Shown: piece after piece, positions 1 to 39,970 of the stretch
How positions within the stretch are numbered: the first letter of the stretch is position 1
Layout of the letters: the number at the start of each line of letters is the position of its first letter
Source of the DNA: a virus
Length of the DNA: 39,970 bases
UHGV virus genome: UHGV-0404708
Direction: 5' to 3' (one strand)
Notes under the pieces: model-generated
What the model was told of the DNA's origin: nothing
Databases searched by the model: none
Seen by the model: the letters and a program-made list of their open reading frames with translations, nothing else
Position numbers and translations under genes: made by a program

Positions 1-148
1 AGAATATCTGAACACCACCGGGCTGGGTAATCACCCTGATCTGGTCAAAACGTTCGTGAAAATCGGAAAGGCGATGTCTGAAGATGGCATGGTCACCGGT
101 GGTAATGAAGGCCAGCGTAGTGCGGCCGAAGTGCTCTATGGCAAATAA
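1..148 (+). CDS. scaffolding protein, 3' portion (ORF enters from window start)
   Basis: Open frame from nt 2 to TAA 146-148 with no start in window; sits immediately 5' of the capsid gene; in frame with the ORF that runs off the window end (2 nt + 1 nt = codon AAA). Confidence 0.6.
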   Translation, partial: EYLNTTGLGNHPDLVKTFVKIGKAMSEDGMVTGGNEGQRSAAEVLYGK

Positions 149-162
149 GAGAGGAAATGACA

Positions 163-1149
163 ATGGCTGTTAAAGGCTTAACTGCGCTAACGCTGGCTGA
201 CTGGGGTAAGCGCGTCGATCCAAACGGGAAAGTCGATAAGATTATCGAGCTTCTCAGTCAAACCAACCCAATCCTTCAGGATATGCCTTTTGTTGAAGGA
301 AACCTTCCTACCGGACACCGAACCACCATTCGTTCTGGTTTGCCTTCCGCTACTTGGCGTTTGCTGAACTATGGCGTACAACCGAGCAAATCAACAACGG
401 TGCAGGTCACTGATTCCATTGGCATGCTGGAAACCTATGCTGAAGTCGATAAGTCTCTGGCTGATCTGAACGGTAATACTGCCGAATTCCGCCTGTCTGA
501 AGACCGAGCATTTATTGAAGCGATGAATCAGGCGATGGCGCAGACGCTGTTTTACGGTGATTCCAGCGTTAACCCTCAGCAGTTTATGGGACTGTCCTCC
601 CGCTATTCCAGCCTGTCTGCGGGTAATGCTCAGAACATCATTGATGCTGGTGGCACGGGTACAGATAACACTTCAATCTGGTTAGTGGTGTGGGGCGAAA
701 ACACCGTGCATGGCATCTTCCCGAAAGGGCAGAAGGCTGGCATCCAGATGGAAGATAAAGGCCAGGTGACACTGGAAGATGCTAATGGCGGCAAGTACGA
801 AGGCTACCGTACCCATTACAAATGGGACAACGGACTTGCTCTGCGTGACTGGCGTTATGTTGTTCGCATTGCAAACATCGATGTCAGCAATCTTTCAGAA
901 CCTTCCTCTGCCGCAAATATTGCGAAGTTGATGGTTAAAGCACTGCATCGCATTCCAAATCGTGGCATGGGTCGCCCGGTGTTCTACATGAACCGCACTG
1001 TAGGCCAGGCTCTTGATCTGCAATCTCTGGAGAAAACATCTCTGGCGATCAGCGTAAAAGAGACAGAAGGCGAGTGGTGGACTTCATTCCGTGGTGTACC
1101 AATCCGTGAAACTGATGCGCTTCTGGAAACAGAAGCCCGCGTGGTGTAA
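163..1149 (+). CDS. major capsid protein
   Basis: Track ORF 157..1149; ATG 163 preferred for spacing from SD GAGAGG (149-154); size and position (after scaffold, before tail genes) typical of podovirus major capsid; family call from memory only. Confidence 0.75.
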   Translation: MAVKGLTALTLADWGKRVDPNGKVDKIIELLSQTNPILQDMPFVEGNLPTGHRTTIRSGLPSATWRLLNYGVQPSKSTTVQVTDSIGMLETYAEVDKSLADLNGNTAEFRLSEDRAFIEAMNQAMAQTLFYGDSSVNPQQFMGLSSRYSSLSAGNAQNIIDAGGTGTDNTSIWLVVWGENTVHGIFPKGQKAGIQMEDKGQVTLEDANGGKYEGYRTHYKWDNGLALRDWRYVVRIANIDVSNLSEPSSAANIAKLMVKALHRIPNRGMGRPVFYMNRTVGQALDLQSLEKTSLAISVKETEGEWWTSFRGVPIRETDALLETEARVV

Positions 1150-1200
1150 CGCCTGTTATTAACCTGTGGGTCGTAACAGACCCACTAATGGAGAAAGAAG

Positions 1201-1638
1201 ATGATCACCGACAAACTGTTGATGTTCTCCGAAGCTCAGGCGGTTACGAATACCGCGGCTTCTACTGACGTAATCGATCTCGGTCCAATTGATGGAAACC
1301 GTCGCGATATCGGCGTGGGTTATCCGCTTGAGTTTTGGGTGCTGGTTAACGAAGCCGCCACGGCAAGTGGTGAGGCAACTGTAAACATCCAGTTGCAGAC
1401 GAGTGAGAATAACAGCTCATGGTCCACTATTTATGATAGTGGCGCACTGGCAAAGGCCACCCTGACAGCAGGTAAGCGAGTTGTTTCTGCAAAGGTGCCA
1501 GCCGGTGTTCAGCGATATCTGCGTGTTAACTACTCCGTCGCAACTGGCCCACTAACGGCTGGAAAATTCACTGCGGGTATCAGTCTGGATGTTGATGCCA
1601 ATACGCCGTACCCGATCCGCTCAAAAGTAACTGGTTAA
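1201..1638 (+). CDS. hypothetical virion protein (possible capsid decoration)
   Basis: 145-aa ORF with SD-like GGAGAAAG before ATG; Thr/Ala/Gly/Val-rich; directly after capsid gene. Confidence 0.6.
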   Translation: MITDKLLMFSEAQAVTNTAASTDVIDLGPIDGNRRDIGVGYPLEFWVLVNEAATASGEATVNIQLQTSENNSSWSTIYDSGALAKATLTAGKRVVSAKVPAGVQRYLRVNYSVATGPLTAGKFTAGISLDVDANTPYPIRSKVTG

Positions 1639-1648
1639 GGTGATATCG

Positions 1649-1984
1649 ATGTCAGGTGAGAAACCAAGATACCGCGTTCTGCGCCTCTCTCATATCCATA
1701 ACACACTGTGGCCTGAGGGGGCAGAAATCGAATACGAAGGTGAGCCTGGTAGCGCACTGGAACCTGTTAACGATGCAGCCAGACAGGCAAAAGCAAAGGT
1801 AGCAGGAAAGGTGTCTATGGCAGCAACCAGCACCAAAATCATCAACGATATGTCAGATGATGGTGAACTGCATAGGCTCCGTGAAGAGTACGAATTGCTC
1901 TTTAACGAGAAGCCACACCATAACGCCAAAGCCGAAACGCTCCGCGAGAAGATCGCACATAAGCGTAAAGAACTGGGCGTGTAA
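1649..1984 (+). CDS. hypothetical head-associated protein
   Basis: Track ORF 1640..1984; ATG 1649 preferred (SD AAGGTGA); followed by a terminator. Confidence 0.55.
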   Translation: MSGEKPRYRVLRLSHIHNTLWPEGAEIEYEGEPGSALEPVNDAARQAKAKVAGKVSMAATSTKIINDMSDDGELHRLREEYELLFNEKPHHNAKAETLREKIAHKRKELGV

Positions 1985-2001
1985 GCCTCGCGAATCAGAC
2001 A

Positions 2002-2022
2002 AGGGGCTTCGGCCCCTTTATT
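2002..2022 (+). terminator. rho-independent terminator after capsid block
   Basis: GGGGC-TTCG-GCCCC stem-loop followed by TTTATT. Confidence 0.65.
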
Positions 2023-2034
2023 GCAGGAGTGTAT

Positions 2035-2358
2035 ATGGAACTCGTAAACCTCAAAACCGGCACTGACAGCTACCAGGATGAGAGCGGAGAAACCAGAACT
2101 CGCGATGAATACCCGTGGGGGCTGTGCATCACTCTTAATAACGACACATTGAATAAGCTGAAGGCGCAACCTCAGGGCGTCGGAACAGAAGTGATGATAA
2201 CTGCAAAGGCTGTTATTCGAGGCCTGTCTGCCAGAGAAACTGACGATGGTGTTAATCGCAGCGCCGATCTGCAGATCACTGATATGGCGATCGCTCCTGT
2301 TTCCGGGGATGTAGAAAAATCAGCGGCTGAAACTCTGTACGGCAATGGGGGGGAGTAA
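2035..2358 (+). CDS. hypothetical structural protein
   Basis: Track ORF 2029..2358 (GTG); ATG 2035 preceded by AGGAG; stop overlaps next start (TAATG). Confidence 0.55.
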   Translation: MELVNLKTGTDSYQDESGETRTRDEYPWGLCITLNNDTLNKLKAQPQGVGTEVMITAKAVIRGLSARETDDGVNRSADLQITDMAIAPVSGDVEKSAAETLYGNGGE

Positions 2359-2963
2359 TGGCCTCTGTAGTAGAGATCTGCAATCGTGCGCTGTCCAATA
2401 TTGGCAACAGCCGCAGCATTAACAGCCTGACGGAAGCCAGCAAGGAAGCGGGGGAATGTTCGCTGCACTTTGAGGCCTGCCGTGATGCTGTTCTTTCTGA
2501 TTTTGACTGGAACTTTGCTACCAAACGCGTGGCGCTTGCAGATACGAGCAATCCACCGCCTGACTGGGAATATGCGTACCAGTACCCGTCCGATTGTCTG
2601 CGCATTACTGAAATTATGCTTCCTGGCGTACGCAATCCAACAGCAGCAATGCGCGTTCAGTACGAAGTTGGTGCAGACACCAACGGAACAGGAAAATTGA
2701 TCTACACAGACCAGCCTCAGGCATGGCTCAAGTATGTCTCTCGCGTTACAGATGTAAACATGTTTGATGCCATTTTTATGGAGGCGCTGGCCTGGCGTCT
2801 TGCGGCAGCCATTAACATGGCGCTGACTGGAAATGCGGATCTCGGTACATTTGCTCTCAATATGTACAATCGCGTGATTCTTAGTGCTGGCTCGCATAGC
2901 CAGAATGAATCACAGGAACCACAGCCACCGGTTGACGAGTTTACCATTGCGAGGTTGTCCTGA
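2358..2963 (+). CDS. tail tubular protein A-like (gatekeeper/adaptor)
   Basis: 201 aa; N-terminal pattern resembles T7 gp11-type proteins; immediately upstream of the 823-aa tube B-like gene. Confidence 0.6.
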   Translation: MASVVEICNRALSNIGNSRSINSLTEASKEAGECSLHFEACRDAVLSDFDWNFATKRVALADTSNPPPDWEYAYQYPSDCLRITEIMLPGVRNPTAAMRVQYEVGADTNGTGKLIYTDQPQAWLKYVSRVTDVNMFDAIFMEALAWRLAAAINMALTGNADLGTFALNMYNRVILSAGSHSQNESQEPQPPVDEFTIARLS

Positions 2964-5434
2964 TGGCTATCAGTTGGATCCAGCCCAGCTTTGCCGGTGG
3001 TGAGATTGGACCGTCGTTGTACGGTCGTATCGACATGGCGAAGTACCAGGTGGCATTGCGCAAGTGCGATAACTTTATCGTGCGGCAGTATGGGGGTGTT
3101 GAGAATCGACCAGGTACGCGTTTTGTCGGTGCCGCCAAATACCCAAATCGGAAATGCCGCCTGATCCCGTTCCAGTTCTCGACGGTTCAGACTTATGCTC
3201 TGGAGTTCGGACACCAGTACATGCGCGTTATCAAAGATGGTGCGTTGGTGCTGAACAGCAGCAATGTTATTTATGAAATTGCCACGCCATATACTGAAGC
3301 CGATCTGTTCCGAATTAAATTCACGCAAAGCGCAGACGTGCTTACGCTTGTTCATCCGGCATACCCGCCGAAAGAGTTGCGTCGCTATGCGCATGACAAC
3401 TGGCAACTGGTTGATGTGGTAACGAAGAACGGACCATTTGAAGATATCAATATTGACGAGTCAGTGACGGTTTATGCCAGCGCCAGCACCGGGACAATTA
3501 CGTTAACGGCAAGCGCCTCTATTTTTGGCGCGGAGCAGGTAGGCAAATTGTTCTATCTGGAACAGCCTGCTGTGGATTCTGTGCCGGTATGGGAAACCAG
3601 TAAGAGTACGTCGATTGGCGATATTCGCCGTGCAGACAGTAACTACTATCGCGCCGTTACAGCAGGCAAAACAGGCACTTTGCGCCCTTCGCATACAGAA
3701 GGCACATCATGGGATGGCTGGGGCGGCTCCGGTGATGATGATACTGGCATTGAGTGGGAGTATCTGCACAGTGGTTTTGGCATTGCCCGTATAACTGCTG
3801 TAAATGGCACCTCAGCAACTGCCGAGGTGATTTCCTATATCCCTTCGCAGGTAGTTGGCGAGGATAATGCCAGCTATAAATGGGCTAAATATGCCTGGAA
3901 CAGTATTAACGGTTATCCTGGCACTGTTGTTTATTATCAACAACGTCTTTACTTCGCCGCATCGACTGCGTTCCCTCAGACTATCTGGGCCAGCCGTACT
4001 GGGGATTATAAGGATTTTGGCAAAAGCAATCCTACGCAGGATGACGACAGAATTATCTACACCTATGCCGGGCGTCAGGTTAATGAGATCCGCCACCTGA
4101 TTGATGTTGGTTCGCTGGTAGCGCTGACTTCCGGAGGTGAGTACGTCATCACCGGCGACCAGAACAAAGTATTAACCCCATCATCATTTGCATTCAGCTC
4201 TCAGGGATCAAATGGCTCGAGCAATGTCCCACCAATTGCCGTGGCGAATATTGCTCTGTTCGTCCAGGAGAAAGGCAGTGTTGTCCGTGATCTGGCCTAC
4301 TCATTCGATGTTGACGGCTATCAGGGGAACGACCTGACCATCCTTGCCAATCATCTTTTTCAGAAGCACAGCATTGTTGACTGGTGCTTCTCTATTGTCC
4401 CTTACTCCAGCGCCTTCTGCATTCGTGATGACGGTAAATTACTGGTGATGACCTATTTGCGTGATCAGCAGGTTTTTGCATGGGCACCACAATCCAGTAC
4501 CGGAAAATATGAAAGCACATGCAGTATCAGCGAAGGCAATGAAGATGCGGTGTATTTCGTCGTTAACCGAACCGTTAACGGGCAAACAGTGAGATACATC
4601 GAGCGGCTGTCCAGCCGTTTATTTACCAGCGATGAAGATGCTTTCTTTGTTGATTCTGGCCTTAGCTATGATGGAAGAAATACGTCTGACAGAACGATGA
4701 CCATCACTGGTGGTTCTGGTGAATGGGATTACCGTGCGGAATATACAATCAGTGTTTCTGGTGGTGCGTACTTCACCAGTAGTGATGTCGGTGCGCAACT
4801 ACAGTTCCCTTATACCGGAACTGATCCTGATACTGGCGATGAAGTGTCAAAAGAATTACGTTGCGACATTATTTCTGTAACCAGCAATACCGCTGTAGTG
4901 GTTCGTCCTAACAGGAACGTCCCGCCATCCCTCAGGAATGTGGCCACCACGAACTGGCAGATGGCGCGCCGGACATTTGGCGGCTTGTCTCATCTTGAAG
5001 GTCAGACCGTAAACATCCTCTCTGATGCGAACGTGGAACCACAGAAAGTAGTTTCCGGAGGTGCCGTCACGCTGGAATCTCCGGGGGCTGTAGTGCACAT
5101 CGGCCTGCCAATAACTGCTGAATTCGAAACACTGGATATCAACATTAACGGACAGGAAACGCTGCTGGACAAAAAACAGGTGATCCCGTCAGTTACTCTG
5201 GTTGTGAATGCCAGTCGCGGCATCTGGGCGACTACGCCCGGCGGTAAATGGTACGAATATCCACAGCGTGAATTCGAGTTCTACGATGATCCTGTTGATG
5301 ATGCTACCGGAAAAGTAGAAGTGAAGCTGGACAGTAACTGGGGCAAAAACGGACGTGTAAAAATCCGTCAGCTTGACCCGTTGCCGCTGTCTGTTCTTGC
5401 CGTTATTCCTCGCCTTACTGTTGGGGGATTCTGA
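2963..5434 (+). CDS. tail tubular protein B-like (nozzle)
   Basis: 823 aa; size, position and N-terminus (MA-IS...GGE) consistent with T7 gp12-type proteins; not searched. Confidence 0.55.
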   Translation: MAISWIQPSFAGGEIGPSLYGRIDMAKYQVALRKCDNFIVRQYGGVENRPGTRFVGAAKYPNRKCRLIPFQFSTVQTYALEFGHQYMRVIKDGALVLNSSNVIYEIATPYTEADLFRIKFTQSADVLTLVHPAYPPKELRRYAHDNWQLVDVVTKNGPFEDINIDESVTVYASASTGTITLTASASIFGAEQVGKLFYLEQPAVDSVPVWETSKSTSIGDIRRADSNYYRAVTAGKTGTLRPSHTEGTSWDGWGGSGDDDTGIEWEYLHSGFGIARITAVNGTSATAEVISYIPSQVVGEDNASYKWAKYAWNSINGYPGTVVYYQQRLYFAASTAFPQTIWASRTGDYKDFGKSNPTQDDDRIIYTYAGRQVNEIRHLIDVGSLVALTSGGEYVITGDQNKVLTPSSFAFSSQGSNGSSNVPPIAVANIALFVQEKGSVVRDLAYSFDVDGYQGNDLTILANHLFQKHSIVDWCFSIVPYSSAFCIRDDGKLLVMTYLRDQQVFAWAPQSSTGKYESTCSISEGNEDAVYFVVNRTVNGQTVRYIERLSSRLFTSDEDAFFVDSGLSYDGRNTSDRTMTITGGSGEWDYRAEYTISVSGGAYFTSSDVGAQLQFPYTGTDPDTGDEVSKELRCDIISVTSNTAVVVRPNRNVPPSLRNVATTNWQMARRTFGGLSHLEGQTVNILSDANVEPQKVVSGGAVTLESPGAVVHIGLPITAEFETLDININGQETLLDKKQVIPSVTLVVNASRGIWATTPGGKWYEYPQREFEFYDDPVDDATGKVEVKLDSNWGKNGRVKIRQLDPLPLSVLAVIPRLTVGGF

Positions 5435-5898
5435 TGATCTATGTTCAAATTATTCCCGCAACCGAAGAGCATCTTCAGATGATTTTGCCGGATGTTCGTC
5501 AGGCTGATATTGACGAACTGTATGCGGTATCACTGATGACTACCGAAGATGCGCTGCGTGTTGGTCTGCGTACTGCGACTATGGCCTGGTCAGGATTTGC
5601 GAACGGAGAACTGGTAACCATGTTTGGCGTATCTCCGGCGTCAATGATCGGTGGCAATGGTACGCCATGGCTGGTCGGAACCAGCCGTATTGAAAAATAT
5701 CAGAAGACATTTCTTCGCCACTGCCGACCTGTATTGCAGCAGATGCTGGCAGTTTATCCGCGCCTGGAAAACTACGTCGACGAGCGAAACCATGTTGCCA
5801 AAGCATGGCTGCACTGGCTTGGATTCAGGCTTGAAGAAGCCGCGCCTTATGGTGCTCTTGGTCTTAATTTCCACAGATTTCACATGGAGAGAAAATAA
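5434..5898 (+). CDS. hypothetical virion/assembly protein
   Basis: 154-aa ORF; TGATG overlap with upstream stop. Confidence 0.6.
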   Translation: MIYVQIIPATEEHLQMILPDVRQADIDELYAVSLMTTEDALRVGLRTATMAWSGFANGELVTMFGVSPASMIGGNGTPWLVGTSRIEKYQKTFLRHCRPVLQQMLAVYPRLENYVDERNHVAKAWLHWLGFRLEEAAPYGALGLNFHRFHMERK

Positions 5899-6443
5899 TG
5901 TGCGATCCGGTTATTGCTGGTGGCGCAATGCTCGCCATGAGTGGCATTCAGGCATACACCCAGTACCAACAGGGAAAGTATGCCTCGAAGGTTGCAGAAG
6001 CGAACGCAGATATAGCCACAGCTCAGGCAAATGATGCAATAAACAGAGGTAACGCTGAAGCTGAGCAACGGCGCAGAGAGACCCGACAGCGGCTTGGTAC
6101 ACAGGCGGCGACAATGGGGGCTACCGGCGCTGATTTATCTACAGGTAACGCGCTGGATATATTTGGCGACACTGCCCAGTTTGGCGCTCTTGATTCGCTG
6201 ACGACGGTGAATAACGCGCAACGCGAGGCTTACGGTTATCAGGTTCAGGCTGCTAACTATAAAGCAGAAGCCAGTTCAGCCCGTAAACAGGGGAATGTGG
6301 GAGCAGCAACAACATTGCTCACTGCTCCTCTGAAGGCATACGGTGCGTACCAGATGTTTGGTGGGACGTGGAGTCCGTTTACTCAAAGCACTCCTGCGCC
6401 AATCGGGGCAGCAGCAGGAACCAGATTACCCGGAGGATTATAA
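5898..6443 (+). CDS. internal virion protein (gp14-like position)
   Basis: 181 aa, Ala/Gly/Gln-rich; TAATG overlap with upstream gene. Confidence 0.55.
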   Translation: MCDPVIAGGAMLAMSGIQAYTQYQQGKYASKVAEANADIATAQANDAINRGNAEAEQRRRETRQRLGTQAATMGATGADLSTGNALDIFGDTAQFGALDSLTTVNNAQREAYGYQVQAANYKAEASSARKQGNVGAATTLLTAPLKAYGAYQMFGGTWSPFTQSTPAPIGAAAGTRLPGGL

Positions 6444-8956
6444 TGCCAGTCGTACCAACAGTATCCGGACGCCAGGTTGAGAGCCGTGGAGTTCAGTCAG
6501 CAGGCTTGCAGACGTTTTCTCAGCCAGGTATTGGTGATGCTTTTGTTCGGGCAGGGACAGAGGCAATTGATGTTTTGGGGCAGGCAAAACAGCGTGCCAA
6601 TATCGCTCTGGCTCAGGAGGCATCTCTTAACCTCAGTCAGATAAGCAGTGATCTGCTGAATAACCCTGAAACAGGTTTGCTTAACCTGAAAGGGAAAAAT
6701 GCTATTGGAAAAGGTCAGGAGTATACGCAGCAGTTTGATGCTCAGGTCGAACAACTGGCTATGTCGCTGCCGGATGAACAGGCTCGTAATGCTTTCATGC
6801 AGCAGGCGCAGCAGCAGCGCATTCAGTTCACTACGCAGGCCGGGCGGCACGAGATAGGGCAAATAAATGCCTACGAAGAAGGCCAGTTTCAGGCGACACT
6901 GCTGAACAATGGTAAAAATGCCGCAGCATTGTATGGCGACAACGCCGCATATGTATTGGCTAATAAGCAAACTTTCCAGCAAATTGAGGATTACGGCATT
7001 GCACATGGCTGGAGTGACGAGCAAATCCAGGCCAAGAAAATCGAGTTTAAAGAAGCAACAGCAAAAGCAACTGCTCAAAATGCTATTGGAGCAAACTATC
7101 TTCAGGTAAGACAGCAAAACGGCGAGTTAAGCGATACTGCTGCTGGATCTCGCCGTGCTGTAGCAGATAGTGGATCTTCCGATCGTACCCGCGGTATACG
7201 CAACAATAACCCCGGAAATCTTGAATACAGCAAAACTAATCCGTGGGTTGGGCAGACTGGTGATGATGGTCGCTTTGCCAAATTCGAAACCCCTGAACAC
7301 GGTATTCGTGCATTAGGGCGGAACCTGATGTCGTATCAGCGGCAGGGTATTGATACCGTCAGTGAGATAATTAATCGCTGGGCACCGCCCACTGATAAAA
7401 ATGACACAATGTCGTATATCAAAGCAGTGTGCGAACAACTTGGCGTTTCTGCTGATGAGCCTCTCGATGCATCTAATCCGGATACCCTGAAGGCGCTTTG
7501 TGCAGCCATTATCCATCATGAAAACGGTAGCCAGCCATACAGTGATCAGCAGTTAACTGCTGGTGTTAGTGCCGCGCTGGGGCTTTCTCAGCTACCGACA
7601 AAAAATAAACGTTATACCGGTGTAGCCTGGTTCGATGCTTTAAGTGAATCAGATCAGGCCAGCGTGTTGCGACAGACTGATGCACTAGCCAGACAACAGC
7701 AGGCTGAATATAAAACGATGCTCGACAGCCGGGTTCGCGATGCGACGGCTGCGTATATGCGTGGCGTTGAATTTCCTAACCCACCTGGTGAGGATGATTT
7801 TATTGCAGCTTATGGAGTCAGAGAAGGAAACCTGCGATATACCGAGTTTAAGAATACGCAGATCGCCGGACAGTATATAGGCTCTTTCCGCAACATGCCG
7901 ACAAGCAGCATTACAGCATATGTTGAGCAATTACGCCCGGATACTGGTGATACAGGGGATGGGTATGCGGCACGCGCAGCTCTTTATGACAACGTTGTTT
8001 CGGCTGCAAATCAGGTGATAAAGCAGCGGCAGTCGGATCCTGTGCAGTTCTCTCTTGCCTCCGGACAGGCAAAGCCTATCGACATGAGCAATAAGGATAA
8101 CTTTGGACAGAGCGTTGCCTTGCGTGCCGCTCAGGTCAGTGACCTTGCTAAGTCATATGGCACTCCACTGACGTTCTTTTCCAAAGACGAGGCCAATCAG
8201 ATCGGTGTTTTCTTTCGTGATGCTCCAGTTTCCCAACAGGCAGCATATCTCGACACCATCAGGCAGAGCACTGGTGGTGGGCAGGTGTATATGTCAGCAC
8301 TACAGCAGATCAGTGCCAACGCTCCATCTGCTGCCGTTGCCGGGATACTGATGGATAAGCCTGGTGGTATTTTGGCAGAAAAAAACTGGTTTAATCCGGA
8401 TGTTTCCGTGTCTCCTGAAACCGCTGCGCAGACAATTCTTGCTGGCGCGGCGGCTCGTAAAGGTGCTGATGATGCGAAAGGTATTCCGATGCCTAAAGAT
8501 GCTGATCTTCGCCTTGAGTTTTCTGACATGGTGAAGGATGCATTTGCTGGTGACGCTCATGGGGCATCAATGGCATACGAGATCGCAAAGGATTATTACG
8601 CTGGTGTGATGGCGAAAAAAGGCGTGGTATCAGGAGAAATTGACAATGATGTCTGGAAACAGGCTGTTAACGTAGCTACAGGTGGCGTGCATGACTATAA
8701 CGGAATGGGGAATGTCCTTTTGCCGTGGGGAATGTCTGCAGAGCAATTCGATAAGCAGGTTAATCAGGCTTGGAATGAACAAGTTGTCGGCTCCGGGATA
8801 AAAACACCGCCTGGTCAGTATGGTTTGCAAAGTTACGGCGATAGTCAGTACCTGGTGAAACTTGGTACTGGTTATCTGCTGAAAGATGATGGTTCTCCCG
8901 TTGTTCTTAATCTGACACAGAAGCGTCAGAGATTCTCCGGAGATATTCCGCAATGA
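6443..8956 (+). CDS. internal virion/core protein with possible cell-wall hydrolase domain
   Basis: Track ORF 6368..8956; ATG 6443 overlaps upstream stop (TAATG); central block with NNPGNL...WAPP motifs (about nt 7180-7560). Confidence 0.55.
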   Translation: MPVVPTVSGRQVESRGVQSAGLQTFSQPGIGDAFVRAGTEAIDVLGQAKQRANIALAQEASLNLSQISSDLLNNPETGLLNLKGKNAIGKGQEYTQQFDAQVEQLAMSLPDEQARNAFMQQAQQQRIQFTTQAGRHEIGQINAYEEGQFQATLLNNGKNAAALYGDNAAYVLANKQTFQQIEDYGIAHGWSDEQIQAKKIEFKEATAKATAQNAIGANYLQVRQQNGELSDTAAGSRRAVADSGSSDRTRGIRNNNPGNLEYSKTNPWVGQTGDDGRFAKFETPEHGIRALGRNLMSYQRQGIDTVSEIINRWAPPTDKNDTMSYIKAVCEQLGVSADEPLDASNPDTLKALCAAIIHHENGSQPYSDQQLTAGVSAALGLSQLPTKNKRYTGVAWFDALSESDQASVLRQTDALARQQQAEYKTMLDSRVRDATAAYMRGVEFPNPPGEDDFIAAYGVREGNLRYTEFKNTQIAGQYIGSFRNMPTSSITAYVEQLRPDTGDTGDGYAARAALYDNVVSAANQVIKQRQSDPVQFSLASGQAKPIDMSNKDNFGQSVALRAAQVSDLAKSYGTPLTFFSKDEANQIGVFFRDAPVSQQAAYLDTIRQSTGGGQVYMSALQQISANAPSAAVAGILMDKPGGILAEKNWFNPDVSVSPETAAQTILAGAAARKGADDAKGIPMPKDADLRLEFSDMVKDAFAGDAHGASMAYEIAKDYYAGVMAKKGVVSGEIDNDVWKQAVNVATGGVHDYNGMGNVLLPWGMSAEQFDKQVNQAWNEQVVGSGIKTPPGQYGLQSYGDSQYLVKLGTGYLLKDDGSPVVLNLTQKRQRFSGDIPQ

Positions 8957-10755
8957 GTTACTTTGGCCTTAATCCAGTAAACCAGAATCAGCAGCTTGAC
9001 GAAGCAGCATCAAATCCAGCTGGCTTTAACAGCGATGTTGGTTTTTTCGACAATGCTGTAGGAGCGGCATTGTCTGGTTTGTACTCCGGGCTGGTGGCAA
9101 AGCCAGATCAGTTGCTATGGGCAGGAATGGATAAAATCGTATCCCCGATTGCTCAGTTTGTTAACGAAAACACCTCGCTCAATGACACTTCAGTTTCATA
9201 CATTGCTGAGCAGAGAAAACTAGCAGAGCAGCAGGTTAAGCGGCTGACGCCTGATGCCGCGACAACCGGAACCGCCGGGCAGGTCCTTTATGGGTTGTTC
9301 GATATGGGCGGGCAGGCTGTTGTCGGTACAACGCTCGGTGGTCCGGTCGGAGGTGCTGCGGCGGTAACTTCTCTACAGGGTTTTTCTGAGTTTGAACGGC
9401 TGACAGCACAGGGTGTTGATTTCAGGACGGCGCAGGAAGCAGGATTAGTGCAGGGTATTACTGCTGGTGCCGGAACACTGATCCCAATGAGCCTCGGGTT
9501 ACGTGCTGGCGGTGCGCTGGCGGAAGGTGTGGCGGCTCAGCTTGCGCGGACGGGTGAAAGTTCAGTGCGACGCGCCGCAGCAACAGCAGTACGTGCAACG
9601 CCAGATATTGCCTATGCCGCAGGTACAAATATTGCGTTCGGTATGGCACAGCGTGGGCTTACTGCAAAAACGCTTCGTGATGGTGGCTATAGCGAAATGG
9701 CTAACCAGTATGATGTGTTGGATCGACAGGCAATTGCTATTGATGCTGTTCTTGGGGTGGCGTTTGGTGGTGTCGGCAGATTTATTAACTCTCGCAGCGA
9801 GTCTACAAGCGCACCAAATTTTTCACCAGTTGATATCGATGCTGCACTGGCGGCGAATGCCTCTCATCATGCTGAAATTGATATTGCTCCCGGCGTTCCG
9901 ATCAACGTGCTTTCGCGTAATTCGCACATTCAGGCTCTGCGAAAAGCCATGTCTGATGTTAGCCAGGGGAGACCTGTAGACGTTGCCAGCATTGTTGAGT
10001 CTGCATCTTTCAGTGAAATTCCTGGGCGCAAGAGTCTGCTGTCTCAGGCAGTTAATGAGGCTCTGTCATCTGTAGATGATGGAGTAACGGCGCGCGCTAT
10101 AGAAAATCGGTTGCTTGAAGAACAGGCCGCGCAGCTTTTGCCGCGTGGAGATAGACAGGTTTACCAGTCTGAAATCGCTAATAGCCAACGAATTATTGAA
10201 AATTTCACTGAACAGCGTGCACAAATTCTTGCAGAAGAGCCAACCGGTAGCGGTAAAGCTTTGTCTCGTGCTCGATCAGATAAACAGGCCAGACTTCGCG
10301 ATATTGATCAACGAATCCGGCAGGCACAAGAACGCCTGGAATTTTCCCGTAACGCGTTGGCACCGCACGAGCCTGGCGGTCAGTTTTTTGAAGCTCGAGC
10401 AGAACTGGCTCGGAGACAGCAGGCAGAAAGTGAACTTAATGCTCAGGCTGTTTCATTCTATAAAACAGCAGAGGTCAGGACGCCAGACGAAGTAGCTCCT
10501 TTTGAGCCTGATAAAATATTGCAACAGGCAGAACAAAAAATGATGTCAGATCAGGCAGGAGATATTGATCTGCGCATAGCTGAAGACTCGCTGCTTGAAT
10601 CACCTGACATGATAATCACCGTGCTGGATGATGATGGTAATCCACAATCGCGCAGTGCGCGTGAAGTACTGGATGAAGCGAACAGGGAAAGTGAGCAGGC
10701 AATACAGGATTCCAGCCTGTTTGATGTCGCTGTGGCGTGTTTCTTGAGAGGTTAA
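8953..10755 (+). CDS. internal virion/core protein
   Basis: 600 aa; Gly/Ala-rich N-terminal half, coiled-coil-like C-terminal half; ATGA overlap with upstream stop. Confidence 0.55.
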   Translation: MSYFGLNPVNQNQQLDEAASNPAGFNSDVGFFDNAVGAALSGLYSGLVAKPDQLLWAGMDKIVSPIAQFVNENTSLNDTSVSYIAEQRKLAEQQVKRLTPDAATTGTAGQVLYGLFDMGGQAVVGTTLGGPVGGAAAVTSLQGFSEFERLTAQGVDFRTAQEAGLVQGITAGAGTLIPMSLGLRAGGALAEGVAAQLARTGESSVRRAAATAVRATPDIAYAAGTNIAFGMAQRGLTAKTLRDGGYSEMANQYDVLDRQAIAIDAVLGVAFGGVGRFINSRSESTSAPNFSPVDIDAALAANASHHAEIDIAPGVPINVLSRNSHIQALRKAMSDVSQGRPVDVASIVESASFSEIPGRKSLLSQAVNEALSSVDDGVTARAIENRLLEEQAAQLLPRGDRQVYQSEIANSQRIIENFTEQRAQILAEEPTGSGKALSRARSDKQARLRDIDQRIRQAQERLEFSRNALAPHEPGGQFFEARAELARRQQAESELNAQAVSFYKTAEVRTPDEVAPFEPDKILQQAEQKMMSDQAGDIDLRIAEDSLLESPDMIITVLDDDGNPQSRSAREVLDEANRESEQAIQDSSLFDVAVACFLRG

Positions 10756-10760
10756 ATTAA

Positions 10761-13235
10761 ATGAGACAGGAATGTATACAAGCGGTCCAGCAGGCGGCGC
10801 AGCGCACGTTAACGGCGCGAGAAATACAGAACATTGAAGACCGCATTTATCGAAATATGCGCTCCATTGCTCGTGATGACCCGATGTCGTGGCGACAACT
10901 TTCCGAATCAGAGCGGCTATATCGTGCAGCACAATTGGCATCTGAAGAATTACAGCGAGAAGCGGCATTAAAGAAACGTCGTGTGGCCCTCACTATAGCC
11001 GCACGTCAGAGATTGGATAAATTTATCAATAGCTATCAAGGGTCTGATGGGAAACTTGGCGCTCTTAACCGTACTATTGCTTTTAATGCAGACGGTAAAT
11101 CGAATTTCCTCTCTGTTGAGTCCAGAACAAAAGCCACTCGTGATTATGCATTGAGTCAATTGCAAGAGGCATTTGAAGCAGTTGATCCTCGCTTTTTTGG
11201 CCTGTTTGAAGATGAAGCGGGCGTACGTGACCTGGTATATGAAATGCGGGGGCAAAATACTGGCAATGCTAAAGCAAGAAAAGGTGCTAAGGCGTGGAGA
11301 GAAGTTACAGAGCTGCTGCGCCGCCGGTTTAATGATGCTGGTGGGGACATTGGCTATCTCGAAAACTGGGGGATCCCTCAACATCATTCTATGGAAAAGG
11401 TTGGTGCGGTATCAAAAGATAAATGGGTTAGCGATGTTATAGGTAAGCTGGATCGCAAATATTATACCCGAGCCGATGGACAACTGATGAACGATGACGA
11501 GTTGTCTGCATTTCTTGGAGAGGCTTATAACACGATCGCTACAGGTGGGCTGAATAAGCTTACTGATACCGGAATGCGAATTTCCGGCGCACGTGCTAAC
11601 CGTGGTAATGCATCACGACAGATACATTTCAAAGATGCAGATTCCTATCTGCAATATCAGCAACTTTATGGCGATCGCTCTCTATGGGAAATCATGGTCG
11701 GTCACCTGGAAGGTATCAGTAAAGATATTGCACTGGTGGAAACATATGGCCCAAACCCCGATCATGTTTTCCGCTCTCTTCTTGATCAGGTGAAGGCAGA
11801 AACGGCAACAGCTAACCCGAGTAAAACCGGTAAAGTCGAGCGGCTGGCGAACAACACAGAGAATCTGTACAACTTTATTTCCGGAAAGACACAGCCTGTA
11901 GCAAATCCGCACATCGCGCGATGGTCTGACAATATCCGCAACTGGCTGGTTGCCAGCAGACTCGGATCCGCGTTGCTGTCATCGTTCTCTGATCTTGGAA
12001 CCATGTATCTGTCTGCGAAGGTGACCAACCTTCCAATGAACCAGTTATTCCGCAACCAGCTTGAAGCTATGGACCCAACGAACCGTACTGAGCTTGCGCG
12101 GGCGCGCCGCGCTGGTCTGGCGATGGGATCTCTACTTGGCAGCGTTAACCGCTGGGCGATGGATAATATGGGGCCGTCAGTGTCTCGTTGGGCGGCAACG
12201 GCGGTAATGCGTGCCAGTGGGCTTACAGCATGGTCAGATGCGCACAAGCGCGCCTATGGCGTAACCATGATGGGAAGCATGGGAGAAGTAGTGTCACGGA
12301 CACCAGACCTTCGTAGCCTCGATGACTCTGATTTTCGTATCCTGAAAAGCAAAGGGATTACTGACACAGACTGGAGCGTATGGAAGCTGGCGCAACAGGA
12401 GGACTGGGGGAACGGTAATAATACGATGCTGACACCGGAAAGCATTATGCGTATCCCTGATTCAGTAGTTAAACATCTTGGTGAGCCTGAACGCGTGAAA
12501 TTTGAGGCAATGCGTAAACTGCTCGGTGCCGTAACTGAAGAAGTTGATATGGCTGTTATTACACCGGGAGCACGTGAGCAACTGATAACCGGTTCTGGTA
12601 TTCAGCGTGGAACATGGAAAGGTGAATTAACGAGAAGTGTTTTCCTGTTTAAATCGTTCCCTATCTCGGTTGTTATGCGTCACTGGTCACGCGCTATGGG
12701 TATGCCGTCTGCTGGTGGGCGTGCGGCATATATTGCGACGTTTATTGCCAGTACGACCATTCTTGGCGCTTTGTCGCAGCAACTTAACGACCTTGCGTCT
12801 GGTCGTAATCCTCGAGAGATGACAGGAGAAGATGCCGCAAAATTCTGGCTTGGTGCTCTACTGAAAGGTGGTGGTCTTGGTCTTTACGGTGACTTTTTAT
12901 TGTCAGATCACACTAGGTACGGAAGCGGCGCGCTGGCGTCGATGCTTGGCCCGGTAGCTGGTCTGGTTGATGACGTGGTGAAGATTGCTCAGGGCATACC
13001 GTTAAATGCTGTGGAAGGGAAGAGTGAGCAGACTGGTGGTGATCTGGTGAAGCTGGGGAAAGGTTTGATGCCTGGTGCGAATCTCTGGTATTTGAAGGCG
13101 GCTCTCGATCACATGATCTTTAACCAGATGCAGGAGTATTTTTCACCAGGCTATTTGCGTAAAATGGAGCAACGTTCGAAGAAAGAGTTTAACCAGACAT
13201 ACTGGTGGCGACCTCAGGATGTCACTCCGCAATAA
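10761..13235 (+). CDS. large internal virion/core protein (gp16-like position)
   Basis: 824 aa; SD GAGAGG upstream; last gene of the co-oriented virion block. Confidence 0.55.
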   Translation: MRQECIQAVQQAAQRTLTAREIQNIEDRIYRNMRSIARDDPMSWRQLSESERLYRAAQLASEELQREAALKKRRVALTIAARQRLDKFINSYQGSDGKLGALNRTIAFNADGKSNFLSVESRTKATRDYALSQLQEAFEAVDPRFFGLFEDEAGVRDLVYEMRGQNTGNAKARKGAKAWREVTELLRRRFNDAGGDIGYLENWGIPQHHSMEKVGAVSKDKWVSDVIGKLDRKYYTRADGQLMNDDELSAFLGEAYNTIATGGLNKLTDTGMRISGARANRGNASRQIHFKDADSYLQYQQLYGDRSLWEIMVGHLEGISKDIALVETYGPNPDHVFRSLLDQVKAETATANPSKTGKVERLANNTENLYNFISGKTQPVANPHIARWSDNIRNWLVASRLGSALLSSFSDLGTMYLSAKVTNLPMNQLFRNQLEAMDPTNRTELARARRAGLAMGSLLGSVNRWAMDNMGPSVSRWAATAVMRASGLTAWSDAHKRAYGVTMMGSMGEVVSRTPDLRSLDDSDFRILKSKGITDTDWSVWKLAQQEDWGNGNNTMLTPESIMRIPDSVVKHLGEPERVKFEAMRKLLGAVTEEVDMAVITPGAREQLITGSGIQRGTWKGELTRSVFLFKSFPISVVMRHWSRAMGMPSAGGRAAYIATFIASTTILGALSQQLNDLASGRNPREMTGEDAAKFWLGALLKGGGLGLYGDFLLSDHTRYGSGALASMLGPVAGLVDDVVKIAQGIPLNAVEGKSEQTGGDLVKLGKGLMPGANLWYLKAALDHMIFNQMQEYFSPGYLRKMEQRSKKEFNQTYWWRPQDVTPQ

Positions 13236-13430
13236 GGAAGTGTTGTGTTTTTAATTATTTTGAGTGTGATAATTTCTGGTGGATTGTTATTTATTGACCG
13301 CTACAAATATTTTCTTAACCCTCAGACTCAAGCTATTTGCTGGTTCATCTTTGTTGTGCAGGGAGTAGTTCTTGTTGCAAGCCTTATTGAGGGGAGGCCT
13401 CTTATTTTTACTGGGTAAATAGGTGACTAC

Positions 13431-13727
13431 ATGCAAGCTATAGGATTCATTGTTTATATCGTCGTTGGTCTTTTTCAGTTGGCAGCAATTATGGCTGGGC
13501 TTGAATCATGGTGGGGATTGCACTGGATAATTGCAGCCCCCATCGCTTTCATCGTGAGCTATATTCCATTTGTTGGAGCGATTGTTGGTATGGTTGGCGC
13601 TGTGGATGTATGGCGGTGGGAGTGGTGGCAGGCTGGCCTTCTCTTCTTTGGTGGGATCATCTTTGCTATTGTCTGCGGTGGAATGTCATCATTTTTCGAA
13701 CGGCTATCATTCAGAAAAGGAACGTGA
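13431..13727 (+). CDS. small integral membrane protein
   Basis: 98 aa with 3-4 hydrophobic helices; SD AGGTGA; stop codon lies inside a GTGACATGTCAC palindrome. Confidence 0.6.
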   Translation: MQAIGFIVYIVVGLFQLAAIMAGLESWWGLHWIIAAPIAFIVSYIPFVGAIVGMVGAVDVWRWEWWQAGLLFFGGIIFAIVCGGMSSFFERLSFRKGT

Positions 13728-13735
13728 CATGTCAC
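13724..13735. repeat. GTGACATGTCAC palindrome, copy 1
   Basis: Perfect 12-bp palindrome containing the TGA stop of 13431..13727; directly 5' of a terminator. Confidence 0.8.
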
Positions 13736-13736
13736 A

Positions 13737-13760
13737 GGCCGCTTTCGCGGCCTTGTTTTT
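13737..13760 (+). terminator. rho-independent terminator
   Basis: GGCCGC-TTTC-GCGGCC followed by TTGTTTTT. Confidence 0.7.
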
Positions 13761-13920
13761 AACGAATGCCACCGCCGCCAGGGCGGGAATCCGCAGAACG
13801 CCCACCGCAGCGGGAGCCGTCAGCGGCAGTATCGCTGTCGTGCTGACAACGACCGGCAAAGGCCTGAGTTGAAGCTACCAGAGACAACAAAACGAACAGT
13901 GCAGCAAATGCTTTTTTCAT
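13759..13920 (-). CDS. small secreted peptide (Sec-type signal peptide, 31-aa Gly/Arg/Ser-rich mature part with 2 Cys)
   Basis: ATG at 13920 (in frame within track ORF 13759..13944); n-region MKK, hydrophobic core, AFA cleavage-like motif; weak SD; higher GC than neighbours. Confidence 0.35.
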   Translation of the reverse strand: MKKAFAALFVLLSLVASTQAFAGRCQHDSDTAADGSRCGGRSADSRPGGGGIR

Positions 13921-13991
13921 TTGAAATTTCCATCTATAAGCCACCTCAATGTGGCGTCAATGAGTGTAGCACTGACTTTTGTTTCATCCAC

Positions 13992-14012
13992 AAAAAAGCC
14001 CGCGCTGCGGGC
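13992..14012 (-). terminator. rho-independent terminator ending the minus-strand accessory operon
   Basis: Minus sense: GCCCGC-AGC-GCGGGC followed by TTTTTT; a few nt 3' of the stop of 14018..14650. Confidence 0.65.
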
Positions 14013-14017
14013 TTCTA

Positions 14018-14650
14018 TTAATGCAGTTTATCTTTGCTTATAACCAGTAGTCTGTGGGTATGCACATCTTTATCACTGCCCCAACAGAAATCAGCCCACT
14101 GGCTATAGAAATCATCCCATGATGTCATGAAGCTAAGAGGTCTATCTTCTTCAGAGCCATCTGAAACGTATACATTATATCCTGGGGTGTTTATAGCCCA
14201 AGAAATCATTCTTTCCCAGAATCTTCTCCCATCGATTGTTTGTTGCTCATCAGATACAACGATCGCATATTGCTCTAGGAAGAACTGAAAAAAAATCTGA
14301 GGCAAACCATGAACAGCACGGTCATGAATAACATTAGGCGTACGCCATACCATGATCTGCGTACATGTTCTTTTGGCTTCGACGATATCTTCCCGAAAGA
14401 TTAACTTAACCGCATACACCGTTTCTGGAGTATCGCTGGTAGTAATCATTCTGTAATGATCGCCATTACAAGATTTTACAAGGCGATAACCATAAGGTGT
14501 TGTGAATCCCGGAAGAACGAAATCAACCACACCTTTCGCTAAGTAGCTTTCGGTGTGACTAGTGTTCTTCTCAGACATGTTCAGTTTTCTATCGAAATCT
14601 GCTTCTGGGATAATGTATGGCATCGCTTTTCTTGTTGTATTTGTTCTCAT
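14018..14650 (-). CDS. hypothetical protein (unrecognised, accessory)
   Basis: Track ORF 14018..14662; ATG 14650 preferred (SD GGAGGA 5 nt upstream); AT-rich; own operator-like site upstream. Confidence 0.7.
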   Translation of the reverse strand: MRTNTTRKAMPYIIPEADFDRKLNMSEKNTSHTESYLAKGVVDFVLPGFTTPYGYRLVKSCNGDHYRMITTSDTPETVYAVKLIFREDIVEAKRTCTQIMVWRTPNVIHDRAVHGLPQIFFQFFLEQYAIVVSDEQQTIDGRRFWERMISWAINTPGYNVYVSDGSEEDRPLSFMTSWDDFYSQWADFCWGSDKDVHTHRLLVISKDKLH

Positions 14651-14708
14651 TTCGTCCTCCATGTTTGGCTACAGGACGCGTTTTGAAGGGAAGATTAAAA
14701 ATGCTTTC

Positions 14709-14723
14709 TTACCCTTGAGGTAA
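14709..14723. promoter_or_regulatory. operator-like palindrome TTACC-N5-GGTAA
   Basis: TTACCCTTGAGGTAA, exact; upstream of 14018..14650. Confidence 0.5.
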
Positions 14724-14760
14724 TAGTACGCTATTCACCCCCAGTCTGCAATCTGTACAG

Positions 14761-14787
14761 AATTATTTAAAGGCACATCCCTGTGCC
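14761..14787 (-). terminator. possible weak terminator between accessory genes
   Basis: Minus sense GGCACA-GGGA-TGTGCC followed by TTTAAATAATT; interrupted T-run. Confidence 0.35.
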
Positions 14788-14795
14788 GCCGCCCG

Positions 14796-15515
14796 TCAGA
14801 AGAACCCTGCCTTGTCGTTGATGTACTCCGCGTGCGTCTGGATATCACGCAGGCATTTGCTCACACCGACGATGTAGCAGAACATGGTGGTCAGCTCCGC
14901 CGCCGCGCCCGATACGTCGTGCCCGTCGTCCTGTAACTGGTTCAGCAGATTCATCAGCAGTGAGTTCTCAGTCAGGCCGAGAACACCAGACGGGGAATGA
15001 ATCAGGCTGCGGTAGCCGGGCTTCAGCGGGGCACTGTATTCTTTTTTGTCTTCCAGCTTGATCGCCTCCATAATGGCGGGCATGAATTTTTCAATTACCT
15101 GAGTGGCCTTTGATAAATCAGCTCCACCTGAGAGACGAACATCTCCACTGACATTTGCGGGTTTTCTGTCGAAGTAGCAATCTTCCAGTTTTTCGAAGAC
15201 CTCCCACGCTTTTTCAGTCTCAAGAATTTTCGCATGTCGTGCTGCACCGCGAGCGGTCCATAAGAAAAGATGACTTACTTTTGGTGCAATATTAAGCAAA
15301 CCTCTTTGAGAGGACTCGTTCTTAAATGCTCGTAATTCTTCGCCTGTCAGCTTGAAACAATGTTTTCCCTCAATGAATCGATCTGCATTTCGTTGATAGT
15401 TTTGACGAATCAGTTTGGGTTCTGTGTCATACAAATCAGCAAGCATTTCTGTAGTCATTACAGGGATGTTGCAATGAGTTGTTATCGGCAACTTATCAAT
15501 AGCTATATTACGCAT
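14796..15515 (-). CDS. ORF6N-domain protein with C-terminal domain paralogous to 16329..16586 (antirepressor-like)
   Basis: Track ORF 14796..15530; ATG 15515 preferred (SD GGAGG, 8-nt overlap with upstream stop); N-terminus fits the ORF6N/KilA-N-type DNA-binding pattern; C-terminal ~60 aa align with the 85-aa protein. Confidence 0.65.
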   Translation of the reverse strand: MRNIAIDKLPITTHCNIPVMTTEMLADLYDTEPKLIRQNYQRNADRFIEGKHCFKLTGEELRAFKNESSQRGLLNIAPKVSHLFLWTARGAARHAKILETEKAWEVFEKLEDCYFDRKPANVSGDVRLSGGADLSKATQVIEKFMPAIMEAIKLEDKKEYSAPLKPGYRSLIHSPSGVLGLTENSLLMNLLNQLQDDGHDVSGAAAELTTMFCYIVGVSKCLRDIQTHAEYINDKAGFF

Positions 15516-16014
15516 TTTCATTGCCTCCATCTTTCACGACGAAATAGCAATTATCTTTATAATCTAACTGGATGAACTTTATGTTTTCAGGGAGTTTTAC
15601 AGAAAGAGTTTTTGCACAAGCAAAACCAAAATCTGCGCCAGAAGCATCCATATACCTTAATAATTGTTTTAATGCTGAAGGAGAAAAAGTATCTACCTTC
15701 ACCTCAACAGGGTAACCATCTTTTGTTTTTAGGTCTGGTTGACCTGGTCCACCAAGTATTTCAGCGTTAAGGTATTTTGCTATTTCTGGATAAGCGTTGT
15801 ATTCAGAGCGTAGTTTTGCCTTGTTATCGACTGCTAGTTGCATAAGATGATCAAACAAATTGGTATCTAAATCTGCCCCTTCATCCCACATTCTATTTCT
15901 ACAGCTAATCAATTCACTGACCAGAGGTGCACTTTCTTGCCTTAGCATAAGAAGGAGTGGAGAATTAGAAATTAACCAATACAGATCGTCGTTTGAGATT
16001 TTTTGGCCTGGCAT
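15508..16014 (-). CDS. hypothetical protein, possible PD-(D/E)xK-like motif
   Basis: 168 aa; SD AGAGGT 7 nt before ATG; segment GQPDL...YPVEVK resembles a D...E-x-K nuclease motif (weak); translationally coupled to next gene. Confidence 0.6.
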   Translation of the reverse strand: MPGQKISNDDLYWLISNSPLLLMLRQESAPLVSELISCRNRMWDEGADLDTNLFDHLMQLAVDNKAKLRSEYNAYPEIAKYLNAEILGGPGQPDLKTKDGYPVEVKVDTFSPSALKQLLRYMDASGADFGFACAKTLSVKLPENIKFIQLDYKDNCYFVVKDGGNENA

Positions 16015-16328
16015 AGCGATACCTCTACTAGTAAGTTACCCACCACCGCAACGCCAATTGCTGGTGGTGAACTGGACAAGGTTGGCGTACCGGCCTAGTA
16101 GGTACCGGCGCACCTTTCGGTGCCCCTGCCCAGCCCACCATAATTCGGATATGACTGTGCTATACGCATAAAAAAACCACGTCTGGCGTGGTATGCGCCT
16201 ACTAGTAATCCGGGACGCCAATCCCGGCACTGGATTTTGCCAGTGCCCGATTACTATGGCACAAGAGGAGTGCGATGTAAATTTACCGCAAAGGTAAATA
16301 TAAGCACTCCACTTGGTAATTGCAAACC
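16015..16328 (-). ncRNA. heavily structured intergenic element (candidate ncRNA or cis-regulatory leader)
   Basis: 314 nt without convincing ORF between two minus-strand genes; at least five stem-loops, two with identical hexaloop, one GNRA-type loop, an internal hairpin plus T7 run, 8-bp direct repeat GTACCGGC x2. Confidence 0.35.
16170..16192 (-). terminator. intrinsic terminator-like hairpin inside the structured element
   Basis: Minus sense ACCACG-CCAGA-CGTGGT followed by TTTTTTT; T-tract itself flanked by complementary CGCATA/TATGCG. Confidence 0.4.
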
Positions 16329-16586
16329 TTATATGGTTTGTTTTCGTAATTGTTCGGCACAATAGTCGAGATGTGTTTGCAGATCCCGCATAGACATCTG
16401 TGAGCTGGTGACGTAGTTAATCAGTGCAGTCAGTTCGGCAAGTGGGCCATCGACATTAAATCCATCCTTATCGAGATCCCGGAGTAATTTCATCAAGTGC
16501 GATCCCTCCACCAGTGACCTGACGCCTCCCGGCGTGTGAATCCTTTCGGTAAATCCGTCTTCCAGTGGATAGTGATACCGCTGCAT
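16329..16586 (-). CDS. small protein (85 aa), paralog of the C-terminal domain of 14796..15515; LexA-controlled
   Basis: Track ORF 16329..16604 (TTG); ATG 16586 with SD GGAG 8 nt upstream; LexA box and sigma70-like promoter immediately upstream. Confidence 0.65.
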   Translation of the reverse strand: MQRYHYPLEDGFTERIHTPGGVRSLVEGSHLMKLLRDLDKDGFNVDGPLAELTALINYVTSSQMSMRDLQTHLDYCAEQLRKQTI

Positions 16587-16607
16587 CTTATCATCTCCAT
16601 GCAATAA

Positions 16608-16623
16608 CTGTATAAATATACAG
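16608..16623. promoter_or_regulatory. LexA (SOS) box
   Basis: CTGTATAAATATACAG; 20-mer AACTGTATAAATATACAGTA matches the E. coli consensus TACTGTATATATATACAGTA at 18/20. Confidence 0.8.
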
Positions 16624-16632
16624 TACCAAATA

Positions 16633-16661
16633 ATTTATTGTCTATCCAGCACGTTTTGCAA
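16633..16661 (-). promoter_or_regulatory. sigma70-like promoter upstream of the LexA box
   Basis: Minus sense -35 TTGCAA (16656-16661), 17-nt spacer, -10 ATAAAT (16633-16638); LexA box starts about 9 nt downstream of -10. Confidence 0.5.
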
Positions 16662-16662
16662 A

Positions 16663-16677
16663 TCACCTGAAAGGTAA
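16663..16677. promoter_or_regulatory. operator-like palindrome (one mismatch)
   Basis: TCACCTGAAAGGTAA; abuts the -35 of the LexA-controlled promoter. Confidence 0.4.
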
Positions 16678-16705
16678 TATCTATTCGTGTCCATGCTGTT
16701 TTTAC

Positions 16706-16715
16706 CCATATATGG
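16706..16715. promoter_or_regulatory. CCATATATGG palindrome (CCAYATRTGG family)
   Basis: Perfect 10-bp palindrome with T-rich flank, about 65 bp upstream of tail fiber ATG. Confidence 0.35.
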
Positions 16716-16781
16716 TTTTTCAGGTAATAAAATAACCCAGCATGCGGCGCAACGGGTGCTGCGACTATCTGGAGATTTAAA

Positions 16782-18803
16782 ATGACGGTCTCAACCGAAG
16801 TTGGCCACAACGAATACACTGGTAACGGCGTTACGACTACATTCCCTTATACATTCAGGGTTTTCGATAAATCTGATCTGGTAGTGCAGATAGTTGACCT
16901 TGAAGAGAATATCACTGTCCTGGTTCTTGATACCGATTACTCAGTAACCGGGGTGGGGGGATACAATGGTGGCAATGTAATGCTGAGGACAGCGTTAACT
17001 TCTGGTTATCGTATTTTTGTATCGCGTGAGCTGCCTGTTACGCAGGAAACAGATCTGCGCAATCAGGGAAAGTTTCTGGCAGAGGTGCATGAGGATGCAT
17101 TTGATAAGCTGACGATGCTTATTCAGCAAGTATTTTATAACCTGAGCAAGGTAATAAAAGTTCCTGAATCAGGGAACTGGTTGGTTCCAACAATTAGGTT
17201 AAGAAAGAATAAAATCTTTGCATGGGACGAAGAGGGAAATCCAATTGCTGTATCACCTGAATCAGGTAGTGCCTCCGATGTAATGATTGAGCTGGCAAAA
17301 TCATCCGGGGCTGGGTTGATTGGCACAACGTCGGGGGGGACCGTTCAATCAGTGCTGGATGACTGTCATGCAAGGCTCATCACATGTGAGCGCAACAGCC
17401 GGGTGGAAAATTTTTACACGCTGGCGGAAACCTGCACAGCGGAGCTTTTATCGCTGAATGCCCCGGAGGCATATGACAAATCCATTACGCTGACGGTCAA
17501 TGAGGAACTGACCACAGACTATACCGGTCCGGTCACAGGTCATTGCAGCATCGGTAATCCGCAGAACTACACCATTGCGATGTGTACGAGCACAACTCTG
17601 GAATATCAGGTTTCCTCGGTGGTACTGGAGAGTGACGGCACGTTCAGTTTCGCCAGAAGCTGGACGGGGGCTAAGTCTTTTAAACTGTATCGTACATCAA
17701 ATAACGGTCTGGTAACCGTCTGGGAAGATCCGCTGTGTATACGTTCTTACCGGATGCCATCGGATGCCGGAGACGAAACGGTAAGGGTAATGAAAGACCG
17801 TACGTACACCTACGACCAGGCGGTGTCGGCCATTGCCCTGATGGCGCAGGGGCACAGTCAGACTGAGCGTTTTGTTCGCGGGTTGTGTGCGATTGTGGGT
17901 AGTGGTGGTAGCGAGGGGAGTGTGCCTTTTTTCGTGAACCGCATGTCAGCGCAGACATCGTCACAGTATTACCGGACGGGAAACGCAGCGTGGGTGGCGT
18001 ATGCGCTGGCGTATTATCTGCTGAAATATCCGGACGGTGAAATGGCCGTTGTTGCCCGGGATAAACTGACGCAGTGCGCAGAATGGATTGAAACGTTCAG
18101 AGTGGCAGACAACGGAGATATTCGTTATGGGTTGTATACATCCGGTAGCGGACGGTATCTGGATGGCGTCTTTTACCCTGATTTTAAAGCAGACTGGTGC
18201 ACATCGGAGCACCAGTTTGATTTGTGGTTTCTGTTTGACCTGATGGGGCGGGTGGGCTTCACCGGCTACGCTGAAAAGGCGAAAGCCCTGGCGGATGCCA
18301 TTATGGAAAAGCTGTGGGTGGAGGATGAAGGGCGATTTTATGCCGGGATGCGAACCACCGGGCCTGACAAGGCCTCACCACTGGACTGTGCAAGCTGGGG
18401 CGGGCTGTTTGTGTCCAATATCGATATGGAAAAAGCCCGGCGGTGTTTTACTTACCTGGACAGATTCTGGTACGCCACGCACGATGCGACAGGGTACACG
18501 CCTTATCATCCGGAATATGGCTACCCGAATAAACAGCGGGGAGTCTGGGTGGAGGGCAGTGCAGGCGTGGCATTGCTGGCCCGTAGACTGGGAGATGATG
18601 CCACCGCGATGGATATTCTGGCGAGGCTGGCACCACTGCGCACACGTTATGGTTACATTGATTCAAGCGATTATCCAGATAATGATGACATGCCGCCGTG
18701 GCCCTCTTCCTGCAACACGGCCTGGATGATACTGGCATGCGATCCGCAGGGGTTCTGGAACGTTGGGGTAAGTAGTCTGTCTGGACGTTATTATAGGTAT
18801 TGA
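16782..18803 (+). CDS. tail fiber/tailspike with T7-type N-terminal attachment domain and a distinct C-terminal domain
   Basis: 673 aa; N-terminus (YTGNGVTTTFPYTF...DTDY) follows the T7 gp17 N-domain pattern; C-terminal ~380 aa Trp/Tyr-rich. Confidence 0.75.
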   Translation: MTVSTEVGHNEYTGNGVTTTFPYTFRVFDKSDLVVQIVDLEENITVLVLDTDYSVTGVGGYNGGNVMLRTALTSGYRIFVSRELPVTQETDLRNQGKFLAEVHEDAFDKLTMLIQQVFYNLSKVIKVPESGNWLVPTIRLRKNKIFAWDEEGNPIAVSPESGSASDVMIELAKSSGAGLIGTTSGGTVQSVLDDCHARLITCERNSRVENFYTLAETCTAELLSLNAPEAYDKSITLTVNEELTTDYTGPVTGHCSIGNPQNYTIAMCTSTTLEYQVSSVVLESDGTFSFARSWTGAKSFKLYRTSNNGLVTVWEDPLCIRSYRMPSDAGDETVRVMKDRTYTYDQAVSAIALMAQGHSQTERFVRGLCAIVGSGGSEGSVPFFVNRMSAQTSSQYYRTGNAAWVAYALAYYLLKYPDGEMAVVARDKLTQCAEWIETFRVADNGDIRYGLYTSGSGRYLDGVFYPDFKADWCTSEHQFDLWFLFDLMGRVGFTGYAEKAKALADAIMEKLWVEDEGRFYAGMRTTGPDKASPLDCASWGGLFVSNIDMEKARRCFTYLDRFWYATHDATGYTPYHPEYGYPNKQRGVWVEGSAGVALLARRLGDDATAMDILARLAPLRTRYGYIDSSDYPDNDDMPPWPSSCNTAWMILACDPQGFWNVGVSSLSGRYYRY

Positions 18804-18826
18804 TTCCTGATAAAGTAATAATTTAA

Positions 18827-18836
18827 CCACATATGG
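18827..18836. promoter_or_regulatory. CCACATATGG motif (CCAYATRTGG family)
   Basis: Within a ~25-bp block nearly identical, in inverted orientation, to 37171-37200; upstream of lysis genes. Confidence 0.35.
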
Positions 18837-18899
18837 TTTATTGTGTATGATGAACTCATCAATAAGTGGGTTCTTCATGCACATTAAACGGTGGTTTTT

Positions 18900-19304
18900 A
18901 TGTCAGTTCAGCTAACCAGTGAGTCTTTAAATCAGTGGCTTAGTGCGAGTTCTCTTGTTGCGGTGATAGCAGGGGTTCCTCCAGAGGTGGCTTTGGGAGC
19001 TTTGGCTGGGGCGGTAATTTTTGTTACCTCAGCCATCGAGTATCCCATTCATCGCCGGGTTCTCCTGTCTATGCTCAGCTTCCTCTGCGGCCTTCTCTTT
19101 TACAAACCTACAGCATCCATCCTTATCGGTGTAGCCAGCCTGATCCCTACCATCACGCATGACTCTTTCGAGAAAGGGATCGTCTTCTCTGCTGGCGCAT
19201 TTGTGTCGTCAATTGTCGCCGTGCGAATTGGTATATGGCTTTATCACCGTTCCGATAATCCACGAGAGTTAATTCCGGGGAGAAAAGACGATGGTAACGC
19301 ATGA
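18900..19304 (+). CDS. holin-like multi-pass membrane protein
   Basis: Track ORF 18891..19304 (GTG); ATG 18900 preferred; 3-4 hydrophobic helices; first gene of lysis cassette. Confidence 0.5.
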   Translation: MSVQLTSESLNQWLSASSLVAVIAGVPPEVALGALAGAVIFVTSAIEYPIHRRVLLSMLSFLCGLLFYKPTASILIGVASLIPTITHDSFEKGIVFSAGAFVSSIVAVRIGIWLYHRSDNPRELIPGRKDDGNA

Positions 19305-19599
19305 CCTTTTTTTACTTATCACCAATGCAGTTATTTGTACTGGCATAGCAATTCGCGTTGTCACATTCCGGCGTAACGGCTCTCAACATCGAAGATGGGG
19401 AGGGTGGCTTGCTTATTTCCTTATTGTTGCTGCGGCCAGTATTCCTGTTCGTGTCGTCTATGCAATCTGGTTACGCACGCCAATGGCTGTGGATTTATCT
19501 GAGGTCATTATCAACGCTGTCATGCTTGCTGCGGTTATTAAAACGCGCGGTAACGTCGTTCAGATTTTCAAAATAACGAGGTCTAAACATGGAGATTAA
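19291..19599 (+). CDS. holin/antiholin-like membrane protein
   Basis: 102 aa, three hydrophobic segments; between membrane protein and endolysin. Confidence 0.5.
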
Positions 19600-20218
19600 A
19601 CAATTCCAGCGAGCTGCTGGTATTAGCGAGGCGCTGGCCGCTCGCTGGTTCTCGCATATAACTTCTGCGATGAAAGAGTTTGGTATCAGCAAAGCAGAAG
19701 ATCAGGCAATGTTTATTGCTCAAGTCGGGCATGAGTCTGGGGGCTTCACCCGGTTGCAGGAAAATTTCAACTACAGCGTCAGCGGACTGGCTAACTTCGT
19801 TCGGGCTGGGCGTCTCACTCAGGGACAGGCTAATGCACTTGGTCGCCGTGCTGGTGAATCACCATTGCCACTCGAGCGCCAGAGAGCGATCGCCAATCTG
19901 GTGTACAGCAAACGCATGGGGAACAATGCCTCTGGTGATGGCTGGAATTACCGTGGCCGCGGACTTATCCAGATTACCGGTTTGAATAACTATCGTGATT
20001 GCGGAAACGGCCTGAAAGTGGACCTGCTGGAGAATCCTGAACTGCTGGCGCAGGACGAATATGCGGCTCGTAGCGCGGCGTGGTTTTTCTCCAGCAAAGG
20101 CTGCATGAAGTATTCCGGAGATATTGTACGTGTAACTCTGATTATCAATGGTGGCAGGAACGGCATCGACGACCGGCGCGCGCGTTACATCACTGCCAGT
20201 AAGGTGCTGGCGGTATGA
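19589..20218 (+). CDS. endolysin, glycoside hydrolase family 19 (chitinase-like) type
   Basis: Motifs [12 protein letters not shown] and [11 protein letters not shown] typical of GH19-type phage endolysins. Confidence 0.85.
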
Positions 20219-20697
20219 TCTGGGCATTCGTAAAAGCATACTGGAAACAGTTGGTTATCATAGCGATCCTTGCTGTTCTGGTCATGTCAGGAGTTGTAGC
20301 CTGGAATGCACACGGCAGTCGTCAGTACGACGCCGGGTATGCGCAGGCGAAAGAAGACCGCAAAGCCGAAGAAGAAAAAGTTCGTCAGCACTACGAACAG
20401 GAGAAAGCGACTAATGAACGTGAAGCGCAGCAGAGGATCGATCAGGCGCGCAGCGATGCTCTTGATGCTGCCGCTCGCGCTGGCAGGTTGCAGCAACAGC
20501 TCGTTGCCATCCGTGAGCAGCTCAGGCAGTATAACGCCATTGTCGGCGCTGGGGCGTCAGCCGCAGATACCGGAGTTTTGCTTGCCGACGTGTTCAGCAA
20601 ATCTCTCGAGAGAAATAGACAACTGGCAGAGTATGCTGACCGGGCAGCCGAAGCCGGAAGAGTCTGCGAAAAACAGTACGACACCCTGACCAGATAG
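20215..20697 (+). CDS. i-spanin (Rz-like)
   Basis: 160 aa; N-terminal TM helix then charged coiled-coil region; ATGA overlap with endolysin stop. Confidence 0.7.
20414..20689 (+). CDS. o-spanin (Rz1-like lipoprotein) embedded in the +1 frame of the i-spanin gene
   Basis: In track ORF 20306..20689; ATG 20414 (alt 20456) gives signal peptide with lipobox LAGC, then Pro/Ser-rich short mature protein. Confidence 0.65.
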   Translation: MNVKRSRGSIRRAAMLLMLPLALAGCSNSSLPSVSSSGSITPLSALGRQPQIPEFCLPTCSANLSREIDNWQSMLTGQPKPEESAKNSTTP

Positions 20698-20870
20698 CAT
20701 GGCATTTTTCATGGTACTGATTTTCGGTGACGGTATATAAAACGGTATGGTGAAAATCAAGTTGCGGAAAGTTGTTATCAGTCAATTGGTTATGTATGTC
20801 GTAAATAATTGAGTGGGAATGATTAACAGCTAACTCATAGCAAATCATTCCTATTCAGATGCCAACTCAA

Positions 20871-20900
20871 CCCTCTGTTTTTGCAGAGGGTTTTTGTTTT
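20871..20900 (+). terminator. rho-independent terminator after lysis cassette
   Basis: CCCTCTG-loop-CAGAGGG followed by TTTTTGTTTT. Confidence 0.75.
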
Positions 20901-20957
20901 TATGTATTCATTTCTATTCACTCTACACCATATTTTTCGGCGGTACAGGTGACGGTA

Positions 20958-20972
20958 TTACCTTAAAGGTAT
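20958..20972. promoter_or_regulatory. operator-like palindrome (one mismatch)
   Basis: TTACCTTAAAGGTAT, about 45 bp upstream of integrase start. Confidence 0.4.
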
Positions 20973-21014
20973 ACTCTCATACCGTCATGAAAATGGTTTC
21001 TATACGGGTGAATT

Positions 21015-22271
21015 GTGCTTACCGATACAAAATTAAAGAACCTCAAGCCACAGGACAAACTGTACAAAGTTTCCGATCGTGACGGGCTGTATGTAGCTGT
21101 GCTTACGTCAGGTACGGTCTCGTTTCGCTATGACTACCGTATCAACGGTCGCCGCGAAACACTGGTAATTGGGCAGTATGGGCGTGACGGTATCAGCCTG
21201 GCAGAAGCGCGAGAAGAACTGATTGCTGCAAAGAAGCTGCTTAAAGCAGGCCAGTCACCGGCTGCGGCTAAACGTGACGGTATCAAAAAGATTCGTGGTG
21301 CCGAGACGTTTGCGGTACATACCGACAGTTATATGAAACACGTCATCCTGGCTGAAAGTACCCGCGCAATGAAGCTGGCAGTGATCGACCGTGACATACT
21401 TCCTGTTCTTGGCAACAAAATGATGGCTGAAATTACCACATCGATGGTTCGTGATTTGTGTGACAGGATTGTCGAACGCGGTGGTCGGGCAACAGCAGTG
21501 CAGGCCAGGGAGATCATCAGCAGCGTATACCGTCACGCCAATGACCGTGGTCATGGTTTGTTTAATCCTGCGGCTGACATTAAACCTTCGTCTATCGCCA
21601 TATTTAAACCACGAGAGCGAACACTGACACCAGAAGAAATTGGCCTGTTCTTCCGCACGCTGGATGCCATTGGTGCTATGGGCACTATGAAAATGGCTTT
21701 AAAGCTGGTGCTTATCACTATGGTTCGTAAAGGCGAATTCACCAATGCAACGTGGGATGAAATAGATTTTAAAAAATGGACATGGACAATTCCTTCAGAC
21801 CGCATGAAGGGAAGCCGGGCGCACGTTATTTACCTGCCTAAACAGGCACAGGATATATTGGTTGGGTTGCAGATGTGCGCTGGTGGAAGTGAATATCTGG
21901 TTCCTGGTCGTTACAATTTCCGGAAGCCATTATCTAATGCCGCGCTGAACTCTCTGATCGACAGAACGGTGAAAATAATAAATGAAGATGGTGAGCATAT
22001 TCAGGACTTCACCGTACACGATATGCGCCGTACAGCAAGTACGTTGTTGCATGAGGCTGGTTATCCTTCAGACTGGATTGAAAAGGCTCTGGCACATGAG
22101 CAGAAAGGTGTGCGCGCCGTATATAACAAAGCGGAATACGCCAGACAGCGCGCCTACATGTTGCAGCAGTGGGCCGATATGATTGATTCCTGGATTAACG
22201 GGGAGCATACGGATCTGATTCCGTTCTCCCCGTCGAAGTTTGAGAAGTGGATGGAAGACAGTAATAAATAA
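21015..22271 (+). CDS. int: tyrosine integrase, P4-type
   Basis: 418 aa, GTG start; N-terminus MLTDTKLKNLKP... typical of P4-family integrases; recombinase-like C-terminal half. Confidence 0.9.
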   Translation: MLTDTKLKNLKPQDKLYKVSDRDGLYVAVLTSGTVSFRYDYRINGRRETLVIGQYGRDGISLAEAREELIAAKKLLKAGQSPAAAKRDGIKKIRGAETFAVHTDSYMKHVILAESTRAMKLAVIDRDILPVLGNKMMAEITTSMVRDLCDRIVERGGRATAVQAREIISSVYRHANDRGHGLFNPAADIKPSSIAIFKPRERTLTPEEIGLFFRTLDAIGAMGTMKMALKLVLITMVRKGEFTNATWDEIDFKKWTWTIPSDRMKGSRAHVIYLPKQAQDILVGLQMCAGGSEYLVPGRYNFRKPLSNAALNSLIDRTVKIINEDGEHIQDFTVHDMRRTASTLLHEAGYPSDWIEKALAHEQKGVRAVYNKAEYARQRAYMLQQWADMIDSWINGEHTDLIPFSPSKFEKWMEDSNK

Positions 22272-22273
22272 TT

Positions 22274-22933
22274 CTATCCTTCCTGGACTTTGGTAAGCGT
22301 CAGATTTCCGCAGAACACTGCTCCGGTGTCGATGTACATCTGGTTTGCATACACCAGTGGGTGATGTGCTGGCGTATGACCGAAGATGAACAAATCGGCA
22401 CCGGTTATCTCCGAGACAATACCGTCCTGCGCGTCGCTAACCCGTTCACGATTCCATATCACCATTTCTTCTGGTACTGGCTTATCGAATGCGTATTCGT
22501 TGTGCGGGTAGTCTGCGTGACAGATGACGACCTTCTTATTGCCGGTAACCAGTTCGATAATCATCGGGAGGTTGGTAATCTTTGGCAGAAGGTATTTGAG
22601 TTGCACATCCTGCTCAGAATCAAGTTGGTGCCACCATCCACCGCCGTTTGACATCCAATGTCCGAAACTTCCGCCGTTGACCAGTGCATCCAGCATCATC
22701 TGCTCATGGTTGCCACGAACAGCTCGGAACCACGGCATAGTAATCAAATCCAGGCATTCGACGTTTTCAGCGCCGCGGTCAACAAGGTCACCAACGGAAA
22801 TAAGTAAATCGCGCGCCGGGTCGAATGAAACTTTGTCGAGTTCGTTCATCAGCAGCGTGTAGCACCCATGCAGATCGCCGACGACGAAGATATTGCACCA
22901 GTCAGCGCCATTGATGCGTTGATATAGGTTCAT
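22274..22933 (-). CDS. serine/threonine protein phosphatase (calcineurin-like metallophosphatase)
   Basis: Track ORF 22274..23053; ATG 22933 (ATGA overlap); motifs GDLHG, GDLVDRG, GNHE. Confidence 0.85.
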
Positions 22934-23580
22934 GCTGCACGCTCCCGCCCCTGGTTGTCTATTGGTGACACCGGAGCATTGCTGAATGCATTTGTTAATC
23001 CGCCAATATCCAACGCGTATCCAGGGTGTAGTTGCACTGCCGGGTCTTCGCACTGATTACCCCAAACATCGAAGCCATGAGACGTCTGGCGGGCGAACAG
23101 TTCAATGCGAGAAACATCGCCTAACAATTGCACAAGTTTTTCACGAACGACATCTGGTTTTCTTGAATGCTCAAGCCGCGGTGCGGTAAATGACTGAACG
23201 ATCCCTGCATTAATGCGTGGAGGTAGTTTTCCCTTTACTGCAAACAGGCAATCTTCACTATTGGCGCGAGTCATGTGTCCCATACCCATAACCAGTTTAT
23301 CTGGTTGTCGACTACCACATTTTATCCACGTGAAGCCCTTCATGGTCATCAGACGGAATCCCCAGGCTTCAATAACTTTTAGTGCTTCGAGTGGTTGTGT
23401 TGGCACCCACCACATGGCCAACAGACAGTTTTCATCGGCCAAATCCCACACAGGAAGGCGGCAGATATCCAGCACACTCATAACCGGATATTTAAAACCG
23501 GCACCGCGATTACCATCTGCGGCTTTGTCCCGGTATACCCAGGGTGGATCTGCATAGATTAGTGTGTATTTCTTAGTCAT
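22930..23580 (-). CDS. DNA N6-adenine methyltransferase, MT-A70 family
   Basis: Track ORF 22930..23592 (GTG); ATG 23580; catalytic DPPW motif (IYADPPWVY). Confidence 0.8.
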
Positions 23581-23872
23581 AAACCACCCCACAACATCCT
23601 ATGCCGCTATAGTCGCCACGGCGAAGGCCGTTACCTTTTGTGATACATTGGTCCCTGCGAACCGCGATCCTTGCACGTTCAACATCACCAGAAGCAACAT
23701 CCATACACTGAAGCCAAAGGTGAGCGGCAATGCGGAACTGCCCTTTTTTTTCTCTTTCAATCGCGCGTTTTTCGATCTCTATCGCCGCAGGAGTAACGGC
23801 GACAATCTTTGACGGACTGCGCATTGAAACCTTATTCATGTGATATTTTTCAAGTCGGCTTAACTTTCTCAC
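23573..23872 (-). CDS. hypothetical protein
   Basis: 99-aa ORF, GTG start per track; within leftward early operon. Confidence 0.5.
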   Translation of the reverse strand: MRKLSRLEKYHMNKVSMRSPSKIVAVTPAAIEIEKRAIEREKKGQFRIAAHLWLQCMDVASGDVERARIAVRRDQCITKGNGLRRGDYSGIGCCGVVYD

Positions 23873-23981
23873 TTAATCCAACCCTCTCTGAAAATTAATG
23901 CCAGCAGATAAAGCCATGCTGAAACAGAGGCCAGGAATAAGTACCATCCTGACCATTTGCTCCAGTGCCTTAGCAGCGCAC

Positions 23982-24230
23982 TCATGCAGCGTTGCTCACG
24001 GGACGATATACACGTTGCTGAACAGGAGGTTTTTTACCCTGGAACTCTGCTGGGCTTGCTGCCTGACGTTCATCAAGCCAACGTTCAACTTCATCACGGT
24101 TCCATGCGCAGCGTTTATCGGTGATATACCAGCGTTTGGGAAATTCCCCTGCGCGCTCCATACGGTCGATAGTGCTCCATGACAGTGGCACCACCGCCAG
24201 GAGTTCCTTCTTACCTAATGCACCTTTCAT
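23982..24230 (-). CDS. AlpA-family DNA-binding protein (possible excisionase/regulator)
   Basis: Track ORF 23982..24251 (TTG); ATG 24230 with SD GAGAGG; LSWSTIDRMERAGEFPKR...W pattern like AlpA/Xis-type proteins. Confidence 0.55.
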   Translation of the reverse strand: MKGALGKKELLAVVPLSWSTIDRMERAGEFPKRWYITDKRCAWNRDEVERWLDERQAASPAEFQGKKPPVQQRVYRPVSNAA

Positions 24231-24279
24231 AAATACCTCTCTTGGTTGCAATGCGGCGCGCGTGGCGCCGCGGTGGTGG

Positions 24280-25197
24280 TTACATAGATGTTTCGTTTAA
24301 TTCTTCCCGGCGAACGCTGTAAACGTCGGTAGCTTTTGCCAGCAGTTCGTCATCATCTGAAAGTTTTTGTGCAATGTATTTGTAAGCCTTATCTAGTTCG
24401 GAGACAGTGCTGTAATTCATCGCTGCGCTGGTAAAGGCCATCAGCATTTCTTCTGGATCACGGCTATCCGCTTTACGCGTTTGCTCATCAGGCTTTTTCA
24501 CTGTTTTAGCGTTGATCAGACTGTTCATGCTGGATGCTGTGCCGTGCTTTGCCTGACTTCTTGGAGTTACGTCACGTTCAATAATGTCAGGTGAGTCGAT
24601 ATATTTACCTTCCATTTCCTCAGCTGTGGCTTGTTGACCAATCTCCGGCCATGCTTTACGTAATGCCTGTGCCTCTGCGCATTTTGCCAACTGCGCATAA
24701 GGGCGCTTTTTCCACATGGCATTTGGTGCCGATGTGTCACGCCCCCCAGTTGCATAGTTCTCAATCCAGTATTCTTTGGCGCTAAACTCTACGATTTCCC
24801 CGCTTGCCATTCGCTTGCTGACGGTGTACTTACACCACTGAGGGAAGGTAACCTCTACGCCTGAAAGCGTTTGTGTTACATCTGGACCGAACTCAGGTTC
24901 ATTAGCGCCTGCGTAATCGCCGGAACGGTAGGCCTGAATGCGATAAAGTCCAATGCCAGGCATGACCACGTCGCGCCATTCATTCTTTCCACTCTTCGAG
25001 TCTTTAACACTCATTGGTACCAGGTGTACCGGCTTAAGAAGAGGATCGAGTTGACGCGCCCGGCAGTAATCGACTGCCATCATTACCGATTCATCTTTTG
25101 CCCCAGGGTAAATACTGTTTTTCAGAGCGCTCCATGTAACTTCATCGATTCCCCGAATAGCCAACACATCATTGGTGATTGCAATTTCGTTGCTCAT
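24280..25197 (-). CDS. recT: RecT-family single-strand annealing protein
   Basis: Track ORF 24280..25224; ATG 25197 (ATGA overlap with upstream exonuclease stop); RecT-like central region. Confidence 0.7.
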   Translation of the reverse strand: MSNEIAITNDVLAIRGIDEVTWSALKNSIYPGAKDESVMMAVDYCRARQLDPLLKPVHLVPMSVKDSKSGKNEWRDVVMPGIGLYRIQAYRSGDYAGANEPEFGPDVTQTLSGVEVTFPQWCKYTVSKRMASGEIVEFSAKEYWIENYATGGRDTSAPNAMWKKRPYAQLAKCAEAQALRKAWPEIGQQATAEEMEGKYIDSPDIIERDVTPRSQAKHGTASSMNSLINAKTVKKPDEQTRKADSRDPEEMLMAFTSAAMNYSTVSELDKAYKYIAQKLSDDDELLAKATDVYSVRREELNETSM

Positions 25198-26015
25198 ACA
25201 TACATATCCTGTTTGCGTGCCCACTCAGGGCGTTTAATAATTTCCACGCCGCCCCATTCATCGCTGATGCGGCATTCGTGATAGGTATTCAGATCCCGGC
25301 GGAACAGAGCGTGCCCGGCATCGACATCCGGCGCATCCAGCTCGAACACGCGTACCGGATACCGACCACAATCAATGCTTTCGCTCACGGCAAGAAAGAA
25401 AAAACCATGCGGCTGACCAGTAACCCTCATTGCGCCTTCGCGGTACATTGCGTCCTGCACGTGGTAGCGGAATTCCTCGATGTGGCGTGCAAAACGGTCC
25501 ATATCTGCAACCTTTTTCACGTCGACGATCACGTTGTGCTCGTTCAGCCATTTGTCTGGACGAATTCGGCACAACTCACCCGTCTCTTCATCGTTCCAGT
25601 ACATTGATGCTTCGCAGTAACCAGGTGCTTCCAACATCCAGCGCGCCGCCGGATGAGCCATTGCGCTATCACGCATCAGCTCCAGTTTTCGCCACTGCTC
25701 GACATCAAGTACCGTAATACCCATATCCGCCACATCACGAAGAAATGCTTCTTCGTGAGCTTTACCTTGTTTTGTCCGACGATCGAATTTCGGTGAAACA
25801 ATGAAGCGTTTGTCGAACTCTCCAGGCTCCAGAAGCAGACAGTGCAATGCGGTTCCCATATCTAGTGCAGACTTTTTCTCTTCGTCTTCTGGTGCTGCCT
25901 GAACCCATTTAAGAAGCGCCGGATTCTTGGCTACCATGTCCAGTTGCGACTTACTCACGCCGTCACCGGCGTGGTAGTCTTCGTTGCTGATGTCGAAATA
26001 AATTCCCGGTTTCAT
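25194..26015 (-). CDS. recombination exonuclease (RecE/YqaJ-like), partner of RecT
   Basis: 273 aa; nuclease-like N-terminal region; immediately upstream of and coupled to RecT. Confidence 0.6.
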   Translation of the reverse strand: MKPGIYFDISNEDYHAGDGVSKSQLDMVAKNPALLKWVQAAPEDEEKKSALDMGTALHCLLLEPGEFDKRFIVSPKFDRRTKQGKAHEEAFLRDVADMGITVLDVEQWRKLELMRDSAMAHPAARWMLEAPGYCEASMYWNDEETGELCRIRPDKWLNEHNVIVDVKKVADMDRFARHIEEFRYHVQDAMYREGAMRVTGQPHGFFFLAVSESIDCGRYPVRVFELDAPDVDAGHALFRRDLNTYHECRISDEWGGVEIIKRPEWARKQDMYV

Positions 26016-26311
26016 GCCGCGTCCCTCTGTCCATCAAGCTGATCCGCCAGATCCCAGCGGGCGATAATTACCATTGCCTCGCGCCGGTAGGCATCCATTA
26101 GTTCTTCGAACTCAGGGCTGTCTTTAGCGGCCTCCAGTACTTCCTGGCGAACGCCTTTAACTGTTACAACGTCAAAAGTTGATGCCAGTTGATGAAGCCG
26201 GATACTCTCAATCAGTTCAACTTGTCGGTCATATAGCTGTTCTGACAGGCGGTAGTCCTTGTCGAATGCCAGCATGATTTTTTGAAGATTTTTCTGCTGA
26301 TTAACGTTCAT
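26012..26311 (-). CDS. hypothetical early protein
   Basis: Track ORF 26012..26326; ATG 26311 preferred (SD GGGAGGG); ATGA overlap with next gene. Confidence 0.55.
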   Translation of the reverse strand: MNVNQQKNLQKIMLAFDKDYRLSEQLYDRQVELIESIRLHQLASTFDVVTVKGVRQEVLEAAKDSPEFEELMDAYRREAMVIIARWDLADQLDGQRDAA

Positions 26312-26313
26312 TA

Positions 26314-26466
26314 TCAGCCCTCCCATATCTCGTTATCGTTGGCCACATCGCGAGCTTCTTTGCTGACGAAAGCCCACTTGATGCCTTCCTGTAAGGTGCG
26401 GAACTTCCAGCTCATGAATCCGCATGCAGTAACGCAGTACCAACCGTTGATGATTTTCCACTGCAT
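26314..26466 (-). CDS. small hypothetical protein (50 aa), first gene of leftward early operon
   Basis: Not in track (under 60 aa); ATG 26466 with SD GAGGT 8 nt upstream, immediately downstream of promoter/operator; translation MQWKIINGWYCVTACGF... Confidence 0.4.
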   Translation of the reverse strand: MQWKIINGWYCVTACGFMSWKFRTLQEGIKWAFVSKEARDVANDNEIWEG

Positions 26467-26485
26467 AACTTGTTACCTCGGTCTG

Positions 26486-26500
26486 TTACCGTTGAGGTAA
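26486..26500. promoter_or_regulatory. operator (OL-like), TTACC-N5-GGTAA
   Basis: TTACCGTTGAGGTAA exact; overlaps predicted start region of leftward promoter. Confidence 0.6.
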
Positions 26501-26501
26501 T

Positions 26502-26528
26502 AATTATGCGTATCTGGTTTGATGTCAA
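26502..26528 (-). promoter_or_regulatory. leftward early promoter (PL-like)
   Basis: Minus sense -35 TTGACA (26523-26528), 15-17-nt spacer, -10 ATAATT/TAATTA (26502-26508); flanked by two operators. Confidence 0.55.
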
Positions 26529-26547
26529 TAGATATGAGTTAAAAAAA

Positions 26548-26562
26548 TTACCCGTCAGGTAA
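26548..26562. promoter_or_regulatory. operator (OL-like), TTACC-N5-GGTAA
   Basis: TTACCCGTCAGGTAA exact; about 20 bp upstream of the -35. Confidence 0.6.
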
Positions 26563-26573
26563 TCAATCTGGCA

Positions 26574-26598
26574 ATAAAAAAGCCGCCAGAAGGCGGCT
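26574..26598 (-). terminator. rho-independent terminator after repressor gene
   Basis: Minus sense GCCGCC-TTCT-GGCGGC followed by TTTTTT. Confidence 0.7.
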
Positions 26599-26619
26599 TA
26601 CTTGCTGAAAACTATAGTT

Positions 26620-27204
26620 TTATTGTTTGCTTTTTTCGTTCTGGTTGATGACAAATTCAATGTAACTTTCGATCTTTGCTTTCTCGGTTTCGGGTAACAA
26701 TGCGTAGCGCGAGCGGTCATAGTTGATGGTCGCAGGGTCGTGCGGGTGAATCAGTAATTCATAGCCGTGACGCCCGAATGCGGATGCAACATTCTCCAGG
26801 GTGGAAATGGAAACGCTGACCTCATTGTTTAACAGGCGGCTGATTGTCACCTGGGCGACGCCGGATGCGCGGTGAAGTTTTCCCTGCGTTGAAAGGTCGC
26901 GGCTTTCGCTCATCCAGCGTTCCAGGTTGTGAGCCGCCAGCTGACCAATGTCGCTTGGGCCGACAGGCTGAAAACCTTCCTGAGAAAGCGAGCGATCGAT
27001 ATCAAGCCAGTTACGGGGTTTATTGGCGGCAGCTTCAATTTTTCGTGCAACCTGGTCGCCGATAACCTTCTTGCCAAGAGCCCAGCGGTTTACCAGATTT
27101 GCCTGAGTTCCAAGTTTTTCTGCCATCCGCGTCTGAACACCATTGAATTCACGGTCGATCAAGTCGTTGAGATTTTGCCTGCGGACGTCCTGGATACTTT
27201 TCAT
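26620..27204 (-). CDS. immunity repressor with two HTH-type segments, no autopeptidase domain
   Basis: 194 aa; HTH-like segments near aa 24-46 and 120-155; divergent from Cro-like gene across operator region; no Ala-Gly...Ser...Lys LexA-type cleavage module. Confidence 0.7.
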   Translation of the reverse strand: MKSIQDVRRQNLNDLIDREFNGVQTRMAEKLGTQANLVNRWALGKKVIGDQVARKIEAAANKPRNWLDIDRSLSQEGFQPVGPSDIGQLAAHNLERWMSESRDLSTQGKLHRASGVAQVTISRLLNNEVSVSISTLENVASAFGRHGYELLIHPHDPATINYDRSRYALLPETEKAKIESYIEFVINQNEKSKQ

Positions 27205-27259
27205 TTTCTGGAAAATCGCCTCATATATGAATCAGTAGATGATTCAATTTAAAGCAATA

Positions 27260-27274
27260 TTACCCAACAGGTAA
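27260..27274. promoter_or_regulatory. operator O1 (OR-like)
   Basis: TTACCCAACAGGTAA exact. Confidence 0.6.
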
Positions 27275-27276
27275 AT

Positions 27277-27291
27277 GCACCTCATGGGTAA
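27277..27291. promoter_or_regulatory. operator O2 (OR-like, one mismatch)
   Basis: GCACCTCATGGGTAA; centre 17 bp from O1. Confidence 0.5.
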
Positions 27292-27307
27292 CTATTCTTG
27301 ATTTTTG

Positions 27308-27322
27308 TTACCTTATGGGTGA
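27308..27322. promoter_or_regulatory. operator O3 (OR-like, one mismatch)
   Basis: TTACCTTATGGGTGA; in spacer of the predicted rightward promoter (-35 TTGTTA 27305-27310, -10 TATTAT 27328-27333). Confidence 0.5.
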
Positions 27323-27358
27323 ATATTTATTATCTGAAATAAATATCAGGCAATAGCT

Positions 27359-27589
27359 ATGAGCGATAACGGACATTTCGATTTCAAAAAGCACTGGCTT
27401 GCACTTACTCCGGATGAGCGTGAAGCCTTCGCACAGGAAGCCGGAACGACGAGTCACTATATCCAGACTCACTTAACAGGTAAGCGCAAAATGCCAGGTA
27501 AAGTATTGATGAATGGGCTTTTTAAAGCCTGTAAAACAAGACAATGGCTGCGCTCAAAAGCAGAACTGGCATACTTCTTCTACTCATGA
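27359..27589 (+). CDS. Cro/YdaS-like small DNA-binding protein
   Basis: 76 aa, divergent from repressor across tripartite operator; followed by terminator. Confidence 0.6.
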   Translation: MSDNGHFDFKKHWLALTPDEREAFAQEAGTTSHYIQTHLTGKRKMPGKVLMNGLFKACKTRQWLRSKAELAYFFYS

Positions 27590-27610
27590 TATCCAGCTAC
27601 AACCCTCTGT

Positions 27611-27634
27611 AGACCGCCACCCGGCGGTCTTTTC
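27611..27634 (+). terminator. rho-independent terminator (tR1-like)
   Basis: AGACCGCC-ACCC-GGCGGTCT followed by TTTT. Confidence 0.7.
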
Positions 27635-27644
27635 ATATCTATTC

Positions 27645-27659
27645 GTACCTCAAAGGTAA
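27645..27659. promoter_or_regulatory. operator-like palindrome (one mismatch)
   Basis: GTACCTCAAAGGTAA just after the terminator. Confidence 0.4.
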
Positions 27660-27739
27660 TAAAAAACCAAATCTGGTTGATCTTTTTTTTGTGTCAGCAC
27701 AAAATGACCGTAATCCCAATACTAATAACAGGGCTTACC

Positions 27740-27940
27740 ATGGAAATCATTACACGTATTGATGCCGCAAAGCGCGGACTTAAACGCTACTACACCGGAA
27801 AACCATGTAAGCATGGACATGACAGTGAACGCTGGGTTTACAACGGACACTGTGTTGAGTGCACCATGGAATCAAACCGTCGCATCAGGGCAGAGATTAA
27901 GCAGATCATGATTAATTCCTCCCCACAACACTCAAGCTGA
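27740..27940 (+). CDS. small Cys/His-rich protein (possible zinc-binding regulator)
   Basis: Track ORF 27677..27940 (TTG); ATG 27740; CKHGH...CVEC cluster. Confidence 0.45.
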   Translation: MEIITRIDAAKRGLKRYYTGKPCKHGHDSERWVYNGHCVECTMESNRRIRAEIKQIMINSSPQHSS

Positions 27941-27955
27941 TAGCGGAGATTAATC

Positions 27956-28789
27956 ATGAGCAGACATGCAACAGATTGGGCCTGGGAGACAGATCCAGGT
28001 AGCTCATCATTAAAGCTCATACTGCTCTCGATGGCTGACAGAGCCGATGAATATAACCTCTGCTACCCCAGCATAGAACGCCTCGTTAAAGACACTTGCC
28101 TGAATAAAAAAACCGTGCAGGCCGGGCTTATATCGCTCATGAAAATGGGGCTTATTTCAGATACCGGAGAGAGAAAGGGAGCGACAAAAAGAGTGCGGGT
28201 TTTCTCTCTTAATATAACCAAAAACGGGAACATTAAAGGCAACCTGGAGGGGGGCAATGAACCCGAAAACGGTAATGTTACCGAAAACGGGAATATACCC
28301 AAAAACGGGATGTTGAATGATCCCAAAAACGGGATGTTGAATGATCCCAAAAACGGGATCCAGAACCAGTCATATAACCAGTCATTTAACCAAGAGAGGG
28401 AGAGCAGGACAAAAACCGGGGATTCTGTTCCTCATGACCCCGGCGCAAACAACGCCGTGATGAATAACTTTGTTCCTCCTGGTTGGCCAGGGCAATTAGG
28501 CAAATTTGTCATGCATGAACAATGGCAGCCATCAGATGACTTTCTTCGGAAAAGCTCATTGCAGGGAATCTACCTGGACAGTCTGCCAACGGCACAGGAA
28601 CTTGCAGAGTTCAGAATTTACTGGATGGCTGAGGGTAAGGCATACCATCAGGCACAGTGGGAGCAGAAGCTGGCAAGGCGCATCCAGTTCTGTAGACAGA
28701 AATCAGGTGAAGTCAGAAAGAGCCTTGACTGGCATAACACTGACTGGATAGATGAGGTGTGGGATGAAATCAACTCCAGAACTTCTTAA
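27956..28789 (+). CDS. replication initiator/replisome organizer (O-like) with internal iteron-encoded repeats
   Basis: 277 aa; N-terminal HTH-like region; central tandem PKNGMLND repeats; C-terminal F..WQP-type segment; directly precedes P-like gene. Confidence 0.6.
   Translation: MSRHATDWAWETDPGSSSLKLILLSMADRADEYNLCYPSIERLVKDTCLNKKTVQAGLISLMKMGLISDTGERKGATKRVRVFSLNITKNGNIKGNLEGGNEPENGNVTENGNIPKNGMLNDPKNGMLNDPKNGIQNQSYNQSFNQERESRTKTGDSVPHDPGANNAVMNNFVPPGWPGQLGKFVMHEQWQPSDDFLRKSSLQGIYLDSLPTAQELAEFRIYWMAEGKAYHQAQWEQKLARRIQFCRQKSGEVRKSLDWHNTDWIDEVWDEINSRTS
28217..28360. repeat. iteron array (candidate origin of replication) inside initiator gene
   Basis: Six copies of AAAACGG(G/T) core starting 28221, 28266, 28284, 28302, 28326, 28350 (spacings 45, 18, 18, 24, 24), two forming an exact 24-bp tandem. 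Confidence 0.55.
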
Positions 28790-29546
28790 TGAGTACGATC
28801 GCTTTCGTGGTGGGCATGACCACTCGACGGCGGTTGCTTCTGCTGACGATGAAAGGGCAAAGAAGGAGCAGGTTGCAAGAATTTTCAACGAAATGTTTGT
28901 CCAGTTACAGGCTGCATTTCCAGGCAGCATCGCTGCTATCAGCGAGCAAGGAAAGCTAAACGAATTTCGAAAACAATGGATTCTTGCGTTTCTGGAGAAT
29001 GGGATCACAACAATGGAACAGGTTAACGCTGGTATGCGCCACGCCCGCGCCAGTGAATCTCCGTTCTGGCCGTCGCCAGGGCAATTCATCAAGTGGTGTA
29101 AAGACAGCAAGATGGTTCTTGGCGTCACCATTGACGATGTGATGGCGGAGTTTCACCGGTACAGCAAGGAAAAAAGTTTATATCCTGGTGGTCCAGAAAG
29201 ATTCCCGTGGCGACATCCGGTTATGTACTGGGTTGTATGTGATACCCGCCGCGCAATGTATCAGCGCCAGCTTAGCGAGATTGAGGTTGAGAAACACGCG
29301 CGCAGGCTGCTCGATGATTGGGCTAAAAAGGTGGCTTCCGGACAGCAGATACCCGATCCGGTGATCAGCATACAGGCAAAGCCAGAGCCCATGAGTACAC
29401 CTCCGGACACAGGGAGAGACGTTTACCATCCACCAGGGCGAAGTTTCGGGTGCATGCCTAACGCCGCCACCCTCGGGGGAATAACACCGGCGCAGTGGCT
29501 GATGGAGGAATACAGGCGGGGAAAGGCGGCAGGATTTATCAAGTAA
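28764..29546 (+). CDS. replication protein P-like (helicase loader)
   Basis: Track ORF 28752..29546; ATG 28764; central block WILAFLENGITTMEQVNAGMRHAR...SPGQFIKWC closely matches the lambda P pattern as I recall it. Confidence 0.75.
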   Translation: MKSTPELLNEYDRFRGGHDHSTAVASADDERAKKEQVARIFNEMFVQLQAAFPGSIAAISEQGKLNEFRKQWILAFLENGITTMEQVNAGMRHARASESPFWPSPGQFIKWCKDSKMVLGVTIDDVMAEFHRYSKEKSLYPGGPERFPWRHPVMYWVVCDTRRAMYQRQLSEIEVEKHARRLLDDWAKKVASGQQIPDPVISIQAKPEPMSTPPDTGRDVYHPPGRSFGCMPNAATLGGITPAQWLMEEYRRGKAAGFIK

Positions 29547-29583
29547 TACCAGCGCGATAGCGCATTTTTTTACGCCTCAACAA

Positions 29584-29598
29584 TTACCTATAAGGTAA
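29584..29598. promoter_or_regulatory. operator-like palindrome
   Basis: TTACCTATAAGGTAA exact. Confidence 0.5.
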
Positions 29599-29645
29599 CA
29601 AAATATTCTAAACTCTATTGATTTCGTGTCTTATGTGGTTTTTAA

Positions 29646-29660
29646 TTACCTTAGAGGTAA
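29646..29660. promoter_or_regulatory. operator-like palindrome overlapping the SD of 29664..30008
   Basis: TTACCTTAGAGGTAA exact; right half-site doubles as GAGGT Shine-Dalgarno 3 nt before ATG. Confidence 0.45.
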
Positions 29661-29663
29661 ATC

Positions 29664-30008
29664 ATGAGAAAACAGATACAGGCTCTTGGTCGACTCAAAA
29701 CAGGCCAGATGAACAAAACAGAATCTGCGTATTGCCAGCACCTTGAGCTGCGTAAACGTGCAGGGGAAATCGCCTGGTATCGATTCGAGGGTATCAAGCT
29801 GCGGTTGGCTGACAACACGTTCTATACGCCCGATTTCGCTGTGATGCTCGCCACCGGCGAGATGGAACTGCACGAAGTGAAAGGTTTCTGGACCGACGAC
29901 GCCAGGGTGAAAACCAAAGTCGCAGCAGACCAGTACCCGTTTCGCATCATCGGGGTAACGGTTAAGACAAAGAAAGCGGGTGGTGGGTGGAGCATCGAAG
30001 AGTTCTGA
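29664..30008 (+). CDS. DUF1064-like small nuclease-fold protein
   Basis: 114 aa; YRFEGIKLRL...FYTPDF...HEVKG pattern as in lambdoid DUF1064 proteins. Confidence 0.55.
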   Translation: MRKQIQALGRLKTGQMNKTESAYCQHLELRKRAGEIAWYRFEGIKLRLADNTFYTPDFAVMLATGEMELHEVKGFWTDDARVKTKVAADQYPFRIIGVTVKTKKAGGGWSIEEF

Positions 30009-30069
30009 ATCGACGATCTTTTTAGTTATCAATGTAATCAATAAGTTATGTGGATAAGCGAGGGTAAAG

Positions 30070-30630
30070 ATGGAAAGTAATATCAAAGGGTTAGTTGCCG
30101 CCGGGTATGAGATGGCTTCGGAACTGAAAGCAGAATGTGGTGCCGTTGATATGCGTAGTGTGGCAAAGCTGATCAGCGATTTGGCAACGCAACTGGAAGT
30201 GCAACTGGTGCGTGCTAATGCGCTGGCAGAAGACCACCAGAAAGCGATTGAGTCAATTAAGCAGGCTGATGCAGCTGTTAAGTTGGCACACGAGAAGTTT
30301 TCGACGCTGGCGGCGGAGAATGCAGCCCTGAAAGAATCTGAGCGAGCATTCGATGAGATGTGTGCCGAGGAACACGGAGATAATTGGGTTAGCGAATTAA
30401 CGGAGACTCCAGCCACCGACGCTTTCCTGGCTGAAGTACGGGCGCAGGGGGTGGATGCTGCTATAGACGCTGCAAAAAATCTGGTGGCTCAGGAATATGA
30501 GTATAAGGATTTCAAAGCGGCGCAGAGTGATTGCTGTATGTTTCCTGGTTCAGACCTGGTAGGGAAGGTTGAAATGACCGAGTGGTTAGTTGACTTTGCC
30601 GCAGAGCTTCGCAAAGGAGGCAACCAGTGA
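30070..30630 (+). CDS. hypothetical protein (coiled-coil, ea/nin-type accessory)
   Basis: 186-aa ORF with SD GAGGG; stop overlaps next start. Confidence 0.55.
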   Translation: MESNIKGLVAAGYEMASELKAECGAVDMRSVAKLISDLATQLEVQLVRANALAEDHQKAIESIKQADAAVKLAHEKFSTLAAENAALKESERAFDEMCAEEHGDNWVSELTETPATDAFLAEVRAQGVDAAIDAAKNLVAQEYEYKDFKAAQSDCCMFPGSDLVGKVEMTEWLVDFAAELRKGGNQ

Positions 30631-31259
30631 ACAAGATTGACTATCAGGCACTGCGTGAGGCGGCAGAGCGTGCAATTCCGGCAATGGAACGCCTGTTAAT
30701 GTTGCCAGTTGATGATGATCTGATAAGCGAGCAGGAACTTAAAGATAGCGGTGTTGATATTGATGCGCTCAACGCCTTCAAAATTCTGGCCGGACCAGAA
30801 ACCGTGCTGGCGCTACTGGATGAACGGGAAAGAAACCAGCAATACATCAAATCTCGCGACCAGGAGAACGATGATATTGCGCTAACGGTAGGGAAGCTGT
30901 TAATCGAAAACGGTCAGCTTGTTGCCGATACGCTACGCCACTTAGCTGATAACGAAATCGACTCTGATTATTTTGCTATCACCTCAACTAATGAGAACGG
31001 TACTGAAATTGATCATGAGATGTCTATTACCGATTACGCACTGCAAGCTGCCGGAACTGTAGACGAATTGGTTGCGGCGCTGGAATCCGCAGAGAAGCGC
31101 ATTGCAGAACTGGAAGCGCGGGAAATACTGCTCCCGGTACGTAGCAGCATGCTTCATCGAACAGATTTTCACGATGATTACCAAACGGTAATGGCATACA
31201 AAGTTTCTGAAGTCATCGATGCAATCCGCGCTACTGGCATTCGCATCAAAGGAGAGTGA
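30627..31259 (+). CDS. hypothetical protein ending in junction motif GIRIKGE
   Basis: 210 aa; C-terminus encoded by repeated junction sequence. Confidence 0.55.
   Translation: MNKIDYQALREAAERAIPAMERLLMLPVDDDLISEQELKDSGVDIDALNAFKILAGPETVLALLDERERNQQYIKSRDQENDDIALTVGKLLIENGQLVADTLRHLADNEIDSDYFAITSTNENGTEIDHEMSITDYALQAAGTVDELVAALESAEKRIAELEAREILLPVRSSMLHRTDFHDDYQTVMAYKVSEVIDAIRATGIRIKGE
31236..31259. repeat. module-junction repeat, copy 1
   Basis: GGCATTCGCATCAAAGGAGAGTGA: last codons plus stop of upstream gene and SD of next. Confidence 0.8.
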
Positions 31260-31264
31260 GTGAT

Positions 31265-31462
31265 ATGGATAAAAACACCACTGCTTACTGGAATCTGTCA
31301 CTTGATACCGAATGCCCCAAATGTGGTCACAATTTCGATCTGCTCTGTGATGCTGATTTCTGGGAGTTTTCTGGAGCAAAACAGGCATGTGAAGAAATAA
31401 AAGGTTACGAAACATGCTGCCCAGAATGTAACCATGAATTTAAAACAGATTTTGTGTATTGA
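31265..31462 (+). CDS. small zinc-ribbon protein
   Basis: Track ORF 31256..31462 (GTG); ATG 31265; two CxxC pairs (CPKCGH...CCPECNH). Confidence 0.5.
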   Translation: MDKNTTAYWNLSLDTECPKCGHNFDLLCDADFWEFSGAKQACEEIKGYETCCPECNHEFKTDFVY

Positions 31463-31472
31463 GGCATAACGA

Positions 31473-31943
31473 ATGACCACTTTTACTAAAGAACAATTAA
31501 TTGATCATATTAATGATCGCAAAGATGTCCGTCAGAGAATGTTGGAAACTGCGACGATTTCTTCTGGATTCAGAGAATATCTTGAAAGAGAGCTTGCTAC
31601 CGATCAGATTGCCCTAGCTTCGCTGGAAGCAGAACCGATGGCATGGCGATATCGCTACGTGAAAAAAAGCATTACGGACTCACAGGGGGAGCCGTGGGTT
31701 GGTGACTGGAAATATGTACCGACAAAAGAGGATTGCAACGACAGACCGAACTATGAAATTCAGGCGTTATTCACTGCCCCGCCTGTGCCACTGACACCAG
31801 AAGGATTGATTAAAGCAGTGCGCTTCTATGAACAGGTTAAGCGTGAAAATCCGCCAGTCGAAACCGGAGTATGGAAAGACGCTGTTGACTGGGTGCTCAA
31901 AGAGGCTTGCCAGGCTGTAAACATTGGCATCAAAGGAGAGTGA
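31473..31943 (+). CDS. hypothetical protein, N-terminal paralog of 32592..33176
   Basis: 156 aa; shares MTT(F/I)TK start and IALASLEA(E/K)P motif with 32592..33176; ends in junction motif. Confidence 0.55.
   Translation: MTTFTKEQLIDHINDRKDVRQRMLETATISSGFREYLERELATDQIALASLEAEPMAWRYRYVKKSITDSQGEPWVGDWKYVPTKEDCNDRPNYEIQALFTAPPVPLTPEGLIKAVRFYEQVKRENPPVETGVWKDAVDWVLKEACQAVNIGIKGE
31922..31943. repeat. module-junction repeat, copy 2
   Basis: CATTGGCATCAAAGGAGAGTGA, 21/22 identical to copies 1 and 3. Confidence 0.8.
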
Positions 31944-31945
31944 GA

Positions 31946-32437
31946 GTGCAGATTTCACCGGTTACTCTTCGTGTTGCGAAGGCGTTTATATCCAGACATC
32001 ACCGACACAATAAACCCCCGGTGGGGCATAAATTCAGCATTGGTCTGAGAAATGATGCCGGAGAATTGATAGGTGTGGCGACAGCCGGTAGACCTGTTGC
32101 ACGACATTTGGACGATGGATTAACGCTTGAAGTAAATCGCACATGTACCACAGGAGAACGCAACGCTAACAGCGCGCTTTATGGTGCTGTCTGGCGGGCA
32201 GCAAAAGCTATGGGTTATCAACGTTGTATTACGTACACCCAGGCAGATGAATCAGGAGCATCTCTTCGCGCAGCTGGTTTTGTTCGTGTGAAAGAGCTTC
32301 CTCCAAGAAAAAGCTGGGCGGAATCAAGCGTCGCCTTGCGGAGTAAACGCGATCCGGTCGGAAACGGTGGTGTTCCTCGTGTGCTCTGGGAAATCAGGAG
32401 AATGAGTACCACTGGCATTCGCATCAAAGGAGAGTGA
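31946..32437 (+). CDS. hypothetical protein (possible acyltransferase-like), ends in junction motif
   Basis: Track ORF 31907..32437 overlaps upstream gene; GTG 31946 just after the upstream stop with junction SD 7 nt before. Confidence 0.5.
   Translation: MQISPVTLRVAKAFISRHHRHNKPPVGHKFSIGLRNDAGELIGVATAGRPVARHLDDGLTLEVNRTCTTGERNANSALYGAVWRAAKAMGYQRCITYTQADESGASLRAAGFVRVKELPPRKSWAESSVALRSKRDPVGNGGVPRVLWEIRRMSTTGIRIKGE
32414..32437. repeat. module-junction repeat, copy 3
   Basis: GGCATTCGCATCAAAGGAGAGTGA identical to copy 1. Confidence 0.8.
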
Positions 32438-32438
32438 T

Positions 32439-32588
32439 ATGGCTAAGTACATCGTGACTATCGAAGGATTTAATGATTGCAAGGTTGTTGAGTTTGAAGC
32501 AGACACGCCAGAGGATGCCGAAGAAATAGGCAGAGACATATTCTATGAAGAATGCAACTACGGCGTATCACCTGCTACAGAGGACTAA
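32439..32588 (+). CDS. small hypothetical protein (49 aa)
   Basis: Not in track; ATG 32439 with junction-repeat SD GGAGAG 6 nt upstream; translation MAKYIVTIEGFNDCKVVEF... Confidence 0.4.
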   Translation: MAKYIVTIEGFNDCKVVEFEADTPEDAEEIGRDIFYEECNYGVSPATED

Positions 32589-32591
32589 CAC

Positions 32592-33176
32592 ATGACCACT
32601 ATTACCAAAGGGCGACTGCTGACAATCAAGCAGTGGCGCGAAACATACGGACCGGGTAGCAACGTTGTACTGCCAGCAGAAGAAGCGGAAGAACTGGCAC
32701 GAATTGCTCTGGCATCGCTCGAAGCAAAACCAATAGGTGCATTCCACATTGCAGAACAGCAAGTTGACGGCACAAGTGACTACCTCAAGGATGGAGAATG
32801 GCCTATTGATAATGGGACAATTGAAGTATACGCCGCCCCTCCAGTGCCAGTAGTACCGGAAGAAAAACCAATGCCTAATCCTCTTAGCATGTACGCGGTT
32901 GATGCTGTTGCCGCTATTGCAGAGGTGAGAGGCTGGAACGCCTGTCGTGCCGCTATGCTTCAGAGTCAAGGTAATTGCATTAAGGATGGTTGGATAAGCT
33001 GTAGTGAGCGAATGCCCGCTCAAGATGATTGGATTTTAATTTATTCAAAGCACGGTGAGTATATGGCAGGACAGGTGCAAGGGGAATACGTGGAGTTGAG
33101 CGATGGCACTTTATCGTGGTTAGGGAACGCCTTGTTCTGGATGCAGCTACCAGAACCGCCGCAGGAGGTGAAGTGA
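32592..33176 (+). CDS. hypothetical protein with DUF551-like C-terminal domain
   Basis: 194 aa; N-terminus paralogous to 31473..31943; C-terminus W..CSERMP...WMQLPEPP pattern. Confidence 0.55.
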   Translation: MTTITKGRLLTIKQWRETYGPGSNVVLPAEEAEELARIALASLEAKPIGAFHIAEQQVDGTSDYLKDGEWPIDNGTIEVYAAPPVPVVPEEKPMPNPLSMYAVDAVAAIAEVRGWNACRAAMLQSQGNCIKDGWISCSERMPAQDDWILIYSKHGEYMAGQVQGEYVELSDGTLSWLGNALFWMQLPEPPQEVK

Positions 33177-33544
33177 TGGACTATTCACAGTTAAGTGATT
33201 TTGAAATTAACAGAATGGTAGGAGACATAATTTTTAAAGGCCTTTGGGCGTGTAAACCGGAAACATCAGGGAATAACACCAACAAATGGTATTACGGAAA
33301 TACTGATACAACTTTTGAGCCATTAAACCCTTTACCTGACTACTGCAATGATCCGAGAGCTGCATGGCCTGTAATCGCAAAACATCAGATCAGCATATGT
33401 GCATACGAAAGAAATAATCATGGAATGAAGAATGAATATTGGTGGGAGGCGGATAGATTTTGTGAATTTATTACCATAGACAATAACCCACTACGCGCCG
33501 CCATGATTGTCTTTCTCATGATGCAGGAAAATCAGAATGGCTAA
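33176..33544 (+). CDS. hypothetical protein
   Basis: Track ORF 33116..33544; ATG 33176 overlaps upstream stop (TGATG). Confidence 0.5.
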   Translation: MDYSQLSDFEINRMVGDIIFKGLWACKPETSGNNTNKWYYGNTDTTFEPLNPLPDYCNDPRAAWPVIAKHQISICAYERNNHGMKNEYWWEADRFCEFITIDNNPLRAAMIVFLMMQENQNG

Positions 33545-33875
33545 ATCAGCAGCAGAGCGCAAAGCCGCTCAGAGAGCCAGACAAGCTGCATCTGGTGTGC
33601 GTAAGCTGGAGATTGTGCTTGATGCTCAGGAAATTGAAATGCTGGAGCGTAACTGTGCCACGCGTCGCCCCGGGCGTGCGCCTTACGAATTTGGTGAGTA
33701 TATAGCGTTACTGATCCGCCAGGATGATGCACGCGTGCACGGGCGTATAAAATCTATCAGCAGAAAACGTTGCGGTAAGTGTGGCGAGAGAGTTCCAGTT
33801 AATTCATGTCCGTGTAATGGTGACTCACAATGCTGGGTGACTAAAGGCTGGCATGAAACGAAATTAATAGTGTGA
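33537..33875 (+). CDS. Arg-rich, Cys-cluster protein (candidate late-gene regulator)
   Basis: 112 aa; basic N-terminus, C-terminal CGKCGERVPVNSCPCNG; last gene before terminase operon; stop codon inside GTGACATGTCAC palindrome. Confidence 0.45.
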   Translation: MAKSAAERKAAQRARQAASGVRKLEIVLDAQEIEMLERNCATRRPGRAPYEFGEYIALLIRQDDARVHGRIKSISRKRCGKCGERVPVNSCPCNGDSQCWVTKGWHETKLIV

Positions 33876-33883
33876 CATGTCAC
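33872..33883. repeat. GTGACATGTCAC palindrome, copy 2
   Basis: Perfect 12-bp palindrome containing the TGA stop of 33537..33875, same register as copy 1. Confidence 0.8.
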
Positions 33884-33924
33884 GAGTAGATTATGCATGA
33901 TGAATTTGATGGGTTTTGAATACT

Positions 33925-33950
33925 GCCGCCAACTATGGCGGCTTTATTTT
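33925..33950 (+). terminator. rho-independent terminator before terminase operon
   Basis: GCCGCC-AACTAT-GGCGGC followed by TTTATTTT. Confidence 0.7.
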
Positions 33951-33961
33951 GCATGGTACTA

Positions 33962-33976
33962 TTACCACAACGGTAA
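33962..33976. promoter_or_regulatory. operator-like palindrome upstream of terminase genes
   Basis: TTACCACAACGGTAA exact; a weaker copy TTACCACGGTGGTTA follows at 33980-33994. Confidence 0.5.
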
Positions 33977-33993
33977 CTATTACCACGGTGGTT

Positions 33994-34590
33994 ATGATGC
34001 CTGCTGAACCTAAAACCTATAAACGCAAATCAACGCAATTTAAGCCACTAACAGCAATGCAGGAGGCTTATTGCCAGTCATACATCAAAACGCCTGAAAA
34101 CCAGACTCAGGCAGCGATTAACGCAGGATTTTCCCCAAATACAGCGGCAGTTAAAGCCAGTGTCATGATGCGCGATGAACGCATTCAAAAACGGATTGCC
34201 GAGTTGATGGAGGAGCGCAACAAACGAATACGCGTCAGTGCTGATTACGTTCTCATGCGGCTGGTGGAGATCGACCAGATGGACGTGATTGATATCCTCA
34301 ACGACGATGGGAGCCTTAAGCCAATCCGCGAGTGGCCGAAAATCTGGCGCACTACGCTTAGCGGCTTTGATCTGTCATCGACCATCATGAACATGAACGA
34401 GGATTCGATAGAGACAATCCTCAAAAAAATTAAATGGCCTGACAAGGTGAAGAACCTCGAACTGATTGGTAAGCACGTCGACGTCAACGCATTCAAAGAA
34501 CGCCTAGATGTTAATGTGAATGTGACAATTGCTGATCGCATAGCAGCAGCCAGGAAGCGACTCAAAGAACGTCAGGATGGTAATCAGTGA
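33994..34590 (+). CDS. terS: terminase small subunit
   Basis: Track ORF 33916..34590; ATG 33994/33997; small-terminase-like composition; stop overlaps terL start. Confidence 0.7.
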   Translation: MMPAEPKTYKRKSTQFKPLTAMQEAYCQSYIKTPENQTQAAINAGFSPNTAAVKASVMMRDERIQKRIAELMEERNKRIRVSADYVLMRLVEIDQMDVIDILNDDGSLKPIREWPKIWRTTLSGFDLSSTIMNMNEDSIETILKKIKWPDKVKNLELIGKHVDVNAFKERLDVNVNVTIADRIAAARKRLKERQDGNQ

Positions 34591-36062
34591 CAGATACAGT
34601 GTTATCTCCTGAAGAGCAGTTGATCGAGGATATTGCAGGGTTTACTCACGATCCGCTTGGTTATGCCATCTATGCGTTCCCGTGGGGGGAAGAGGGGACT
34701 GAACTGGCACATGCTACTGGCCCACGTCAGTGGCAGGCTGATGCGTTCCGAGAGATACGTGATCACCTGCAGAATCCAGAGACGCGCTATCAGCCGCTTA
34801 TGCTGGCACGCGCTTCTGGTCACGGTATTGGTAAATCCGCATTCATTTCAATGCTGATCAACTGGGGCATGTCCACTTGCGAGGATTGTAAGGTCGTGGT
34901 GACCGCCAACACCGACAACCAGCTACGAACGAAGACCTGGCCGGAAATTATCAAGTGGTCGAACCTTGCTATCACGAAAGACTGGTTTACCTGTACCGCT
35001 ACCGCGATGTACAGCAATGACCCTGGGCACGACAAGCGGTGGCGAGCTGACGCAATCCCCTGGTCTGAGCACAACACTGAGGCATTCGCCGGACTACACA
35101 ACGAGCGCAAACGCATCATCGTGGTATTCGATGAAGCGTCGAACATTGCGGATCTGGTGTGGGAAGTTGCTGAGGGGGCGCTTACGGACGAAGACACTGA
35201 GATTATCTGGGTGGCGTTCGGAAACCCTACACGTAACACCGGACGTTTCCGCGAATGTTTCCGCAAATATAAACACCGCTGGAAAACTGCGCAGATTGAC
35301 AGCCGAACGGTGGAAGGCACTAACAAACAGCAGTTGCAGAAATGGGTTGATGACTACGGGGAAGACAGCGACTTCGTTAAAATCCGTGTGCGCGGCATAT
35401 TCCCTGATGCATCTGAATTGCAGTTTATCCCTACCGGTCTTACTGATGAGGCAATGAAACGGGTGGTAACCGCTGCGCAGGTGGCGCATGCTCCGGTGAT
35501 AATCGGCGTTGACCCGGCATACTCCGGCGTTGATGACGCTGTGATATACCTGCGGCAGGGGCTGCACAGTAAGGTGCTATGGACTGGCAACAAGACCACT
35601 GACGATCTGATTATGGCGAAGCGTATCGCTGACTTTGAAGACCAGTACCAGGCTGACGCGGTGTTCATCGACTTCGGTTACGGAACCGGTCTGAAGTCAA
35701 TCGGTGACGGATGGGGTCGTACATGGCAACTTGTTCCGTTCGGTGGCGCGTCTACTGACCCGCAGATGCTCAACAAGCGTGGGGAGATGTTCAATTCATG
35801 CAAGACATGGCTGAGGCTGGGCGGCATGCTGGATGACCAGGAAACAGCAGACGACCTGTCGGCGGCAGAGTACAAAGTTCGAGTGGATGGTAAAATCGTT
35901 ATCGAACCGAAGGAAGATATCAAGGAGCGGCTTGGGCGTTCGCCGGGTAAAGGCGATGCGCTACTGCTGACGTTTGCGTTCCCTGTGTCTAAGCGTCTGC
36001 GAATTCCCGGGCAGCAGAACCAGCAAGGCAAGGCCATCACAGATTACGATCCCTATGCTTAA
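34587..36062 (+). CDS. terL: terminase large subunit
   Basis: 491 aa, GTG start overlapping terS stop; Walker A-like GHGIGKS; nuclease-type C-terminal half. Confidence 0.9.
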   Translation: MTDTVLSPEEQLIEDIAGFTHDPLGYAIYAFPWGEEGTELAHATGPRQWQADAFREIRDHLQNPETRYQPLMLARASGHGIGKSAFISMLINWGMSTCEDCKVVVTANTDNQLRTKTWPEIIKWSNLAITKDWFTCTATAMYSNDPGHDKRWRADAIPWSEHNTEAFAGLHNERKRIIVVFDEASNIADLVWEVAEGALTDEDTEIIWVAFGNPTRNTGRFRECFRKYKHRWKTAQIDSRTVEGTNKQQLQKWVDDYGEDSDFVKIRVRGIFPDASELQFIPTGLTDEAMKRVVTAAQVAHAPVIIGVDPAYSGVDDAVIYLRQGLHSKVLWTGNKTTDDLIMAKRIADFEDQYQADAVFIDFGYGTGLKSIGDGWGRTWQLVPFGGASTDPQMLNKRGEMFNSCKTWLRLGGMLDDQETADDLSAAEYKVRVDGKIVIEPKEDIKERLGRSPGKGDALLLTFAFPVSKRLRIPGQQNQQGKAITDYDPYA

Positions 36063-36112
36063 TCCGCTGGTTGGGATAATGTCGTTGATATCCTCTGATG
36101 AGGATAAAACAA

Positions 36113-36139
36113 AGCCAGCTCATCGGCTGGCTGTTTGTG
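36113..36139. terminator. bidirectional terminator-like hairpin
   Basis: AGCCAGC-loop-GCTGGCT with GTTTGTG on plus side and TTGTTTTA on minus side; between convergent terL and 36153..36524. Confidence 0.5.
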
Positions 36140-36148
36140 ACATGTCAC
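36137..36148. repeat. GTGACATGTCAC palindrome, copy 3
   Basis: Perfect 12-bp palindrome 5 nt beyond the stop of minus-strand gene 36153..36524, adjacent to terminator hairpin. Confidence 0.8.
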
Positions 36149-36152
36149 GGTG

Positions 36153-36524
36153 TTATTGCTCGCTTAGCTTCTGCTTCAGCAAGTAACCTTCGAGCATCCA
36201 GATTTTGTTTACAGCATTCTGCCGGGCAATCTTCCGACCAATTTCTGCATCAAAGTTTTCCGGGCTTGCACAGGCGCTCTCTCCGGTGACGGTGAAGCCG
36301 TTGCGCAGCACCAGGACGCAGAACGTCAGCAGAGAAAGTGATTCGTGCGGCTGGTAGTTTACCTCCCCGCCAGTATGTTTCGCTTTTATGGCTTTGCCAA
36401 AGGCACCATCTTCTGCTGTGAAATATGCCTCCTGAGCAATAATGCCTTCGATATGGTCTGGCGTAACGCGCGGTGCCGTTTTGCCTTTCTCAACGATTTC
36501 TTTTTCGATTTGCTGGTCGTTCAT
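36153..36524 (-). CDS. hypothetical protein (N4 Gp49/Sf6 gene 66-like small phage protein)
   Basis: 123 aa; SD AAGGTGAG before ATG; family call from memory, weak. Confidence 0.5.
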   Translation of the reverse strand: MNDQQIEKEIVEKGKTAPRVTPDHIEGIIAQEAYFTAEDGAFGKAIKAKHTGGEVNYQPHESLSLLTFCVLVLRNGFTVTGESACASPENFDAEIGRKIARQNAVNKIWMLEGYLLKQKLSEQ

Positions 36525-36535
36525 AATCTCACCTT

Positions 36536-36559
36536 AAAAAAATGCCCGGCGAACCGGGC
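36536..36559 (-). terminator. rho-independent terminator downstream of tRNA
   Basis: Minus sense GCCCGG-TTCG-CCGGGC followed by T7-8. Confidence 0.7.
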
Positions 36560-36722
36560 GAACTGGAAGCAATGAGTTATGCCTTCCGTGGCTGTACTGG
36601 TTTACAGCATGAAGTCATCGCAATGGCGTCCTGCTGTAAAAAGGGTGGTGGTAGTCCTTCAAGGGAAACCATCACCGCCAAGCCCCTGGAACTTCTGGCA
36701 TCACGGTCCTTAGGCGTGATTC

Positions 36723-36799
36723 TGGCGTGGCATGCAGGATTCGAACCTGCGACCAACCGCTTAGAAGGCGGTTGCTCTGTCTAACTGAGCTAATGCCAC
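36723..36799 (-). tRNA. tRNA-Arg (anticodon UCU)
   Basis: Minus-strand read GTGGCATTAGCTCAGTTAGACAGAGCAACCGCCTTCTAAGCGGTTGGTCGCAGGTTCGAATCCTGCATGCCACGCCA folds as cloverleaf: 7-bp acceptor, GCTC/GAGC D-stem, ACCGC/GCGGT anticodon stem with loop CU-UCU-AA, GCAGG/CCUGC T-stem with TTCGAAT loop, encoded CCA. Confidence 0.9.
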
Positions 36800-37121
36800 A
36801 ACGCTGAGAGCACTTAGCCTGTTAAGGCGCCACACTTTGTCGCGGCTCCATAAATGCTCTCATCGTTGTACCCTCGTCTCTTCCGAGGCGTCACACCGAA
36901 TCGCCGGGATGGTGAATCCCCGTGCGCGGAATAAAACCGCTCGACTTGCACATTCCGGCTACCTGGTTCGTTTGCCCGAGAAAGGGAGGGTGCCCCTTAA
37001 ACGTATCCAGACCGCTATCGGCGCATGTGCCATACGCCGTACTGCTCAAAATAAAAGCTCACTCCACCTGTTCAATTTAACGACAAGCCAGTCAGGTTAG
37101 TAACCGGAATGAGCTCCTTAG

Positions 37122-37136
37122 TTACCTGAAAGGTAA
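37122..37136. promoter_or_regulatory. operator-like palindrome
   Basis: TTACCTGAAAGGTAA exact; intergenic between tRNA and portal operon. Confidence 0.5.
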
Positions 37137-37177
37137 TAATTCACGCGTTAAATGTCAACCGTCTACGATAAATAAAT

Positions 37178-37186
37178 CATATGTGG
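37178..37186. promoter_or_regulatory. CATATGTGG motif (CCAYATRTGG family)
   Basis: Inside ~25-bp block (37171-37200) near-identical to reverse complement of 18815-18840; about 45 bp upstream of 37227 gene. Confidence 0.35.
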
Positions 37187-37226
37187 TTAAATTGGTAATA
37201 ATTTAATTGCGTACGGAGTCATTGAT

Positions 37227-37433
37227 ATGTGCATGGGTAGCTCACCATCAGTGCCTGCAACACCAGAAGTTCAGGCAGCACCACAGGAGCAGGATGCCGC
37301 CGTTGTTGATGCCCGCGACGAAGAAACTCGTCGCCGTCGCGCTGCTGCTGGTCGTAGTTCTACGCTGCTTACCGGTTCTCATGGCGACACATCAACCGCT
37401 AATACCAGCGGTAAAACGCTGCTTGGTCAGTAA
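37227..37433 (+). CDS. small hypothetical protein preceding portal
   Basis: 68 aa; SD GGAG in context GGAGTCATTGATATG, repeated before portal start. Confidence 0.5.
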   Translation: MCMGSSPSVPATPEVQAAPQEQDAAVVDARDEETRRRRAAAGRSSTLLTGSHGDTSTANTSGKTLLGQ

Positions 37434-37447
37434 CCGGAGTCATTGAA

Positions 37448-39127
37448 ATGGCGGAAACAACTAAAGAGCGATTGAACAAACAGTTCGCACAACTTGAAAG
37501 CGAGCGTCAGTCGTTCGAGCCGCACTGGCGCGAGTTGAGTGATTACATCAACCCGCGTGGTTCCCGCTTTCTGACTTCTGAGGTCAACCGTAACGATCGA
37601 CGCAATACACGCATTATTGATTCGACCGGGACTATGGCGGCGCGCACTCTCGCCAGCGGCATGATGTCAGGCATCACAAGCCCCGCGCGTCCGTGGTTTC
37701 GCCTGGCTACGCCAGATCCTGAAATGATGGATTATGGCCCTGTTAAGTTGTGGCTTGAGGCGGTGCAGAACCGCATGAACGATATGTTCAATAAGTCGAA
37801 TCTCTACCAGTCGCTGCCGCAGTTATACGGAAGCCTCGGCACATACAGCACTGGTGCAATGGCGGTGCTGGAGGATGACGAGGACATCATTCGCACAATG
37901 CCATTCCCGATAGGCAGTTACTACCTGGCTAACTCACCTCGTGGCAGTGTTGACACCTGTTTTCGCAAGTTCTCTATGACTGTTCGTCAGCTTGTTCAGG
38001 AGTTCGGGCTAAATAACGTCAGCGAATACGTAAAAAGCATGTGGGAAAGCGGCACCTACGAGAAGTGGATCGAAGTGATGCATTCGGTTTACCCGAACAT
38101 TGACCGCGATACATCGAAGCTGGATAGCAAGAACAAGCCATTCAAATCGGTTTATTACGAGGTTGGCGGCGATAACGACAAGTTGTTGCGTGAGTCCGGA
38201 TTCGATGAGTTTCCAATTATGGCTCCGCGCTGGGAAGTTAACGGCGAGGATGTTTATGGATCATCATGCCCGGGTATGCTGGCGCTTGGACCTGTTAAGG
38301 CATTGCAGCTTCTCCAGAAGCGCAAGTCGCAGTTGATTGATAAAGCCACCAATCCGCCGATGGTTGCTCCGACTTCCCTCAAGAATCAGCGCGCCTCCCT
38401 TCTTCCTGGCGACATCACGTATATCGATCAGATTACTGGTCAGGATGGTTTCAGGCCTGCTTATCTGGTTAACCCCAGTACAGCAGATCTGGTAGCAGAC
38501 ATTCAGGACACCCGCCAAATCATTAACAGCGCCTACTTTGTCGATCTGTTCATGATGTTGCAGAACATCAATACCCGCTCGATGCCTGTTGAAGCAGTGA
38601 TCGAAATGAAAGAAGAAAAACTTCTGATGTTGGGGCCGGTTCTGGAGCGTCTGAACGACGAATGTCTTAATCCTCTCATTGACCGCGCTTTCTCGATGAT
38701 GGTGCGTAAAAACATGTTGCCGCCACCGCCTGACGCGATGGAAGGTATGCCACTGAAGGTCGAATACATTTCCGTCATGGCTCAGGCGCAGAAGTCTATC
38801 GGCTTGTCCAGTTTGGCGTCCACGGTCAACTTCATTGGTCAACTTGCGCAAGCGAAACCAGAAGCTCTCGACAAACTCAATGTTGATCAGGCGATTGATG
38901 CATTCGCTGATATGTCCGGAGTGTCTCCAACCGTCATTGTTCCGCAGGAACAGGTTGAGCAGGCACGCCAGCAACGGGCACAGCAGCAACAGCAGCAACA
39001 AATGATGGCGATGGGGATGGCGGCGGCACAGGGCGCCAAGACGCTAAGCGAAGCTAAAACTTCGGATCCGAGTGTGTTGTCAGCTATGGCGAATGCAGTT
39101 AGTGGTCAGGGTGGGCAATCACAATGA
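37448..39127 (+). CDS. portal (head-to-tail connector) protein, T7 gp8-like
   Basis: 559 aa; Gln-rich, Met/Ala-rich C-terminal tail as in T7-type connectors; followed by small ORF and scaffold. Confidence 0.8.
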   Translation: MAETTKERLNKQFAQLESERQSFEPHWRELSDYINPRGSRFLTSEVNRNDRRNTRIIDSTGTMAARTLASGMMSGITSPARPWFRLATPDPEMMDYGPVKLWLEAVQNRMNDMFNKSNLYQSLPQLYGSLGTYSTGAMAVLEDDEDIIRTMPFPIGSYYLANSPRGSVDTCFRKFSMTVRQLVQEFGLNNVSEYVKSMWESGTYEKWIEVMHSVYPNIDRDTSKLDSKNKPFKSVYYEVGGDNDKLLRESGFDEFPIMAPRWEVNGEDVYGSSCPGMLALGPVKALQLLQKRKSQLIDKATNPPMVAPTSLKNQRASLLPGDITYIDQITGQDGFRPAYLVNPSTADLVADIQDTRQIINSAYFVDLFMMLQNINTRSMPVEAVIEMKEEKLLMLGPVLERLNDECLNPLIDRAFSMMVRKNMLPPPPDAMEGMPLKVEYISVMAQAQKSIGLSSLASTVNFIGQLAQAKPEALDKLNVDQAIDAFADMSGVSPTVIVPQEQVEQARQQRAQQQQQQQMMAMGMAAAQGAKTLSEAKTSDPSVLSAMANAVSGQGGQSQ

Positions 39128-39420
39128 CAGATTACGAAGACGATCAACTGAAAGAAGAAAACGCCCGTAAGCAACGTGACATGGCACAGCGTGAAATTGA
39201 TGACATTCGCTTTGTCATGAGCAGTGAACAGGGGCGTCGCGTTGTCTGGTCGGTGCTGGAGAAAGGCCGTGTGTTTTCTGCTATCTCACCGATGGACGCT
39301 ATGGCTATGGCATTTAATGAGGGGCAACGCAATCTGGCGCTGGAACTGTTTCAGCGCGTTATGGCGCATTGCCCTGAACAGTATTTGAAGATGGCCAAAG
39401 AGGCCAGTGAACAGGAGTGA
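39124..39420 (+). CDS. hypothetical head-assembly protein
   Basis: 98-aa ORF with ATGA overlap to portal stop. Confidence 0.5.
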   Translation: MTDYEDDQLKEENARKQRDMAQREIDDIRFVMSSEQGRRVVWSVLEKGRVFSAISPMDAMAMAFNEGQRNLALELFQRVMAHCPEQYLKMAKEASEQE

Positions 39421-39422
39421 TC

Positions 39423-39970
39423 ATGAATTTATTTGAGCGTTTGCTGTATCGCCGTCTTTGCAATGAGCAACCAGTCGATGGTGGAGCAGCTCCAGCTGCG
39501 TCAGAACCGTCAGCGCCTGCAGGTGATAACCCTGCTCCAGTTGGTGATCCATCACAACAGGAAGGTGATAAGCCACAACCTGTTGCTGATGGCGATAAAC
39601 CTGCTGATGACAAAAAGCCTGAAAACGATAAGCAGGGTGAAAAAAAGGACGGCGATAAACCAGAGGGTGCGCCTGAGAAGTACGAGTTTCAGGCTGCCGA
39701 AGGCGTAGAGCTGGATACAGAAGCGTTGAAGGAATTCGAGCCGGTGGCGCGAGAACTTAACCTGACCAACGAGCAAGCGCAAAAGCTGGTTGATGCTTAT
39801 CCGAAGATTCTGGCAGGTGTTCAGCAGCGCCAGGCAGAAGCCTGGCAGAAAACAACCGAGCAGTGGGCTGCGGATGTAAAAGCTGACAAAGAAATCGGTG
39901 GCGACAAGTTGATTTCTAACCTTAGCGCCGCACAGCGTGCGCTTGACCAGTTCGGGACACCTGAACTCAA
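39423..39970 (+). CDS. scaffolding protein, 5' portion (ORF runs off window end)
   Basis: ATG 39423; 182 codons without stop to window end; acidic Asp/Glu/Lys/Pro-rich low-complexity N-terminus; in frame with 1..148. Confidence 0.6.
   Translation, partial: MNLFERLLYRRLCNEQPVDGGAAPAASEPSAPAGDNPAPVGDPSQQEGDKPQPVADGDKPADDKKPENDKQGEKKDGDKPEGAPEKYEFQAAEGVELDTEALKEFEPVARELNLTNEQAQKLVDAYPKILAGVQQRQAEAWQKTTEQWAADVKADKEIGGDKLISNLSAAQRALDQFGTPEL

Follow-up and report, generated by a model that had tools for sequence, protein, structure and literature searches.

Here we report the analysis of a 39,970-bp stretch of DNA, referred to below as the window, in which the modules for the small and large terminase subunits, portal, capsid, tail, lysis, integrase, recombination, repressor, and replication were all found. 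Starting from the terminase genes and passing across the window ends, its main features are as follows.

33916..34590, plus strand: terminase small subunit (TerS; PF03592, E 2e-29; 87% identical to TerS of Enterobacter phage Tyrion)
34587..36062, plus strand: terminase large subunit (TerL; PHROG 2; 81% identical to Tyrion TerL; distant match to P1 PacB)
37448..39127, plus strand: portal protein (PF12236, E 7e-187)
39124..39420, plus strand: Bbp19-like small protein, homolog of epsilon15 gp5 (PF25181, E 3e-17)
39423..39970, plus strand: 5' part of the gene split by the window ends (182 codons and 2 nt), homolog of epsilon15 gp6 and phiV10p09; putative scaffolding protein
1..148, plus strand: 3' part of the split gene (1 nt, 48 codons, and TAA)
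163..1149, plus strand: major capsid protein of the epsilon15 gp7 family (PF20911 (GP7), E 1e-149, residues 21-330)
1201..1638, plus strand: capsid cement protein, Bbp16 family (PF21190, E 4e-49)
2029..2358, plus strand: capsid staple protein, epsilon15 gp10-like (PF21628, E 1e-51; also by prophage annotation)
2358..13235, plus strand: genes for tail tube and internal virion (ejection) proteins, collinear with phiV10p14-p20 at 96.9%
5898..6443, plus strand: T7 gp14-like core protein (PF24072)
16782..18803, plus strand: tailspike, with a Uetakevirus-type N-terminal part of ~195 aa and a divergent receptor-binding part
18891..20697, plus strand: lysis cassette of two holins, a GH19 endolysin, and an Rz-like spanin (from the annotation of a 99% identical prophage, and Pfam)
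20808..20824, no strand assigned: attP core ATTGAGTGGGAATGATT, 17 bp shared by the alignments on the attL and attR sides, with verified arms
21015..22271, plus strand: tyrosine integrase (PF13356, PF00589, PF22022)

The portal and Bbp19-like genes lie directly 5' of the split gene, whose start is preceded by a Shine-Dalgarno sequence (GGAG, 39414-39417) and agrees with the start assigned by PGAP in the related prophage. Directly 3' of its TAA lies the capsid gene, as the preliminary description of the window had noted; the capsid start is placed at 163 by the phiV10 and prophage annotations, with an alternative ATG at 157.

The reading frame of the split gene was examined across the joined ends. 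From the ATG at 39423 to position 39970 there are 548 nt, that is, 182 codons with 2 nt left over, and the window begins with 1 nt and 48 in-frame codons before the TAA at 146-148, just as had been counted before; with base 1 added, codon 183 reads AAA (Lys). Accurate translation, which the preliminary description had named as a test of its proposal, gives an end-to-start ORF of 696 nt (231 aa and a stop) with no stop at the junction, the remaining two frames being open for 11 and 22 codons only. Taken alone, the open frame is weak evidence, because an in-frame and stop-free join of unrelated ends would be expected by chance in ~3% of cases (1/3 x (61/64)^48). At the level of sequence, we regard as decisive for the reality of the join the comparison with an intact E. 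coli prophage gene product, WP_063090535.1, to which the joined 231-aa protein is 100% identical (231/231 residues, gapless). The product is also 97% identical to phiV10p09 (phiV10 gp09), and homologs in this family are full-length at about 231 aa. Fourteen phage records align gaplessly with the 2,400-nt junction region at 95-98% identity, and at least 120 IMG/VR contigs contain an exact copy of a 45-mer spanning the junction. Independent genomes are contiguous here base for base: window positions 39970 and 1 correspond to the neighbouring bases 6100 and 6101 of phiV10, and to the adjacent positions 24010 and 24011 in a prophage of 99.2-99.9% identity. The window ends share no exact repeat of 5-400 nt. 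The split of the gene is a consequence of the linearisation point, not a biological feature.

After rotation, the window and phiV10 (NC_007804.2; Uetakevirus phiV10) are collinear throughout, with an identical gene order around the entire circle. Window position 33876 corresponds to phiV10 position 1, the phiV10 record starting 40 nt upstream of terS (33876 vs 33916). About 79% of the window was aligned to phiV10 at 87-98% identity, and a VIRIDIC-like blastn calculation gave an intergenomic similarity of ~76%. The ICTV genus criterion is an intergenomic nucleotide similarity of at least 70%, and the species threshold is 95%. The window thus falls within the genus Uetakevirus and, since the similarity is below 95%, represents a species distinct from phiV10. 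The gene order characteristic of the genus was found as well (terS-terL-...-portal-gp5-gp6-gp7 (major capsid protein)-cement-gp10 staple-tail/ejection proteins-tailspike-lysis-int), with PF03592, PF12236, PF25181, PF20911, PF21190, PF21628, and PF24072 in signature order after rotation. The window differs from phiV10 in the receptor-binding part of the tailspike, the antirepressor region (13239-16050), and the nin-like region (30228-33536); it lacks the oac O-acetyltransferase gene and carries a Ser/Thr phosphatase-like gene next to int.

A closer relative is the guaA prophage of E. coli isolate 30224_1#305 (NZ_OZ040331.1, 1363797-1403311), which is 99.2-99.9% identical to the window except for 1.4 kb, encodes an identical split-gene product, and shares the 17-bp att core. 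It is integrated between attL and attR, whereas the window has the attP form. Except at two allelic replacements (window 15039-16039 and 36156-36515), both of which are themselves phage genes, the entire window finds its match inside this prophage, from attL to attR; the earlier statement that no bacterial genes are present is thereby borne out.

The attP core is a copy of the final codons and stop of the host guaA gene (IEWE*), and in three further lysogens the match likewise stops at window position 20824. The host is E. coli, with integration at the 3' end of guaA. In the window, phage arms flank the core on both sides and host flanks are absent; since attP is intact, the window corresponds to the excised or virion form of the phage. 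Prophages near-identical to the window occupy guaA in many E. coli assemblies, which could suggest that the window was taken from a chromosome with an integrated prophage, its ends being arbitrary and host or other DNA lying beyond them. The integrated copies, however, break at the att core (guaA-attL-int ... lysis-attR-yfgI), whereas the window keeps lysis, attP, and int contiguous, and its two ends are adjacent bases within one gene, so that the probability of a chromosomal slice is close to nil. A single integrated prophage as the source is ruled out by the attP arrangement. The same sequence would be obtained from a tandem (polylysogen) array or a replicative concatemer, given that a dilysogen has an internal attP. 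This origin would demand a slice of precisely one unit with no base repeated or lost, and the irregular length, 39,970, points to an entire record over a fixed-size cut; we consider it highly improbable. Such an origin would not alter the content, a single complete genome in circular rotation.

We conclude, with high confidence in the explanation as a whole, that these 39,970 bp make up the whole genome, without redundancy, of a temperate Uetakevirus (a podovirus) with a circular map, cut inside the gene between portal/gp5 and capsid. That the genome is of unit length and arbitrarily opened follows from its collinearity with phiV10, the exact join in the prophage, the attP site, and the records of relatives, which are either circular or opened at other points (att, terS, or the interior of the portal gene). 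Megablast with both halves of the window against 50,697 phage records, the PLSDB plasmids, and 5,426 complete E. coli genomes, together with exact searches of IMG/VR by 45-mers from window-specific regions, returned no record that contains all of the window. The circular assembly may have arisen from terminally redundant, circularly permuted virion DNA and/or from sequencing of the excised circular form.

Among these relatives, pHL15EC-2 and NZ_CP079768.1 (41,027 bp, circular), both listed as E. coli 'plasmids', are Uetakevirus genomes deposited as closed circles opened in the portal gene, a record artefact of the same kind as that of the window. They are ~95% identical to it over 58% of the variable half and differ by their own tailspike (GDSL esterase) and acyltransferase genes. 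That complete E. coli assemblies list these two related 41-kb genomes among their 'plasmids', as circles, is a hint of a plasmid-like state. A combined proposal, that the window record is a stable, physically circular extrachromosomal (plasmid-like) prophage in a lysogen, as opposed to assembled virion DNA with permuted ends or a circle that is excised only transiently, and, separately, that PHROG 458, which matches the split-gene product, is a mis-annotated scaffold family, appears to us very unlikely.

The preliminary description had called the window a circularly permuted complete phage genome. The complete unit and its arbitrary opening stand on the exact join, the phiV10 collinearity, and attP. 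The physical permutation is a separate matter: the sequence itself shows a rotation of the record, and permutation of the DNA molecules is inferred from homology to Tyrion (NC_031077.1). Tyrion comes from another host genus and shares the genus and architecture of the window, with ~80% nucleotide identity over ~70% of the window's first 25 kb and a contiguous junction region that is 83% identical. Terminal redundancy and PCR-confirmed circular permutation were reported for Tyrion (PMC5754475). As its TerL is 81% identical to that of the window (87% for TerS), and permutation was shown experimentally in that phage, the DNA of the window phage is probably also permuted through headful packaging. 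By this analogy, packaging would proceed from concatemers, with TerS and TerL starting near the terS gene. TerL has a distant match to the pac-type P1 PacB and no match among solved structures. Alternatively, the circular map may be correct and the virion ends fixed, as cos ends or as short direct terminal repeats collapsed by the assembler, with no physical permutation. Many records of relatives indeed bear the annotation 'linear' and, by convention, begin at terS, and the window sequence gives no direct evidence of the packaging type. Fixed ends are nevertheless quite unlikely, in view of the TerL similarity to Tyrion, the distant PacB match, and the repeat test on the window ends, with no repeat visible at or near terS either. 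The Tyrion announcement was the only informative paper on DNA ends, and the epsilon15 and phiV10 literature searched, beyond the original genome descriptions (Kropinski 2007; Perry 2009), yielded nothing on termini or scaffold.

The joined product had been described as a scaffold-like protein of ~231 aa. Its length and its position between the portal and capsid genes hold, and the scaffold role is plausible, set against the label of 'protease' or 'peptidase' that the family bears in databases. The capsid protein has no delta domain (PF20911 covers residues 21-330 of 330) and therefore needs a separate scaffold, and the portal-capsid interval contains no further scaffold candidate. In an AlphaFold2 model of the product (mean pLDDT 78), residues 1-85 are modelled at low confidence, with block means of 53-66, and contain hardly any secondary structure, which predicts a disordered, Pro/Asp/Lys-rich N-terminus, and residues 99-212 are all-helical with no strands. 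This predicted architecture, largely alpha-helical with flexible parts and no enzymatic fold, is of the kind expected of a scaffold. In sequence comparisons, weak matches to PF05396, the scaffold family of T7, were obtained for 6 of 110 family members, all of them below threshold and with 0.0013 as the best E, the product itself has no match to a curated scaffold family in Pfam, and hhalign against T7 gp9 gave a probability of 0.2%. Searches of Pfam and NCBIfam, a phmmer search of PDB, and a comparison of the 110-relative profile with PDB found nothing significant, and fold searches gave no match.

The alternative reading of the split gene as a prohead maturation protease rests on its match to PHROG 458 'protease' (E 2e-111) and on the names 'peptidase' (NCBI) and 'protease' (RefSeq) across all relatives. 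Neither the product nor any of the 110 diverse relatives matches a peptidase family in Pfam or NCBIfam, PDB likewise provides no peptidase match, and no peptidase domain was found elsewhere in the structural module. Only A119 and D155 are invariant in the family, and besides Asp, Glu, and Gln the near-invariant polar residues are Y87, W148, and H194 only; a conserved Ser or Cys nucleophile is thus lacking, as none of these columns holds either residue. Known prohead protease folds, such as the HK97 gp4/herpesvirus-protease-like and ClpP-like folds, are alpha/beta, unlike the predicted disordered N-terminus and strandless helical body of this protein. Neither a model or fold match to MEROPS S78, S49/S14 (ClpP-like), U9, or U35 nor the accompanying nucleophile was found. 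The capsid protein would in any case need a scaffold, for which the split gene is the sole candidate between portal and capsid. On all these grounds, the protease reading is unlikely. We consider a putative, unproven scaffold to be the better-supported reading, on the basis of gene position, the predicted fold, all-helical after a disordered N-terminus, the lack of a protease signature, and the delta-domain-less capsid protein. The protein would nucleate the assembly of this capsid protein and may then leave the procapsid without proteolysis.

The window represents a phage of an already known, ordinary kind, the temperate epsilon15/phiV10 group of E. coli; it requires no special explanation, and its biological weight is small. 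The consequences are mainly for annotation. The record should be treated as circular or re-opened upstream of terS (window position 33876, the phiV10 convention), as without circular handling the gp6-homolog gene is missed or called as two fragments. For the family of this gene, the name 'protease/peptidase', carried by thousands of database entries, is unsupported by model, motif, or predicted fold, and 'Scaffolding protein (putative)' is preferable as a label.

The ORF that opens at ATG 39423, between the portal/Bbp19-like genes and the capsid gene, runs for 548 nt (182 codons and 2 nt) to base 39970, its codon 183 (AAA) is finished by base 1, and a further 48 codons lead to the TAA at 146-148. 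With the ends read directly and joined computationally, this split gene forms one 696-nt ORF encoding 231 aa, while the remaining two frames over the join are open for just 11 and 22 codons. The start codon is preceded by a GGAG at a distance of 6 nt and abutted by the stop of the upstream gene (TGA 39418-39420), and the capsid gene begins 9-15 nt downstream of the TAA. These readings agree with all coordinates of the preliminary description, and translation over the join, when checked for a stop, stays open to TAA 146-148. Since an in-frame, open join of random ends has a chance of roughly 3% by our own arithmetic, it is homology that settles the reality of the join. The joined protein is identical without gaps at 231 of 231 positions (100%) to WP_063090535.1, the product of an intact annotated gene in an E. 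coli chromosome, bearing out the single ~231-aa protein proposed earlier, and shares 97% identity with phiV10p09. Among 5.8 billion proteins searched, the matches listed were 222-251 aa long, with query coverage of 100% in all but one (95%). A 2,400-nt junction query (the final 1,200 and initial 1,200 nt of the window) gave a single ungapped full-length alignment with each of 14 phage genomes on deposit; identity was 95-98% for the E. coli phages and 83% for Enterobacter phage Tyrion. At least 120 IMG/VR contigs contain an exact copy of a 45-mer that spans the join.

Comparison by blastn with phiV10 (NC_007804.2, 39,104 bp) gave nine collinear blocks that run once round the circle, including the following.

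1-13238: collinear with phiV10 6101-19338
33537-33875: collinear with phiV10 38766-39104
33876-39970: collinear with phiV10 1-6100

Because blocks end and begin at phiV10 6100/6101, the final and initial bases of the window are adjacent in phiV10, whose record starts at a different point, 40 nt upstream of terS. The two phages are about 76% similar, which by ICTV thresholds makes them separate species within one genus, Uetakevirus. All modules are present, including packaging and head genes (terS, terL, portal, the Bbp19-like gene, the split gene, capsid PF20911, cement PF21190, and staple PF21628), tail and lysis genes (tail and ejection proteins, tailspike, holins, GH19 endolysin, and spanin), and genes for integrase, methyltransferase, Bet/exonuclease, repressor, and DnaT-like and P-like replication proteins, with a nin-like region. 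The phage is an ordinary representative of a well-studied genus, and public E. coli genomes contain near-identical prophages.

One such prophage, 99.2-99.9% identical to the window, lies between guaA and yfgI in E. coli NZ_OZ040331.1, where window bases 39970 and 1 are neighbours (24010/24011 of the prophage region, L002). The alignments from the attL and attR sides share 17 bp at window 20808-20824, which is where phage and chromosome meet. This att core, ATTGAGTGGGAATGATT, repeats the final four codons of guaA together with its stop (IEWE*), so that the gene stays intact on integration. The left arm at the window core is the phage arm of attR and the right arm that of attL; hence 20808-20824 is attP, a junction exclusive to the excised circle or virion DNA, and the window as an integrated prophage is rejected. 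In three more lysogens, the match to the window ends at 20824. Collinearity with phiV10, adjacent end bases, the full module set, and attP together support a complete phage genome with a circular map.

The window differs from this prophage in two segments, 15039-16039 (an ORF6N-type antirepressor region, also seen in other lysogens) and 36156-36515 (a PF13876 gp49/66-family gene). Both are alternative phage alleles, and no host DNA was found in the window, in line with the lack of bacterial genes described previously. In and around the antirepressor region lie the following features.

14796-15530, minus strand: ORF6N-domain antirepressor-like gene, with the small ORF directly downstream of the C4/isrK matches (16060-16246)
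15508-16014, minus strand: small ORF
16060-16145, minus strand: C4 antisense RNA (Rfam gathering-level, 76.7 bits)
16170-16246, minus strand: isrK (Rfam gathering-level, 68.1 bits)

Judged from sequence, 14796-16246 looks like a P1/P7 immI-type antirepressor operon under antisense-RNA control; as a mosaic hot spot, this region has Arc/P22 Ant, AntA, or Bro-N alleles in relatives.

Records of relatives are opened at many points: at terS (phiV10, Tyrion), at or near att (HEMP4, phiv142-3, TL-2011b, PAS61), elsewhere (ZX5), or within the portal gene, as in two 41,027-bp circular 'plasmid' records of complete E. coli assemblies. The split gene is therefore a record artefact, produced by linearisation of a circular map. 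These two Uetakevirus genomes, filed as pHL15EC-2 in duck E. coli assemblies (NZ_CP079771.1 and NZ_CP079768.1), have an intact integrase and could be induced phage or an episomal state.

The term 'circularly permuted' holds as rotation of a circular map, given phiV10 and the prophage joins, while physical permutation of virion DNA is a step we infer from homology to Tyrion (PMC5754475), a phage with terminal redundancy and PCR-confirmed circular permutation, whose TerL shares 81% and TerS 87% identity with the window proteins. The window TerL matches pac-type P1 PacB distantly and has no match in Pfam, NCBIfam, or PDB; the two window ends share no exact repeat of 5-400 nt.

Accessory genes include the following.

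16782-18803, plus strand: tailspike, N-terminal ~195 aa a Uetakevirus-type adaptor
22274-23053, minus strand: Ser/Thr protein phosphatase-like metallophosphoesterase (PF00149 match), adjoining integrase
31907-32437, plus strand: ORF whose counterpart in the near-identical prophage is annotated 'XF1762 family protein'
36723-36799, minus strand: tRNA-Arg, anticodon TCT (rare AGA codon), between terL and portal, annotated in the near-identical prophage as well

Among 50,697 deposited phage records, nothing closely matches the receptor-binding part of the tailspike (aa ~200-673); the best hit is an Stx2k phage tail protein (52.5%). At least 104 blocks of E. coli assemblies nevertheless encode the exact 673-aa tailspike, and all eight places shown lie in a prophage at guaA/yfgI. 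Holin genes directly follow the tailspike in the window (17132-18818 compared with phiV10 21346-24729), whereas phiV10 carries the O-acetyltransferase gene oac (serotype conversion, superinfection immunity), which has no counterpart here. The metallophosphoesterase, replaced in phiV10 by a DUF1382 gene, scores 266 bits against NCBIfam PRK11439, under the 326-bit cut-off. The XF1762 ORF, which scores 22.5 bits (E 1e-4) against the Pfam Mom family and so stays under its 27.1-bit cut-off, is possibly a DNA-modification-related acyltransferase-fold protein.

With 14,005 cluster representatives (cut-off E<=0.001), the split-gene family is very large. Every database names it 'protease', 'peptidase', or 'putative endoprotease', but we found no basis for the name, and a protease is an unlikely product. 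The protein matches nothing in Pfam, NCBIfam, or PDB; a profile of 110 relatives (34-66% identity) has no PDB match, and none of these relatives matches a peptidase family, while six give sub-threshold hits to the T7 scaffold family PF05396. In the AlphaFold2 model on this alignment (mean pLDDT 78, above 90 at residues 100-210), the N-terminal 85 residues, rich in Pro/Asp/Lys, are predicted to be disordered and the body that follows to be all-helical with zero strands; a search for matching folds found none. The conserved alignment columns lack a Ser or Cys nucleophile, and the structural module lacks a peptidase domain. The GP7 model spans the capsid protein (328-330 aa) from residue 21 to its end, leaving no delta domain, so a separate scaffold is required, and the interval from portal to capsid contains no other candidate. 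The absent peptidase match and nucleophile, the helical model, the capsid without a delta domain, and the lack of a rival candidate favour a scaffolding protein, which we consider the probable product; the remaining probability falls to something that is neither. Tested for membership in a curated scaffold family, the protein fell outside it, and therefore the earlier 'scaffold-like' label is kept for a protein that probably works like a scaffold, with no particular family asserted. Across the whole family, the 'protease/peptidase' name carried in PHROGs, RefSeq, and GenBank is unsupported by model, motif, or predicted fold.

Follow-up and report, generated by a model that had tools for sequence, protein, structure and literature searches.

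A palindrome repeated at three operon ends of an epsilon15-like phage is probably the cognate site of a phage-encoded protein with a predicted ribbon-helix-helix fold

The zinc-finger proteins DksA and TraR bind the secondary channel of RNA polymerase, and SlmA, a TetR-family host protein, binds sites of the form GTGAGTACTCAC. The matS site of E. coli has the 13-bp consensus GTGACRNYGTCAC with a 3-bp spacer (PMC6907758). Ribbon-helix-helix (RHH) proteins, including the repressors P22 Arc, Mnt, MetJ and CopG, the antitoxins ParD, TacA and FitA, and TraM and TraY, are small and read short palindromic targets, and the repressors among them have their operators over promoters. In this article, I describe a palindrome in the virus genome UHGV-0404708 (39,970 nucleotides, the whole of which is called the window below), a temperate E. 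coli phage of the epsilon15-like type (Uetakevirus), and I argue that its copies are best explained, with a probability of roughly 70% for the explanation as a whole, as cognate sites of a protein encoded by the phage itself that would act at operon ends.

An exact search of the window found GTGACATGTCAC at 13724-13735, 33872-33883 and 36137-36148 only, against an expectation of about 0.01 copies (the mean of 100 dinucleotide-preserving shuffles, none of which reached three), and it is the sole perfect 12-bp palindrome present there in more than one copy. A preliminary description had already placed three copies at gene 3' ends beside terminators, two of them with a TGA stop codon embedded in the same register and each within 0-45 bp of a hairpin, and all of this is borne out: ORF 13431..13727 stops at 13725-13727, inside copy 1, ORF 33537..33875 stops at 33873-33875, inside copy 2, and, read on the minus strand, copy 3 lies just past the stop of ORF 36153..36524 and is followed by a terminator. 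The order of stop codon, palindrome and terminator is therefore the same at all three copies, and the terminator-like hairpins called by a terminator scan (13736-13753 and 33925-33942 on the plus strand, 36132-36113 on the minus strand) stand 0, 41 and 4 nt away, respectively. A search allowing one mismatch added a single copy, GTGACATGGCAC, at 39176 within a gene. The features are as follows.

13724..13735, no strand: site 1, CGTGACATGTCACA, holding the TGA of ORF 13431..13727; 12-mer invariant in six phages
13736..13753, plus strand: intrinsic terminator hairpin adjoining site 1; stem invariant and loop variable in six phages
33537..33875, plus strand: candidate binding-protein gene, 112 aa, of the epsilon15 gp49 / N15 gp46 / ZF40 gp22 family (phrog_536)
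33872..33883, no strand: site 2, TGTGACATGTCACG, overlapping the TGA of gene 33537..33875
33925..33942, plus strand: intrinsic terminator between early operon and terminase operon, 41 nt past site 2
36113..36132, minus strand (scan call): terminator hairpin separating the large terminase gene (34587..36062, plus) from the convergent gene 36153..36524 (minus)
36137..36148, no strand: site 3, TGTGACATGTCACG, 4 nt past the stop of 36153..36524 (minus, Phage_gp49_66 family) and 4 nt before the terminator
39176..39187, no strand: possible weak fourth site, CGTGACATGGCACA, one mismatch, within the Bbp19-like gene 39124..39420; status uncertain

Site 1 occupies the convergent junction of the structural operon (plus) and the antirepressor/moron operon (minus), gene 33537..33875 is the final gene of the rightward early operon, and site 2 forms the right edge of a conserved gene-plus-site cassette. 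Searching relatives for exact and one-mismatch copies, as the preliminary description had proposed, showed that epsilon15 and SPN1S have the perfect 12-mer at all three corresponding positions, where phiV10, BUCT554 and 66FD carry perfect or one-mismatch copies. At site 1, the alignment of six phages shows an invariant 12-mer between diverged flanks, and site 3 is intact in 47 of 55 related loci. The weak site at 39176 is shared by phiV10 and by 33 of 80 related loci and was not found in epsilon15; the same variant is the weaker member of a site pair in P2-like phages.

The product of gene 33537..33875 has a predicted architecture of a basic N-terminal helix, an RHH domain and a Cys-rich zinc knuckle. 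The AlphaFold model has a mean pLDDT of 91.6, and the order of beta-strand, helix and helix predicted for the phrog_536 protein is that of the RHH fold, which is confidently predicted on this basis. In sequence profiles, matches to Pfam RHH models (RHH_5, RHH_1 or RepB-RCR_reg) were weak and confined to 5 of 62 family members (best E 0.013), and NCBIfam gave a weak match (E 0.051) to PRK11675, a LexA-regulated protein that is presumably YbfE of E. coli. Residues C79, C82 and C99 are conserved in the family together with one variable Cys, and a second CxxC pair is not conserved in phrog_536. Homologues are found in unrelated phages (ZF40-like, N15/phiKO2-like, P2-like and Vibrio), and the pair of protein and site, which recurs across several unrelated phage groups, seems to be without a previous description.

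Nearly all loci that bear a homologue also carry GTGAC-N2-GTCAC, with 381 sites against about 3.9 expected in 240 homologue-encoding IMG/VR loci (4.1 Mb). Spacers of 0, 1, 3 or 4 gave 0-2 sites per locus group, compared with the 381 in total for spacer 2, and GTGAC-N2 tops all 5-mer inverted repeats at spacings 0 to 4 by frequency. Half-sites and spacer length (2 bp) do not vary, but the bases at the centre go with the protein clade: 127 of 128 epsilon15-like sites have AT as the central dinucleotide, and 103 of 108 N15-like sites have TG/CA. Information in the flanks is restricted to Y at -1 and R at +12 (216 distinct sequence contexts), a symmetric pattern that is expected of a dyad protein site, and the full site, as judged from sequence, is 14 bp, YGTGAC-NN-GTCACR.

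The gene and the site are also physically close. Of the three perfect sites in ZF40, one lies 3 nt past the stop of the homologue gene; phiKO2 has three GTGAC(TG/CA)GTCAC sites, one of which holds a TGA stop in the window's register; a Yersinia P2-like phage with a homologue has a pair of sites and Vibrio K303, also with a homologue, has three. The position relative to the stop codon is conserved well beyond these examples, as the preliminary description would have it, since the stop is embedded in the site in 50/50 N15-like loci with a located gene end, and 36/46 of the ZF40-type group have a site 0-10 nt from the gene stop. Because one site nearly always overlaps the gene's own stop or lies within 10 nt of it, gene and site travel as one cassette. 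Among P2-like loci with the gene, 57 of 61 have a site, whereas 80 P2-like loci without it (1.43 Mb) have none, and in phage P2 neither homologue gene nor site was found. The family and the site therefore co-occur in at least five unrelated lineages and are both absent from matched relatives without the gene; since the loci are related by descent, raw counts overstate independence, and what can be counted as independent is roughly five lineages together with the negative controls. Taking this co-occurrence with the clade-specific site variants and the predicted fold, it is highly probable that the palindromes are the cognate sites of the 33537-33875 protein. The preliminary description had offered a phage or a host dimeric protein as binder; gene-site co-occurrence strongly supports the former, with the 33537-33875 product as the candidate, and disfavours the latter. 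If the cognate-site reading is true, clustered YGTGACNNGTCACR sites are not expected in many phages that lack a homologue of the gene.

The most obvious host protein would be MatP, whose binding would tie phage DNA to the terminus-organising or division machinery of the host. The motif-bearing phages found all infect Enterobacterales, Vibrio or Aeromonas, hosts that probably encode MatP, and the structural neighbours of the phage protein include MatP, showing that such a fold can read such a site. Furthermore, the half-sites are identical to those of the matS consensus GTGAC-RNY-GTCAC (PMC6907758). However, the phage site measures 12 bp, or 14 when the flanks are included, and its spacer is strictly 2 bp, as opposed to 13 bp and 3 bp for matS; GTGAC-N3-GTCAC is missing from the four groups of gene-positive loci, with a single copy among all 250 loci and in 4.5 Mb of motif-bearing sequence. 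The sites are also confined to gene-bearing loci, being missing from the 80 gene-less P2-like loci, which were ranked by similarity to coliphage P2 and presumably have enterobacterial hosts, and the central bases follow the phage protein clade even though both clades examined infect Enterobacteriaceae. MatP/matS is a host system, whereas here a phage gene encodes the candidate binder and phage DNA carries the sites, and the phage protein is not a MatP homologue (Pfam PF06303 and PF17414): sequence similarity was not detectable (hhalign probability 0.5%, shuffle z about 0), and a zinc knuckle stands in place of MatP's N-terminal four-helix bundle and C-terminal coiled coil. Binding by MatP is accordingly very improbable. 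SlmA sites are also 12-bp palindromes with outer GTGA...TCAC, but the central four bases differ, and the gene-site co-occurrence speaks against any host binder.

The palindrome could also be regarded as an RNA element, a mini-hairpin 5' of the terminator that tunes termination, protects the 3' end or serves processing, given its place in the untranslated 3' part of three transcripts, a terminator stem that is immediately adjacent at site 1 and 4 nt away at site 3, and predicted folds that stack a 4-bp hairpin on the terminator. The 12-mer hairpin, however, has a predicted energy of -1.2 kcal/mol (z -0.03), no better than shuffles; its sequence is invariant without co-variation while the neighbouring terminator loop varies; the N15-type GTGACTGGTCAC keeps the half-sites although its central two bases are not self-complementary; and N15-like sites are not near terminators, several lying in ORFs or upstream of promoters. 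What is conserved is sequence and 2-bp spacing rather than pairing, making an RNA element most doubtful and the RNA processing site suggested earlier unlikely. An intrinsic terminator or REP-like structural palindrome was considered separately and rejected, there being no stable hairpin and no compensatory change.

A further proposal of the preliminary description, a module-boundary recombination sequence, holds in part, as a description. Similarity to TL-2011b begins at window position 13723, the edge of site 1, the two flanks of site 1 vary independently, and the BLAST segment ends of the window against 126 relatives cluster at 33885, 2 nt past site 2, and at 36137-36158, so that the palindrome might be a short conserved linker used for recombination between heterologous modules, with no need of a protein partner. 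As a function this is quite unlikely, since the sites depend strictly on one particular gene, which makes recombination a by-product, and since the half-site, spacer and Y/R flank constraints are those of a protein site; sites within ORFs and the tandem pairs of P2-like phages fit it poorly, and breakpoints are expected at any conserved island regardless of its function.

A further comparison is with the RHH repressors, which the phage protein resembles in predicted fold, small size and short palindromic target, the tandem sites of P2-like phages standing three helical turns apart as for cooperative RHH dimers of dimers. Here, by contrast, the sites lie at operon 3' ends and over the protein's own stop codon, a C-terminal zinc knuckle is added, and one gene-plus-site cassette is common to podo-, myo- and siphoviruses. 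The window resembles the dispersed operators of epsilon15/SPC32H-type phages (and, by analogy, those of P1 C1) in that one phage protein would serve many palindrome copies genome-wide. The TTACC-N5-GGTAA repressor operators, annotated in the epsilon15 record, have 15 copies in the window, at operon starts, none of which coincides with the three palindromes; they differ from GTGACATGTCAC in sequence, protein (the HTH repressor 26620..27204) and placement.

What the bound protein does is a more tentative matter. The three sites of the window separate the structural operon from the convergent antirepressor operon, the early operon from the terminase operon, and terminase from a convergent gene, and because each of them has a stop codon on one side and an intrinsic terminator on the other at such a border, a two-way boundary or roadblock at operon ends is the function I prefer, though as a suggestion that may well prove wrong. 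A dimer would straddle the dyad and insert its two-stranded beta-sheet into the major groove; the protein, produced late in the early operon, would load first in cis on the site at its own 3' end, and the two distal sites would be occupied afterwards. A symmetric dimer bound in this way could reinforce termination and prevent transcription of neighbouring modules into each other, and the site at the stop codon may give the protein negative feedback on its own mRNA. Termination or antitermination, as first proposed, may be what the bound protein affects.

The adjacency to terminators is lineage-specific. In the epsilon15-like group 84% of distinct sites have a terminator-like hairpin no more than 60 nt away compared with 6% of random positions, whereas N15-like phages with the same protein-site pair show 4% against 9%; the ZF40-query group, which also takes in epsilon15-like phages of other hosts, is modest at 31% against 8%, as is the P2-like group at 23% against 4%. 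Sites fall within ORFs in ZF40 (5125 and 7622), phiKO2 (repA) and a Klebsiella prophage (29484), and 3' intergenic ends may be just places that tolerate a 14-bp site. The alternative that a conventional transcription factor, an activator or repressor at an ordinary operator, or an architectural protein that loops DNA between sites is at work must be held about as tentatively as the boundary. One phiKO2 site has the look of an ordinary operator, since 25 nt downstream of it stands the -35 of a promoter-like element leading into the antirepressor operon; the P2-like pair, 33 bp apart and cooperative-looking, is upstream of a promoter-like region; and two to four dispersed sites per genome are expected of looping proteins. 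In the window and its close relatives, however, no recognisable promoter stands near any of the three sites, all of them are at convergent or tandem operon ends, and oligomerisation is so far indicated to the dimer only.

Rather improbable is a bolder pair of readings, in which the protein is a new kind of DNA-tethered transcription factor, its RHH domain on 14-bp operon-end sites and its TraR/DksA-like zinc domain meeting the arriving RNA polymerase to set termination or read-through, or else a phage counterpart of MatP/matS, alike in half-sites and fold class, with a part in organising phage DNA or in disturbing the terminus and division machinery of the host. The C-terminal 60 residues gave weak but consistent YbiI/TraR matches in a profile search of the PDB (E 0.035-0.057), hhalign against TraR gave a probability of 46%, and these matches take in the CxxCGxx(I/L)P motif and the order of helix, zinc and helix. 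However, Pfam zf-dskA_traR (PF01258) is absent among the 25 of 44 matched families listed, the protein lacks the free N-terminal coiled-coil tip with acidic residues, and the TraR-aligned helix (52-74) is the second RHH helix with more protein N-terminal to it, which leaves no tip of the kind that enters the secondary channel.

The arrangement also recalls a lambda Q-type module, with a regulator gene, a site at its 3' end, a terminator 41 nt on, and then terminase and late genes, and having the site next to its gene would favour an action in cis. The phage protein gave no match to the Q family, and no promoter was found between site 2 and the terminator, the only promoter-like match at site 2 being a weak 9/12 one made of the palindrome itself; unlike in the lambda Q module, rightward transcription at site 3 reaches the terminator before the palindrome. 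ZF40 and phiKO2 encode this protein family alongside a Q-like antiterminator.

The palindrome GTGACATGTCAC occurs exactly three times in the window by exact search, starting at 13724, 33872 and 36137, and is its sole recurring perfect 12-bp palindrome; shuffled versions of the window hold a mean of 0.01 copies and never reached three. The window is nearly the whole genome of an epsilon15-like (Uetakevirus) temperate podophage of E. coli, with phiV10, TL-2011b and phiv142-3 as near relatives, and all three palindromes stand at module borders. The TGA inside copy 1 is the stop codon of ORF 13431..13727, the TGA inside copy 2 is that of ORF 33537..33875, and copy 3, read on the minus strand, lies 4 nt past the stop of ORF 36153..36524 and 4 nt ahead of a terminator, so that the order stop codon, palindrome, terminator is common to all three copies.

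Palindrome copies and terminator-like hairpins (scan calls) in the window
13724-13735: copy 1, end of the long structural operon, converging with the minus-strand antirepressor/moron operon
13736-13753, plus strand: terminator-like hairpin, 0 nt after copy 1
33872-33883: copy 2, end of the rightward early operon, immediately ahead of the terminase genes
33925-33942, plus strand: terminator-like hairpin, 41 nt after copy 2
36137-36148: copy 3, past the large terminase gene, converging with a minus-strand Phage_gp49_66 family gene
36132-36113, minus strand: terminator-like hairpin, 4 nt from copy 3

The preliminary description had reported three copies at gene 3' ends, each beside a terminator, with the TGA embedded in the same register in two of them, and the exact search, ORF ends and hairpin scan bear this out in full; a mismatch-tolerant search adds only GTGACATGGCAC at 39176, within a gene. 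Two other readings of the copies were considered and rejected. GTGACA resembles a promoter -35 element, but no copy has a consistent -10 and the scan matches reach only 9/12, at background frequency. The phiV10 record breaks within copy 2, between GTGA and CATGTTAC, but this break falls at the stop codon where the last annotated gene ends and was not taken as a cos or pac end.

The positions are kept in related phages: the Salmonella phages epsilon15 and SPN1S, whose flanks have clearly diverged, have a perfect copy at every one of the three places, and phiV10, BUCT554 and 66FD carry perfect or single-mismatch copies there. When site 1 is aligned across six phages, no differences occur in the 12-mer or in the neighbouring terminator's stem, and the terminator loop and both flanks are variable. 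Among E. coli-lineage IMG/VR contigs, at least 77 of 80 loci have an intact site 2, and 47 of 55 an intact site 3. The epsilon15 and phiV10 records leave the palindromes unmarked, though neighbouring terminators are annotated. SPN1S also has a fourth, one-mismatch site, GTGACATGTCAT, at the end of its lysis operon (26722-26733), where it overlaps the Rz gene's TGA stop, on the border of the attachment-site region; this position is degenerate in epsilon15 (26618-26629, 2 mismatches) and absent in the window.

The gene whose stop codon lies in copy 2, ORF 33537..33875, encodes a 112-aa homologue of epsilon15 gp49 that matches phrog_536 ('transcriptional regulator') and no Pfam family. Homologues were found by tblastn in 154 phage records inside and outside Uetakevirus, the holders beyond that genus being the Pectobacterium myovirus ZF40, Yersinia P2-like phages, the phiKO2/N15 linear-plasmid prophages, and Vibrio and Aeromonas phages, and every representative examined, from all these groups except the Aeromonas phages, has several GTGAC-NN-GTCAC sites.

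Sites in representative homologue-bearing phages
ZF40: three perfect GTGACATGTCAC, one of them 3 nt past the homologue's stop
P2-like Yersinia phage: a pair of sites 33 bp apart
phiKO2: three GTGAC(TG/CA)GTCAC, one holding the homologue's TGA stop in the same register as in the window
Vibrio K303: three GTGAC(A/G)CGTCAC
Site form of the N15 type: GTGACTGGTCAC

Similarly, a sample of 240 IMG/VR loci encoding a homologue (4.1 Mb; four main groups and two Vibrio loci), in which loci within a group share descent and counts are therefore not independent, contains 381 GTGAC-N2-GTCAC sites against about 3.9 expected; the same half-sites with spacers of 0, 1, 3 or 4 occur 0-2 times per group and in the everted arrangement 0-3 times, and GTGAC-N2 ranks first when all 1024 inverted repeats of five bases are counted with spacings from 0 to 4. 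Of the 108 N15-like sites, 103 have TG/CA as the central two bases; the groups like epsilon15, ZF40 and P2 have AT. A stop codon is embedded in the site in all 50 N15-like loci with a locatable gene end, and in the ZF40-type group a site lies 0-10 nt from the gene's stop in 36 of 46. A logo of 216 distinct sequence contexts finds flank information solely as Y at -1 and R at +12, and the real site is therefore a 14-bp dyad, YGTGACNNGTCACR. The GTGACATGGCAC copy of the window (39176-39187) has the correct Y/R flanks, and lies within a Bbp19-like gene; phiV10 and 33 of 80 related loci have it as well, and epsilon15 lacks it. It could be either a fourth, weak site or a chance match kept by coding constraint.

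Furthermore, the sites follow the gene. Phage P2 has neither the homologue nor the site, both are missing (0 and 0) from 80 P2-like loci centred on the portal gene (1.43 Mb), and 57 of the 61 gene-positive P2-like loci have a site. Chance as the source of the palindromes is excluded by the shuffles, the 240-locus counts and these P2-like negatives, and three lines count as independent evidence: recurrence in about five lineages, central bases that are specific to the clade, and the matched negatives. In the gene-positive P2-like phages, GTGACATGGCAC, the usual weaker partner, and GTGACATGTCAC form a pair with starts 33 bp apart (10749-10793 in L210 and 11675-11719 in L007, two such phages), 0.5 to 4.5 kb from the gene depending on the cargo inserted between.

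In BLAST comparisons of the window with 126 relatives, segment ends cluster where the gp49-like gene starts and again 2 nt past the palindrome (33525-33885), and, judged from these alignments, gene and site are one mosaic cassette common to otherwise unrelated phages. Such breakpoints at palindromes, together with the behaviour of the cassette, are what would be expected were the palindrome a junction at which modules recombine, as had been proposed in the preliminary description; however, the sites depend on the gene and their constraints resemble those of a protein site, and recombination is therefore better regarded as a by-product. An RNA element or processing site in the transcript, also proposed there, is unlikely, as the palindrome would form a negligible hairpin (-1.2 kcal/mol) and it is sequence, not pairing, that is conserved. 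Most likely, then, the palindrome is a site for a dimeric protein, with the phage half of that 'phage or host' proposal gaining a candidate in the gp49-like protein through gene-site co-occurrence, and the host half disfavoured by sites that track the phage gene.

An AlphaFold model of this protein, run on a 62-sequence alignment of diverse family members, is confident (mean pLDDT 91.6); a shallow-alignment model (pLDDT 62.6) was set aside.

Modelled product of 33537..33875 (AlphaFold)
Residues 5-19: basic helix
Residues 20-29: extended segment
Residues 30-42 and 52-74: helices
Residues 75-99: Cys-rich knuckle
Residues 100-107: short helix

A sequence-profile search returned no solved homologue, and Foldseek searches of the PDB and of viral models had no significant hit other than a self-like fragment. 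The C-terminal half has weak matches to the DksA/TraR zinc-finger proteins YbiI and TraR (E 0.035-0.057; hhalign probability 46%), a likeness that I treat as a lead and not a finding, and no simple code from beta-strand residue to central base was readable in the alignment.

The obvious comparison is with the E. coli MatP protein and its site matS, consensus GTGACRNYGTCAC (PMC6907758): the half-sites of the phage palindrome are identical to those of matS, and the six best structural neighbours of the modelled phage protein include MatP. However, the phage spacer is 2 bp and that of matS 3, the matS spacing occurring once in 4.5 Mb of these loci; the phage protein has no sequence similarity to MatP, for which the homologues gathered were near-identical only; and the sites follow the phage gene rather than the host, as the site-free, gene-less P2-like loci attest. 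For these reasons the pair is not filed as a matS/MatP system, and host MatP-like binding is disfavoured with it, although the DNA-reading modules may have a distant common origin.

Ribbon-helix-helix proteins with palindromic targets are of a familiar kind. What appear to be new are this particular family-site pair, its location at operon 3' ends and on the stop codon of the protein's own gene, and its spread as a cassette through podo-, myo- and siphoviruses. A literature search, with the epsilon15 genome paper outside it, found no phage-related mention of the 12-mer, the N15 variant or the generalised motif, and literature on epsilon15/phiV10, SPC32H, ZF40 and ribbon-helix-helix roadblocks held nothing relevant. 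A family present in the well-studied phages epsilon15, phiV10, SPN1S, N15, phiKO2 and ZF40, and annotated 'hypothetical' or generically 'transcriptional regulator' (phrog_536), thereby gains a candidate DNA target and hence a testable activity; since the cassette crosses three morphological lineages, its function should be portable and is probably of general use to temperate phages. The matS-identical half-sites and a possible RNA-polymerase-binding zinc domain offer two concrete, unusual hypotheses.

As to what the bound protein does, a terminator-like hairpin is found no more than 60 nt away from 84% of the distinct sites in the window phage and phages close to it, and from 6% of random positions. 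The window also has another family of dispersed palindromes, TTACC-N5-GGTAA, with 15 hits at no more than one mismatch against 0.7 expected; the epsilon15 record annotates the corresponding elements as 'repressor' binding sites.

TTACC-N5-GGTAA hits in the window
15-bp matches: 14709, 16283, 16663, 20958, 26486, 26548, 27260, 27308, 27645, 29584, 29646, 33962, 33980, 37122
Further hit: 17969, within the tailspike ORF

Most of the 14 listed matches lie between ORFs near operon starts, the opposite placement to GTGACATGTCAC, so that two palindrome families punctuate epsilon15-like genomes, repressor operators at operon starts and GTGACATGTCAC at ends. This arrangement, with the terminator adjacency in the window phage and its close relatives, tentatively suggests a symmetric boundary element: a symmetric dimer on the site could block polymerases from both sides and reinforce the terminators between modules, and a site on the gene's own stop codon might allow loading in cis, perhaps with feedback. 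This arrangement does not extend to all lineages: N15-like sites lie away from terminators (4% against 9% of random positions), several sites fall within ORFs, and the P2-like pair lies between the cos region and the portal-operon terminator, upstream of a promoter-like region. The boundary role is about equally likely as the action of an ordinary operator or as looping of the DNA from site to site. In phiKO2, a promoter-like element on the minus strand (TTGACG-18-TAAAGT) precedes the antirepressor operon, running into its leader and terminator, and the site at 31182-31193 is located 25 nt upstream of the -35 of this element, which hints at a regulatory tie to anti-immunity control in N15-like phages.

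Two further observations concern the repressor operators. A perfect LexA-box-like sequence, CTGTATAAATATACAG (16608-16623), adjoins the operator at 16663 in the gap separating the tailspike gene from the minus-strand ORFs that follow Bro-N/antirepressor-type genes, a position that suggests SOS control of the antirepressor, as reportedly occurs in the related phage SPC32H. The overlapping copies at 33962 and 33980 lie between copy 2 and the gene for the small terminase subunit, whose longest ORF starts at TTG 33916, as in the phiV10 annotation; that start would put the terminator 33925-33942 and both operators within coding sequence, and the true start is probably the ATG near 33997, because the Pfam match begins only at residue 45.

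Follow-up and report, generated by a model that had tools for sequence, protein, structure and literature searches.

Does the short open reading frame at the end of the leftward accessory island of an E. coli prophage encode a genuine exported peptide and, if so, what might such a peptide do for the lysogen? The question arises on the minus strand of the viral genome UHGV-0404708, the whole 39,970-nucleotide stretch of which is referred to below as the window. A small ORF runs there from the ATG at 13920-13918 to the TAA at 13761-13759, and its 53 codons translate into MKKAFAALFVLLSLVASTQAFAGRCQHDSDTAADGSRCGGRSADSRPGGGGIR (53 aa), that is, 22 residues resembling a signal peptide followed by 31 residues that include two cysteines, C25 and C38 (codons 13846-13848 and 13807-13809). 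An earlier note, made from the letters of the DNA, had drawn attention to this frame and had left two options for it, a gene for a small exported Cys-containing peptide or a spurious ORF; the ORF, with its ATG at 13920 and its two-Cys 31-residue peptide after a signal-like stretch, was recovered exactly as the note had it.

Coding evidence and catalogued relatives

A protein search with the product of the small ORF yielded 57 close clusters in Enterobacterales, distributed over the genera Escherichia, Shigella, Klebsiella, Citrobacter, Cronobacter, Franconibacter, Salmonella, Pectobacterium and Dickeya. Across these clusters the segment G23-G49 is near-invariant, and the signal peptide is variable but hydrophobic. 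Selection was analysed on 14 coding sequences, each taken from a different Enterobacterales genus. Synonymous sites are saturated in this set (pS 0.70), and pN amounts to 0.14 in the mature part (dN/dS ~0.08) and to 0.26 in the signal part (dN/dS ~0.15), which changes faster than the mature part yet stays hydrophobic; for the coding sequence of the precursor (13759..13920, minus strand, stop included) dN/dS is ~0.1. The third position varies in 28 of the 28 mature codons, the first in 12 and the second in 10. The annotated frame is the only one that is open in all 14 relatives, and the other frames contain stops in most of them. Conservation of the frame in relatives was the check that the earlier note had proposed, and its outcome, a frame kept under purifying selection, is the reason for which the 'spurious ORF' option is rejected, being contradicted by dN/dS and by frame openness across the 14 genera; the option of an exported Cys-containing peptide is favoured by the same conservation together with the junction and the Cys spacing described below. 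By these comparisons, the small ORF is a genuine prophage accessory gene and not a chance ORF. The 33 distinct nucleotide versions of the identical peptide present in IMG/VR were excluded as evidence of selection, because the 80 loci concerned are the best-scoring peptide matches and all encode the identical peptide.

Two other ways of reading the same DNA were considered. A mechanically produced ORF list prolongs the frame to a GTG at 13944, giving 61 aa; this start is rejected because the extension is unconserved in relatives and the ATG, within ATG-AAA-AAA, is invariant. An alternative ORF of 37 aa in another frame of the same strand (13820..13933) was discarded as well, its ATG being missing in several genera and its frame containing stops in relatives; this ATG sits 7 nt past a strong Shine-Dalgarno-like GAGGTGG, which is the 3' arm of the leader hairpin described below. 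The GC-richer patch to which the earlier note had pointed is real: GC content is 66.7% in the mature part and 57.4% in the whole ORF, against 49.3% in the window and 41-47% in the neighbouring genes, and only 0.2% of 96-nt segments reach 66.7%. The richness of the mature part is accounted for by its Gly, Arg, Ala and Pro codons.

The gene is already catalogued, and what it encodes is of an ordinary kind, a small, predicted-exported protein of a moron. The identical 53-aa protein is deposited as RefSeq WP_000708858.1, labelled "transmembrane anchored protein" or hypothetical; it matches the PHROG 14503 profile over positions 1-53 of 53 (E 2.3e-40), a profile with the label 'membrane associated protein' in the moron category; and it is annotated in the phages TL-2011b (gp43, 'putative transmembrane anchored protein'), phiv142-3 (Orf11) and EC.W1-9. 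The entries WP_000708858.1, PHROG 14503, TL-2011b gp43 and phiv142-3 Orf11 share the sequence considered here and are themselves predictions. Literature searches turned up no experimental basis for the name 'transmembrane anchored protein', and no match to the protein name, the accession or the motif strings of the module described below. The paper on phiv142-3, the only experimental one on a prophage with the identical ORF, is centred on the neighbouring orf10, which is reported as induced 2^4.12-fold in chicken serum and as required for serum resistance, and not on the identical small ORF, orf11; no orf11 mutant was made in that work, and orf11 is missing from the table of serum-induced genes, which does not address basal expression (PMC7724020). 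In the phiv142-3 record (MN187550), orf10 (52 aa, locus 3867-4025) lies just upstream of the identical small ORF, and it is absent from the window.

The predicted export signal and the widespread mini-domain

The first 22 residues of the precursor, MKKAFAALFVLLSLVASTQAFA (13855..13920, minus strand), were assigned as a signal peptide from the family junction and from hydrophobicity. They divide into MKK, AFAALFVLLSLVA and STQAFA and thereby offer the features expected of a predicted Sec/SPase I substrate, namely a positive n-region, a hydrophobic h-region and small residues at -3 and -1 (STQ-A-F-A, then G); the AF2 model places a helix at residues 2-15. Among 124 stand-alone family members the junction reads A/S/V(-5)-x-A(-3)-G(-2)-N/R/P(-1)-Cys, with the predicted cut before G(-2): A occupies the third position before the Cys in 106/124, A/S/V the fifth in 119/124, and the spacing between the two Cys is fixed at 12 residues. 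None of the 124 has a lipobox ([LVI][ASTVI][GAS]C) at the first Cys, which is preceded here by A-G-R, and processing as a lipoprotein by SPase II is rejected on that count. The conserved A-x-A-G-N-C junction and the missing lipobox argue for cleavage by signal peptidase I, and the conserved small -3/-1 residues, the missing lipobox and the fixed Cys spacing in the 124 members speak for the Sec signal peptide that the earlier note had predicted. This cleavage-site signature clashes with the database name 'transmembrane anchored'.

Signal peptidase I would thus cut after A-F-A22, between residues 22 and 23, and free the basic 31-residue peptide GRCQHDSDTAADGSRCGGRSADSRPGGGGIR (13762..13854, minus strand), in which G23-G49 is near-invariant and carries the module, into the periplasm, where it would reside. 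A disulfide between C25 and C38 would then close a 12-residue loop; DsbA is the usual catalyst of such bonds. The calculated mass of the mature peptide is 3058.2 Da in the oxidised form, and its calculated pI is 8.1. None of the tested Pfam and NCBIfam models matches the peptide at E <= 1.

The conserved core extends far beyond Enterobacterales and is not confined to phages. It follows the signature C-x4-D-x-A-x-D-G-S-R-C-G-x-R-[SA]-x3-R-P-G-G, a module of ~27 residues, which was sought by scans with back-translated motifs and by profile searches. The module occurs at 57 genome loci, including Rhizobiales, cyanobacteria, Vibrio, Bacteriovorax and myxobacteria (with the genera Mesorhizobium, Devosia, Methylobacterium, Rhizobium, Bradyrhizobium, Agrobacterium, Dolichospermum/Anabaena/Nostoc, Vibrio, Bacteriovorax and a myxobacterium). 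With a profile built on the 33 residues of the mature region, 222 representatives are retrieved at 50% identity; when the profile is built on the full precursor, the yield is 1024 clusters at 90% identity. The phyla represented are Proteobacteria, Cyanobacteria and others. Among 240 copies of the module, 125 are stand-alone (<=80 aa), 67 are C-terminal in longer proteins, 24 come right after a signal peptide and the remaining 24 are internal; 192/240 lie at the C-terminal end, and a hydrophobic segment is found within 45 residues upstream of the module in 179/240. In the longer proteins with a C-terminal module, the module typically comes after a TM segment and a Gly linker. Partner domains in the 96 longer proteins are few (~10/96) and all extracytoplasmic, and comprise SH3_3 (5), SH3_4 (2), PG_binding_1 (2), T2SS-T3SS_pil_N (2) and NucA/NucB (1).

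Several variants of the module recur. A four-Cys extended form, GNCPCPYNxAxNGSRCGGRSAYSRPGGxSPxCY, is present in 20 representatives and has no Pfam, NCBIfam or PDB match; it is flanked by conserved helices, making up a domain of ~65 residues, and is sometimes accompanied by SH3_3 or PG_binding_1. Two recurring architectures both start with a signal peptide that leads into the module. In one, an 'EVPPPEY' linker then connects to C-terminal domains that vary strongly; in the other, 'RNPDTDW', a TM helix and a conserved cytoplasmic domain of ~150 aa come next. Both are devoid of a Pfam family. No Pfam or NCBIfam model covers the module in the 10 + 96 longer members inspected, and PDB sequence searches with the module profile, a four-Cys member and a four-Cys profile returned nothing significant. 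The AF2 models are of moderate to low confidence, with pLDDT of 74-83 for the module in the peptide model and 56-67 in the four-Cys variant, and yielded no fold match. Among 85 + 26 neighbouring ORFs no conserved gene family was found, which argues against a dedicated maturase, transporter, receptor or immunity partner. As judged from these alignments and profiles, the core of the peptide is a stand-alone copy of a broad extracytoplasmic module, and the new element of the locus is that this core is an undescribed mini-domain spanning several phyla.

Prophage setting, cassette borders and putative expression signals

The window is a Uetakevirus-type (epsilon15/phiV10-like) E. coli prophage, and the stretch is 100% identical to the E. 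coli chromosome NZ_OZ040331.1. Flanked by the virion operon and the tailspike gene (16782-18803) lies an island of leftward-reading accessory genes, of which the small ORF comes last; its other members are a small gene of the 258-bp type, one for a BRO-N/ORF6N protein and one that varies. The adjoining virion operon, on the plus strand, includes an 824-aa protein and a 98-aa membrane protein. The 98-aa protein (PHROG 3075; 13431-13727, plus strand) is multi-pass, ends the virion operon and converges on the cassette described below; it bears a weak, sub-threshold likeness to the holin family Hol44 (E 0.027), and in phiV10 its place is taken by a shorter two-TM protein. The BRO-N/ORF6N protein (14796-15530, minus strand; Pfam ORF6N, E 6.5e-20) matches three PADLOC candidate-system models, the best being PDC-S05 (E 1.1e-9).

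Alignment of five contexts delimits a cassette of 292 bp (13723-14014) with sharp borders, outside of which the sequences are unrelated. A 296-bp query (13720-14015) finds matches in 537 of 5426 complete E. coli genomes, with coverage of at least 80% in 422 of the 5426 (~8%) and identity almost always above 95%. A relative of the peptide is encoded by 305 viral contigs of IMG/VR; the best 80 of these 305 encode the identical peptide within a single cassette cluster, and their upstream flanks fall into 10 types and their downstream flanks into 8, with over 40 pairings of the two. Records of isolated phages contain the peptide in 12/50,697 cases, all of them E. coli and Klebsiella phages, and the phages bearing the cassette are of differing types (TL-2011b, EC.W1-9, Klebsiella phages). 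What phiV10 retains (locus 3501-3560) is the palindrome, the hairpin annotated as 'terminator' and ~25 nt from the 3' end of the ORF, fused to unrelated sequence; from this alignment, the phiV10 stretch is a deletion remnant of the cassette.

The gene just upstream of the cassette is not constant: YafO-like toxins of two types, DUF4760 and DUF2335 genes and at least five further genes that lack a Pfam family occur there, and in the window this slot (14018-14662, minus strand) is occupied by a 214-aa PHROG 1349 protein. In phages with the identical peptide the slot contains at least 10 unrelated sequences. PADLOC gave no match for the upstream-slot genes and none for the small peptide. Bounded on one side by the BRO-N gene and on the other by the cassette, the slot has the look of a hotspot for cargo or defence genes. 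Since one and the same cassette is found between many different upstream and downstream neighbours, and since it is present in some and absent from other related phages with sharp borders in varied contexts and deviates in base composition, we conclude from sequence comparison that it behaves as a phage moron beside a cargo-swap site, in agreement with the 'accessory island' framing of the earlier note and with the possible lysogenic conversion that it named. Morons were reportedly defined for HK97 and HK022 by Juhala et al. in 2000 (Hendrix and colleagues), with the lambda genes bor and lom as examples. The cassette shares with the HK97/HK022 morons the character of a small independent unit with a putative promoter and terminators, its presence or absence, its base composition and its place in an accessory region; it differs from lambda Bor and Lom in that its product is unrelated to theirs and its promoter is putative.

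The right edge of the cassette is a hairpin at 13992..14014 (minus strand; GAAGCCCGC-AGC-GCGGGCUUUUUUG, -15.3 kcal/mol, z -3.5), with a 10-bp stem read from 14014 to 13992 and followed by a U-run, which serves as the predicted terminator of the preceding 214-aa gene; it was omitted by the consensus terminator scan, and identity between unrelated phage contexts stops just past it. Leftward transcription of the small ORF would begin just after this terminator, from the cassette's own weak extended -10. The upstream DNA of the 14 genera presents a common order of elements, i.e. a TAnnnT hexamer, a short hairpin, a CA-rich stretch, and a weak Shine-Dalgarno with the ATG. In the window the hexamer is TACACT (13968-13963), interpreted as a putative extended -10 through the TGC in front of it (TGC-TACACT, 13963..13971, minus strand); its T1, A2 and T6 are invariant or nearly so in the 14 genera aligned, and in every one of them the leader hairpin follows the TAnnnT at a distance of 4-8 nt. 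A consensus scan found no sigma-70 promoter for the small ORF and no good -35 element. TTGACG-N16/17-TATAGA at 13959-13930 was dropped as a candidate promoter, being unconserved and having the conserved TAnnnT further upstream. The small ORF may have its own promoter, as the conserved hexamer suggests; alternatively, given the poor -35 and the missing consensus call, transcripts of the upstream gene could read through into it.

The predicted 5' end of the mRNA is a small stem-loop, GCCAC-AUUGAG-GUGGC (13940..13955, minus strand; -8.4 kcal/mol, z -3.3), present in 12/14 Enterobacterales loci with differing stem sequences and G-U wobbles; 4/4 leader pairs predicted by RNAalifold show compensatory changes. 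Stem-loops placed at the very 5' end of a transcript are known to stabilise mRNA. After this hairpin and before the Shine-Dalgarno, most Enterobacterales homologues contain a conserved (C)UACACA box (~13932-13939, minus strand), and this CA-rich part of the leader may be an unstructured translation enhancer. The weak Shine-Dalgarno, GGA (13929..13931, minus strand), precedes the ATG by 8 nt, and relatives have GGA, GGT, AGG or GAG at this position.

The transcript would end at a hairpin that it has in common with the convergent virion operon (13736..13753, either strand; AGGCCGCTTTCGCGGCCT, then TGTTTTT), which was called as a plus-strand terminator and is annotated 'terminator' in phiV10. In minus-strand RNA this hairpin and the neighbouring palindrome form a joint structure of -17.9 kcal/mol that has no U-tract, and with the T-run on the plus strand the hairpin is a canonical terminator for the virion operon and a mere hairpin for the small ORF. 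The earlier note had placed the ORF between two terminators, which is correct in essence; the upstream hairpin has its U-run, and in the downstream one the U-tract is missing on the strand of the ORF. At its left edge the cassette has a perfect palindrome of 12 bp, GTGACATGTCAC (13724..13735, either strand), immediately outside of which similarity ends; it is kept in four of five otherwise unrelated left flanks (the window, TL-2011b, GPEC128-620 and phiV10, and not EC.W1-9) and might serve as a joint for recombination or as a site to which a protein binds.

A possible role in the cell envelope and the competing readings

Taken as a whole, the reading that we hold to be somewhat better than even is that of a moron cassette which, from its own weak promoter, would produce a cleaved, disulfide-looped periplasmic peptide. 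The most likely role of this peptide would be in envelope binding, as suggested by the fusions to known domains in ~10/96 longer proteins and by the predicted location. The peptide would bind some ubiquitous component of the envelope, and the leading guesses for the ligand, peptidoglycan or a divalent cation, are prompted by the SH3_3 and PG_binding_1 partners and by the Asp/Gly-rich loop. Binding would then alter a property of the lysogen envelope and might, for example, protect against superinfection or envelope damage; that the peptide binds such a component and in this manner changes an envelope property such as superinfection exclusion is a tentative proposal, to which we give a distinctly minor chance.

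Known systems supply partial parallels to the envelope-binding reading. T4 Sp and Imm, T5 Llp and phi80 Cor are small exported phage proteins that act on the cell envelope, and the peptide resembles them in size class, in predicted envelope location and in being the product of a phage accessory gene without a partner gene; by analogy, our guess is that it may work like them. Llp and Cor are lipoproteins, whereas the peptide here has no lipobox, and no similarity of the peptide in sequence or fold to any solved structure was found. Excalibur (Pfam PF05901) and its kin are extracellular Ca2+-binding modules of the DxDxDG type. The module resembles them as a short Cys-containing extracytoplasmic unit with an Asp/Gly-rich loop (D28-x-D30-x3-D34-G35 ... 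C38), and one family member has a weak Excalibur-like stretch elsewhere in the protein; it differs in that it has no Pfam match at E <= 1 and in that its D-x3-D-G is not DxDxDG outside Enterobacterales.

The same evidence bears on three competing readings. According to one of them, the hydrophobic N-terminus stays uncleaved and the product is a signal-anchored inner-membrane protein exposing a 31-residue head to the periplasm. Such tethering would be natural in a family many larger members of which have the module directly behind a TM segment and a Gly linker, and it is the literal sense of the name 'transmembrane anchored protein' given in TL-2011b and by NCBI. However, the conserved small -3/-1 residues followed by G-N answer a need of SPase I and not that of an anchor, the h-region comprises only ~13 residues and the name is one for which no experimental basis was found, so we regard an anchored product as unlikely. 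A short precursor that bears a secretion signal and is encoded by a temperate phage might also suggest a diffusible signal or toxin, i.e. an arbitrium AimP-like peptide or a microcin-like bacteriocin. Arbitrium pro-peptides carry the active peptide at the C-terminus, and the conserved part of the small precursor is likewise at its extreme C-terminus, ending in RPGG-x; with AimP of Bacillus phages it shares a Sec-type leader and a short conserved C-terminal peptide in a temperate phage. Yet neither in Enterobacterales nor elsewhere is a receptor (such as an AimR-like gene), immunity, maturation or export gene conserved alongside; the leader is of the Sec type and not double-glycine; the mature sequence is near-invariant across phyla, whereas specificity signals would be expected to diversify; the module is also a domain of larger chromosomal envelope proteins; and passage through the outer membrane without help would not be expected of a peptide of 3 kDa. 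A signal or toxin therefore appears very improbable to us. Among the specific classes considered, a class II microcin or bacteriocin is rejected on the Sec-type leader and the lack of a conserved neighbour and of a transporter, an arbitrium system on the neighbours (YafO-like toxin, DUF4760, DUF2335 or unknown genes) and the near-invariant peptide, and a RiPP precursor on the lack of a recurring family among the 85 + 26 neighbouring ORFs.

The remaining competitor holds that the cassette is kept for a nucleic-acid role, as a terminator pair, a recombination anchor at the cargo swap site or a small RNA, with the ORF being incidental. Its border with a highly variable gene slot, its two strong hairpins and palindrome, and its nucleotide-level conservation within E. 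coli would all fit such a role. Against it stand the saturation of synonymous sites across genera while the peptide is kept, the occurrence of the same peptide module in distant phyla within unrelated DNA contexts, and the stops that interrupt the other frames in most relatives; a search against Rfam gave no family above threshold, only sub-threshold chance matches. We give this reading next to no credence.

What this peptide may mean for the phage and its host can be put more boldly, at a correspondingly lower probability. The peptide may be the minimal free form of an ancient extracytoplasmic module, with the four-Cys version as its extended form, that would recognise one universal component of the diderm envelope, captured by temperate phages of Enterobacterales as a soluble decoy or competitor, a view that we consider doubtful at present. 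If it were true, an envelope step would be blocked, such as cell-wall penetration by a superinfecting phage or the action of a host protein with the same ligand. Irrespective of the ligand, ~8% of complete E. coli genomes, many of them of clinical isolates, carry the identical, strongly constrained and predicted-exported peptide; in phiv142-3, a gene close by in this prophage island has been linked to serum resistance. The module of ~27 residues is spread over several phyla and has no record in Pfam, NCBIfam, PDB or the literature; with no domain record and more than 1000 clusters, a single binding or structure result on the 31-mer could annotate more than 1000 protein clusters.

Follow-up and report, generated by a model that had tools for sequence, protein, structure and literature searches.

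A probable immI-type antirepressor switch with a nuclease-like first gene in an epsilon15/phiV10-like prophage of Escherichia coli

Introduction

Gating of an antirepressor by C4/IsrK antisense RNA is textbook knowledge for phage P1 and has been worked out for Gifsy-1, and the two provide precedents for both RNA control and translational coupling (PMC8201110, PMC12197685, PMC4825925). In the immI operon (c4 - icd - ant1/ant2) of the plasmid prophages P1 and P7, a C4-family RNA stands between upstream targets (a1/b1) and downstream targets (a2/b2). The a2 target covers the ribosome-binding site of the first ORF, which encodes the 73-aa cell-division inhibitor Icd and overlaps the antirepressor gene. 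The operon promoter carries an operator of the main repressor, and P1/P7 heteroimmunity goes with loop-target specificity types that differ among relatives (PMC8201110, PMC12197685). The Gifsy-1 isrK-orf45-anrP operon begins with an IsrK-family RNA that has its own terminator; read-through yields a translationally inactive mRNA, a stable processed RNA (STnc1160) lies downstream of IsrK, translation of the antirepressor gene is coupled to that of the first ORF, and the output is the AntQ antiterminator (PMC4825925). The 45 codons of orf45 are conserved as nucleotides and not as a peptide (PMC12197685).

Closer relatives are found among the Uetakeviruses. In vB_EcoP_ZX5, overexpression of a Bro-N antirepressor in the corresponding position lowers the titre of lysogens about 1000-fold, and this protein, ORF4, has been shown to drive the phage towards lysis (PMC9782041). 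We found no description of C4/IsrK gating in the epsilon15/phiV10 group in searchable papers, nor any mention of the RefSeq protein accessions of the genes described below in a literature search.

Here we analyse a window of 39,970 nucleotides (UHGV virus genome UHGV-0404708), which corresponds to an E. coli Uetakevirus (epsilon15/phiV10-like) prophage. An earlier note, made from the sequence alone, had singled out three co-oriented genes at positions 14018-16014 as one accessory module downstream of an SOS promoter, and had left antirepressor accessory, defence and toxin-antitoxin roles side by side. Our analysis favours another division of the region, which is probably an immI-type secondary-immunity switch followed by an unrelated cargo cassette. 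The first two genes would then form, with good probability, an antisense-RNA-controlled antirepressor operon of the P1 immI or Gifsy-1 isrK type.

Results

The three genes are indeed all on the minus strand and are spanned by positions 14018-16014: ORF-A (168 aa, 16014..15508), ORF-B (239 aa, 14796..15515) and ORF-C (210 aa, 14650..14018, counted from the fifth codon of a 214-aa ORF). All are genuine coding genes under purifying selection, with dN/dS at 0.07-0.29 in ORF-A and 0.08-0.14 in ORF-B; ORF-C combines a saturated dS with a dN of 0.11-0.56. ORF-A is preceded by a gap of 315 nt that holds two structured RNAs on the same strand. The first, at 16170..16259, matches the Rfam isrK model RF01394 with 68.1 bits (gathering 50, E 1e-13) and the c4-a1b1 model RF03163 with 45.1 bits, 1.6 below its gathering score of 46.7 (E 2e-9). 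It contains the target copies b1 (UUGGCGU, 16221-16215) and a1 (CUAGUAGG, 16205-16198), and ends in an intrinsic terminator with a run of seven T (16192..16176). The second, at 16060..16145, is a C4 antisense RNA that matches RF01695 over the full length of the model (positions 1-87; 76.7 bits, gathering 45, E 2e-14). The earlier account of the block did not include these structured RNAs at 16060-16259.

The three elements stand in the canonical order, with C4 between upstream and downstream targets as in P1, and the C4 loops are complementary to the Shine-Dalgarno region of ORF-A. The loop sequences are CCUACUAG for a' (16102-16095) and ACGCCAA for b' (16088-16082). The downstream targets occupy 16017..16057: b2 (UUGGCGU) lies at 16057-16051, and a2, CUAGUAG(A)GGUAUCG at 16031-16017, spans the ORF-A Shine-Dalgarno GAGG (16025-16022), just as the P1 target covers the ribosome-binding site of the first ORF. 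In seven relatives, a1/a'/a2 and b1/b'/b2 covary three ways: we count four a-types and two b-types, each altered in all three copies, a diversity that recalls the specificity types of P1 and P7. The pairing is general. When perfect complementarities of 6 nt or more were counted in 115 non-redundant C4 loci, 103 had at least two to their own leader, against 22 with the leader of another locus. The distal target ends no more than 15 nt from the start codon in 92 of 102 cases. An upstream ORF of the orf45 kind, starting from the invariant ATG of C4, was also considered and rejected: its length varies from 3 to more than 200 codons, its end is not fixed and it is not conserved in the clade.

Transcription of this region was described by the earlier note as simply downstream of the SOS promoter, a picture that has to be revised: an intrinsic terminator, a second operator-controlled promoter and the C4/IsrK switch all intervene before ORF-A. 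The SOS promoter itself (TAGACA-18-TATATT, 16644..16615, minus strand) has a LexA box, CTGTATAAATATACAG (16608..16623), over its -10 element; this box is kept as CTGT-N8-ACAG in six of eight related loci and has one mismatch in the other two. The first gene after the box, at 16329..16586 on the minus strand, encodes an 85-aa homologue of epsilon15 gp19 and PhiV10p24 (phrog_450). Next comes the second promoter (16283..16325, minus strand), with a -35 TTGCAA at 16325, a 17-nt spacer and a -10 TATATT whose last base is overlapped by the palindrome TTACCGCAAAGGTAA (16283-16297). As with the immI promoter, this would place a repressor operator on the operon promoter, here over the -10. The palindrome is invariant in seven aligned relatives and occupies the same position in all Uetakevirus-type loci. 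A related site upstream of the SOS promoter (16663..16677) has one mismatch; in relatives, the corresponding place has a perfect copy. The window contains 15 copies of the motif, TTACC-N5-GGTAA, where chance would give 0.7, and the motif also clusters between the repressor and cro-like genes. We infer that it is bound by the prophage repressor, for which the candidate is a 194-aa protein with two HTH domains and without a peptidase (S24 self-cleavage) domain.

The earlier note had suspected a D...ExK motif in ORF-A, and the motif is both real and stronger than claimed. E71, P93-D94, E104-x-K106 and Q117-x-x-R120-Y121 are invariant or nearly so in relatives down to 27% identity, and D..ExK..Qxx[RK]Y is present in 143 of 160 family members. 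In a remote-homology comparison of the kind that had been proposed as a check, the domain profile matches Cas4 (4r5q, E 1.3e-5) and NucS (2vld, E 3e-3) with D, ExK and QxxxY aligned, and distant family members reach Pfam NucS_C. Catalytic-type motifs (D, (D/E)xK, QxxxY) have the order and spacing of the RecB/Cas4/NucS branch, E...PD...ExK...QxxxY of ORF-A aligns with both proteins, and the predicted secondary structure is alpha-beta-beta-beta-alpha-beta. By these motifs, ORF-A belongs to an unannotated PD-(D/E)xK family with RecB/Cas4/NucS-like features, and it is most likely a conserved enzyme, a putative Mg-dependent nuclease. It differs from its distant homologues in several ways: the four-cysteine Fe-S cluster of Cas4 has no conserved counterpart, no Cys being invariant in the family alignment, the N-terminal domain of NucS is missing, and a family-specific three-helix N-terminus is present. 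No model in Pfam, NCBIfam or PADLOC (PADLOC-DB v2) matches ORF-A itself, a tblastn search of 50,697 phage records with a limit of E 0.01 came back empty, and the PHROGs of both ORF-A and ORF-C are 'unknown function' families only. The family comprises 304 representative-cluster hits at E up to 1e-3.

Among phages of proteobacteria, the ORF-A family is a recurrent partner or fusion of ORF6N, Rha and Bro-N genes. Some members follow immediately on a C4 or sRNA-Xcc1 RNA, with a Rha or ORF6N gene as neighbour, and others are fused to Bro-N or Rha domains. A universal link between the family and antirepressors was considered and rejected, since one distant relative, of Firmicute type, is a stand-alone gene next to an RHH regulator; it occupies a tail-lysis moron site and has neither an antirepressor nor an Rfam RNA in its vicinity. 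ORF-A is rare among C4 loci, being the first gene in 6 of 107, only one of the six coming from the unbiased sample; in other C4 loci the position is empty or taken by short unrelated ORFs (63-82 aa). Since most C4 switches work without ORF-A, its role is accessory.

ORF-A and ORF-B are joined by the 8-nt overlap ATGCGTAA, which the earlier note had reported correctly and which contains the stop of the former and the start of the latter. The realistic start of ORF-B is the ATG at 15515, 8 nt downstream of the Shine-Dalgarno GGAGG, and the resulting 239 aa agree with the length in relatives and with PGAP. The gene pair, its overlap and an RNA leader of about 313 nt are kept in Klebsiella, Enterobacter, Salmonella and a relative at 48% identity. 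By analogy with immI and Gifsy-1, this overlap would couple translation of ORF-B to that of ORF-A. ORF-B consists of an ORF6N domain (PF10543, E 6.5e-20, 71.7 bits against a cutoff of 27.8) and a Uetakevirus-specific C-terminal domain, and matches phrog_1760 'anti-repressor' with E 1e-97. The 85-aa SOS gene is a paralogue of this C-terminal domain (BLASTP, 43% identity over 74 aa, ORF-B residues 158-231, E 4e-16). The locus thus resembles PhiV10p23 and ZX5 ORF4 in genomic slot, upstream 85-aa gene, IsrK and C4 leader and C-terminal domain; it differs in having ORF6N instead of Bro-N as N-terminal domain, and ORF-A as an insertion that separates C4 from the antirepressor gene. Its position and the precedent of ZX5 ORF4 (PMC9782041) suggest that ORF-B binds and inactivates the cognate repressor.

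After ORF-B, the sequence reads as the earlier note had described, with a weak terminator followed by an operator-like site ahead of the 210-aa gene. The hairpin GGCACA-GGGA-TGTGCC with its A/T-rich tail (14761..14787, minus strand), read directly from the sequence as a stem at 14787..14772 followed by TTTAAATAATT, was too weak to be listed by the terminator scan. A third promoter (14709..14751, minus strand) combines a -35 TTGCAG (14751-14746), a 17-nt spacer and a -10 TACTAT (14728-14723) with the operator-like palindrome TTACCCTTGAGGTAA (14709-14723), in the same register as at the second promoter. The ORF-C unit is closed by a strong intrinsic terminator, GCCCGC-AGC-GCGGGC-TTTTTT (13992..14012, minus strand), also read from the sequence. 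In relatives, an operator lies at the equivalent place ahead of every third-slot cargo gene.

ORF-C belongs to an orphan 'phage protein' family of Enterobacterales. Its AlphaFold model (pLDDT 80, pTM 0.76) has a GNAT-like fold and, in Foldseek comparisons with viral models, matches uncharacterised phage proteins at E 1e-10 and NAT_SF proteins at 8e-6. At the sequence level we obtained no GNAT match in Pfam or NCBIfam and no match in the PDB, a profile search of 5.8 billion proteins returned unnamed Enterobacterales relatives only, and PADLOC had no match. The acyl-CoA motif Q/RxxGxG/A is degenerate, the loop reading QQTIDGRR, additional helices separate the N-terminal sheet from beta4, and the family invariants are C96-T-Q and H197-x-H199-R-L. 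On its predicted structure, ORF-C is a divergent GNAT-fold protein and probably an acyl-CoA-dependent acyltransferase.

The three genes do not travel as the one module that had been proposed. Among 5,426 complete E. coli genomes, ORF-A is found in 22 and ORF-C in 93, and the full set of three is present in only 2. The gene before ORF-C may equally be an Ant, Bro-N or ORF6N variant, and ORF-C homologues are solitary, without a small partner gene, in the Uetakevirus, siphovirus, lambdoid and chromosomal contexts examined. Membership of ORF-C in the antirepressor operon was rejected on this independent distribution and on its own promoter, operator and terminator; it is an independent, repressor-controlled cargo gene. 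The suggestion of an antirepressor or induction accessory fits ORF-A and ORF-B, ORF-C being separate.

Discussion

The arrangement suggests the following mechanism, in which C4 processing, IsrK termination, translational coupling and antirepressor activity carry over to this phage from P1, Gifsy-1 and ZX5. Transcription would enter from the LexA-controlled promoter, via the 85-aa gene, and from the second, operator-bearing promoter. Most transcripts would end at the IsrK-like terminator, and read-through would carry C4, then ORF-A and ORF-B, giving by analogy with Gifsy-1 a translationally inactive mRNA; the RNA downstream of IsrK is here C4 in place of STnc1160. C4 a'/b' would pair with a2/b2 on the same or another transcript and mask the ribosome-binding site of ORF-A, while the a1/b1 copies of the IsrK-like RNA could compete for C4. 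ORF-A would be the sole cistron under direct C4 control, presumably through translational repression, and ORF-B would be made by coupling to it, as in icd-ant of P1 and orf45-anrP of Gifsy-1, whose icd and orf45 positions ORF-A occupies here. ORF-B presumably inactivates the two-HTH repressor and may contact it through its C-terminal domain, which the 85-aa SOS protein has in common with it. ORF-A would be more than a leader, namely an enzyme released only once the switch opens, and ORF-C would be expressed on derepression as a separate unit.

Compared with immI, this integrated podovirus has a LexA-controlled promoter and gene directly upstream and an antirepressor made of ORF6N and a Uetakevirus-specific domain. 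The new element is the gene under C4 control, which here belongs to a conserved, unannotated nuclease-like family and is neither a homologue of Icd nor, unlike orf45, a short ORF without peptide conservation. In the epsilon15/phiV10 group, antisense gating goes together with a LexA box and a network of dispersed operators. An active ORF-A would mean that induction releases from some antirepressor operons not just a regulator but also an enzyme, which would change the annotation of these common prophage modules and the modelling of SOS induction by DNA-damaging antibiotics in clinical E. coli, Klebsiella and Salmonella. A bolder extension, which we hold to be doubtful, makes the ORF-A family an unrecognised enzymatic third component of immI-type modules, silenced by C4-type RNAs, Arc/RHH regulators or fusion to Bro-N or Rha, and fired with the antirepressor to make the lytic decision irreversible through a cut. 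This cut might damage host DNA and reinforce SOS, or destroy a competing heteroimmune genome. Antirepressor modules would, on that view, count as 'switch plus executioner' units and not as pure regulators.

Anti-phage defence or superinfection exclusion is an improbable function for ORF-A and ORF-B, with or without ORF-C. The ORF6N protein would act as a DNA-binding sensor and ORF-A as a PD-(D/E)xK effector nuclease against incoming DNA, or the pair would cause abortive infection. The conserved nuclease motif, the solitary relative with its RHH regulator at a tail-lysis moron site and the location in a mosaic hot spot where YafO toxins also occur are consistent with such a role, and ORF-B matches the PADLOC candidate PDC-S05 models at E 1e-9 to 1e-4. 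These matches are limited to the generic ORF6N domain, however, and PADLOC gave nothing for ORF-A or ORF-C, so that we found no positive evidence for the defence role proposed earlier. Moreover, the LexA box, the operator palindrome and the pairing of C4 with the Shine-Dalgarno would set three levels of 'off' in the lysogen, which argues against defence because a defence gene must be available there. The genes that relatives express from this slot and RNA leader are antirepressors, either proven or annotated as such (PMC9782041).

Less probable again is that ORF-A is functionless in itself, a translated leader that opens the ribosome-binding site of ORF-B and prevents Rho termination, as proposed for Gifsy-1 orf45. 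Its conserved coupling geometry with ORF-B, the short unrelated ORFs or empty position of other C4 loci and the lack of peptide conservation in orf45 (PMC12197685) would all agree with this. Against it stand the 168-aa length and low dN/dS of ORF-A, the E, D, ExK and QxxRY residues kept down to 27% identity, the size of the family, and its presence elsewhere behind Rha, as a Bro-N fusion or on its own. The least probable alternative, a toxin-antitoxin system with ORF-A as toxin nuclease and ORF-B as antitoxin, or with ORF-C as a GNAT toxin of the TacT/AtaT type, draws on the overlapping two-gene unit and the YafO toxin in the third slot of relatives, but it has no positive evidence in its favour, Pfam, NCBIfam and PADLOC giving no toxin-antitoxin family match, ORF-B being a 239-aa two-domain antirepressor-type protein and no antitoxin, and ORF-C being always solitary in the contexts examined, without the adjacent small antitoxin gene of GNAT-RHH systems, and about as similar or more similar to many non-toxin GNATs than to the toxin.

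The earlier note had placed the block at a classic moron position. The stretch from the last virion gene to the tail fiber is indeed a variable, mosaic slot. ORF-A, ORF-B and ORF-C all lie behind operator-bearing promoters, which predicts that the lysogen does not express them; a classical moron would behave in the opposite way. Under this predicted repression they would therefore be neither morons nor defence genes, which corrects a likely mis-annotation. In relatives of the ORF-A/ORF-B pair, the third slot is filled by a YafO toxin, by DUF2335 or by other genes, and its operators mark it as a cargo site under predicted repressor control. The block is AT-rich as had been observed, with a G+C content of 42.8% against 49.3% for the whole window, though patchily so: 37.7% in ORF-A, 41.1% in the ORF6N half of ORF-B, 53.6% in its C-terminal half and 40.8% in ORF-C. 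The low values of ORF-A and the ORF6N half suggest that these two were imported together.

Gene content and setting of the block

The three co-oriented genes described in an earlier note are real. ORF-A (16014..15508, minus strand, 168 aa), ORF-B (15515..14796, minus, 239 aa from an ATG with GGAGG 8 nt upstream) and ORF-C (14650..14018, minus, 210 aa) have identical starts in PGAP and in the gene calls of relatives. Comparison with relatives gives dN/dS of 0.07-0.29 for ORF-A and 0.08-0.14 for ORF-B; for ORF-C, dS is saturated and dN low. ORF-B matches the Pfam ORF6N model (E 6.5e-20). The reported 8-nt overlap between ORF-A and ORF-B is present as ATGCGTAA and conserved in relatives, and the sequence also contains both the weak hairpin 3' of ORF-B and the operator-like palindrome 5' of ORF-C. 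An intrinsic terminator after ORF-C (13992-14012, minus; 6-bp GC stem, 3-nt loop, T6) was seen by eye and is absent from the terminator-scan list.

The block is flanked by the gene for an 824-aa virion protein (10761-13235, plus) and the tail-fibre gene (16782-18803, plus). By megablast, the region matches Escherichia coli Uetakevirus phages and prophages (phiV10, phiv142-3, TL-2011b and ZX5). In these genomes the genes of the equivalent slot run opposite to the virion genes: one encodes 85 aa, another an 'antirepressor' whose type varies, and the rest are various small genes. Among 5,426 complete E. coli genomes, 485 match portions of the 2.2-kb block and only 2 carry all of it: the slot is a mosaic. 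The block is indeed AT-rich overall (42.8% G+C versus 49.3% for the window), yet unevenly so: within ORF-B, the ORF6N half has 41.1% G+C but the C-terminal half 53.6%, and the only other low values are those of ORF-A (37.7%) and ORF-C (40.8%).

A predicted RNA switch upstream of ORF-A

The 315 nt separating the 85-aa gene from ORF-A, which the earlier note passes over, are not spacer. Rfam models identify three minus-strand RNA elements: a c4-a1b1 element (16259..16207; 45.1 bits, just below the gathering score), an isrK element ending in a hairpin-plus-T7 terminator (16246..16170; 68.1 bits), and a full-length C4 antisense RNA (16145..16060; 76.7 bits). Loop a' of C4 (CCUACUAG) is complementary to CUAGUAGG within the IsrK-like element and also to CUAGUAG(A)GG at 16031-16022, the Shine-Dalgarno sequence of ORF-A. 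The complement of loop b' (ACGCCAA), UUGGCGU, occurs twice, at 16221-16215 and 16057-16051. This a1/b1 - a'/b' - a2/b2 layout is that of the immI operon of P1 and P7, where C4 closes off the first ORF's ribosome-binding site and thereby prevents synthesis of the antirepressor (PMC12197685, PMC8201110).

When the window was aligned with Klebsiella, Enterobacter and Salmonella prophages and with phiv142-3, TL-2011b and phiV10, four a-sequences and two b-sequences were found, each altered coherently across all three copies. A wider survey pooled loci from an IMG/VR pattern scan for the invariant C4 5' end with those already collected, giving 115 non-redundant loci. In 103 of the 115, the C4 loops match their own downstream leader by perfect complementarity over 6 nt or more at two or more separate sites, whereas only 22 of 115 reach this level against another locus's leader. 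The survey comprises 32 a-words, 12 b-words and 48 combinations, and in 92 of 102 loci no more than 15 nt separate the end of the distal target from the start codon of the first gene. From own-leader pairing, covariation and target position across C4 loci, we infer that the switch is functional and general, and that ORF-A is its cistron in the window. The locus is best read as a known kind of switch, that of P1 immI and Gifsy-1 isrK, and this regulatory part is well supported by comparison; we found no literature description of such a switch in this phage group.

The invariant ATG at the C4 5' end is in frame with ORF-A in an Enterobacter and a Salmonella locus (L006 and L009; approximately 5874-6504, 209-210 codons in total) and out of frame in the window and its Klebsiella relative.

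A nuclease-like gene in the leader position

The new variation is the use of a conserved gene, putatively nuclease-like, as an RNA-controlled leader cistron. No Pfam, NCBIfam or PADLOC model matches ORF-A, and tblastn did not find it in 50,697 phage records. Close homologues form only 11 clusters, all from enterobacteria; an exhaustive profile search extended the family to 304 representatives at E up to 1e-3. The ORF-A/ORF6N pair, with its 8-nt overlap and RNA leader, recurs in Klebsiella, Enterobacter and Salmonella prophages and in one relative at 48% identity. More distant relatives (30-40% identity) directly follow a C4 RNA and precede a Rha gene in L023 and L024; elsewhere, an sRNA-Xcc1 element directly precedes an ORF-A-like gene with an adjoining Rha gene (L026), or a relative overlaps the end of a Rha gene behind an Arc-like gene (L022). 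L023 (3882-4736) and L024 (1264-2118) carry tandem C4-type RNAs, Rfam C4 before the ORF-A-like gene and sRNA-Xcc1 before the next Rha gene. Fusions to Bro-N or Rha domains also occur within the family. A Firmicute-type relative is solitary, beside a divergent RHH regulator, and therefore a protein of this family can apparently act on its own.

Of the genes that come first after C4 in the surveyed loci (107 in all), most are antirepressor-type genes or short ORFs: 30 fall in a cluster labelled Rha-like from reading its sequence, 21 are Bro-N, 16 ORF6N and 21 short ORFs of 63-82 aa. ORF-A accounts for 6 of the 107, one of these from the unbiased sample. These counts and the family contexts identify ORF-A as a rare, large, enzyme-like occupant of the leader-ORF position held by icd in P1 immI and orf45 in Gifsy-1. 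Antirepressor synthesis in Gifsy-1 requires translation of the leader ORF (PMC4825925), and the conserved overlap suggests that ORF-B synthesis likewise depends on ORF-A translation.

ORF-B and the operator network

Over its ORF6N half, ORF-B is similar to Ant proteins of Stx phages, and its C-terminal 100 aa or so are common to Bro-N antirepressors of phiV10-type phages. This shared domain is likely the repressor-binding part. Overexpression of the positional Bro-N homologue of ZX5 lowers lysogen titres about 1000-fold (PMC9782041). The 85-aa LexA-controlled protein is a stand-alone paralogue of ORF-B residues 158-231 (43% identity); the putative repressor-binding domain is thus present twice in one phage, with one copy regulated by LexA and the other by C4. 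For the ORF-A/ORF-B pair, the induction-accessory role that the earlier note had offered as one option is borne out.

A perfect LexA box (16608-16623), kept in relatives, overlaps the -10 of the promoter preceding the 85-aa gene. The second promoter (TTGCAA-17-TATATT, 16325..16297) lies directly ahead of the IsrK-like element, its -10 sharing one base with a palindrome, TTACC-N5-GGTAA; the third (TTGCAG-17-TACTAT, 14751..14723), ahead of ORF-C, has the palindrome in the same register. Fifteen copies occur in the window (9 perfect; 0.7 expected by chance), at 14709, 16283, 16663, 17969, 20958, 26486, 26548, 27260, 27308, 27645, 29584, 29646, 33962, 33980 and 37122, with a cluster between a cro-like gene and the gene of a candidate repressor (194 aa, two HTH domains). 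The arrangement of three operators keeps its relative positions in every related locus, and whatever cargo fills the last slot is preceded by the third. The palindromes appear to form a network of dispersed operators that recalls the one of P1 C1, here in a podovirus. They occupy the immunity region and are scattered ahead of early, integrase and late-region genes (span 14709-37136). The repressor candidate (26620-27204, minus) has YdaS-like and HTH_3 domains, and no S24 peptidase domain was found in it; its domains therefore plausibly fit induction by antirepressors rather than RecA-stimulated self-cleavage.

ORF-C as separate cargo

The proposed defence, exclusion and toxin-antitoxin roles found no support. 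Nor did a three-gene module: ORF-C has its own operator-bearing promoter, and its homologues, 200-215-aa 'phage proteins' across Enterobacterales with no names or domains attached, are solitary in every context examined. In Serratia siphovirus prophages they lie beside P22-type Ant/Arc genes, and in lambdoid phage LLS at the end of the genome; others sit in chromosomal islands or occupy the third slot in Uetakevirus prophages, whatever the type of antirepressor ahead of it. Downstream of the third promoter, the cargo of other loci (L004, L006, L009 and L030) varies: DUF2335, a 66-aa ORF, a set of 105, 170 and 243 aa, or a toxin of the YafO family preceded by a small ORF. The third slot thus appears to be a hot spot for repressor-controlled cargo, and ORF-C a separate gene of this kind, for a GNAT-like protein.

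In LLS (PQ299149, 42053-42772), an 84%-identical ORF-C cassette follows the lysis genes and retains the Uetakevirus-type -10/operator. Because LLS has no further perfect palindrome copy beyond this cassette, ORF-C may be constitutive there.

A 53-aa protein with a signal-peptide-like N-terminus is encoded at 13759-13920 (minus) and kept in relatives as a 162-nt CDS. Its gene has its own sigma-70-like promoter (TTGACG, 13960-13955) without an operator, and is the likelier lysogen-expressed moron of the region.

Follow-up and report, generated by a model that had tools for sequence, protein, structure and literature searches.

Dispersed TTACC-N5-GGTAA palindromes in a Uetakevirus genome are probable operators of the phage repressor Rep

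The analyzed DNA (UHGV-0404708; 39,970 nucleotides, hereafter the window) is a whole, circularly permuted Uetakevirus genome of the phiV10/epsilon15 type. It contains 15 copies of a palindrome, TTACC-N5-GGTAA, which, judging from the nucleotide sequence, are very probably operators of the phage's own repressor, Rep. Through these sites Rep would silence nearly every lytic unit, with induction depending on LexA and the antirepressor Ant. The finding is correct and ordinary, since the annotation of the reference phage, epsilon15, already includes these sites at corresponding positions. The added detail consists of five operators adjoining −10 hexamers, flanking pairs spaced by 62 bp, the combination of a Rep site with a LexA box at ant, and a promoter at site 16283 that serves isrK/C4-like RNAs and a second antirepressor.

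A pattern scan of the window revealed nine exact sites (at 14709, 16283, 26486, 26548, 27260, 29584, 29646, 33962 and 37122), against 0.01 expected, and none of 100 shuffles reached this number. With up to one mismatch allowed, 15 matches were found (0.70 expected). Five of the six one-mismatch matches are non-coding (16663, 20958, 27308, 27645 and 33980) and, together with the exact sites and a two-mismatch site at 27277, constitute the candidate operator set. The sixth (17969) falls within the tailspike coding sequence and probably arose by chance; none of the 28 two-mismatch matches examined in coding DNA stands out. The original prediction had listed eight exact sites, all of which were recovered, and had missed that at 16283. 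Of its five one-mismatch sites, 16663, 20958, 27308 and 27645 were retained, whereas 27277 has two mismatches and 33980 had been overlooked.

According to the curated gene map, only 7.9% of the window is non-protein-coding, and this fraction contains all nine exact sites (chance from position alone, approximately 1e-10), five of the six one-mismatch matches and 27277. Shuffling of the non-coding DNA alone gave 0.0035 exact sites expected. The 15 sites are spread over 11 separate non-coding regions, and 11 of the 12 non-coding gaps of at least 110 bp carry a site. The claims that the sites are intergenic and enriched beyond chance were thus borne out for the whole set, and in the genome-wide, mismatch-tolerant count against shuffles coding DNA was not equally dense in the motif (no exact site, versus nine in non-coding DNA).

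When all 5-mer half-sites with spacers of 0-12 were scanned without bias in four genomes (the window, epsilon15, SPC32H and Kp4865-1), TTACC-N5-GGTAA proved to be the top-enriched palindrome of that form in all four, N5 being the sole enriched spacing for these half-sites. A symmetrized profile of 40 exact sites from the four genomes gave the extended 17-bp consensus ATTACC-NNWNN-GGTAAT, with an A/T center and with the half-sites one helical turn apart.

The rep gene is flanked by putative OL (26486/26548) and OR (27260-27322) sites, and the region is organized as follows (predicted operators are given without strand):

26486-26500: OL proximal operator (exact), adjoining the −10 AATTAT of the leftward promoter PL, TTGACA-17-AATTAT
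26548-26562: OL distal operator (exact), located 19 bp upstream of the PL −35 and spaced by 62 bp from the proximal operator
26620-27204, minus strand: rep, encoding a 194-aa repressor with an N-terminal HTH DNA-binding domain
27260-27274: OR operator 1 (exact), on the rep-proximal side
27277-27291: OR operator 2 (two mismatches, GCACCTCATGGGTAA), 17 bp from operator 1
27308-27322: OR operator 3 (one mismatch), overlapping the PR core, TTGTTA-17-TATTAT or TTGATT-17-GAATAT
27359-27589, plus strand: Cro-like small regulator of 76 aa (phrog_35, "transcriptional repressor")
27645-27659: operator (one mismatch), located immediately behind the cro-like gene's terminator, with TTGATC-17-CAAAAT 17 bp downstream

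Rep is a full-length homolog of the SPC32H Rep protein (5D50_A, E 3.5e-42), and its C-terminus aligns with the dimerization/tetramerization region of the latter. No S24 peptidase domain was found in Rep, for which Pfam gives HTH domains only. The 17-bp OR pair recurs in epsilon15, SPC32H and Kp4865-1, and the 27645 site is syntenic in Tyrion and BUCT711.

The sites located near int, after the replication genes, and upstream of terS and the portal gene are predicted to be the following:

20958-20972: possible weak Rep operator (one mismatch, GGTAT), 49 bp upstream of the int start
29584-29598: post-replication distal operator (exact), directly after a terminator
29646-29660: post-replication proximal operator (exact), 62 bp from the distal one and adjoining the −10 TTTAAT
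33962-33976: terS operator a (exact), adjoining the extended −10 TGgTACTAT, downstream of a terminator (33925-33942)
33980-33994: terS operator b (one mismatch), 18 bp from operator a, overlapping the ribosome-binding region and adjoining the terS ATG
37122-37136: gp3/portal upstream operator (exact), the first conserved element of a highly conserved leader/promoter region

The operator at 29646 includes the Shine-Dalgarno sequence GAGG, and 3 nt separate its end from the DUF1064 start codon ATG. The terS doublet is also present in epsilon15 and Tyrion, its operator a being syntenic with the annotated epsilon15 site 12-27, and the 37122 site with epsilon15 site 2931-2947. The assignment of 20958 to Rep is uncertain. 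This site lies in the P′ arm of attP (core 20808-20824), inside a larger inverted repeat (GACGGTAT...ATACCGTC); the attP arm is generally conserved, and the match could instead reflect integrase arm sites.

The remaining sites are found in the region of the antirepressor, tailspike and accessory genes:

14709-14723: predicted Rep operator (exact), adjoining the −10 TACTAT of a leftward promoter, TTGCAG-17-TACTAT
14796-15530, minus strand: second antirepressor, ORF6N::Ant, with an ORF6N N-terminal domain and an Ant-like C-terminus
16060-16145, minus strand: C4 antisense RNA (76.7 bits, above the gathering score), downstream of operator 16283
16170-16246, minus strand: isrK-like sRNA (68.1 bits, above the gathering score), downstream of operator 16283
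16283-16297: predicted Rep operator (exact), adjoining the −10 of a leftward promoter, TTGCAA-17-TATATT (16325-16297)
16329-16586, minus strand: small antirepressor Ant (85 aa), matching an anti-repressor PHROG
16608-16623: perfect LexA (SOS) box, CTGTATAAATATACAG, covering the ant promoter −10
16663-16677: predicted Rep operator (one mismatch) in the divergent ant/tailspike region

The 14709 promoter serves an accessory gene (14018-14662) of phrog_1349, a family with no assigned function. The predicted units behind the 16283 promoter are the isrK-like RNA, the C4-like RNA, orf168 and ORF6N::Ant, and this arrangement is repeated in phage Tyrion. Residues 163-239 of ORF6N::Ant match SPC32H Ant (5D50_E, E 1e-13), and the 85-aa Ant matches the same chain in a by-eye comparison of the ORF translation. 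The 16663 site lies approximately 19 bp upstream of the P_ant −35 and within the spacer of a candidate rightward tailspike promoter (TTGCAA-16-TATCTA), and is syntenic with the annotated epsilon15 site 19895-19911. The ant promoter region thus combines a Rep site with a LexA box. It is this promoter that had been described as a "LexA promoter"; the window contains no lexA gene.

At least eight sites lie on or beside promoter cores, some of them within the promoter or just upstream of it. Five operators adjoin the −10 hexamer, at PL, the post-replication promoter, P_terS, the isrK/C4-ant2 promoter and the accessory-gene promoter; in each case the operator begins at the last T of the hexamer, so that the start site is covered. 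Others are placed in the promoter spacer or 17-19 bp upstream of the −35. The members of the operator pairs at PL and at the post-replication promoter are exactly 62 bp apart and flank each promoter. The half-sites, the −35, the −10 and the 62-bp spacing are fixed across five genomes, while the flanking sequences diverge. The portal (37122), tailspike (16663) and int (20958) sites show no clear overlap with a strong sigma-70 core, and simple occlusion is therefore not demonstrated there.

Some of the sites might act not as promoter operators but as transcription roadblocks (true stoperators) halting read-through from upstream, which we regard as unlikely. The candidates are 37122, over which there is no convincing core promoter, 27645, 29584, 26548 and, in the Salmonella phages, the third OL site. 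Three sites (27645, 29584 and 33962) are located 10-20 bp downstream of intrinsic terminators, and in epsilon15, SPC32H and BUCT711 the third OL operator follows a hairpin and immediately precedes the first gene, at a distance of 76 bp downstream from the PL-proximal operator. However, a spacing of exactly 62 bp separates most of the post-terminator sites from a partner near the promoter, and this argues for paired binding rather than for a roadblock. Moreover, the palindromes are perfect and unoriented relative to transcription, and no site lies inside an operon between genes. The stoperators of cluster A mycobacteriophages (L5 gp71) are many copies of a repressor site in short non-coding gaps, through which a single repressor silences the whole genome; they are asymmetric and oriented, occur within operons and block elongation. 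The window shares with them many dispersed copies of what is probably the immunity repressor site, but its sites are perfect inverted repeats with no strand sense, located at promoters, and none is found between co-transcribed genes. Therefore, of the term "stoperator-like", applied in the original prediction, the dispersed distribution stands, but these symmetric sites, mostly on promoters, are not oriented elongation blocks inside operons.

Strong enrichment of the motif was seen in each of the six Uetakevirus genomes searched. With up to one mismatch allowed, Tyrion, BUCT711 and SPC32H gave 13-18 matches (approximately 0.5 expected), mostly in the same syntenic places. Five Uetakevirus Reps that otherwise share only 43-78% identity have exactly the same recognition helix, NLVNRW, and the motif is absent from Pseudomonas phage PseuP_224, whose repressor has NYISRC at this position. 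Homologs of Rep in the phage collection are confined to one genus, save for a single match to the N-terminal domain only, so comparison within the genus does not separate Rep from two other conserved regulators, the Cro-like protein (27359-27589) and a gp55-type regulator (33537-33875). Either could form a dimer that mainly binds the dispersed sites, e.g. as a lytic-phase modulator or a late activator, with only OL and OR being Rep operators. Both proteins are conserved genus-wide and annotated as regulators, the HTH of the Cro-like protein is weakly related to the N-terminal domain of Rep, and in classical switches Cro uses the repressor's own operators. We nevertheless consider such a division of the sites improbable: neither the half-sites nor the extended consensus differ between OL/OR and the dispersed sites, the recognition helix of the Cro-like protein (SHYIQTH) is unlike NLVNRW of Rep, and a site beside the −10 that covers +1 has the geometry of repression rather than activation. 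In addition, the annotators of epsilon15 assigned the sites to the repressor.

It is hardly credible that the palindromes are RNA or DNA hairpins (terminators, processing sites) or restriction-modification/methylation targets: although they can form hairpins of 5-7 bp and DNA methyltransferases are encoded in the phage family, these hairpins are of low stability (−3.3 to −7.2 kcal/mol), lack a downstream U tract in every case and in several cases do not surpass shuffled sequences, the free loop, invariant stem and constant A/T center point to protein contacts, and placement exclusively at promoters is unexpected for restriction or methylation targets.

The reading of the sites as Rep operators is in agreement with published data. 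SPC32H Rep is described as having the domain order DBD-MDD-TetDloop and as a tetramer on palindromic sites, from which, according to the proposed model, it is released by Ant (PMC9638917, PMC9986798). The ZX5 repressor is 99.5% identical to Rep of the window, and its overexpression lowered the holin and endolysin transcripts by >99.9% (PMC9782041). The claim that one dimeric repressor directly controls many promoters beyond OL/OR is supported by the position of OL and OR around rep, the abutment of sites and promoters, the epsilon15 annotation, and these results on SPC32H and ZX5 (PMC9638917, PMC9782041).

Rep of the window would be a non-cleavable repressor of the SPC32H type, with an N-terminal HTH, a middle dimerization domain and a C-terminal tetramerization domain, each palindrome being bound by a pair of N-terminal domains. 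The presence, enrichment, placement, geometry and conservation of the sites, the Rep and Ant homologies and the LexA box are observations, whereas we infer physical binding of Rep, looping, and which promoters are active. In a lysogen, nearly all lytic transcription units may have their promoters directly occupied by Rep. A single tetramer could grip the two operators at PL, and likewise at the post-replication promoter, clamping a small loop of 62 bp (approximately six turns). Such DNA is approximately 210 Å long versus approximately 100 Å reported between the domain pairs of Rep (PMC9986798), and bridging would need strong DNA bending. The three OR sites would control PR and probably rep autoregulation too. 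Induction would not require cleavage of Rep: inactivation of LexA in the SOS response would free the ant promoter, Ant would then strip Rep off all operators at once, and the Rep-repressed second antirepressor operon would be released as well.

Among known systems, epsilon15 (NC_004775), of the same genus, is the closest. Seven sites of its RefSeq record are annotated as protein_bind "repressor / lysogeny" with the sequence ATTACC-N5-GGTAAT; the record of phiV10 has no repressor-site annotation in the 15-kb stretch retrieved. Epsilon15 shares with the window the 17-bp palindrome, the 62-bp and 17-bp spacings and the syntenic positions (before terS, before gp3/portal, at ant/tail fiber, at OL and after the replication genes). 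In contrast, its Rep is only 43% identical overall, it has three OL sites versus two, and it lacks the accessory and second-antirepressor genes to which the extra sites 14709 and 16283 are tied. It also has a site before the lysis genes, as do SPC32H and Tyrion. No such operator was found in the window, where the tailspike gene is immediately followed by the lysis genes; the tail fiber gene and the lysis genes of epsilon15 and Tyrion are separated by leftward genes.

SPC32H (PDB 5D50, 5D4Z) has a full-length Rep homolog, Ant homologs, a LexA box over the ant promoter and 10 copies of the operator motif. Its gene annotation, on which this part of the comparison rests, lists one antirepressor, whereas the window adds a longer ORF6N::Ant behind isrK/C4-like RNAs under a predicted Rep operator.

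In phage P1, the C1 repressor has numerous operators throughout the genome, most of which lie at promoters, and in immI (c4-icd-ant) a C1 operator precedes the C4 antisense RNA and the antirepressor operon. The same order is seen in the window, where operator 16283 is followed by isrK/C4 (68 and 77 bits, respectively) and the ORF6N::Ant gene. The P1 operators are, however, asymmetric 17-mers, and C1 is unrelated to Rep; the sites of the window are symmetric, and primary induction would proceed via LexA-controlled Ant.

The window resembles lambda in that operators flank the repressor gene, three of them being adjacent between divergent repressor and cro-like genes, and cooperative binding or looping between paired sites is likely. 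It differs in that Rep, unlike CI, has no S24 autocleavage domain and induction would be by antirepressor, the predicted operators reach middle and late promoters, and the 62-bp pairs flank a single promoter instead of forming a 2.4-kb OL-OR loop.

Nine exact copies of the palindrome TTACC-N5-GGTAA were found in the window, compared with 0.01 expected from dinucleotide shuffles, and a whole-window scan allowing up to one mismatch gave 15 hits (0.70 expected). This mismatch-tolerant count with shuffled controls bears out the original prediction of an operator family enriched beyond chance. The list of sites then given was largely correct, but it overlooked the exact site 16283 and the one-mismatch site 33980 (sites are named by their start coordinate), and site 27277, entered as a one-mismatch copy, has two mismatches. 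When all 5-mer half-sites with spacers of 0-12 were counted without bias, TTACC-N5-GGTAA ranked first. Other spacings of its half-sites were rejected, since enrichment was confined to N5; a lone TTACC-N16-GGTAA near the tailspike promoter occurs in the window only.

A gene map, curated with the help of the ORF list, synteny and matches to Pfam and PHROG, leaves 7.9% of the window without protein-coding sequence. The sites are concentrated in this fraction, at a density not equal to that of coding DNA: it holds all nine exact sites (a probability of approximately 1e-10 from position alone), five of the six one-mismatch hits and site 27277, and a site is present in 11 of the 12 non-coding gaps of at least 110 bp. 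The claim that all sites are intergenic stands for the exact sites, these five one-mismatch sites and 27277; one further single-mismatch hit (17969), which is probably due to chance, lies within the tailspike gene. Shuffling of the non-coding DNA alone gave an expectation of 0.0035 exact sites; a chance origin of the family is ruled out by this control and by shuffles of the whole window.

The operator family itself is not new, as the motif, its dispersal and the repressor assignment are already contained in the public annotation of Salmonella phage epsilon15. The RefSeq record of this phage includes seven protein_bind features labeled "repressor / lysogeny", with the sequence (A)TTACC-N5-GGTAAT, which are placed before terS, before gp3/portal, in the gap that separates the tail fibre gene from gp19 (ant), at three places downstream of the repressor gene, and past the replication genes. 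Their counterparts in the window are sites 33962, 37122, 16663, 26486/26548 and 29584. Scans performed in this analysis revealed the motif in further phages, and the placement of most sites is syntenic.

Copies of TTACC-N5-GGTAA in related phages (data for Tyrion and BUCT711 come from search and alignment tools only)
epsilon15 (Salmonella): 11 exact sites
SPC32H (Salmonella): 10 exact sites
Tyrion (Enterobacter): 9 exact sites, 15 with up to one mismatch
BUCT711 (Klebsiella): 9 exact sites, 13 with up to one mismatch
Kp4865-1 (Klebsiella): 10 exact sites

A site is also located upstream of the lysis genes in epsilon15, SPC32H and Tyrion, and in epsilon15 and Tyrion leftward genes lie between the tail fibre gene and the lysis genes. 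The window has its lysis genes immediately behind the tailspike gene, with no site ahead of them.

The window shares 96-98% identity with E. coli phages PH444, PAS61, ZX5, phiv142-3, HEMP4 and TL-2011b over 65-74% of an 18-kb stretch, and 97% identity with phiV10 across 50% of the same stretch; Uetakevirus is the genus under which ZX5, phiv142-3 and phiV10 are classified or described. The head protease gene holds both the start and the end of the window, and the attP core ATTGAGTGGGAATGATT (20808-20824) is unbroken; the window thus represents an entire phage genome in circularly permuted form. Within a 15-kb stretch of the phiV10 record, terminators are the sole regulatory features and repressor sites are not annotated, and the sites therefore appear to be unannotated in the lineage of the window.

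Five of the operators begin at the final T of a predicted -10 hexamer, so that a bound protein would cover the start site:

26486, following PL (the promoter at OL), TTGACA-17-AATTAT
29646, following the promoter located after the replication genes (post-replication promoter), TTGATT-17-TTTAAT
33962, following the terS promoter, extended -10 TGgTACTAT
16283, following a leftward promoter, TTGCAA-17-TATATT
14709, following a leftward promoter, TTGCAG-17-TACTAT

At both PL and the post-replication promoter, another operator lies 19 bp upstream of the -35 and exactly 62 bp from the first; pairs of this kind are 62-63 bp apart in each of the four genomes that were measured. Five-genome alignments of these two cassettes revealed invariant half-sites, -35, -10 and spacing, and variable flanks. 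The post-replication cassette, whose proximal operator takes in the Shine-Dalgarno sequence and stops 3 nt short of the ATG, is conserved although the gene downstream varies among the phages. OR is composed of three sites (27260, 27277 and 27308), the last of which overlaps its promoter PR, and the terS operators form a doublet with 18-bp spacing, also present in epsilon15 and Tyrion, whose second site adjoins the start codon. A less clear case is 37122, with which the conserved elements of a strongly conserved region before gp3 begin; no clear sigma-70 core overlapping this site was found.

Some additional features were observed in these regions. A third PL operator is present in the Salmonella and Klebsiella phages (32479-32494 in locus L002, 33528-33542 in L003 and an equivalent in L005). 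It lies downstream of the proximal operator at a distance of 76 bp, past a conserved hairpin and directly before the ribosome-binding site of the first gene; the window and Tyrion have a deletion of this segment. Between the start codon of rep and the first operator of OR lies a perfect palindrome of 19 bp, TGAATCA-N5-TGATTCA (27229-27247), at which a further regulator might act on rep expression; epsilon15 has an annotated IHF site at the equivalent place. The 700-bp non-coding stretch separating the terminase genes from gp3/portal contains a tRNA-Arg gene (anticodon TCT; 36723-36799, minus strand), and two small ORFs of this region (36542-36784 and 36837-37100) are probably spurious.

The candidate binder of the sites is encoded between OL and OR:

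26620-27204, minus strand, gene of the repressor Rep (194 aa)

Rep has HTH matches and no S24 peptidase domain (Pfam), and can be aligned from end to end with the SPC32H repressor Rep (PDB 5D50_A, E 3.5e-42). The latter has N-terminal DNA-binding, middle dimerization and C-terminal tetramerization domains, the last of a type linked with DNA looping (secondary source, PMC9986798), and acts as a tetramer on palindromic DNA sites that is taken apart by the Ant antirepressor (secondary source, PMC9638917). The recognition helix NLVNRW is identical in all five aligned Uetakevirus Reps, which share 43-78% overall identity, and the motif is present in all five genomes. Among 50,697 phage records searched with tblastn, Rep homologs are confined to Uetakevirus, with the exception of one Pseudomonas phage cI, which matches the N-terminal domain only and has NYISRC at the position of the recognition helix; the motif was not found in the genome of this phage. 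An IMG/VR scan with an alignment of the N-terminal domain yielded 80 loci, in which every N-terminal domain is 100% identical. Overexpression of the ZX5 repressor, which is 99.5% identical to Rep of the window, eliminated >99.9% of endolysin and holin transcripts (PMC9782041). Because of the homology of Rep, the conservation of its helix together with the motif, the motif-free Pseudomonas phage and the ZX5 overexpression result, Rep is most likely the protein that binds the sites. The proposal that one repressor controls many promoters directly is essentially right. The statistics, geometry and conservation of the sites and the homologies of the proteins are demonstrated here, and physical binding by Rep, looping and promoter activity are inferred.

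Binding by another genus-wide factor, e.g. the 76-aa cro-like protein, is formally compatible with these data; the HTH of this protein is weakly related to the N-terminal domain of Rep, but its recognition helix differs. As a minor alternative to repression by Rep at promoters, sites located behind terminators might act as transcription roadblocks. Site 27645, another of the less clear cases, is placed behind the terminator of the cro-like gene, 17 bp upstream of TTGATC-17-CAAAAT. A role as RNA hairpins or terminators was rejected, since the sites fold only into weak hairpins with no U tract.

On its sequence, the window is a member of the epsilon15/SPC32H Rep operator system, because it has all the defining features that sequence can reveal. 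The earlier description of the sites as stoperator-like is apt for their dispersal under one repressor, which is the extent of the likeness; the sites are symmetric and mostly located on promoters, so they are not mycobacteriophage stoperators. Unlike lambda, the window has no autocleavable repressor. Phage P1 has many C1 operators and an Op51-c4-ant operon, which together provide the closest functional analogy outside the genus.

The antirepressor genes form two modules, the small Ant and an operon encoding ORF6N::Ant. The gene of the small Ant (16329-16586, minus strand) is gated by LexA: a perfect LexA box, CTGTATAAATATACAG (16608-16623), covers the -10 of its promoter, and so holds the place taken by the Rep operator at PL and the post-replication promoter. 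This box is conserved in an alignment of epsilon15, SPC32H, Tyrion and BUCT711. Site 16663 is located approximately 19 bp upstream of the -35 of the same promoter, and also within the spacer of a candidate tailspike promoter. A "LexA promoter" had been proposed among the controlled promoters, but there is no LexA gene, and the link with LexA is this SOS box. The 214-aa protein encoded at 14018-14662 was rejected as LexA (no Pfam match; PHROG of unknown function).

The second module, which resembles the P1 immI operon, is placed under a Rep operator and behind regulatory RNAs. Directly downstream of operator 16283 and its promoter are two RNAs detected with Rfam:

16170-16246, minus strand, isrK-like sRNA (68 bits, above the gathering score)
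16060-16145, minus strand, C4 antisense RNA (77 bits, above the gathering score)

These are followed by a 168-aa ORF of unknown function and the 244-aa ORF6N::Ant (14796-15530, minus strand), with an N-terminal ORF6N domain and a C-terminus matching SPC32H Ant. The order in Tyrion (21171-21407 in locus L004) is the same: operator, isrK, C4 and anti-repressor. The module also resembles the Gifsy-1 isrK locus (PMC4825925).

In a lysogen, Rep tetramers on the operators would shut each lytic promoter directly, and where two operators lie six helical turns apart around a promoter, a single tetramer may hold the two. Once LexA is cleaved in the SOS response, ant would be released and its product would strip every site of Rep at once; reinforcement of the switch could then come from the second antirepressor operon, which is under Rep control. 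On a more speculative reading, given that the half-sites and the Rep recognition helix are identical across the genus, the E. coli, Salmonella, Enterobacter and Klebsiella phages would be cross-immune at the level of DNA binding; if so, specificity would reside only in the Rep-Ant pairing. The combination of one-step global repression instead of a cascade, 62-bp tetramer clamps at key promoters, LexA-Ant feed-forward via the isrK/C4-gated second antirepressor and genus-wide cross-immunity is offered tentatively, and is rather unlikely to be correct as a whole.

The assignment of site 20958 as an operator is uncertain, because the entire surrounding region is conserved. It is located in the P' arm of attP, within a larger inverted repeat (GACGGTAT-N20-ATACCGTC; 20940-20995). 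The annotated integrase arm site of epsilon15 ends at the start of its motif copy, so 20958 may partly or wholly be an Int-binding feature.

As a discovery, the operator family carries little weight, since the epsilon15 annotation already has the motif, dispersal and repressor, and there are crystal structures for the repressor family. Its practical value lies in annotation: a map of the operator classes, the pairs spaced 62 bp apart, the ant promoter carrying both a Rep site and a LexA box, and the isrK/C4-antirepressor operon under Rep control could help to plan phage engineering and work on induction. Genomes of the phiV10 type are in use as reporter and typing phages for E. coli O157, and are frequently present as prophages.

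Another dispersed and perfect palindrome, GTGACATGTCAC, occurs at 13724-13735, 33872-33883 and 36137-36148 (three copies, compared with an estimated expectation of approximately 0.002). Tyrion has two copies, and epsilon15, SPC32H, BUCT711 and Kp4865-1 have three each; the positions match wherever the flanks were inspected. The palindrome has no annotation in epsilon15. In the window, epsilon15 and SPC32H every copy is located at an operon end beside an intrinsic terminator, and at two of the three positions it includes the TGA stop codon of the last gene (that of a gp55-type regulator and the last gene of the structural operon). A possible third element comprises AACC-N6-GGTT palindromes (16325-16338, 18825-18838 and 27665-27678; three compared with 0.57 expected) and related CATATGTGGTT-like elements (16707, 29630 and 37178). 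All are located in regulatory gaps, at or beside the -35 of middle/late promoters (lysis, tailspike, portal and post-replication). This element might serve as a binding site for an activator or as a specialized part of the promoter, and its conservation extends to the lysis, portal and tail fibre promoters of epsilon15.

Follow-up and report, generated by a model that had tools for sequence, protein, structure and literature searches.

An SPC32H-type antirepressor domain encoded twice in a phiV10-like Escherichia coli prophage, once behind a LexA box and once behind a C4-type RNA switch

Why a prophage should carry one small domain twice, as a free-standing protein and as the tail of a larger one, is the question raised by the locus described here. 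The window, i.e., the whole stretch of 39,970 nucleotides that was analysed (UHGV virus genome UHGV-0404708), derives from a phiV10-like E. coli prophage, a podovirus of the genus Uetakevirus. A first-pass annotation had described a domain common to two proteins, one copy free-standing behind a LexA box and the other fused C-terminally to an ORF6N domain, and had suggested that the two formed a regulated or decoy pair or addressed two targets. The coding features concerned are the following.

16329 to 16586, minus strand: ant, encoding the free-standing 85-aa Ant antirepressor (5D50 chain E, E=3.5e-46; phrog_450, E=2.6e-47)
14796 to 15515, minus strand: gene of the large antirepressor, 239 aa, comprising ORF6N, a linker and an Ant-like C-domain (phrog_1760 "anti-repressor" over the full length, E=1.3e-97)
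15225 to 15485, minus strand: ORF6N domain of the large protein (PF10543)
14823 to 15047, minus strand, together with the C-terminal helix: Ant-like C-domain of the large protein (5D50_E match)

The shared domain

The homology proposed between the two proteins was borne out. BLASTP aligned the 85-aa protein with the 239-aa ORF6N protein without gaps at 32 of 74 identical positions (43%, E=3e-16), joining residues 2-75 of the former to residues 163-236 of the latter in the numbering of a 244-aa form (about 157-231 in the 239-aa numbering). The Smith-Waterman score of 164 exceeds by far that of 2000 shuffles in which either partner was shuffled (27±4.4, maximum 68; z≈30), and the alignment is thus significant against the kind of control that the first-pass annotation had called for. 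The range given there for the small protein (about 20-80) was slightly off, the quoted peptide covering residues 16-72. The large gene starts with an ATG at 15515 that follows a GGAGG; an alternative upstream ATG at 15530 gives the 244-aa form, while the PGAP-annotated relatives have 239 aa. Its fusion to ORF6N was likewise confirmed (PF10543, E=6.5e-20, 71.7 bits versus a cut-off of 27.8, residues 16-102 of the 244-aa form).

The chain matched by the small protein in PDB 5D50 is the "Anti-repressor protein" (Ant) of Salmonella phage SPC32H. The small protein is 87% identical to it in the solved chain and is, judged by sequence, its orthologue. Residues 163-239 of the large protein match the same chain (E=1e-13), and the large protein also matches phrog_450 (E=7.4e-36). 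The AF2 model of the large protein, in which the C-domain reaches a pLDDT of 83-93 and residues 202-238 form one long C-terminal helix, returned 5d50_E as the top Foldseek match (TM 0.82, rmsd 1.3 Å, probability 1.00), along with 5d50_G. Residues 116-133 of the model fell below 50, and the linker, modelled at low confidence, is probably disordered. The suggestion that the shared domain might be ORF6C-like was not upheld: neither Pfam nor NCBIfam assigned it to a family (ORF6C and KilA-C included), and at E≤1 the Pfam hits were limited to ORF6N in the large protein and, in the small one, to DUF724 below threshold, the domain having the fold of SPC32H Ant.

Residues invariant in both paralogue types comprise Y4, I16, H17, G21, L25, S29, M32, L35, D41 and G42, together with V45, A50, E51, Y58 and H72, and conservation between the paralogues peaks in the N-terminal extended segment and not solely in the long helix. 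Two observations count against the binding of Rep, the phage repressor, by the large C-domain: it differs from small Ant at about 60% of its residues, and the long helix is, in its first half, specific to the paralogue type (ALINYVTSSQMSM versus TMFCYIVGVSKCL). Small and large copies are 35-39% identical inside each of three lineages; on these comparisons the paralogy is old and maintained. Chimeras and patches shared between the paralogues were also seen (DGHDVSGAAAE; P0138).

LexA control of the small gene

16608 to 16623, no strand assigned: LexA (SOS) box CTGTATAAATATACAG, overlapping the -10 element of P_ant

The free-standing copy does lie behind a LexA box, as had been claimed. The box is near-consensus and is located 22 nt 5' of the ATG, and the best promoter match, P_ant, consists of a -35 element TAGACA (16644-16639) and a -10 element TATATT (16620-16615). 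It is the single match to CTGT-N8-ACAG in the region; none occurs in positions 14700-16600, and the large gene is therefore without a LexA box. The box upstream of small ant is kept in 8 of 9 related loci, among them that of SPC32H.

RNA elements between the two genes

16253 to 16281, minus strand: promoter-like site of the unit comprising the IsrK-like RNA, C4 and large ant (-35 TTTACA, 17-nt spacer, TG-extended -10 CATAGT)
16170 to 16259, minus strand: a1/b1 element, an IsrK-like RNA with an intrinsic terminator (Rfam isrK, c4-a1b1)
16060 to 16145, minus strand: C4 antisense RNA (Rfam RF01695, full-length model, 76.7 bits versus a gathering threshold of 45)
16015 to 16059, minus strand: leader with target sites b2 (UUGGCGU, 16057-16051) and a2 (CUAGUAG, 16031-16025)
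15508 to 16014, minus strand: ORF168, the first cistron after C4 (phrog_18738, unknown function, E=6e-119)

The two genes had been placed in one operon with only one of them under LexA. The part concerning LexA stands, but the single operon does not, as a promoter-like site, a terminator and the IsrK-like and C4 RNAs lie between the genes. Nor is the second copy simply unregulated, since a C4 antisense switch of the P1 type precedes it. The intervening promoter is predicted to start transcription at about 16246, where position 1 of the isrK model also falls, and the site is conserved in the alignment. Rfam isrK (RF01394) scored 68.1 bits at 16246-16170 (gathering threshold 50), while c4-a1b1 (RF03163) scored 45.1 bits at 16259-16207, just below its gathering threshold of 46.7. 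The intrinsic terminator consists of a stem at 16192-16176 followed by a U-run.

The C4 RNA folds into the canonical shape (MFE -46.7 kcal/mol) and was present in every relative examined that has large Ant. Each of the a1/b1 sites, CUAGUAGG and UUGGCGU, is perfectly complementary to a C4 loop and shows covariation with it. Across the related cassettes, the loops pair perfectly over 7-9 nt with the sites of their own cassette in 8 of 8 cases, which represent five different a'/b' combinations, and compensatory changes are observed in all eight; the loops read CCUACUAG/ACGCCAA in the window and CCACUUAG/AGACCAA in an AntA-type cassette (L009). Whole-RNA duplex energies were only about 2-3 sd better than those of mononucleotide shuffles, and it is the covariation of loops and sites that carries the argument for RNA pairing.

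The a2 site extends into the Shine-Dalgarno sequence of ORF168: CUAGUAG(AGGUA), at 16031-16020, covers the GAGG (16025-16022) that lies 7 nt ahead of the ATG. The stop of ORF168 in turn overlaps the start of large ant by 8 nt (ATGCGTAA), and the GGAGG of large ant sits inside ORF168. No match to ORF168 was found in Pfam, NCBIfam, PADLOC or PDB, nor by tblastn of 50,697 phage records, and its single-sequence AF2 model (pLDDT 38) was unusable. ORF168 is missing from the other seven cassettes examined, in which large ant directly follows the leader and is the first ORF. Read-through from P_ant into the IsrK element was considered as a general mechanism and was ruled out, because relatives have genes inserted at the junction between the small and large genes, some of which read in reverse.

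Relatives and distribution

One and the same C-domain (90-100% identity) follows N-domains of the ORF6N, Bro-N and AntA types, and a more distant version is joined to pRha. These architectures were seen with a full-length query and a profile search; a word-indexed search with the 97-aa C-domain gave mostly fragments. Three Ant-domain copies occur in some prophages, and in one prophage two different N-domains are carried on 100% identical C-domains. Taken by itself, the ORF6N portion hits eight further antirepressor PHROGs, whose C-termini differ. The N-domain of the AntA type shares 63-75% identity with the N-domains of Stx-phage antirepressors and recurs in hundreds of Firmicute phages.

In SPC32H, SPN1S and the epsilon15-like VB_ST_E15, the only Ant-domain match was the small protein, and neither C4 nor IsrK was found at the SPC32H locus. 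Since these three phages show small Ant only, and the large copy of phiV10 bears a frameshift within the C-domain, the large gene is dispensable. In total, 533 of 5426 complete E. coli genomes (about 10%) match at least part of the 2.8-kb region.

A functional observation is available for phage ZX5, whose ORF4 combines Bro-N with a C-domain 91% identical to that of the window. When ZX5 ORF4 was overexpressed as a GST fusion, the prophage/lysogen titre fell from 1e9 to 1e6, about 1000-fold (PMC9782041).

The repressor and its putative operators

26620 to 27204, minus strand: rep, encoding a 194-aa prophage repressor (5D50 chain A "Repressor", full length, E=3.5e-42)
16283 to 16297, no strand assigned: palindrome TTACC-N5-GGTAA, a putative Rep operator abutting the -35 element of the IsrK/C4 promoter
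14709 to 14723, no strand assigned: second copy of the TTACC-N5-GGTAA palindrome, in the gap from the stop of large ant to ORF214

A single homologue of SPC32H Rep, the repressor bound by Ant in 5D50, was found. The window Rep is 99.5% identical to those of phiV10, ZX5 and TL-2011b and 42.7% identical to that of SPC32H. Among the 50,697 phage records searched, an Ant-domain match was obtained in 32, all of which were among the 37 with a Rep match, and we infer that Rep is the target of both Ant-domain proteins. When phages are compared with the window, identity in the large C-domain and in Rep is 79% and 78%, respectively, for Tyrion and 52% and 45% for a Klebsiella phage, whereas the corresponding values for small Ant and Rep are 87% and 43% for SPC32H and 65% and 45% for the Klebsiella phage. 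Because the tracking of Rep by small Ant is not clean, these divergences are not used to draw conclusions about specificity.

The TTACC-N5-GGTAA palindrome occurs at 15 sites in the window against 0.7 expected (20-fold enriched), four of which flank rep. In the promoter-adjacent copy the two half-sites are identical in all eight cassettes, and only the spacer differs among them. The palindrome would thus be a candidate binding site for Rep, although it could alternatively belong to Cro or another regulator. ORF214, beside the second copy, had no match by sequence in Pfam, NCBIfam, PADLOC or PDB.

Comparison with known systems

The SPC32H Ant/Rep antirepression system (PDB 5D50, 5D4Z) is said to have been described by Kim and Ryu in 2013 and by Kim et al. 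in 2016, the latter reportedly finding that the Ant tetramer binds the C-terminal domains of Rep and takes the Rep tetramer off the operator. The present locus resembles that system in its closely similar small Ant with a LexA box over the promoter, in the genomic slot of small ant (between injection-protein genes and the tail fibre gene) and in the presence within the window of a Rep homologue of the same two-domain layout. In contrast to SPC32H, which has small Ant only, the window carries a second copy of the domain on ORF6N under RNA control, and its Rep is only distantly similar to the SPC32H repressor (43% identity).

The immI operon of P1 and P7, reportedly laid out by Citron and Schuster in 1990 as c4 antisense RNA followed by icd and ant1/ant2, has a promoter controlled by the primary repressor (Op51/C1 in P1), and the P1 locus delivers an antirepressor that triggers induction. 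As in immI, the C4 RNA of the window is flanked by a1/b1 and a2/b2 sites and owes its specificity to its loop sequences; a2 is placed at the ribosome site of an initial ORF, putatively coupled in translation to the antirepressor, and relatives of the cassette use an N-domain of the AntA type, a family named after the P7 proteins. Unlike immI, the first ORF in the window encodes an unrelated 168-aa protein that is absent in relatives, and the phage is a podovirus. The C-terminal half of its antirepressor, moreover, is an SPC32H-type Ant, matching a Rep-family repressor and not P1 C1.

A further parallel is the isrK-orf45-anrP locus of Gifsy-1 (Hershko-Shalev et al. 2016; PMC4825925), in which IsrK, a homologue of the IsrK-like RNA of the window, switches on translation of a small downstream ORF together with that of the coupled antirepressor AnrP. 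Both loci present an IsrK-family RNA with a terminator, then a processed RNA, a leader ORF and an antirepressor, the coupling in the window being putative. In contrast to Gifsy-1, the window locus lies directly 3' of a LexA-controlled small antirepressor with the same effector domain. An antiterminator of the AntQ type was not seen near the window locus.

Modular phage regulators built on Bro-N, KilA-N, ORF6N and AntA are said to have been surveyed by Iyer, Koonin and Aravind in 2002. As in those proteins and in P22 Ant, a few N-domains are here shuffled against varied C-domains. In contrast to them, the C-module of the window lacks any Pfam match, and for its free-standing homologue a structure, a partner and a mechanism are available.

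Proposed circuit and alternative explanations

As an SPC32H-type domain is present both as an SOS protein and as an RNA-controlled tail, the same effector has apparently been placed on two signals. We regard it as rather probable that one Rep-targeting domain answers to the SOS response on the one hand and to a P1-like immI RNA switch on the other, both proteins acting on the same resident Rep in reply to different inputs. DNA damage would remove LexA and allow the 85-aa Ant to be made, which would provide SOS induction of a repressor that is not cleaved by RecA. The 239-aa ORF6N-Ant protein would be the payload of a P1-type immI cassette with its own promoter, a promoter presumably under Rep control and possibly shut by Rep through the adjacent palindrome. 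Most transcripts from it would probably end at the terminator as the IsrK-like a1/b1 RNA, and read-through would yield C4, the two loops of which would pair with the leader and mask the ribosome site of ORF168. Owing to the 8-nt overlap, a block on ORF168 translation would also block large Ant; combined with the possible shut-off by Rep, it would keep large Ant silent in the lysogen. Large Ant would be made upon infection of a cell without a matching C4, or once Rep had been inactivated and excess a1/b1 RNA, in its presumed anti-antisense role, titrated C4, thereby reinforcing the switch. The large protein is expected, from its homology to SPC32H Ant, to bind Rep, with ORF6N as an interchangeable generic module and the C-terminal Ant providing specificity for Rep.

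A more elaborate version is put forward tentatively. Ant may be a portable Rep-specific effector attached to generic, exchangeable N-domains, and its two copies in this phage would form a three-input commitment circuit: loss of LexA would produce small Ant and so inactivate Rep, the Rep-operated IsrK/C4 promoter would be derepressed, and the IsrK-like RNA would subsequently titrate C4, allowing large Ant to lock the lytic state. Related prophages in competition would, in addition, use the cassette, which exists with several C4 specificities, as an immI determinant like that of P1.

It is unlikely that the Ant-like C-domain of the large protein is mainly a tetramerisation scaffold and that the variable N-domain is the real effector, directed at DNA or at repressors other than Rep; mixed tetramers of small and large proteins might then even form. 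Such a division of roles would fit the swapping of N-domains on a near-constant C-domain, with two of them on identical C-domains in one prophage, the occurrence of these N-domains in many antirepressors of phages with unrelated repressors, and the single long C-terminal helix of the model. SPC32H Ant is indeed a tetramer (PMC9638917), but in that phage the domain alone constitutes the entire antirepressor, according to the same publication. A generic oligomerisation module would also not require the strict co-occurrence of the Ant and Rep families. The paralogues, moreover, are most strongly conserved in the N-terminal extended segment and not in the long helix alone.

Somewhat less credible still is a separation of targets, as raised in the first-pass annotation, in which small Ant acts on the resident Rep, whereas large Ant, its diverged C-domain being tuned to Rep variants of other immunity types, serves as an anti-immunity weapon against heteroimmune relatives. 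The paralogues are indeed weakly similar and have been kept apart in three lineages, several C4 specificities exist, the phiV10 record labels the large gene "anti-immunity protein", and the immI antirepressors of P1/P7 and P22 act in superinfection. Yet ZX5 ORF4 affected the lysogeny of ZX5 itself, which has the same Rep as the window, and the chimeras and shared patches show the halves of the paralogues to be interchangeable. In Tyrion and the Klebsiella phage, C-domain identity declines alongside Rep identity, a pattern that agrees with co-evolution of the domain with the Rep of its own phage, and strict co-occurrence links the domain to the one Rep family found. The ZX5 result also speaks against the decoy idea of the first-pass annotation, taken here to mean that the large protein would damp induction, either by sequestering small Ant or by sitting on Rep and leaving it undissociated. 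An oligomerising domain common to two differently regulated proteins would suit such a role, but overexpression of the Bro-N version lowered lysogeny and did not stabilise it, and the cassette is built like P1 immI and Gifsy-1 isrK-anrP, both of which deliver induction-triggering antirepressors; we consider a decoy highly improbable. One domain on two inputs, directed at the resident Rep, is the reading that we prefer.

Significance

Current annotation hides the antirepressor identity of both proteins, small Ant being a "hypothetical protein" in a PHROGs family of "unknown function" and the large one an "ORF6N domain-containing protein". Bro-N, AntA, ORF6N and Rha antirepressors are annotated in thousands of phages, and the part that recognises the repressor is rarely known. 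Because the C-terminal module described here has a free-standing homologue with a solved complex, the division of labour between the two halves is directly testable. If the proposal is correct, it would provide a general rule for antirepressors of the Bro-N/AntA type, a large family of obscure mechanism, in which the C-terminal module confers repressor specificity. The locus joins two much-studied kinds of control, LexA-controlled small antirepressors and the RNA switches of P1 immI and Gifsy-1 IsrK, on one effector domain. Since about one in ten complete E. coli genomes matches at least part of the region, the circuit would bear on how prophages are induced and interfere with one another in this species, including the EHEC-associated phages TL-2011b and phiV10.

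Identity of the shared domain

The small gene (ant), which encodes the 85-aa small Ant, and the large gene, which encodes a protein of 239 aa, are both located on the minus strand, in the following setting:

16608-16623: near-consensus LexA box CTGTATAAATATACAG, overlapping the -10 in the best promoter match for the small gene
16329-16586, minus strand: small gene
15508-16014, minus strand: ORF168, whose ribosome site is the C4 target, a cistron putatively coupled to the large gene
14796-15515, minus strand: large gene

The first-pass annotation had proposed that the two proteins share a domain. In BLASTP they were aligned without gaps, with 32 identities in 74 positions (43%; E=3e-16), and the Smith-Waterman score of 164 compares with 27±4.4 when either partner was shuffled (2000 shuffles). 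This is far beyond chance, and the duplication is real. The predicted ORF6N domain was also confirmed at the N-terminus of the large protein (PF10543, E=6.5e-20), whose gene likely starts with the ATG at 15515, since GGAGG precedes this codon and the relatives are annotated with 239 aa.

No model in Pfam or NCBIfam covers the shared domain, which is therefore not ORF6C, the possibility raised earlier. The small protein matched chain E of PDB 5D50 ("Anti-repressor protein", Salmonella phage SPC32H; E=3.5e-46, 87% identity), as did the C-terminus of the large protein (E=1e-13). In an AlphaFold2 model of the large protein, based on an alignment of 33 sequences, the ORF6N domain and the C-domain were confident (pLDDT 83-93), and the low-confidence linker at residues 116-133 is probably disordered. 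The only meaningful Foldseek matches of this model in the PDB were 5d50_E (TM 0.82, rmsd 1.3 Å) and 5d50_G. A full-length homologue of the repressor partner in the 5D50 crystal, Rep, is encoded at 26620-27204 (E=3.5e-42), with 99.5% identity to Rep of phiV10, ZX5 and TL-2011b and 43% to that of SPC32H. In SPC32H, Rep reportedly remains uncleaved during the SOS response and is inactivated by Ant, the promoter of which is said to be repressed by LexA.

Control of the small gene

The LexA box is kept in 8 of 9 related loci, including SPC32H; a Klebsiella phage has a degenerate version. No further LexA box was found near the large gene, consistent with the earlier proposal that LexA controls the small copy only. 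The two genes had also been assigned to one operon, which did not hold: they are adjacent modules rather than an obligate operon, because TL-2011b, a Klebsiella phage and several prophages carry extra genes between them, some in reverse orientation.

The junction between the small gene and the IsrK-family RNA is an insertion hotspot among the compared loci (L002 4017-4930, L005 1751-2209, L006 4553-5576 and L008 4873-5601). The insertion comprises about 900 bp in TL-2011b, resembles by eye a HicA/HicB-type toxin-antitoxin pair in the Klebsiella phage, and includes reverse-oriented ORFs in E. coli prophages.

Predicted RNA switch preceding the large gene

Structured RNAs occupy the 314 nt that separate ORF168 from the small gene. 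An IsrK-family RNA (Rfam, 68.1 bits), ending in an intrinsic terminator, overlaps the a1/b1 target element of C4 (45.1 bits, slightly below threshold) and is followed by a full-length C4 antisense RNA (76.7 bits). The transcription start predicted from a promoter-like site (TTTACA, 17 nt, TG-CATAGT) coincides with position 1 of the IsrK model. The IsrK-like RNA contains exact complements of both C4 loops, CCUACUAG and ACGCCAA; the loops also match leader sites 3' of C4, where a2 extends into the Shine-Dalgarno of ORF168. The end of ORF168, ATGCGTAA, overlaps the start of the large gene, a layout typical of translational coupling. Two mechanical ORFs that overlap these RNAs, of 108 aa (16036-16362, minus strand) and 103 aa (15860-16171, plus strand), are almost certainly not genes.

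Among eight cassettes from relatives, loop and target sequences co-vary, with four a-types and two b-types in five combinations. Within each cassette, 7-9 nt pair without a mismatch at every one of the four sites, versus 4-6 nt in heterologous pairs. As judged from these elements, the large copy is under RNA control, without LexA. The cassette has the same architecture as the immI operon of P1 and P7, and shares it with the isrK-orf45-anrP locus of Gifsy-1, in which IsrK activates translation of the leader ORF and the coupled antirepressor (PMC4825925).

The only family detected for ORF168 was phrog_18738. It had no tblastn match in 50,697 phage records and is missing from all seven other cassettes examined. 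Its "PDL...EVK" motif may point to a PD-(D/E)xK nuclease, and the single-sequence AlphaFold2 pLDDT was only 38.

A palindrome associated with rep

The palindrome TTACC-N5-GGTAA (at most one mismatch) occurs 15 times in the window, versus 0.7 expected, mainly in intergenic positions and clustered around rep and its divergent neighbor:

14709, 16283, 16663, 20958, 26486, 26548, 27260: palindrome sites, 15 nt each
27308, 27645, 29584, 29646, 33962, 33980, 37122: palindrome sites, 15 nt each

Four sites flank rep. Another adjoins the -35 of the IsrK/C4 promoter, its half-sites being invariant in 8 of 8 cassettes and its spacer variable; one lies 5' of the ant promoter, as it does in SPC32H (L003 2413-2427), and one between the large gene and ORF214. 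Most simply, the palindrome is probably an operator of Rep (or Cro). If it is a Rep operator, the large-gene cassette would be repressed by Rep, as the P1 immI operon is by C1. Downstream of the large gene and preceded by a palindrome, ORF214 (14018-14662, minus strand; phrog_1349, unknown function) may be a Rep-controlled moron.

Distribution and modularity

The region around the two genes shares 90-95% nucleotide identity with phiV10, TL-2011b, phiv142-3 and ZX5 (phiV10-like E. coli podophages, genus Uetakevirus), and 533 of 5426 complete E. coli genomes match at least part of it. The Ant family is small (of 1.84 billion cluster representatives, 64 matched at E<=1e-3), and all 32 Ant-positive phage records fall within the 37 Rep-positive ones, a strict co-occurrence in the phage collection. 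Only the small type was matched in SPC32H, SPN1S and the epsilon15-like VB_ST_E15, and a search of the SPC32H locus for C4 and IsrK found neither. Both copies occur in the E. coli phiV10 group, Enterobacter phage Tyrion and Klebsiella prophages.

At 90-100% identity, the C-domain is fused to ORF6N (the window), Bro-N (TL-2011b, ZX5) or AntA (very common in E. coli), and more distantly to Phage_pRha. Three Ant-domain genes are present in some prophages: the small gene plus AntA and Bro-N fusions with 100% identical C-domains in separate IsrK/C4 cassettes of different specificity. In E. coli prophages L008 and L009 (about 5400-8700), which have a small LexA-box gene, the two fusions are convergent, each with its own IsrK/C4 of different a'/b' specificity. 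The N-domains are promiscuous, in contrast to the Rep-linked Ant domain. The AntA N-domain shows 63-75% identity to those of Stx-phage antirepressors and is present in hundreds of Firmicute phages; on its own, the ORF6N part matches eight further antirepressor PHROGs, whose C-termini differ.

In each of three lineages, the small type shares 35-39% identity with the large type, so that the duplication is old and both copies have been maintained. One 84-aa small Ant (P0138) is a chimera that joins a small-type N-half to a large-type C-half, and several others (P0095, P0110, P0120) bear the large-type patch DGHDVSGAAAE; the two types therefore recombine. In phiV10, a frameshift within the C-domain splits the large antirepressor (L001 3012-3691) into the annotated p23 and the 29-aa p22, which probably leaves the type phage without an active large copy. 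TL-2011b also encodes a P22-type immI module (L002 728-1912, 899-966) with an Arc-like repressor, a 314-aa Ant and a sar RNA (44.8 bits), so that three antirepressor systems, each regulated differently, are present in this phage.

Function of the two copies

All of the components are of known kinds: SPC32H Ant, C4/IsrK, and ORF6N, Bro-N and AntA antirepressors. In the accessible literature, we found no report that identifies the C-terminal module of the large antirepressors as the Ant domain of SPC32H, or that places one effector domain under both LexA and C4 in one phage. Overexpression of the Bro-N version from ZX5, of which Rep is 99.5% and the C-domain 91% identical to those of the window, caused lysogen titres to fall from 1e9 to 1e6, with less transcription of the repressor (PMC9782041); that paper makes no mention of SPC32H, small Ant or the shared domain.

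This result counts against the earlier suggestion that the large protein is a decoy, which is disfavoured. Two rival readings concern the target and the active part: the two copies may be aimed at different Rep immunity types, or the C-domain may be a mere tetramerisation scaffold, with the N-domain as the effector. Alongside the observed homology, fold, regulatory elements, covariation, modularity and co-occurrence, the best-supported reading is that of a single effector domain, aimed at Rep, that responds to two inputs, putatively so for the large protein. The small protein would report DNA damage via LexA. The large protein would be delivered by a P1-like immI cassette that is under the control of C4, putatively of IsrK RNAs and perhaps of Rep, and would act, putatively on Rep, upon infection or superinfection of cells without a matching C4; alternatively, it may provide reinforcement once Rep has been inactivated.

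Follow-up and report, generated by a model that had tools for sequence, protein, structure and literature searches.

A P1-type C4 antisense RNA module with an IsrK-type leader in front of an antirepressor operon of an E. coli prophage-type genome

The viral genome UHGV-0404708, whose whole length of 39,970 nucleotides is called the window here, contains a spacer at positions 16015-16328 between two genes of the minus strand, on which all the features discussed below lie unless another location is indicated. The gene before the spacer is a small one of 85 or 91 aa (start at ATG 16586 or TTG 16604, end at 16329), and the gene after it encodes a protein of 168 aa (15508..16014), its end being overlapped by the gene of a 244-aa ORF6N antirepressor (14796..15530; Pfam ORF6N, E = 6.5e-20; phrog_1760 anti-repressor, E = 1.3e-97). 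The best relatives at the DNA level are podoviruses similar to phiV10 and epsilon15 (Uetakevirus), together with many E. coli prophages, and at least 80% of a 751-nt stretch containing the element is present in 374 of 5,426 complete E. coli genomes. No RNA is annotated at this region in RefSeq, in the phiV10 record or in the other best DNA relatives. Elsewhere in the window, a tRNA-Arg(TCT) gene is found at 36723-36799.

The 168-aa protein gave no match in Pfam, NCBIfam or PADLOC and only an uninformative one in PHROGs (phrog_18738), its homologue search returned only 11 clusters of "hypothetical" proteins, and its AlphaFold model has a mean pLDDT of 44. Its family is tiny, is confined to Enterobacteriaceae and always sits between the leader described below and the ORF6N antirepressor gene. 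The 85-aa protein, in turn, shares 43% identity with the 74 C-terminal aa of the antirepressor and is a paralogue of this part of it. A near-consensus LexA box (16625..16606) covers the −10 element of the promoter of the 85/91-aa gene; the window has no other match to an SOS box (2 mismatches here, 0 matches expected), and this one is conserved at the same distance in 10 relatives. We regard the 85-aa gene as a candidate SOS-controlled small antirepressor gene, in a phage whose repressor is devoid of a self-cleavage domain. Tum of coliphage 186 and the LexA-controlled antirepressors of Gifsy and Fels-2 resemble this arrangement in context only, that is, in the small gene with an SOS box and the repressor without self-cleavage. 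In the relative ZX5, overexpression of the gene behind the leader promotes lysis, and overexpression of the HTH repressor blocks it (PMC9782041).

A sequence-only reading of the spacer had described it as an ORF-free and unusually structured element, a candidate non-coding RNA or riboregulator. The density of structure is borne out by folding: a 329-nt stretch of the minus strand reaches −140 kcal/mol, compared to −106 ± 4.5 kcal/mol for dinucleotide shuffles (z = −7.5), none of 100 shuffles folds as well, the individual hairpins have z-scores between −3 and −5.4, and every hairpin listed in that reading is found at its place on the minus strand. As for its nature, the region is indeed a non-coding RNA regulatory region; it is, however, neither one 314-nt element nor a new riboregulator, being a composite of a probable DNA operator with a promoter, a terminated IsrK-type leader, the antisense RNA C4 in a presumably processed form, and the target sites of C4. 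The possibility had also been raised that the spacer is a known element, such as a recombination site. It is a known element, although one made of RNA, and not a recombination site. The attachment site was considered and rejected, given that the attP core of phiV10/epsilon15, ATTGAGTGGGAATGATT, occurs as a single copy at 20808-20824, outside the region.

The first component is the 44-nt imperfect hairpin or palindrome noticed in the sequence-only reading (16310..16267; −16.4 kcal/mol, z = −5.4), which follows immediately on the stop codon of the small gene upstream. Its outer arms are fully replaced in the Enterobacter relative L125, and phiV10 has perfect arms of 18 bp. Since the L125 arms differ entirely and yet remain complementary (AUGCAAU/AUUGCAU), we think that the outer arms are under selection. 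The core of the hairpin, ATTTACC-N5-GGTAAAT (16281..16299), is retained in relatives with different outer arms and is a candidate operator of the phage repressor. The motif TTACC-N5-GGTAA, with at most one mismatch, occurs at 15 sites in the window versus 0.7 expected, including 14709, 16283, 16663, 20958, 26486, 26548, 27260, 27308, 27645, 29584, 29646, 33962, 33980 and 37122; two spurious ORF calls aside, 13 of the 15 lie between genes, and five surround, on both sides, the gene of a 194-aa repressor (27204..26620) that has two HTH domains and no peptidase (self-cleavage) domain. Judging from this distribution, the sites are probably the operator set of this phage. The first hairpin is thus probably, at least in part, a protein-binding palindrome of the DNA, and a DNA operator is its best reading because the core directly adjoins the −35 box of the promoter of the leader, in parallel with the C1 operator of P1 at c4.

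The same position can be followed in the closest lineage, a set of 80 viral contigs (L128-L207) with an upstream small gene 98-100% identical to that of the window. In 37 of the 80 the whole module is absent and the 85-aa gene is followed, at the position of the hairpin, by a plain, classical intrinsic terminator, so that the hairpin may also serve as the 3′ hairpin of the upstream transcript. These terminators, together with the fifteen-fold repetition of the palindrome in the genome, would suit an explanation by DNA-level signals only (operator, promoters and terminator of the upstream gene) without any RNA regulator. Such signals, however, cover only 16310..16253, and the other ~240 nt hold compensated pairs of RNA type and co-varying intermolecular sites. 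Therefore, we consider this explanation very improbable.

The promoter of the leader/C4 transcript was located by a consensus scan as TTTACA-17-(TG)CATAGT (16281..16253). Its −10 element CATAGT (16258..16253) is conserved in 13 aligned relatives and aligns base for base, through the c4-a1b1 model, with the annotated −10 TATAGT of the P1 promoter P1c4/P51b. This alignment puts the predicted start near 16246, where the isrK match also begins. A second and weaker promoter, TTGCAA-17-TATATT (16325..16297), overlaps the operator and would be parallel to the operator-controlled P51a of P1; it was discarded, as it is not conserved in L125.

The stretch that follows the predicted start (16246..16170) is an IsrK-type leader formed by two hairpins, the sites a1 and b1, and an intrinsic terminator. 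In an Rfam scan of the whole window, it matched isrK (RF01394) with 68.1 bits, above the threshold of 50, over model positions 1-77. The 7-bp outer stem AGUAAUC/GAUUACU of the sequence-only reading (16255..16249 with 16210..16204) and the two hairpins enclosed by it (16246..16227 and 16226..16211) are all present here. Site a1, UUGGCGU (16221..16215), is placed in the loop of the second leader hairpin and is followed by b1, CUAGUAGG (16205..16198); both were recovered by an independent repeat finder as repeats D2 and D3. The Rfam motif c4-a1b1 (RF03163) at 16259..16207 reached 45.1 bits (E = 8.5e-10), which is 1.6 bits under its threshold of 46.7, compared to 51.0 bits in P1 and 48.1 bits in Gifsy-1, and this shortfall counts against the assignment to C4 control proposed below. 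By function, a1 and b1 do have the property that defines the motif, namely complementarity to C4.

The terminator has its stem at 16192..16176 and its U-run up to 16170; with the helix that brackets it, it spans 16198..16164 (−13.2 kcal/mol, z = −3.6), and the hairpin with its U7 (16192..16170) was also found by a pattern scan for terminators. The arms of the bracket, GCGCAUA (16198..16192) and UAUGCGU (16170..16164), stack on the terminator stem with the U-tract looped out in both the minimum free energy (MFE) and the centroid folds. The sequence-only reading had seen correctly the terminator with its U7 and the CGCAUA/UAUGCG bracket around it. Its suggestion that the two are mutually exclusive, as in an attenuator, fails because the bracket prolongs the terminator stem and because its 3′ arm appears in the RNA only once the termination point has been passed. 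The bracket is not included in the Rfam isrK model; nevertheless, a bracket of at least 5 bp is formed in 60% of 43 loci, versus 3% in displaced controls, with sequences that differ between loci, and P1 has the helix as well. As the 5′ arm overlaps the last two bases of b1, the bracket could mask b1 in the read-through RNA only. In more general terms, one could think of a cis-acting attenuator or a riboswitch sensing a ligand or a protein, for which dense structure and a terminator in a 5′ leader would be suitable. We give hardly any credit to this possibility: the bracket extends the terminator helix, with no mutually exclusive folds in the MFE and centroid predictions, Rfam returned no riboswitch family at E ≤ 1, and the antisense scheme accounts for every conserved element.

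The C4 antisense RNA itself is found after the terminator, at 16145..16060. It matches Rfam RF01695 with 76.7 bits against a threshold of 45 (E = 1.9e-13) over the full length of the model (positions 1-87), so the Rfam search that had been recommended as a check on the structured element gave two families, C4 and isrK, above their curated thresholds. The C4 of P1 scores 68.8 bits with RF01695, and our own model R1 gives 100 bits to the C4 of the window. In the fold, a long closing stem encloses two hairpins, the first of which has a GNRA loop and is the GCACC-GAAA-GGUGC hairpin already noticed in the sequence (16123..16110). Among 69 distinct sequences, 96.6% of the pairing is kept, compared to 38-47% for slid controls, and 20 of the 28 pairs are compensated on both sides; in 11 hand-picked sequences, 94.3% of the cells are paired. 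The 8-bp direct repeat GTACCGGC of the sequence-only reading does occur twice (16087-16094 and 16102-16109), although merely as the two arms of C4 hairpin 2, given that its CCGG core is self-complementary. The loop of this hairpin is b′, CCUACUAG (16102..16095), and the single-stranded joint after it contains a′, ACGCCAA (16088..16082). The mature form is predicted to extend from 16139 to 16063 (77 nt), taking the annotated 77-nt c4 RNA of P1 as a guide. An acceptor-like stem followed by ACCA is kept in 12 of 13 aligned close relatives; phiV10 has ACCAACC and P1 has ACCU.

The targets of these two C4 segments are repeated on both sides of it. Upstream, a1 is an exact 7-nt complement of a′, and b1 is an exact 8-nt complement of b′. 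Downstream, the hairpin with an 11-bp stem that had been noticed near the Shine-Dalgarno (SD) sequence of the 168-aa gene (16069..16041; −16.1 kcal/mol, z = −3.7), whose 5′ arm overlaps the 3′ end of C4, carries in its loop a2, UUGGCGU (16057..16051), again an exact 7-nt complement of a′. It is followed by b2, CUAGUAG (16031..16025), an exact 7-nt match to b′ that abuts the SD sequence GAGGU (16025..16021), its last base being the first G of GAGG and lying 10 nt upstream of the ATG that starts the 168-aa gene. That b2 offers only seven contiguous pairs, a bulge being needed in order to cover the whole SD, has to be counted against control by C4. The two identical hexaloops UUGGCG pointed out in the sequence-only reading (16221..16216 and 16057..16052) are thus the a1 and a2 targets of C4. 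What that reading missed is the key logic of the region, in which the twin loops and the repeated CUAGUAG are the paired targets of an antisense RNA located between them. In a separate observation, the 3′ strand CACCACC of the C4 closing stem has two alternative partners, namely the 5′ strand of C4 and the GGUGGUG within the 3′ arm of the a2 hairpin. An intact mature C4 and a complete a2 hairpin are, therefore, incompatible within a single transcript, and P1 shows the same conflict.

The spacer 16015-16328 is, therefore, an unannotated copy of the P1-type C4 antisense RNA control module joined to an IsrK-type leader. The RNA control region is real, conserved and probably functional. We collected 120 viral contigs by means of a C4 core pattern; the pattern fixed a′ as GCCAACC, and thus variation of a′ is visible only in second modules, in the 80-contig lineage set, in P1 and in Gifsy-1. 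In 92 distinct loci, an exact complement of 7 nt or more to the b′ loop of the same locus is found in the upstream flank in 61% of cases and in the downstream flank in 73%, compared to 3.6% and 3.3%, respectively, when the loops are swapped between loci. In most loci an ORF of real size has its start codon 7-11 nt after the end of the b2 match, and in 61 of 81 loci a UUGGC located ~22 nt before b2 is left unpaired by a local hairpin.

Within the 80-contig lineage set the module has at least eight combinations of specificity. The b′ sequence CCACUUAG is accompanied in 16 loci by the a′ sequence CGCCAA and two copies of UUGGCGU, and in four other loci by GACCAA and two copies of UUGGUCU, which amounts to a three-way switch on the same b′ background. 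Five b′ variants each have a matching b2, and in four of them b1 is exact as well; in the variant CCUUUGUAG, b1 matches only partially or by way of wobble pairs. The sites of the L104 type are CCACUUAG/CUAAGUGG. The analysis of covariation that had been suggested for this region thus turned out positive, with the C4 pairs compensated and the antisense and target sites switching together in relatives, and the complements to each locus's own loop, the co-variation of the sites and the compensated C4 fold are hallmarks of an antisense RNA at work on its targets. As 37 of the 80 relatives lack the module, the leader, C4 and the cargo genes behave as an optional cassette behind a stand-alone gene. 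Of 76 other modules, half have directly behind b2 a gene of antirepressor type (Bro-N, Rha, P22-type or KilA-N). In the window this first gene is neither Icd-like nor an antirepressor, a point that speaks against the assignment to C4 control. Two of the viral contigs have two C4 modules each, with different a′/b′ specificities: L076 (3309-3393 and 6163-6251) and L096 (393-477 and 3060-3139).

One of the closest known systems is the immI region of P1 and P7, even if the C4 of P1 is too diverged in sequence to be recovered by BLASTN. In the P1 record the order is operator Oc4, promoters P2c4 and P1c4, a1, b1, the 77-nt c4 RNA, a2, b2, icd and ant1/2, and the window shares this order of parts, the three-helix fold of C4 and a nearly identical 5′ flank, AAUUAUGGUGGG. 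Also common to both are a terminator-like hairpin surrounded by a bracket, the presentation of a2 in the loop of a hairpin, and the position of b2 on the SD of a first gene overlapping with that of the antirepressor. The differences concern the host phage, which is an integrating podovirus here and a plasmid prophage in the case of P1; the first gene, of 168 aa instead of the 73-aa Icd, followed here by an antirepressor of ORF6N type; the sites, UUGGCGU/CUAGUAGG versus UUGACAG/GUUAGUG; and the leader, whose terminator is strong enough here for an isrK score, whereas the leader of P1 reaches only 35 bits with isrK. Variable specificity of the sites is the basis of the heteroimmunity between P1 and P7.

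The membership in the C4 and isrK families, the exact complementarities, the location of b2 at the ribosome-binding site and the co-variation of the sites are observed, and upon them a mechanism can be proposed in which the processing of C4, the translational block, polarity and the decoy action would be as in P1 and Gifsy-1. Transcription would start near 16246 from the promoter at 16281..16253, and the leader with a1 and b1 would be made first. Part of the transcription would stop at the terminator (16192..16170), releasing a 77-nt IsrK-type RNA, and the read-through would continue across C4 into the 168-aa gene and the ORF6N antirepressor gene. In P1, the excision of C4 from its precursor is carried out by RNase P, and C4 (~16139..16063) may be excised from the read-through RNA in the same way here. 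Its segments b′ (CCUACUAG) and a′ (ACGCCAA) would then pair with b2 at the SD and with a2 in its hairpin loop, and this pairing would block the entry of ribosomes on the 168-aa gene, the first gene under the proposed control. The overlapping antirepressor gene would be silenced through coupling or polarity, and the prophage would remain repressed. The a1/b1 sites on the leader and on the short RNA would compete for C4, in such a way that the threshold at which the antirepressor is made would depend on the leader-to-C4 ratio.

We are rather confident that an immunity module of the P1 immI type, with a translational block of the antirepressor operon by C4 and a leader that competes for C4, is the best explanation of the region. 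In this E. coli prophage-type genome, the module most likely keeps the antirepressor operon silent. The element would thus decide on the synthesis of the antirepressor and, hence, on the silence of this type of prophage. Its recognition points to a second layer of immunity in these phages, beside the HTH repressor, and makes it possible to predict which of their relatives are heteroimmune.

The experimental work on the Gifsy-1 prophage leads to a different picture that must be weighed. The isrK-orf45-anrP region of Gifsy-1 resembles the window in having a terminated IsrK-type leader with read-through into an antirepressor operon, and both have the same a1 loop, UUGGCGU. In the published mechanism, the short RNA activates by way of a translated "orf45" (Hershko-Shalev et al. 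2016, PMC4825925). Applied literally to the window, the short RNA would open in trans the ribosome-binding site of a small ORF on a read-through mRNA that is otherwise locked in an inactive state, ribosomes would couple to the downstream genes, and the C4 region would be an mRNA leader instead of an antisense repressor. The frame available for this role is one of 37 codons (16141..16028). It belongs, with a TTG frame of 108 codons (16362..16036), to the minus-strand frames of the ORF list, which correct the description of the spacer as ORF-free. The literal model has in its favor the isrK match of 68 bits, an AUG at the 5′ end of C4 that is conserved in 13 close relatives, the stop of the 37-codon frame 14 nt before the ATG of the 168-aa gene, a 20-nt stretch with 80% complementarity between leader and C4 that resembles the published helix b-I, and the support of experimental data (PMC4825925).

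The conservation of the frame argues against it. Family-wide, the AUG frame is open through C4 in a fraction of 0.67, versus 0.79 and 0.88 for the other frames, with scattered stops, and the lengths of C4 differ by non-multiples of three. With length differences that are not in triplets and an AUG frame no more open than the others, we see no sign of coding. A coding ORF across the whole region was rejected on similar grounds, its frame being unconserved and the length differences among relatives not being multiples of three. In addition, RNase P would, by homology with P1, cut inside that AUG, and the literal model leaves a2 and b2 at the downstream SD, as well as their co-variation, without a role. 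The window also departs from Gifsy-1 in that the 168-aa gene precedes the antirepressor gene and the small frame is unconserved.

In Gifsy-1 itself, the region directly after isrK, which comprises "orf45" and the processed RNA STnc1160, scores as C4 with 69 bits. The derepressing mutations published for it, G28A and G31A (PMC4825925), fall within a1, and the published partners that compensate for them, C162 and C159, fall within a′. The double mutants restored repression poorly (224 and 327 units versus 4 for the wild type; PMC4825925), which is what one would expect if a′ had to match a2 as well. Another result of the same work goes in the opposite direction: constitutive expression of STnc1160, the equivalent of C4, strengthened the toxicity of IsrK (PMC4825925), which counts against a simple picture of repressor plus decoy, as this picture does not predict stronger toxicity. 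All in all, we find it unlikely that the literal IsrK mechanism is the one at work in the window.

In the immunity system of phage P4, the CI RNA acts by premature termination of transcription and controls replication genes. The CI/seqA/seqC arrangement is like the window in that a small RNA processed from the leader pairs with repeats located upstream and downstream in the same transcript. By analogy, C4 might bind a1/b1 on the nascent RNA and raise termination 5 nt downstream of b1, limiting its own production and that of the operon, either instead of the translational block or alongside it. The spacing is suitable, b1 ending at 16198 and the terminator stem beginning at 16192, and so is the conserved and compensated bracket around the terminator, whose 5′ arm overlaps the end of b1. 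The parallel with P4 was also raised by the authors of the Gifsy-1 study (PMC4825925). On the other hand, RNA folding gave no evident alternative anti-terminator fold, and the presence of b2 on the SD in most loci would be left unexplained, so we assign a low probability to this form of control. Neither the literal IsrK mechanism nor the P4-like one is exclusive of translational control by C4, which we keep as the main explanation.

The C4 family is already curated and has been studied experimentally, and, thus, the locus does not reveal a new kind of system. What is added here is the unification of IsrK with the leader of P1, a cassette with many specificities and a conserved bracket, all of them of moderate interest to specialists. 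Given that "orf45" of Gifsy-1 has a C4 score too, IsrK and P1 would represent systems of one kind, and the literatures on P1 C4 and on Salmonella IsrK would describe the same module with mechanisms that sound opposite. A 2025 review still treats IsrK and c4 as two separate regulators, the two Rfam hits are noted side by side but left unjoined in a paper on APSE phages, and within the searchable literature we found no paper that states their equivalence. Tentatively, and with somewhat less than even confidence, we propose that IsrK is the a1b1 leader of P1, that is, a terminated decoy of C4 whose read-through sets the ratio of leader to C4 and the threshold of induction; that "orf45" is C4 and is non-coding; that the bracket makes the terminated RNA a better decoy; and that the whole is a mobile cassette with at least eight interchangeable specificities in one lineage. 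C4-like sequences are present in more than 200 phage records, mostly of Stx-converting phages and mostly without annotation. In public records, small frames annotated as "hypothetical protein" and located ahead of antirepressor genes overlie C4, examples of which are orf45 of the Gifsy-1 literature (34131-34214 in L124) and orf34 of VT2-Sakai (1563-1736 in L123).
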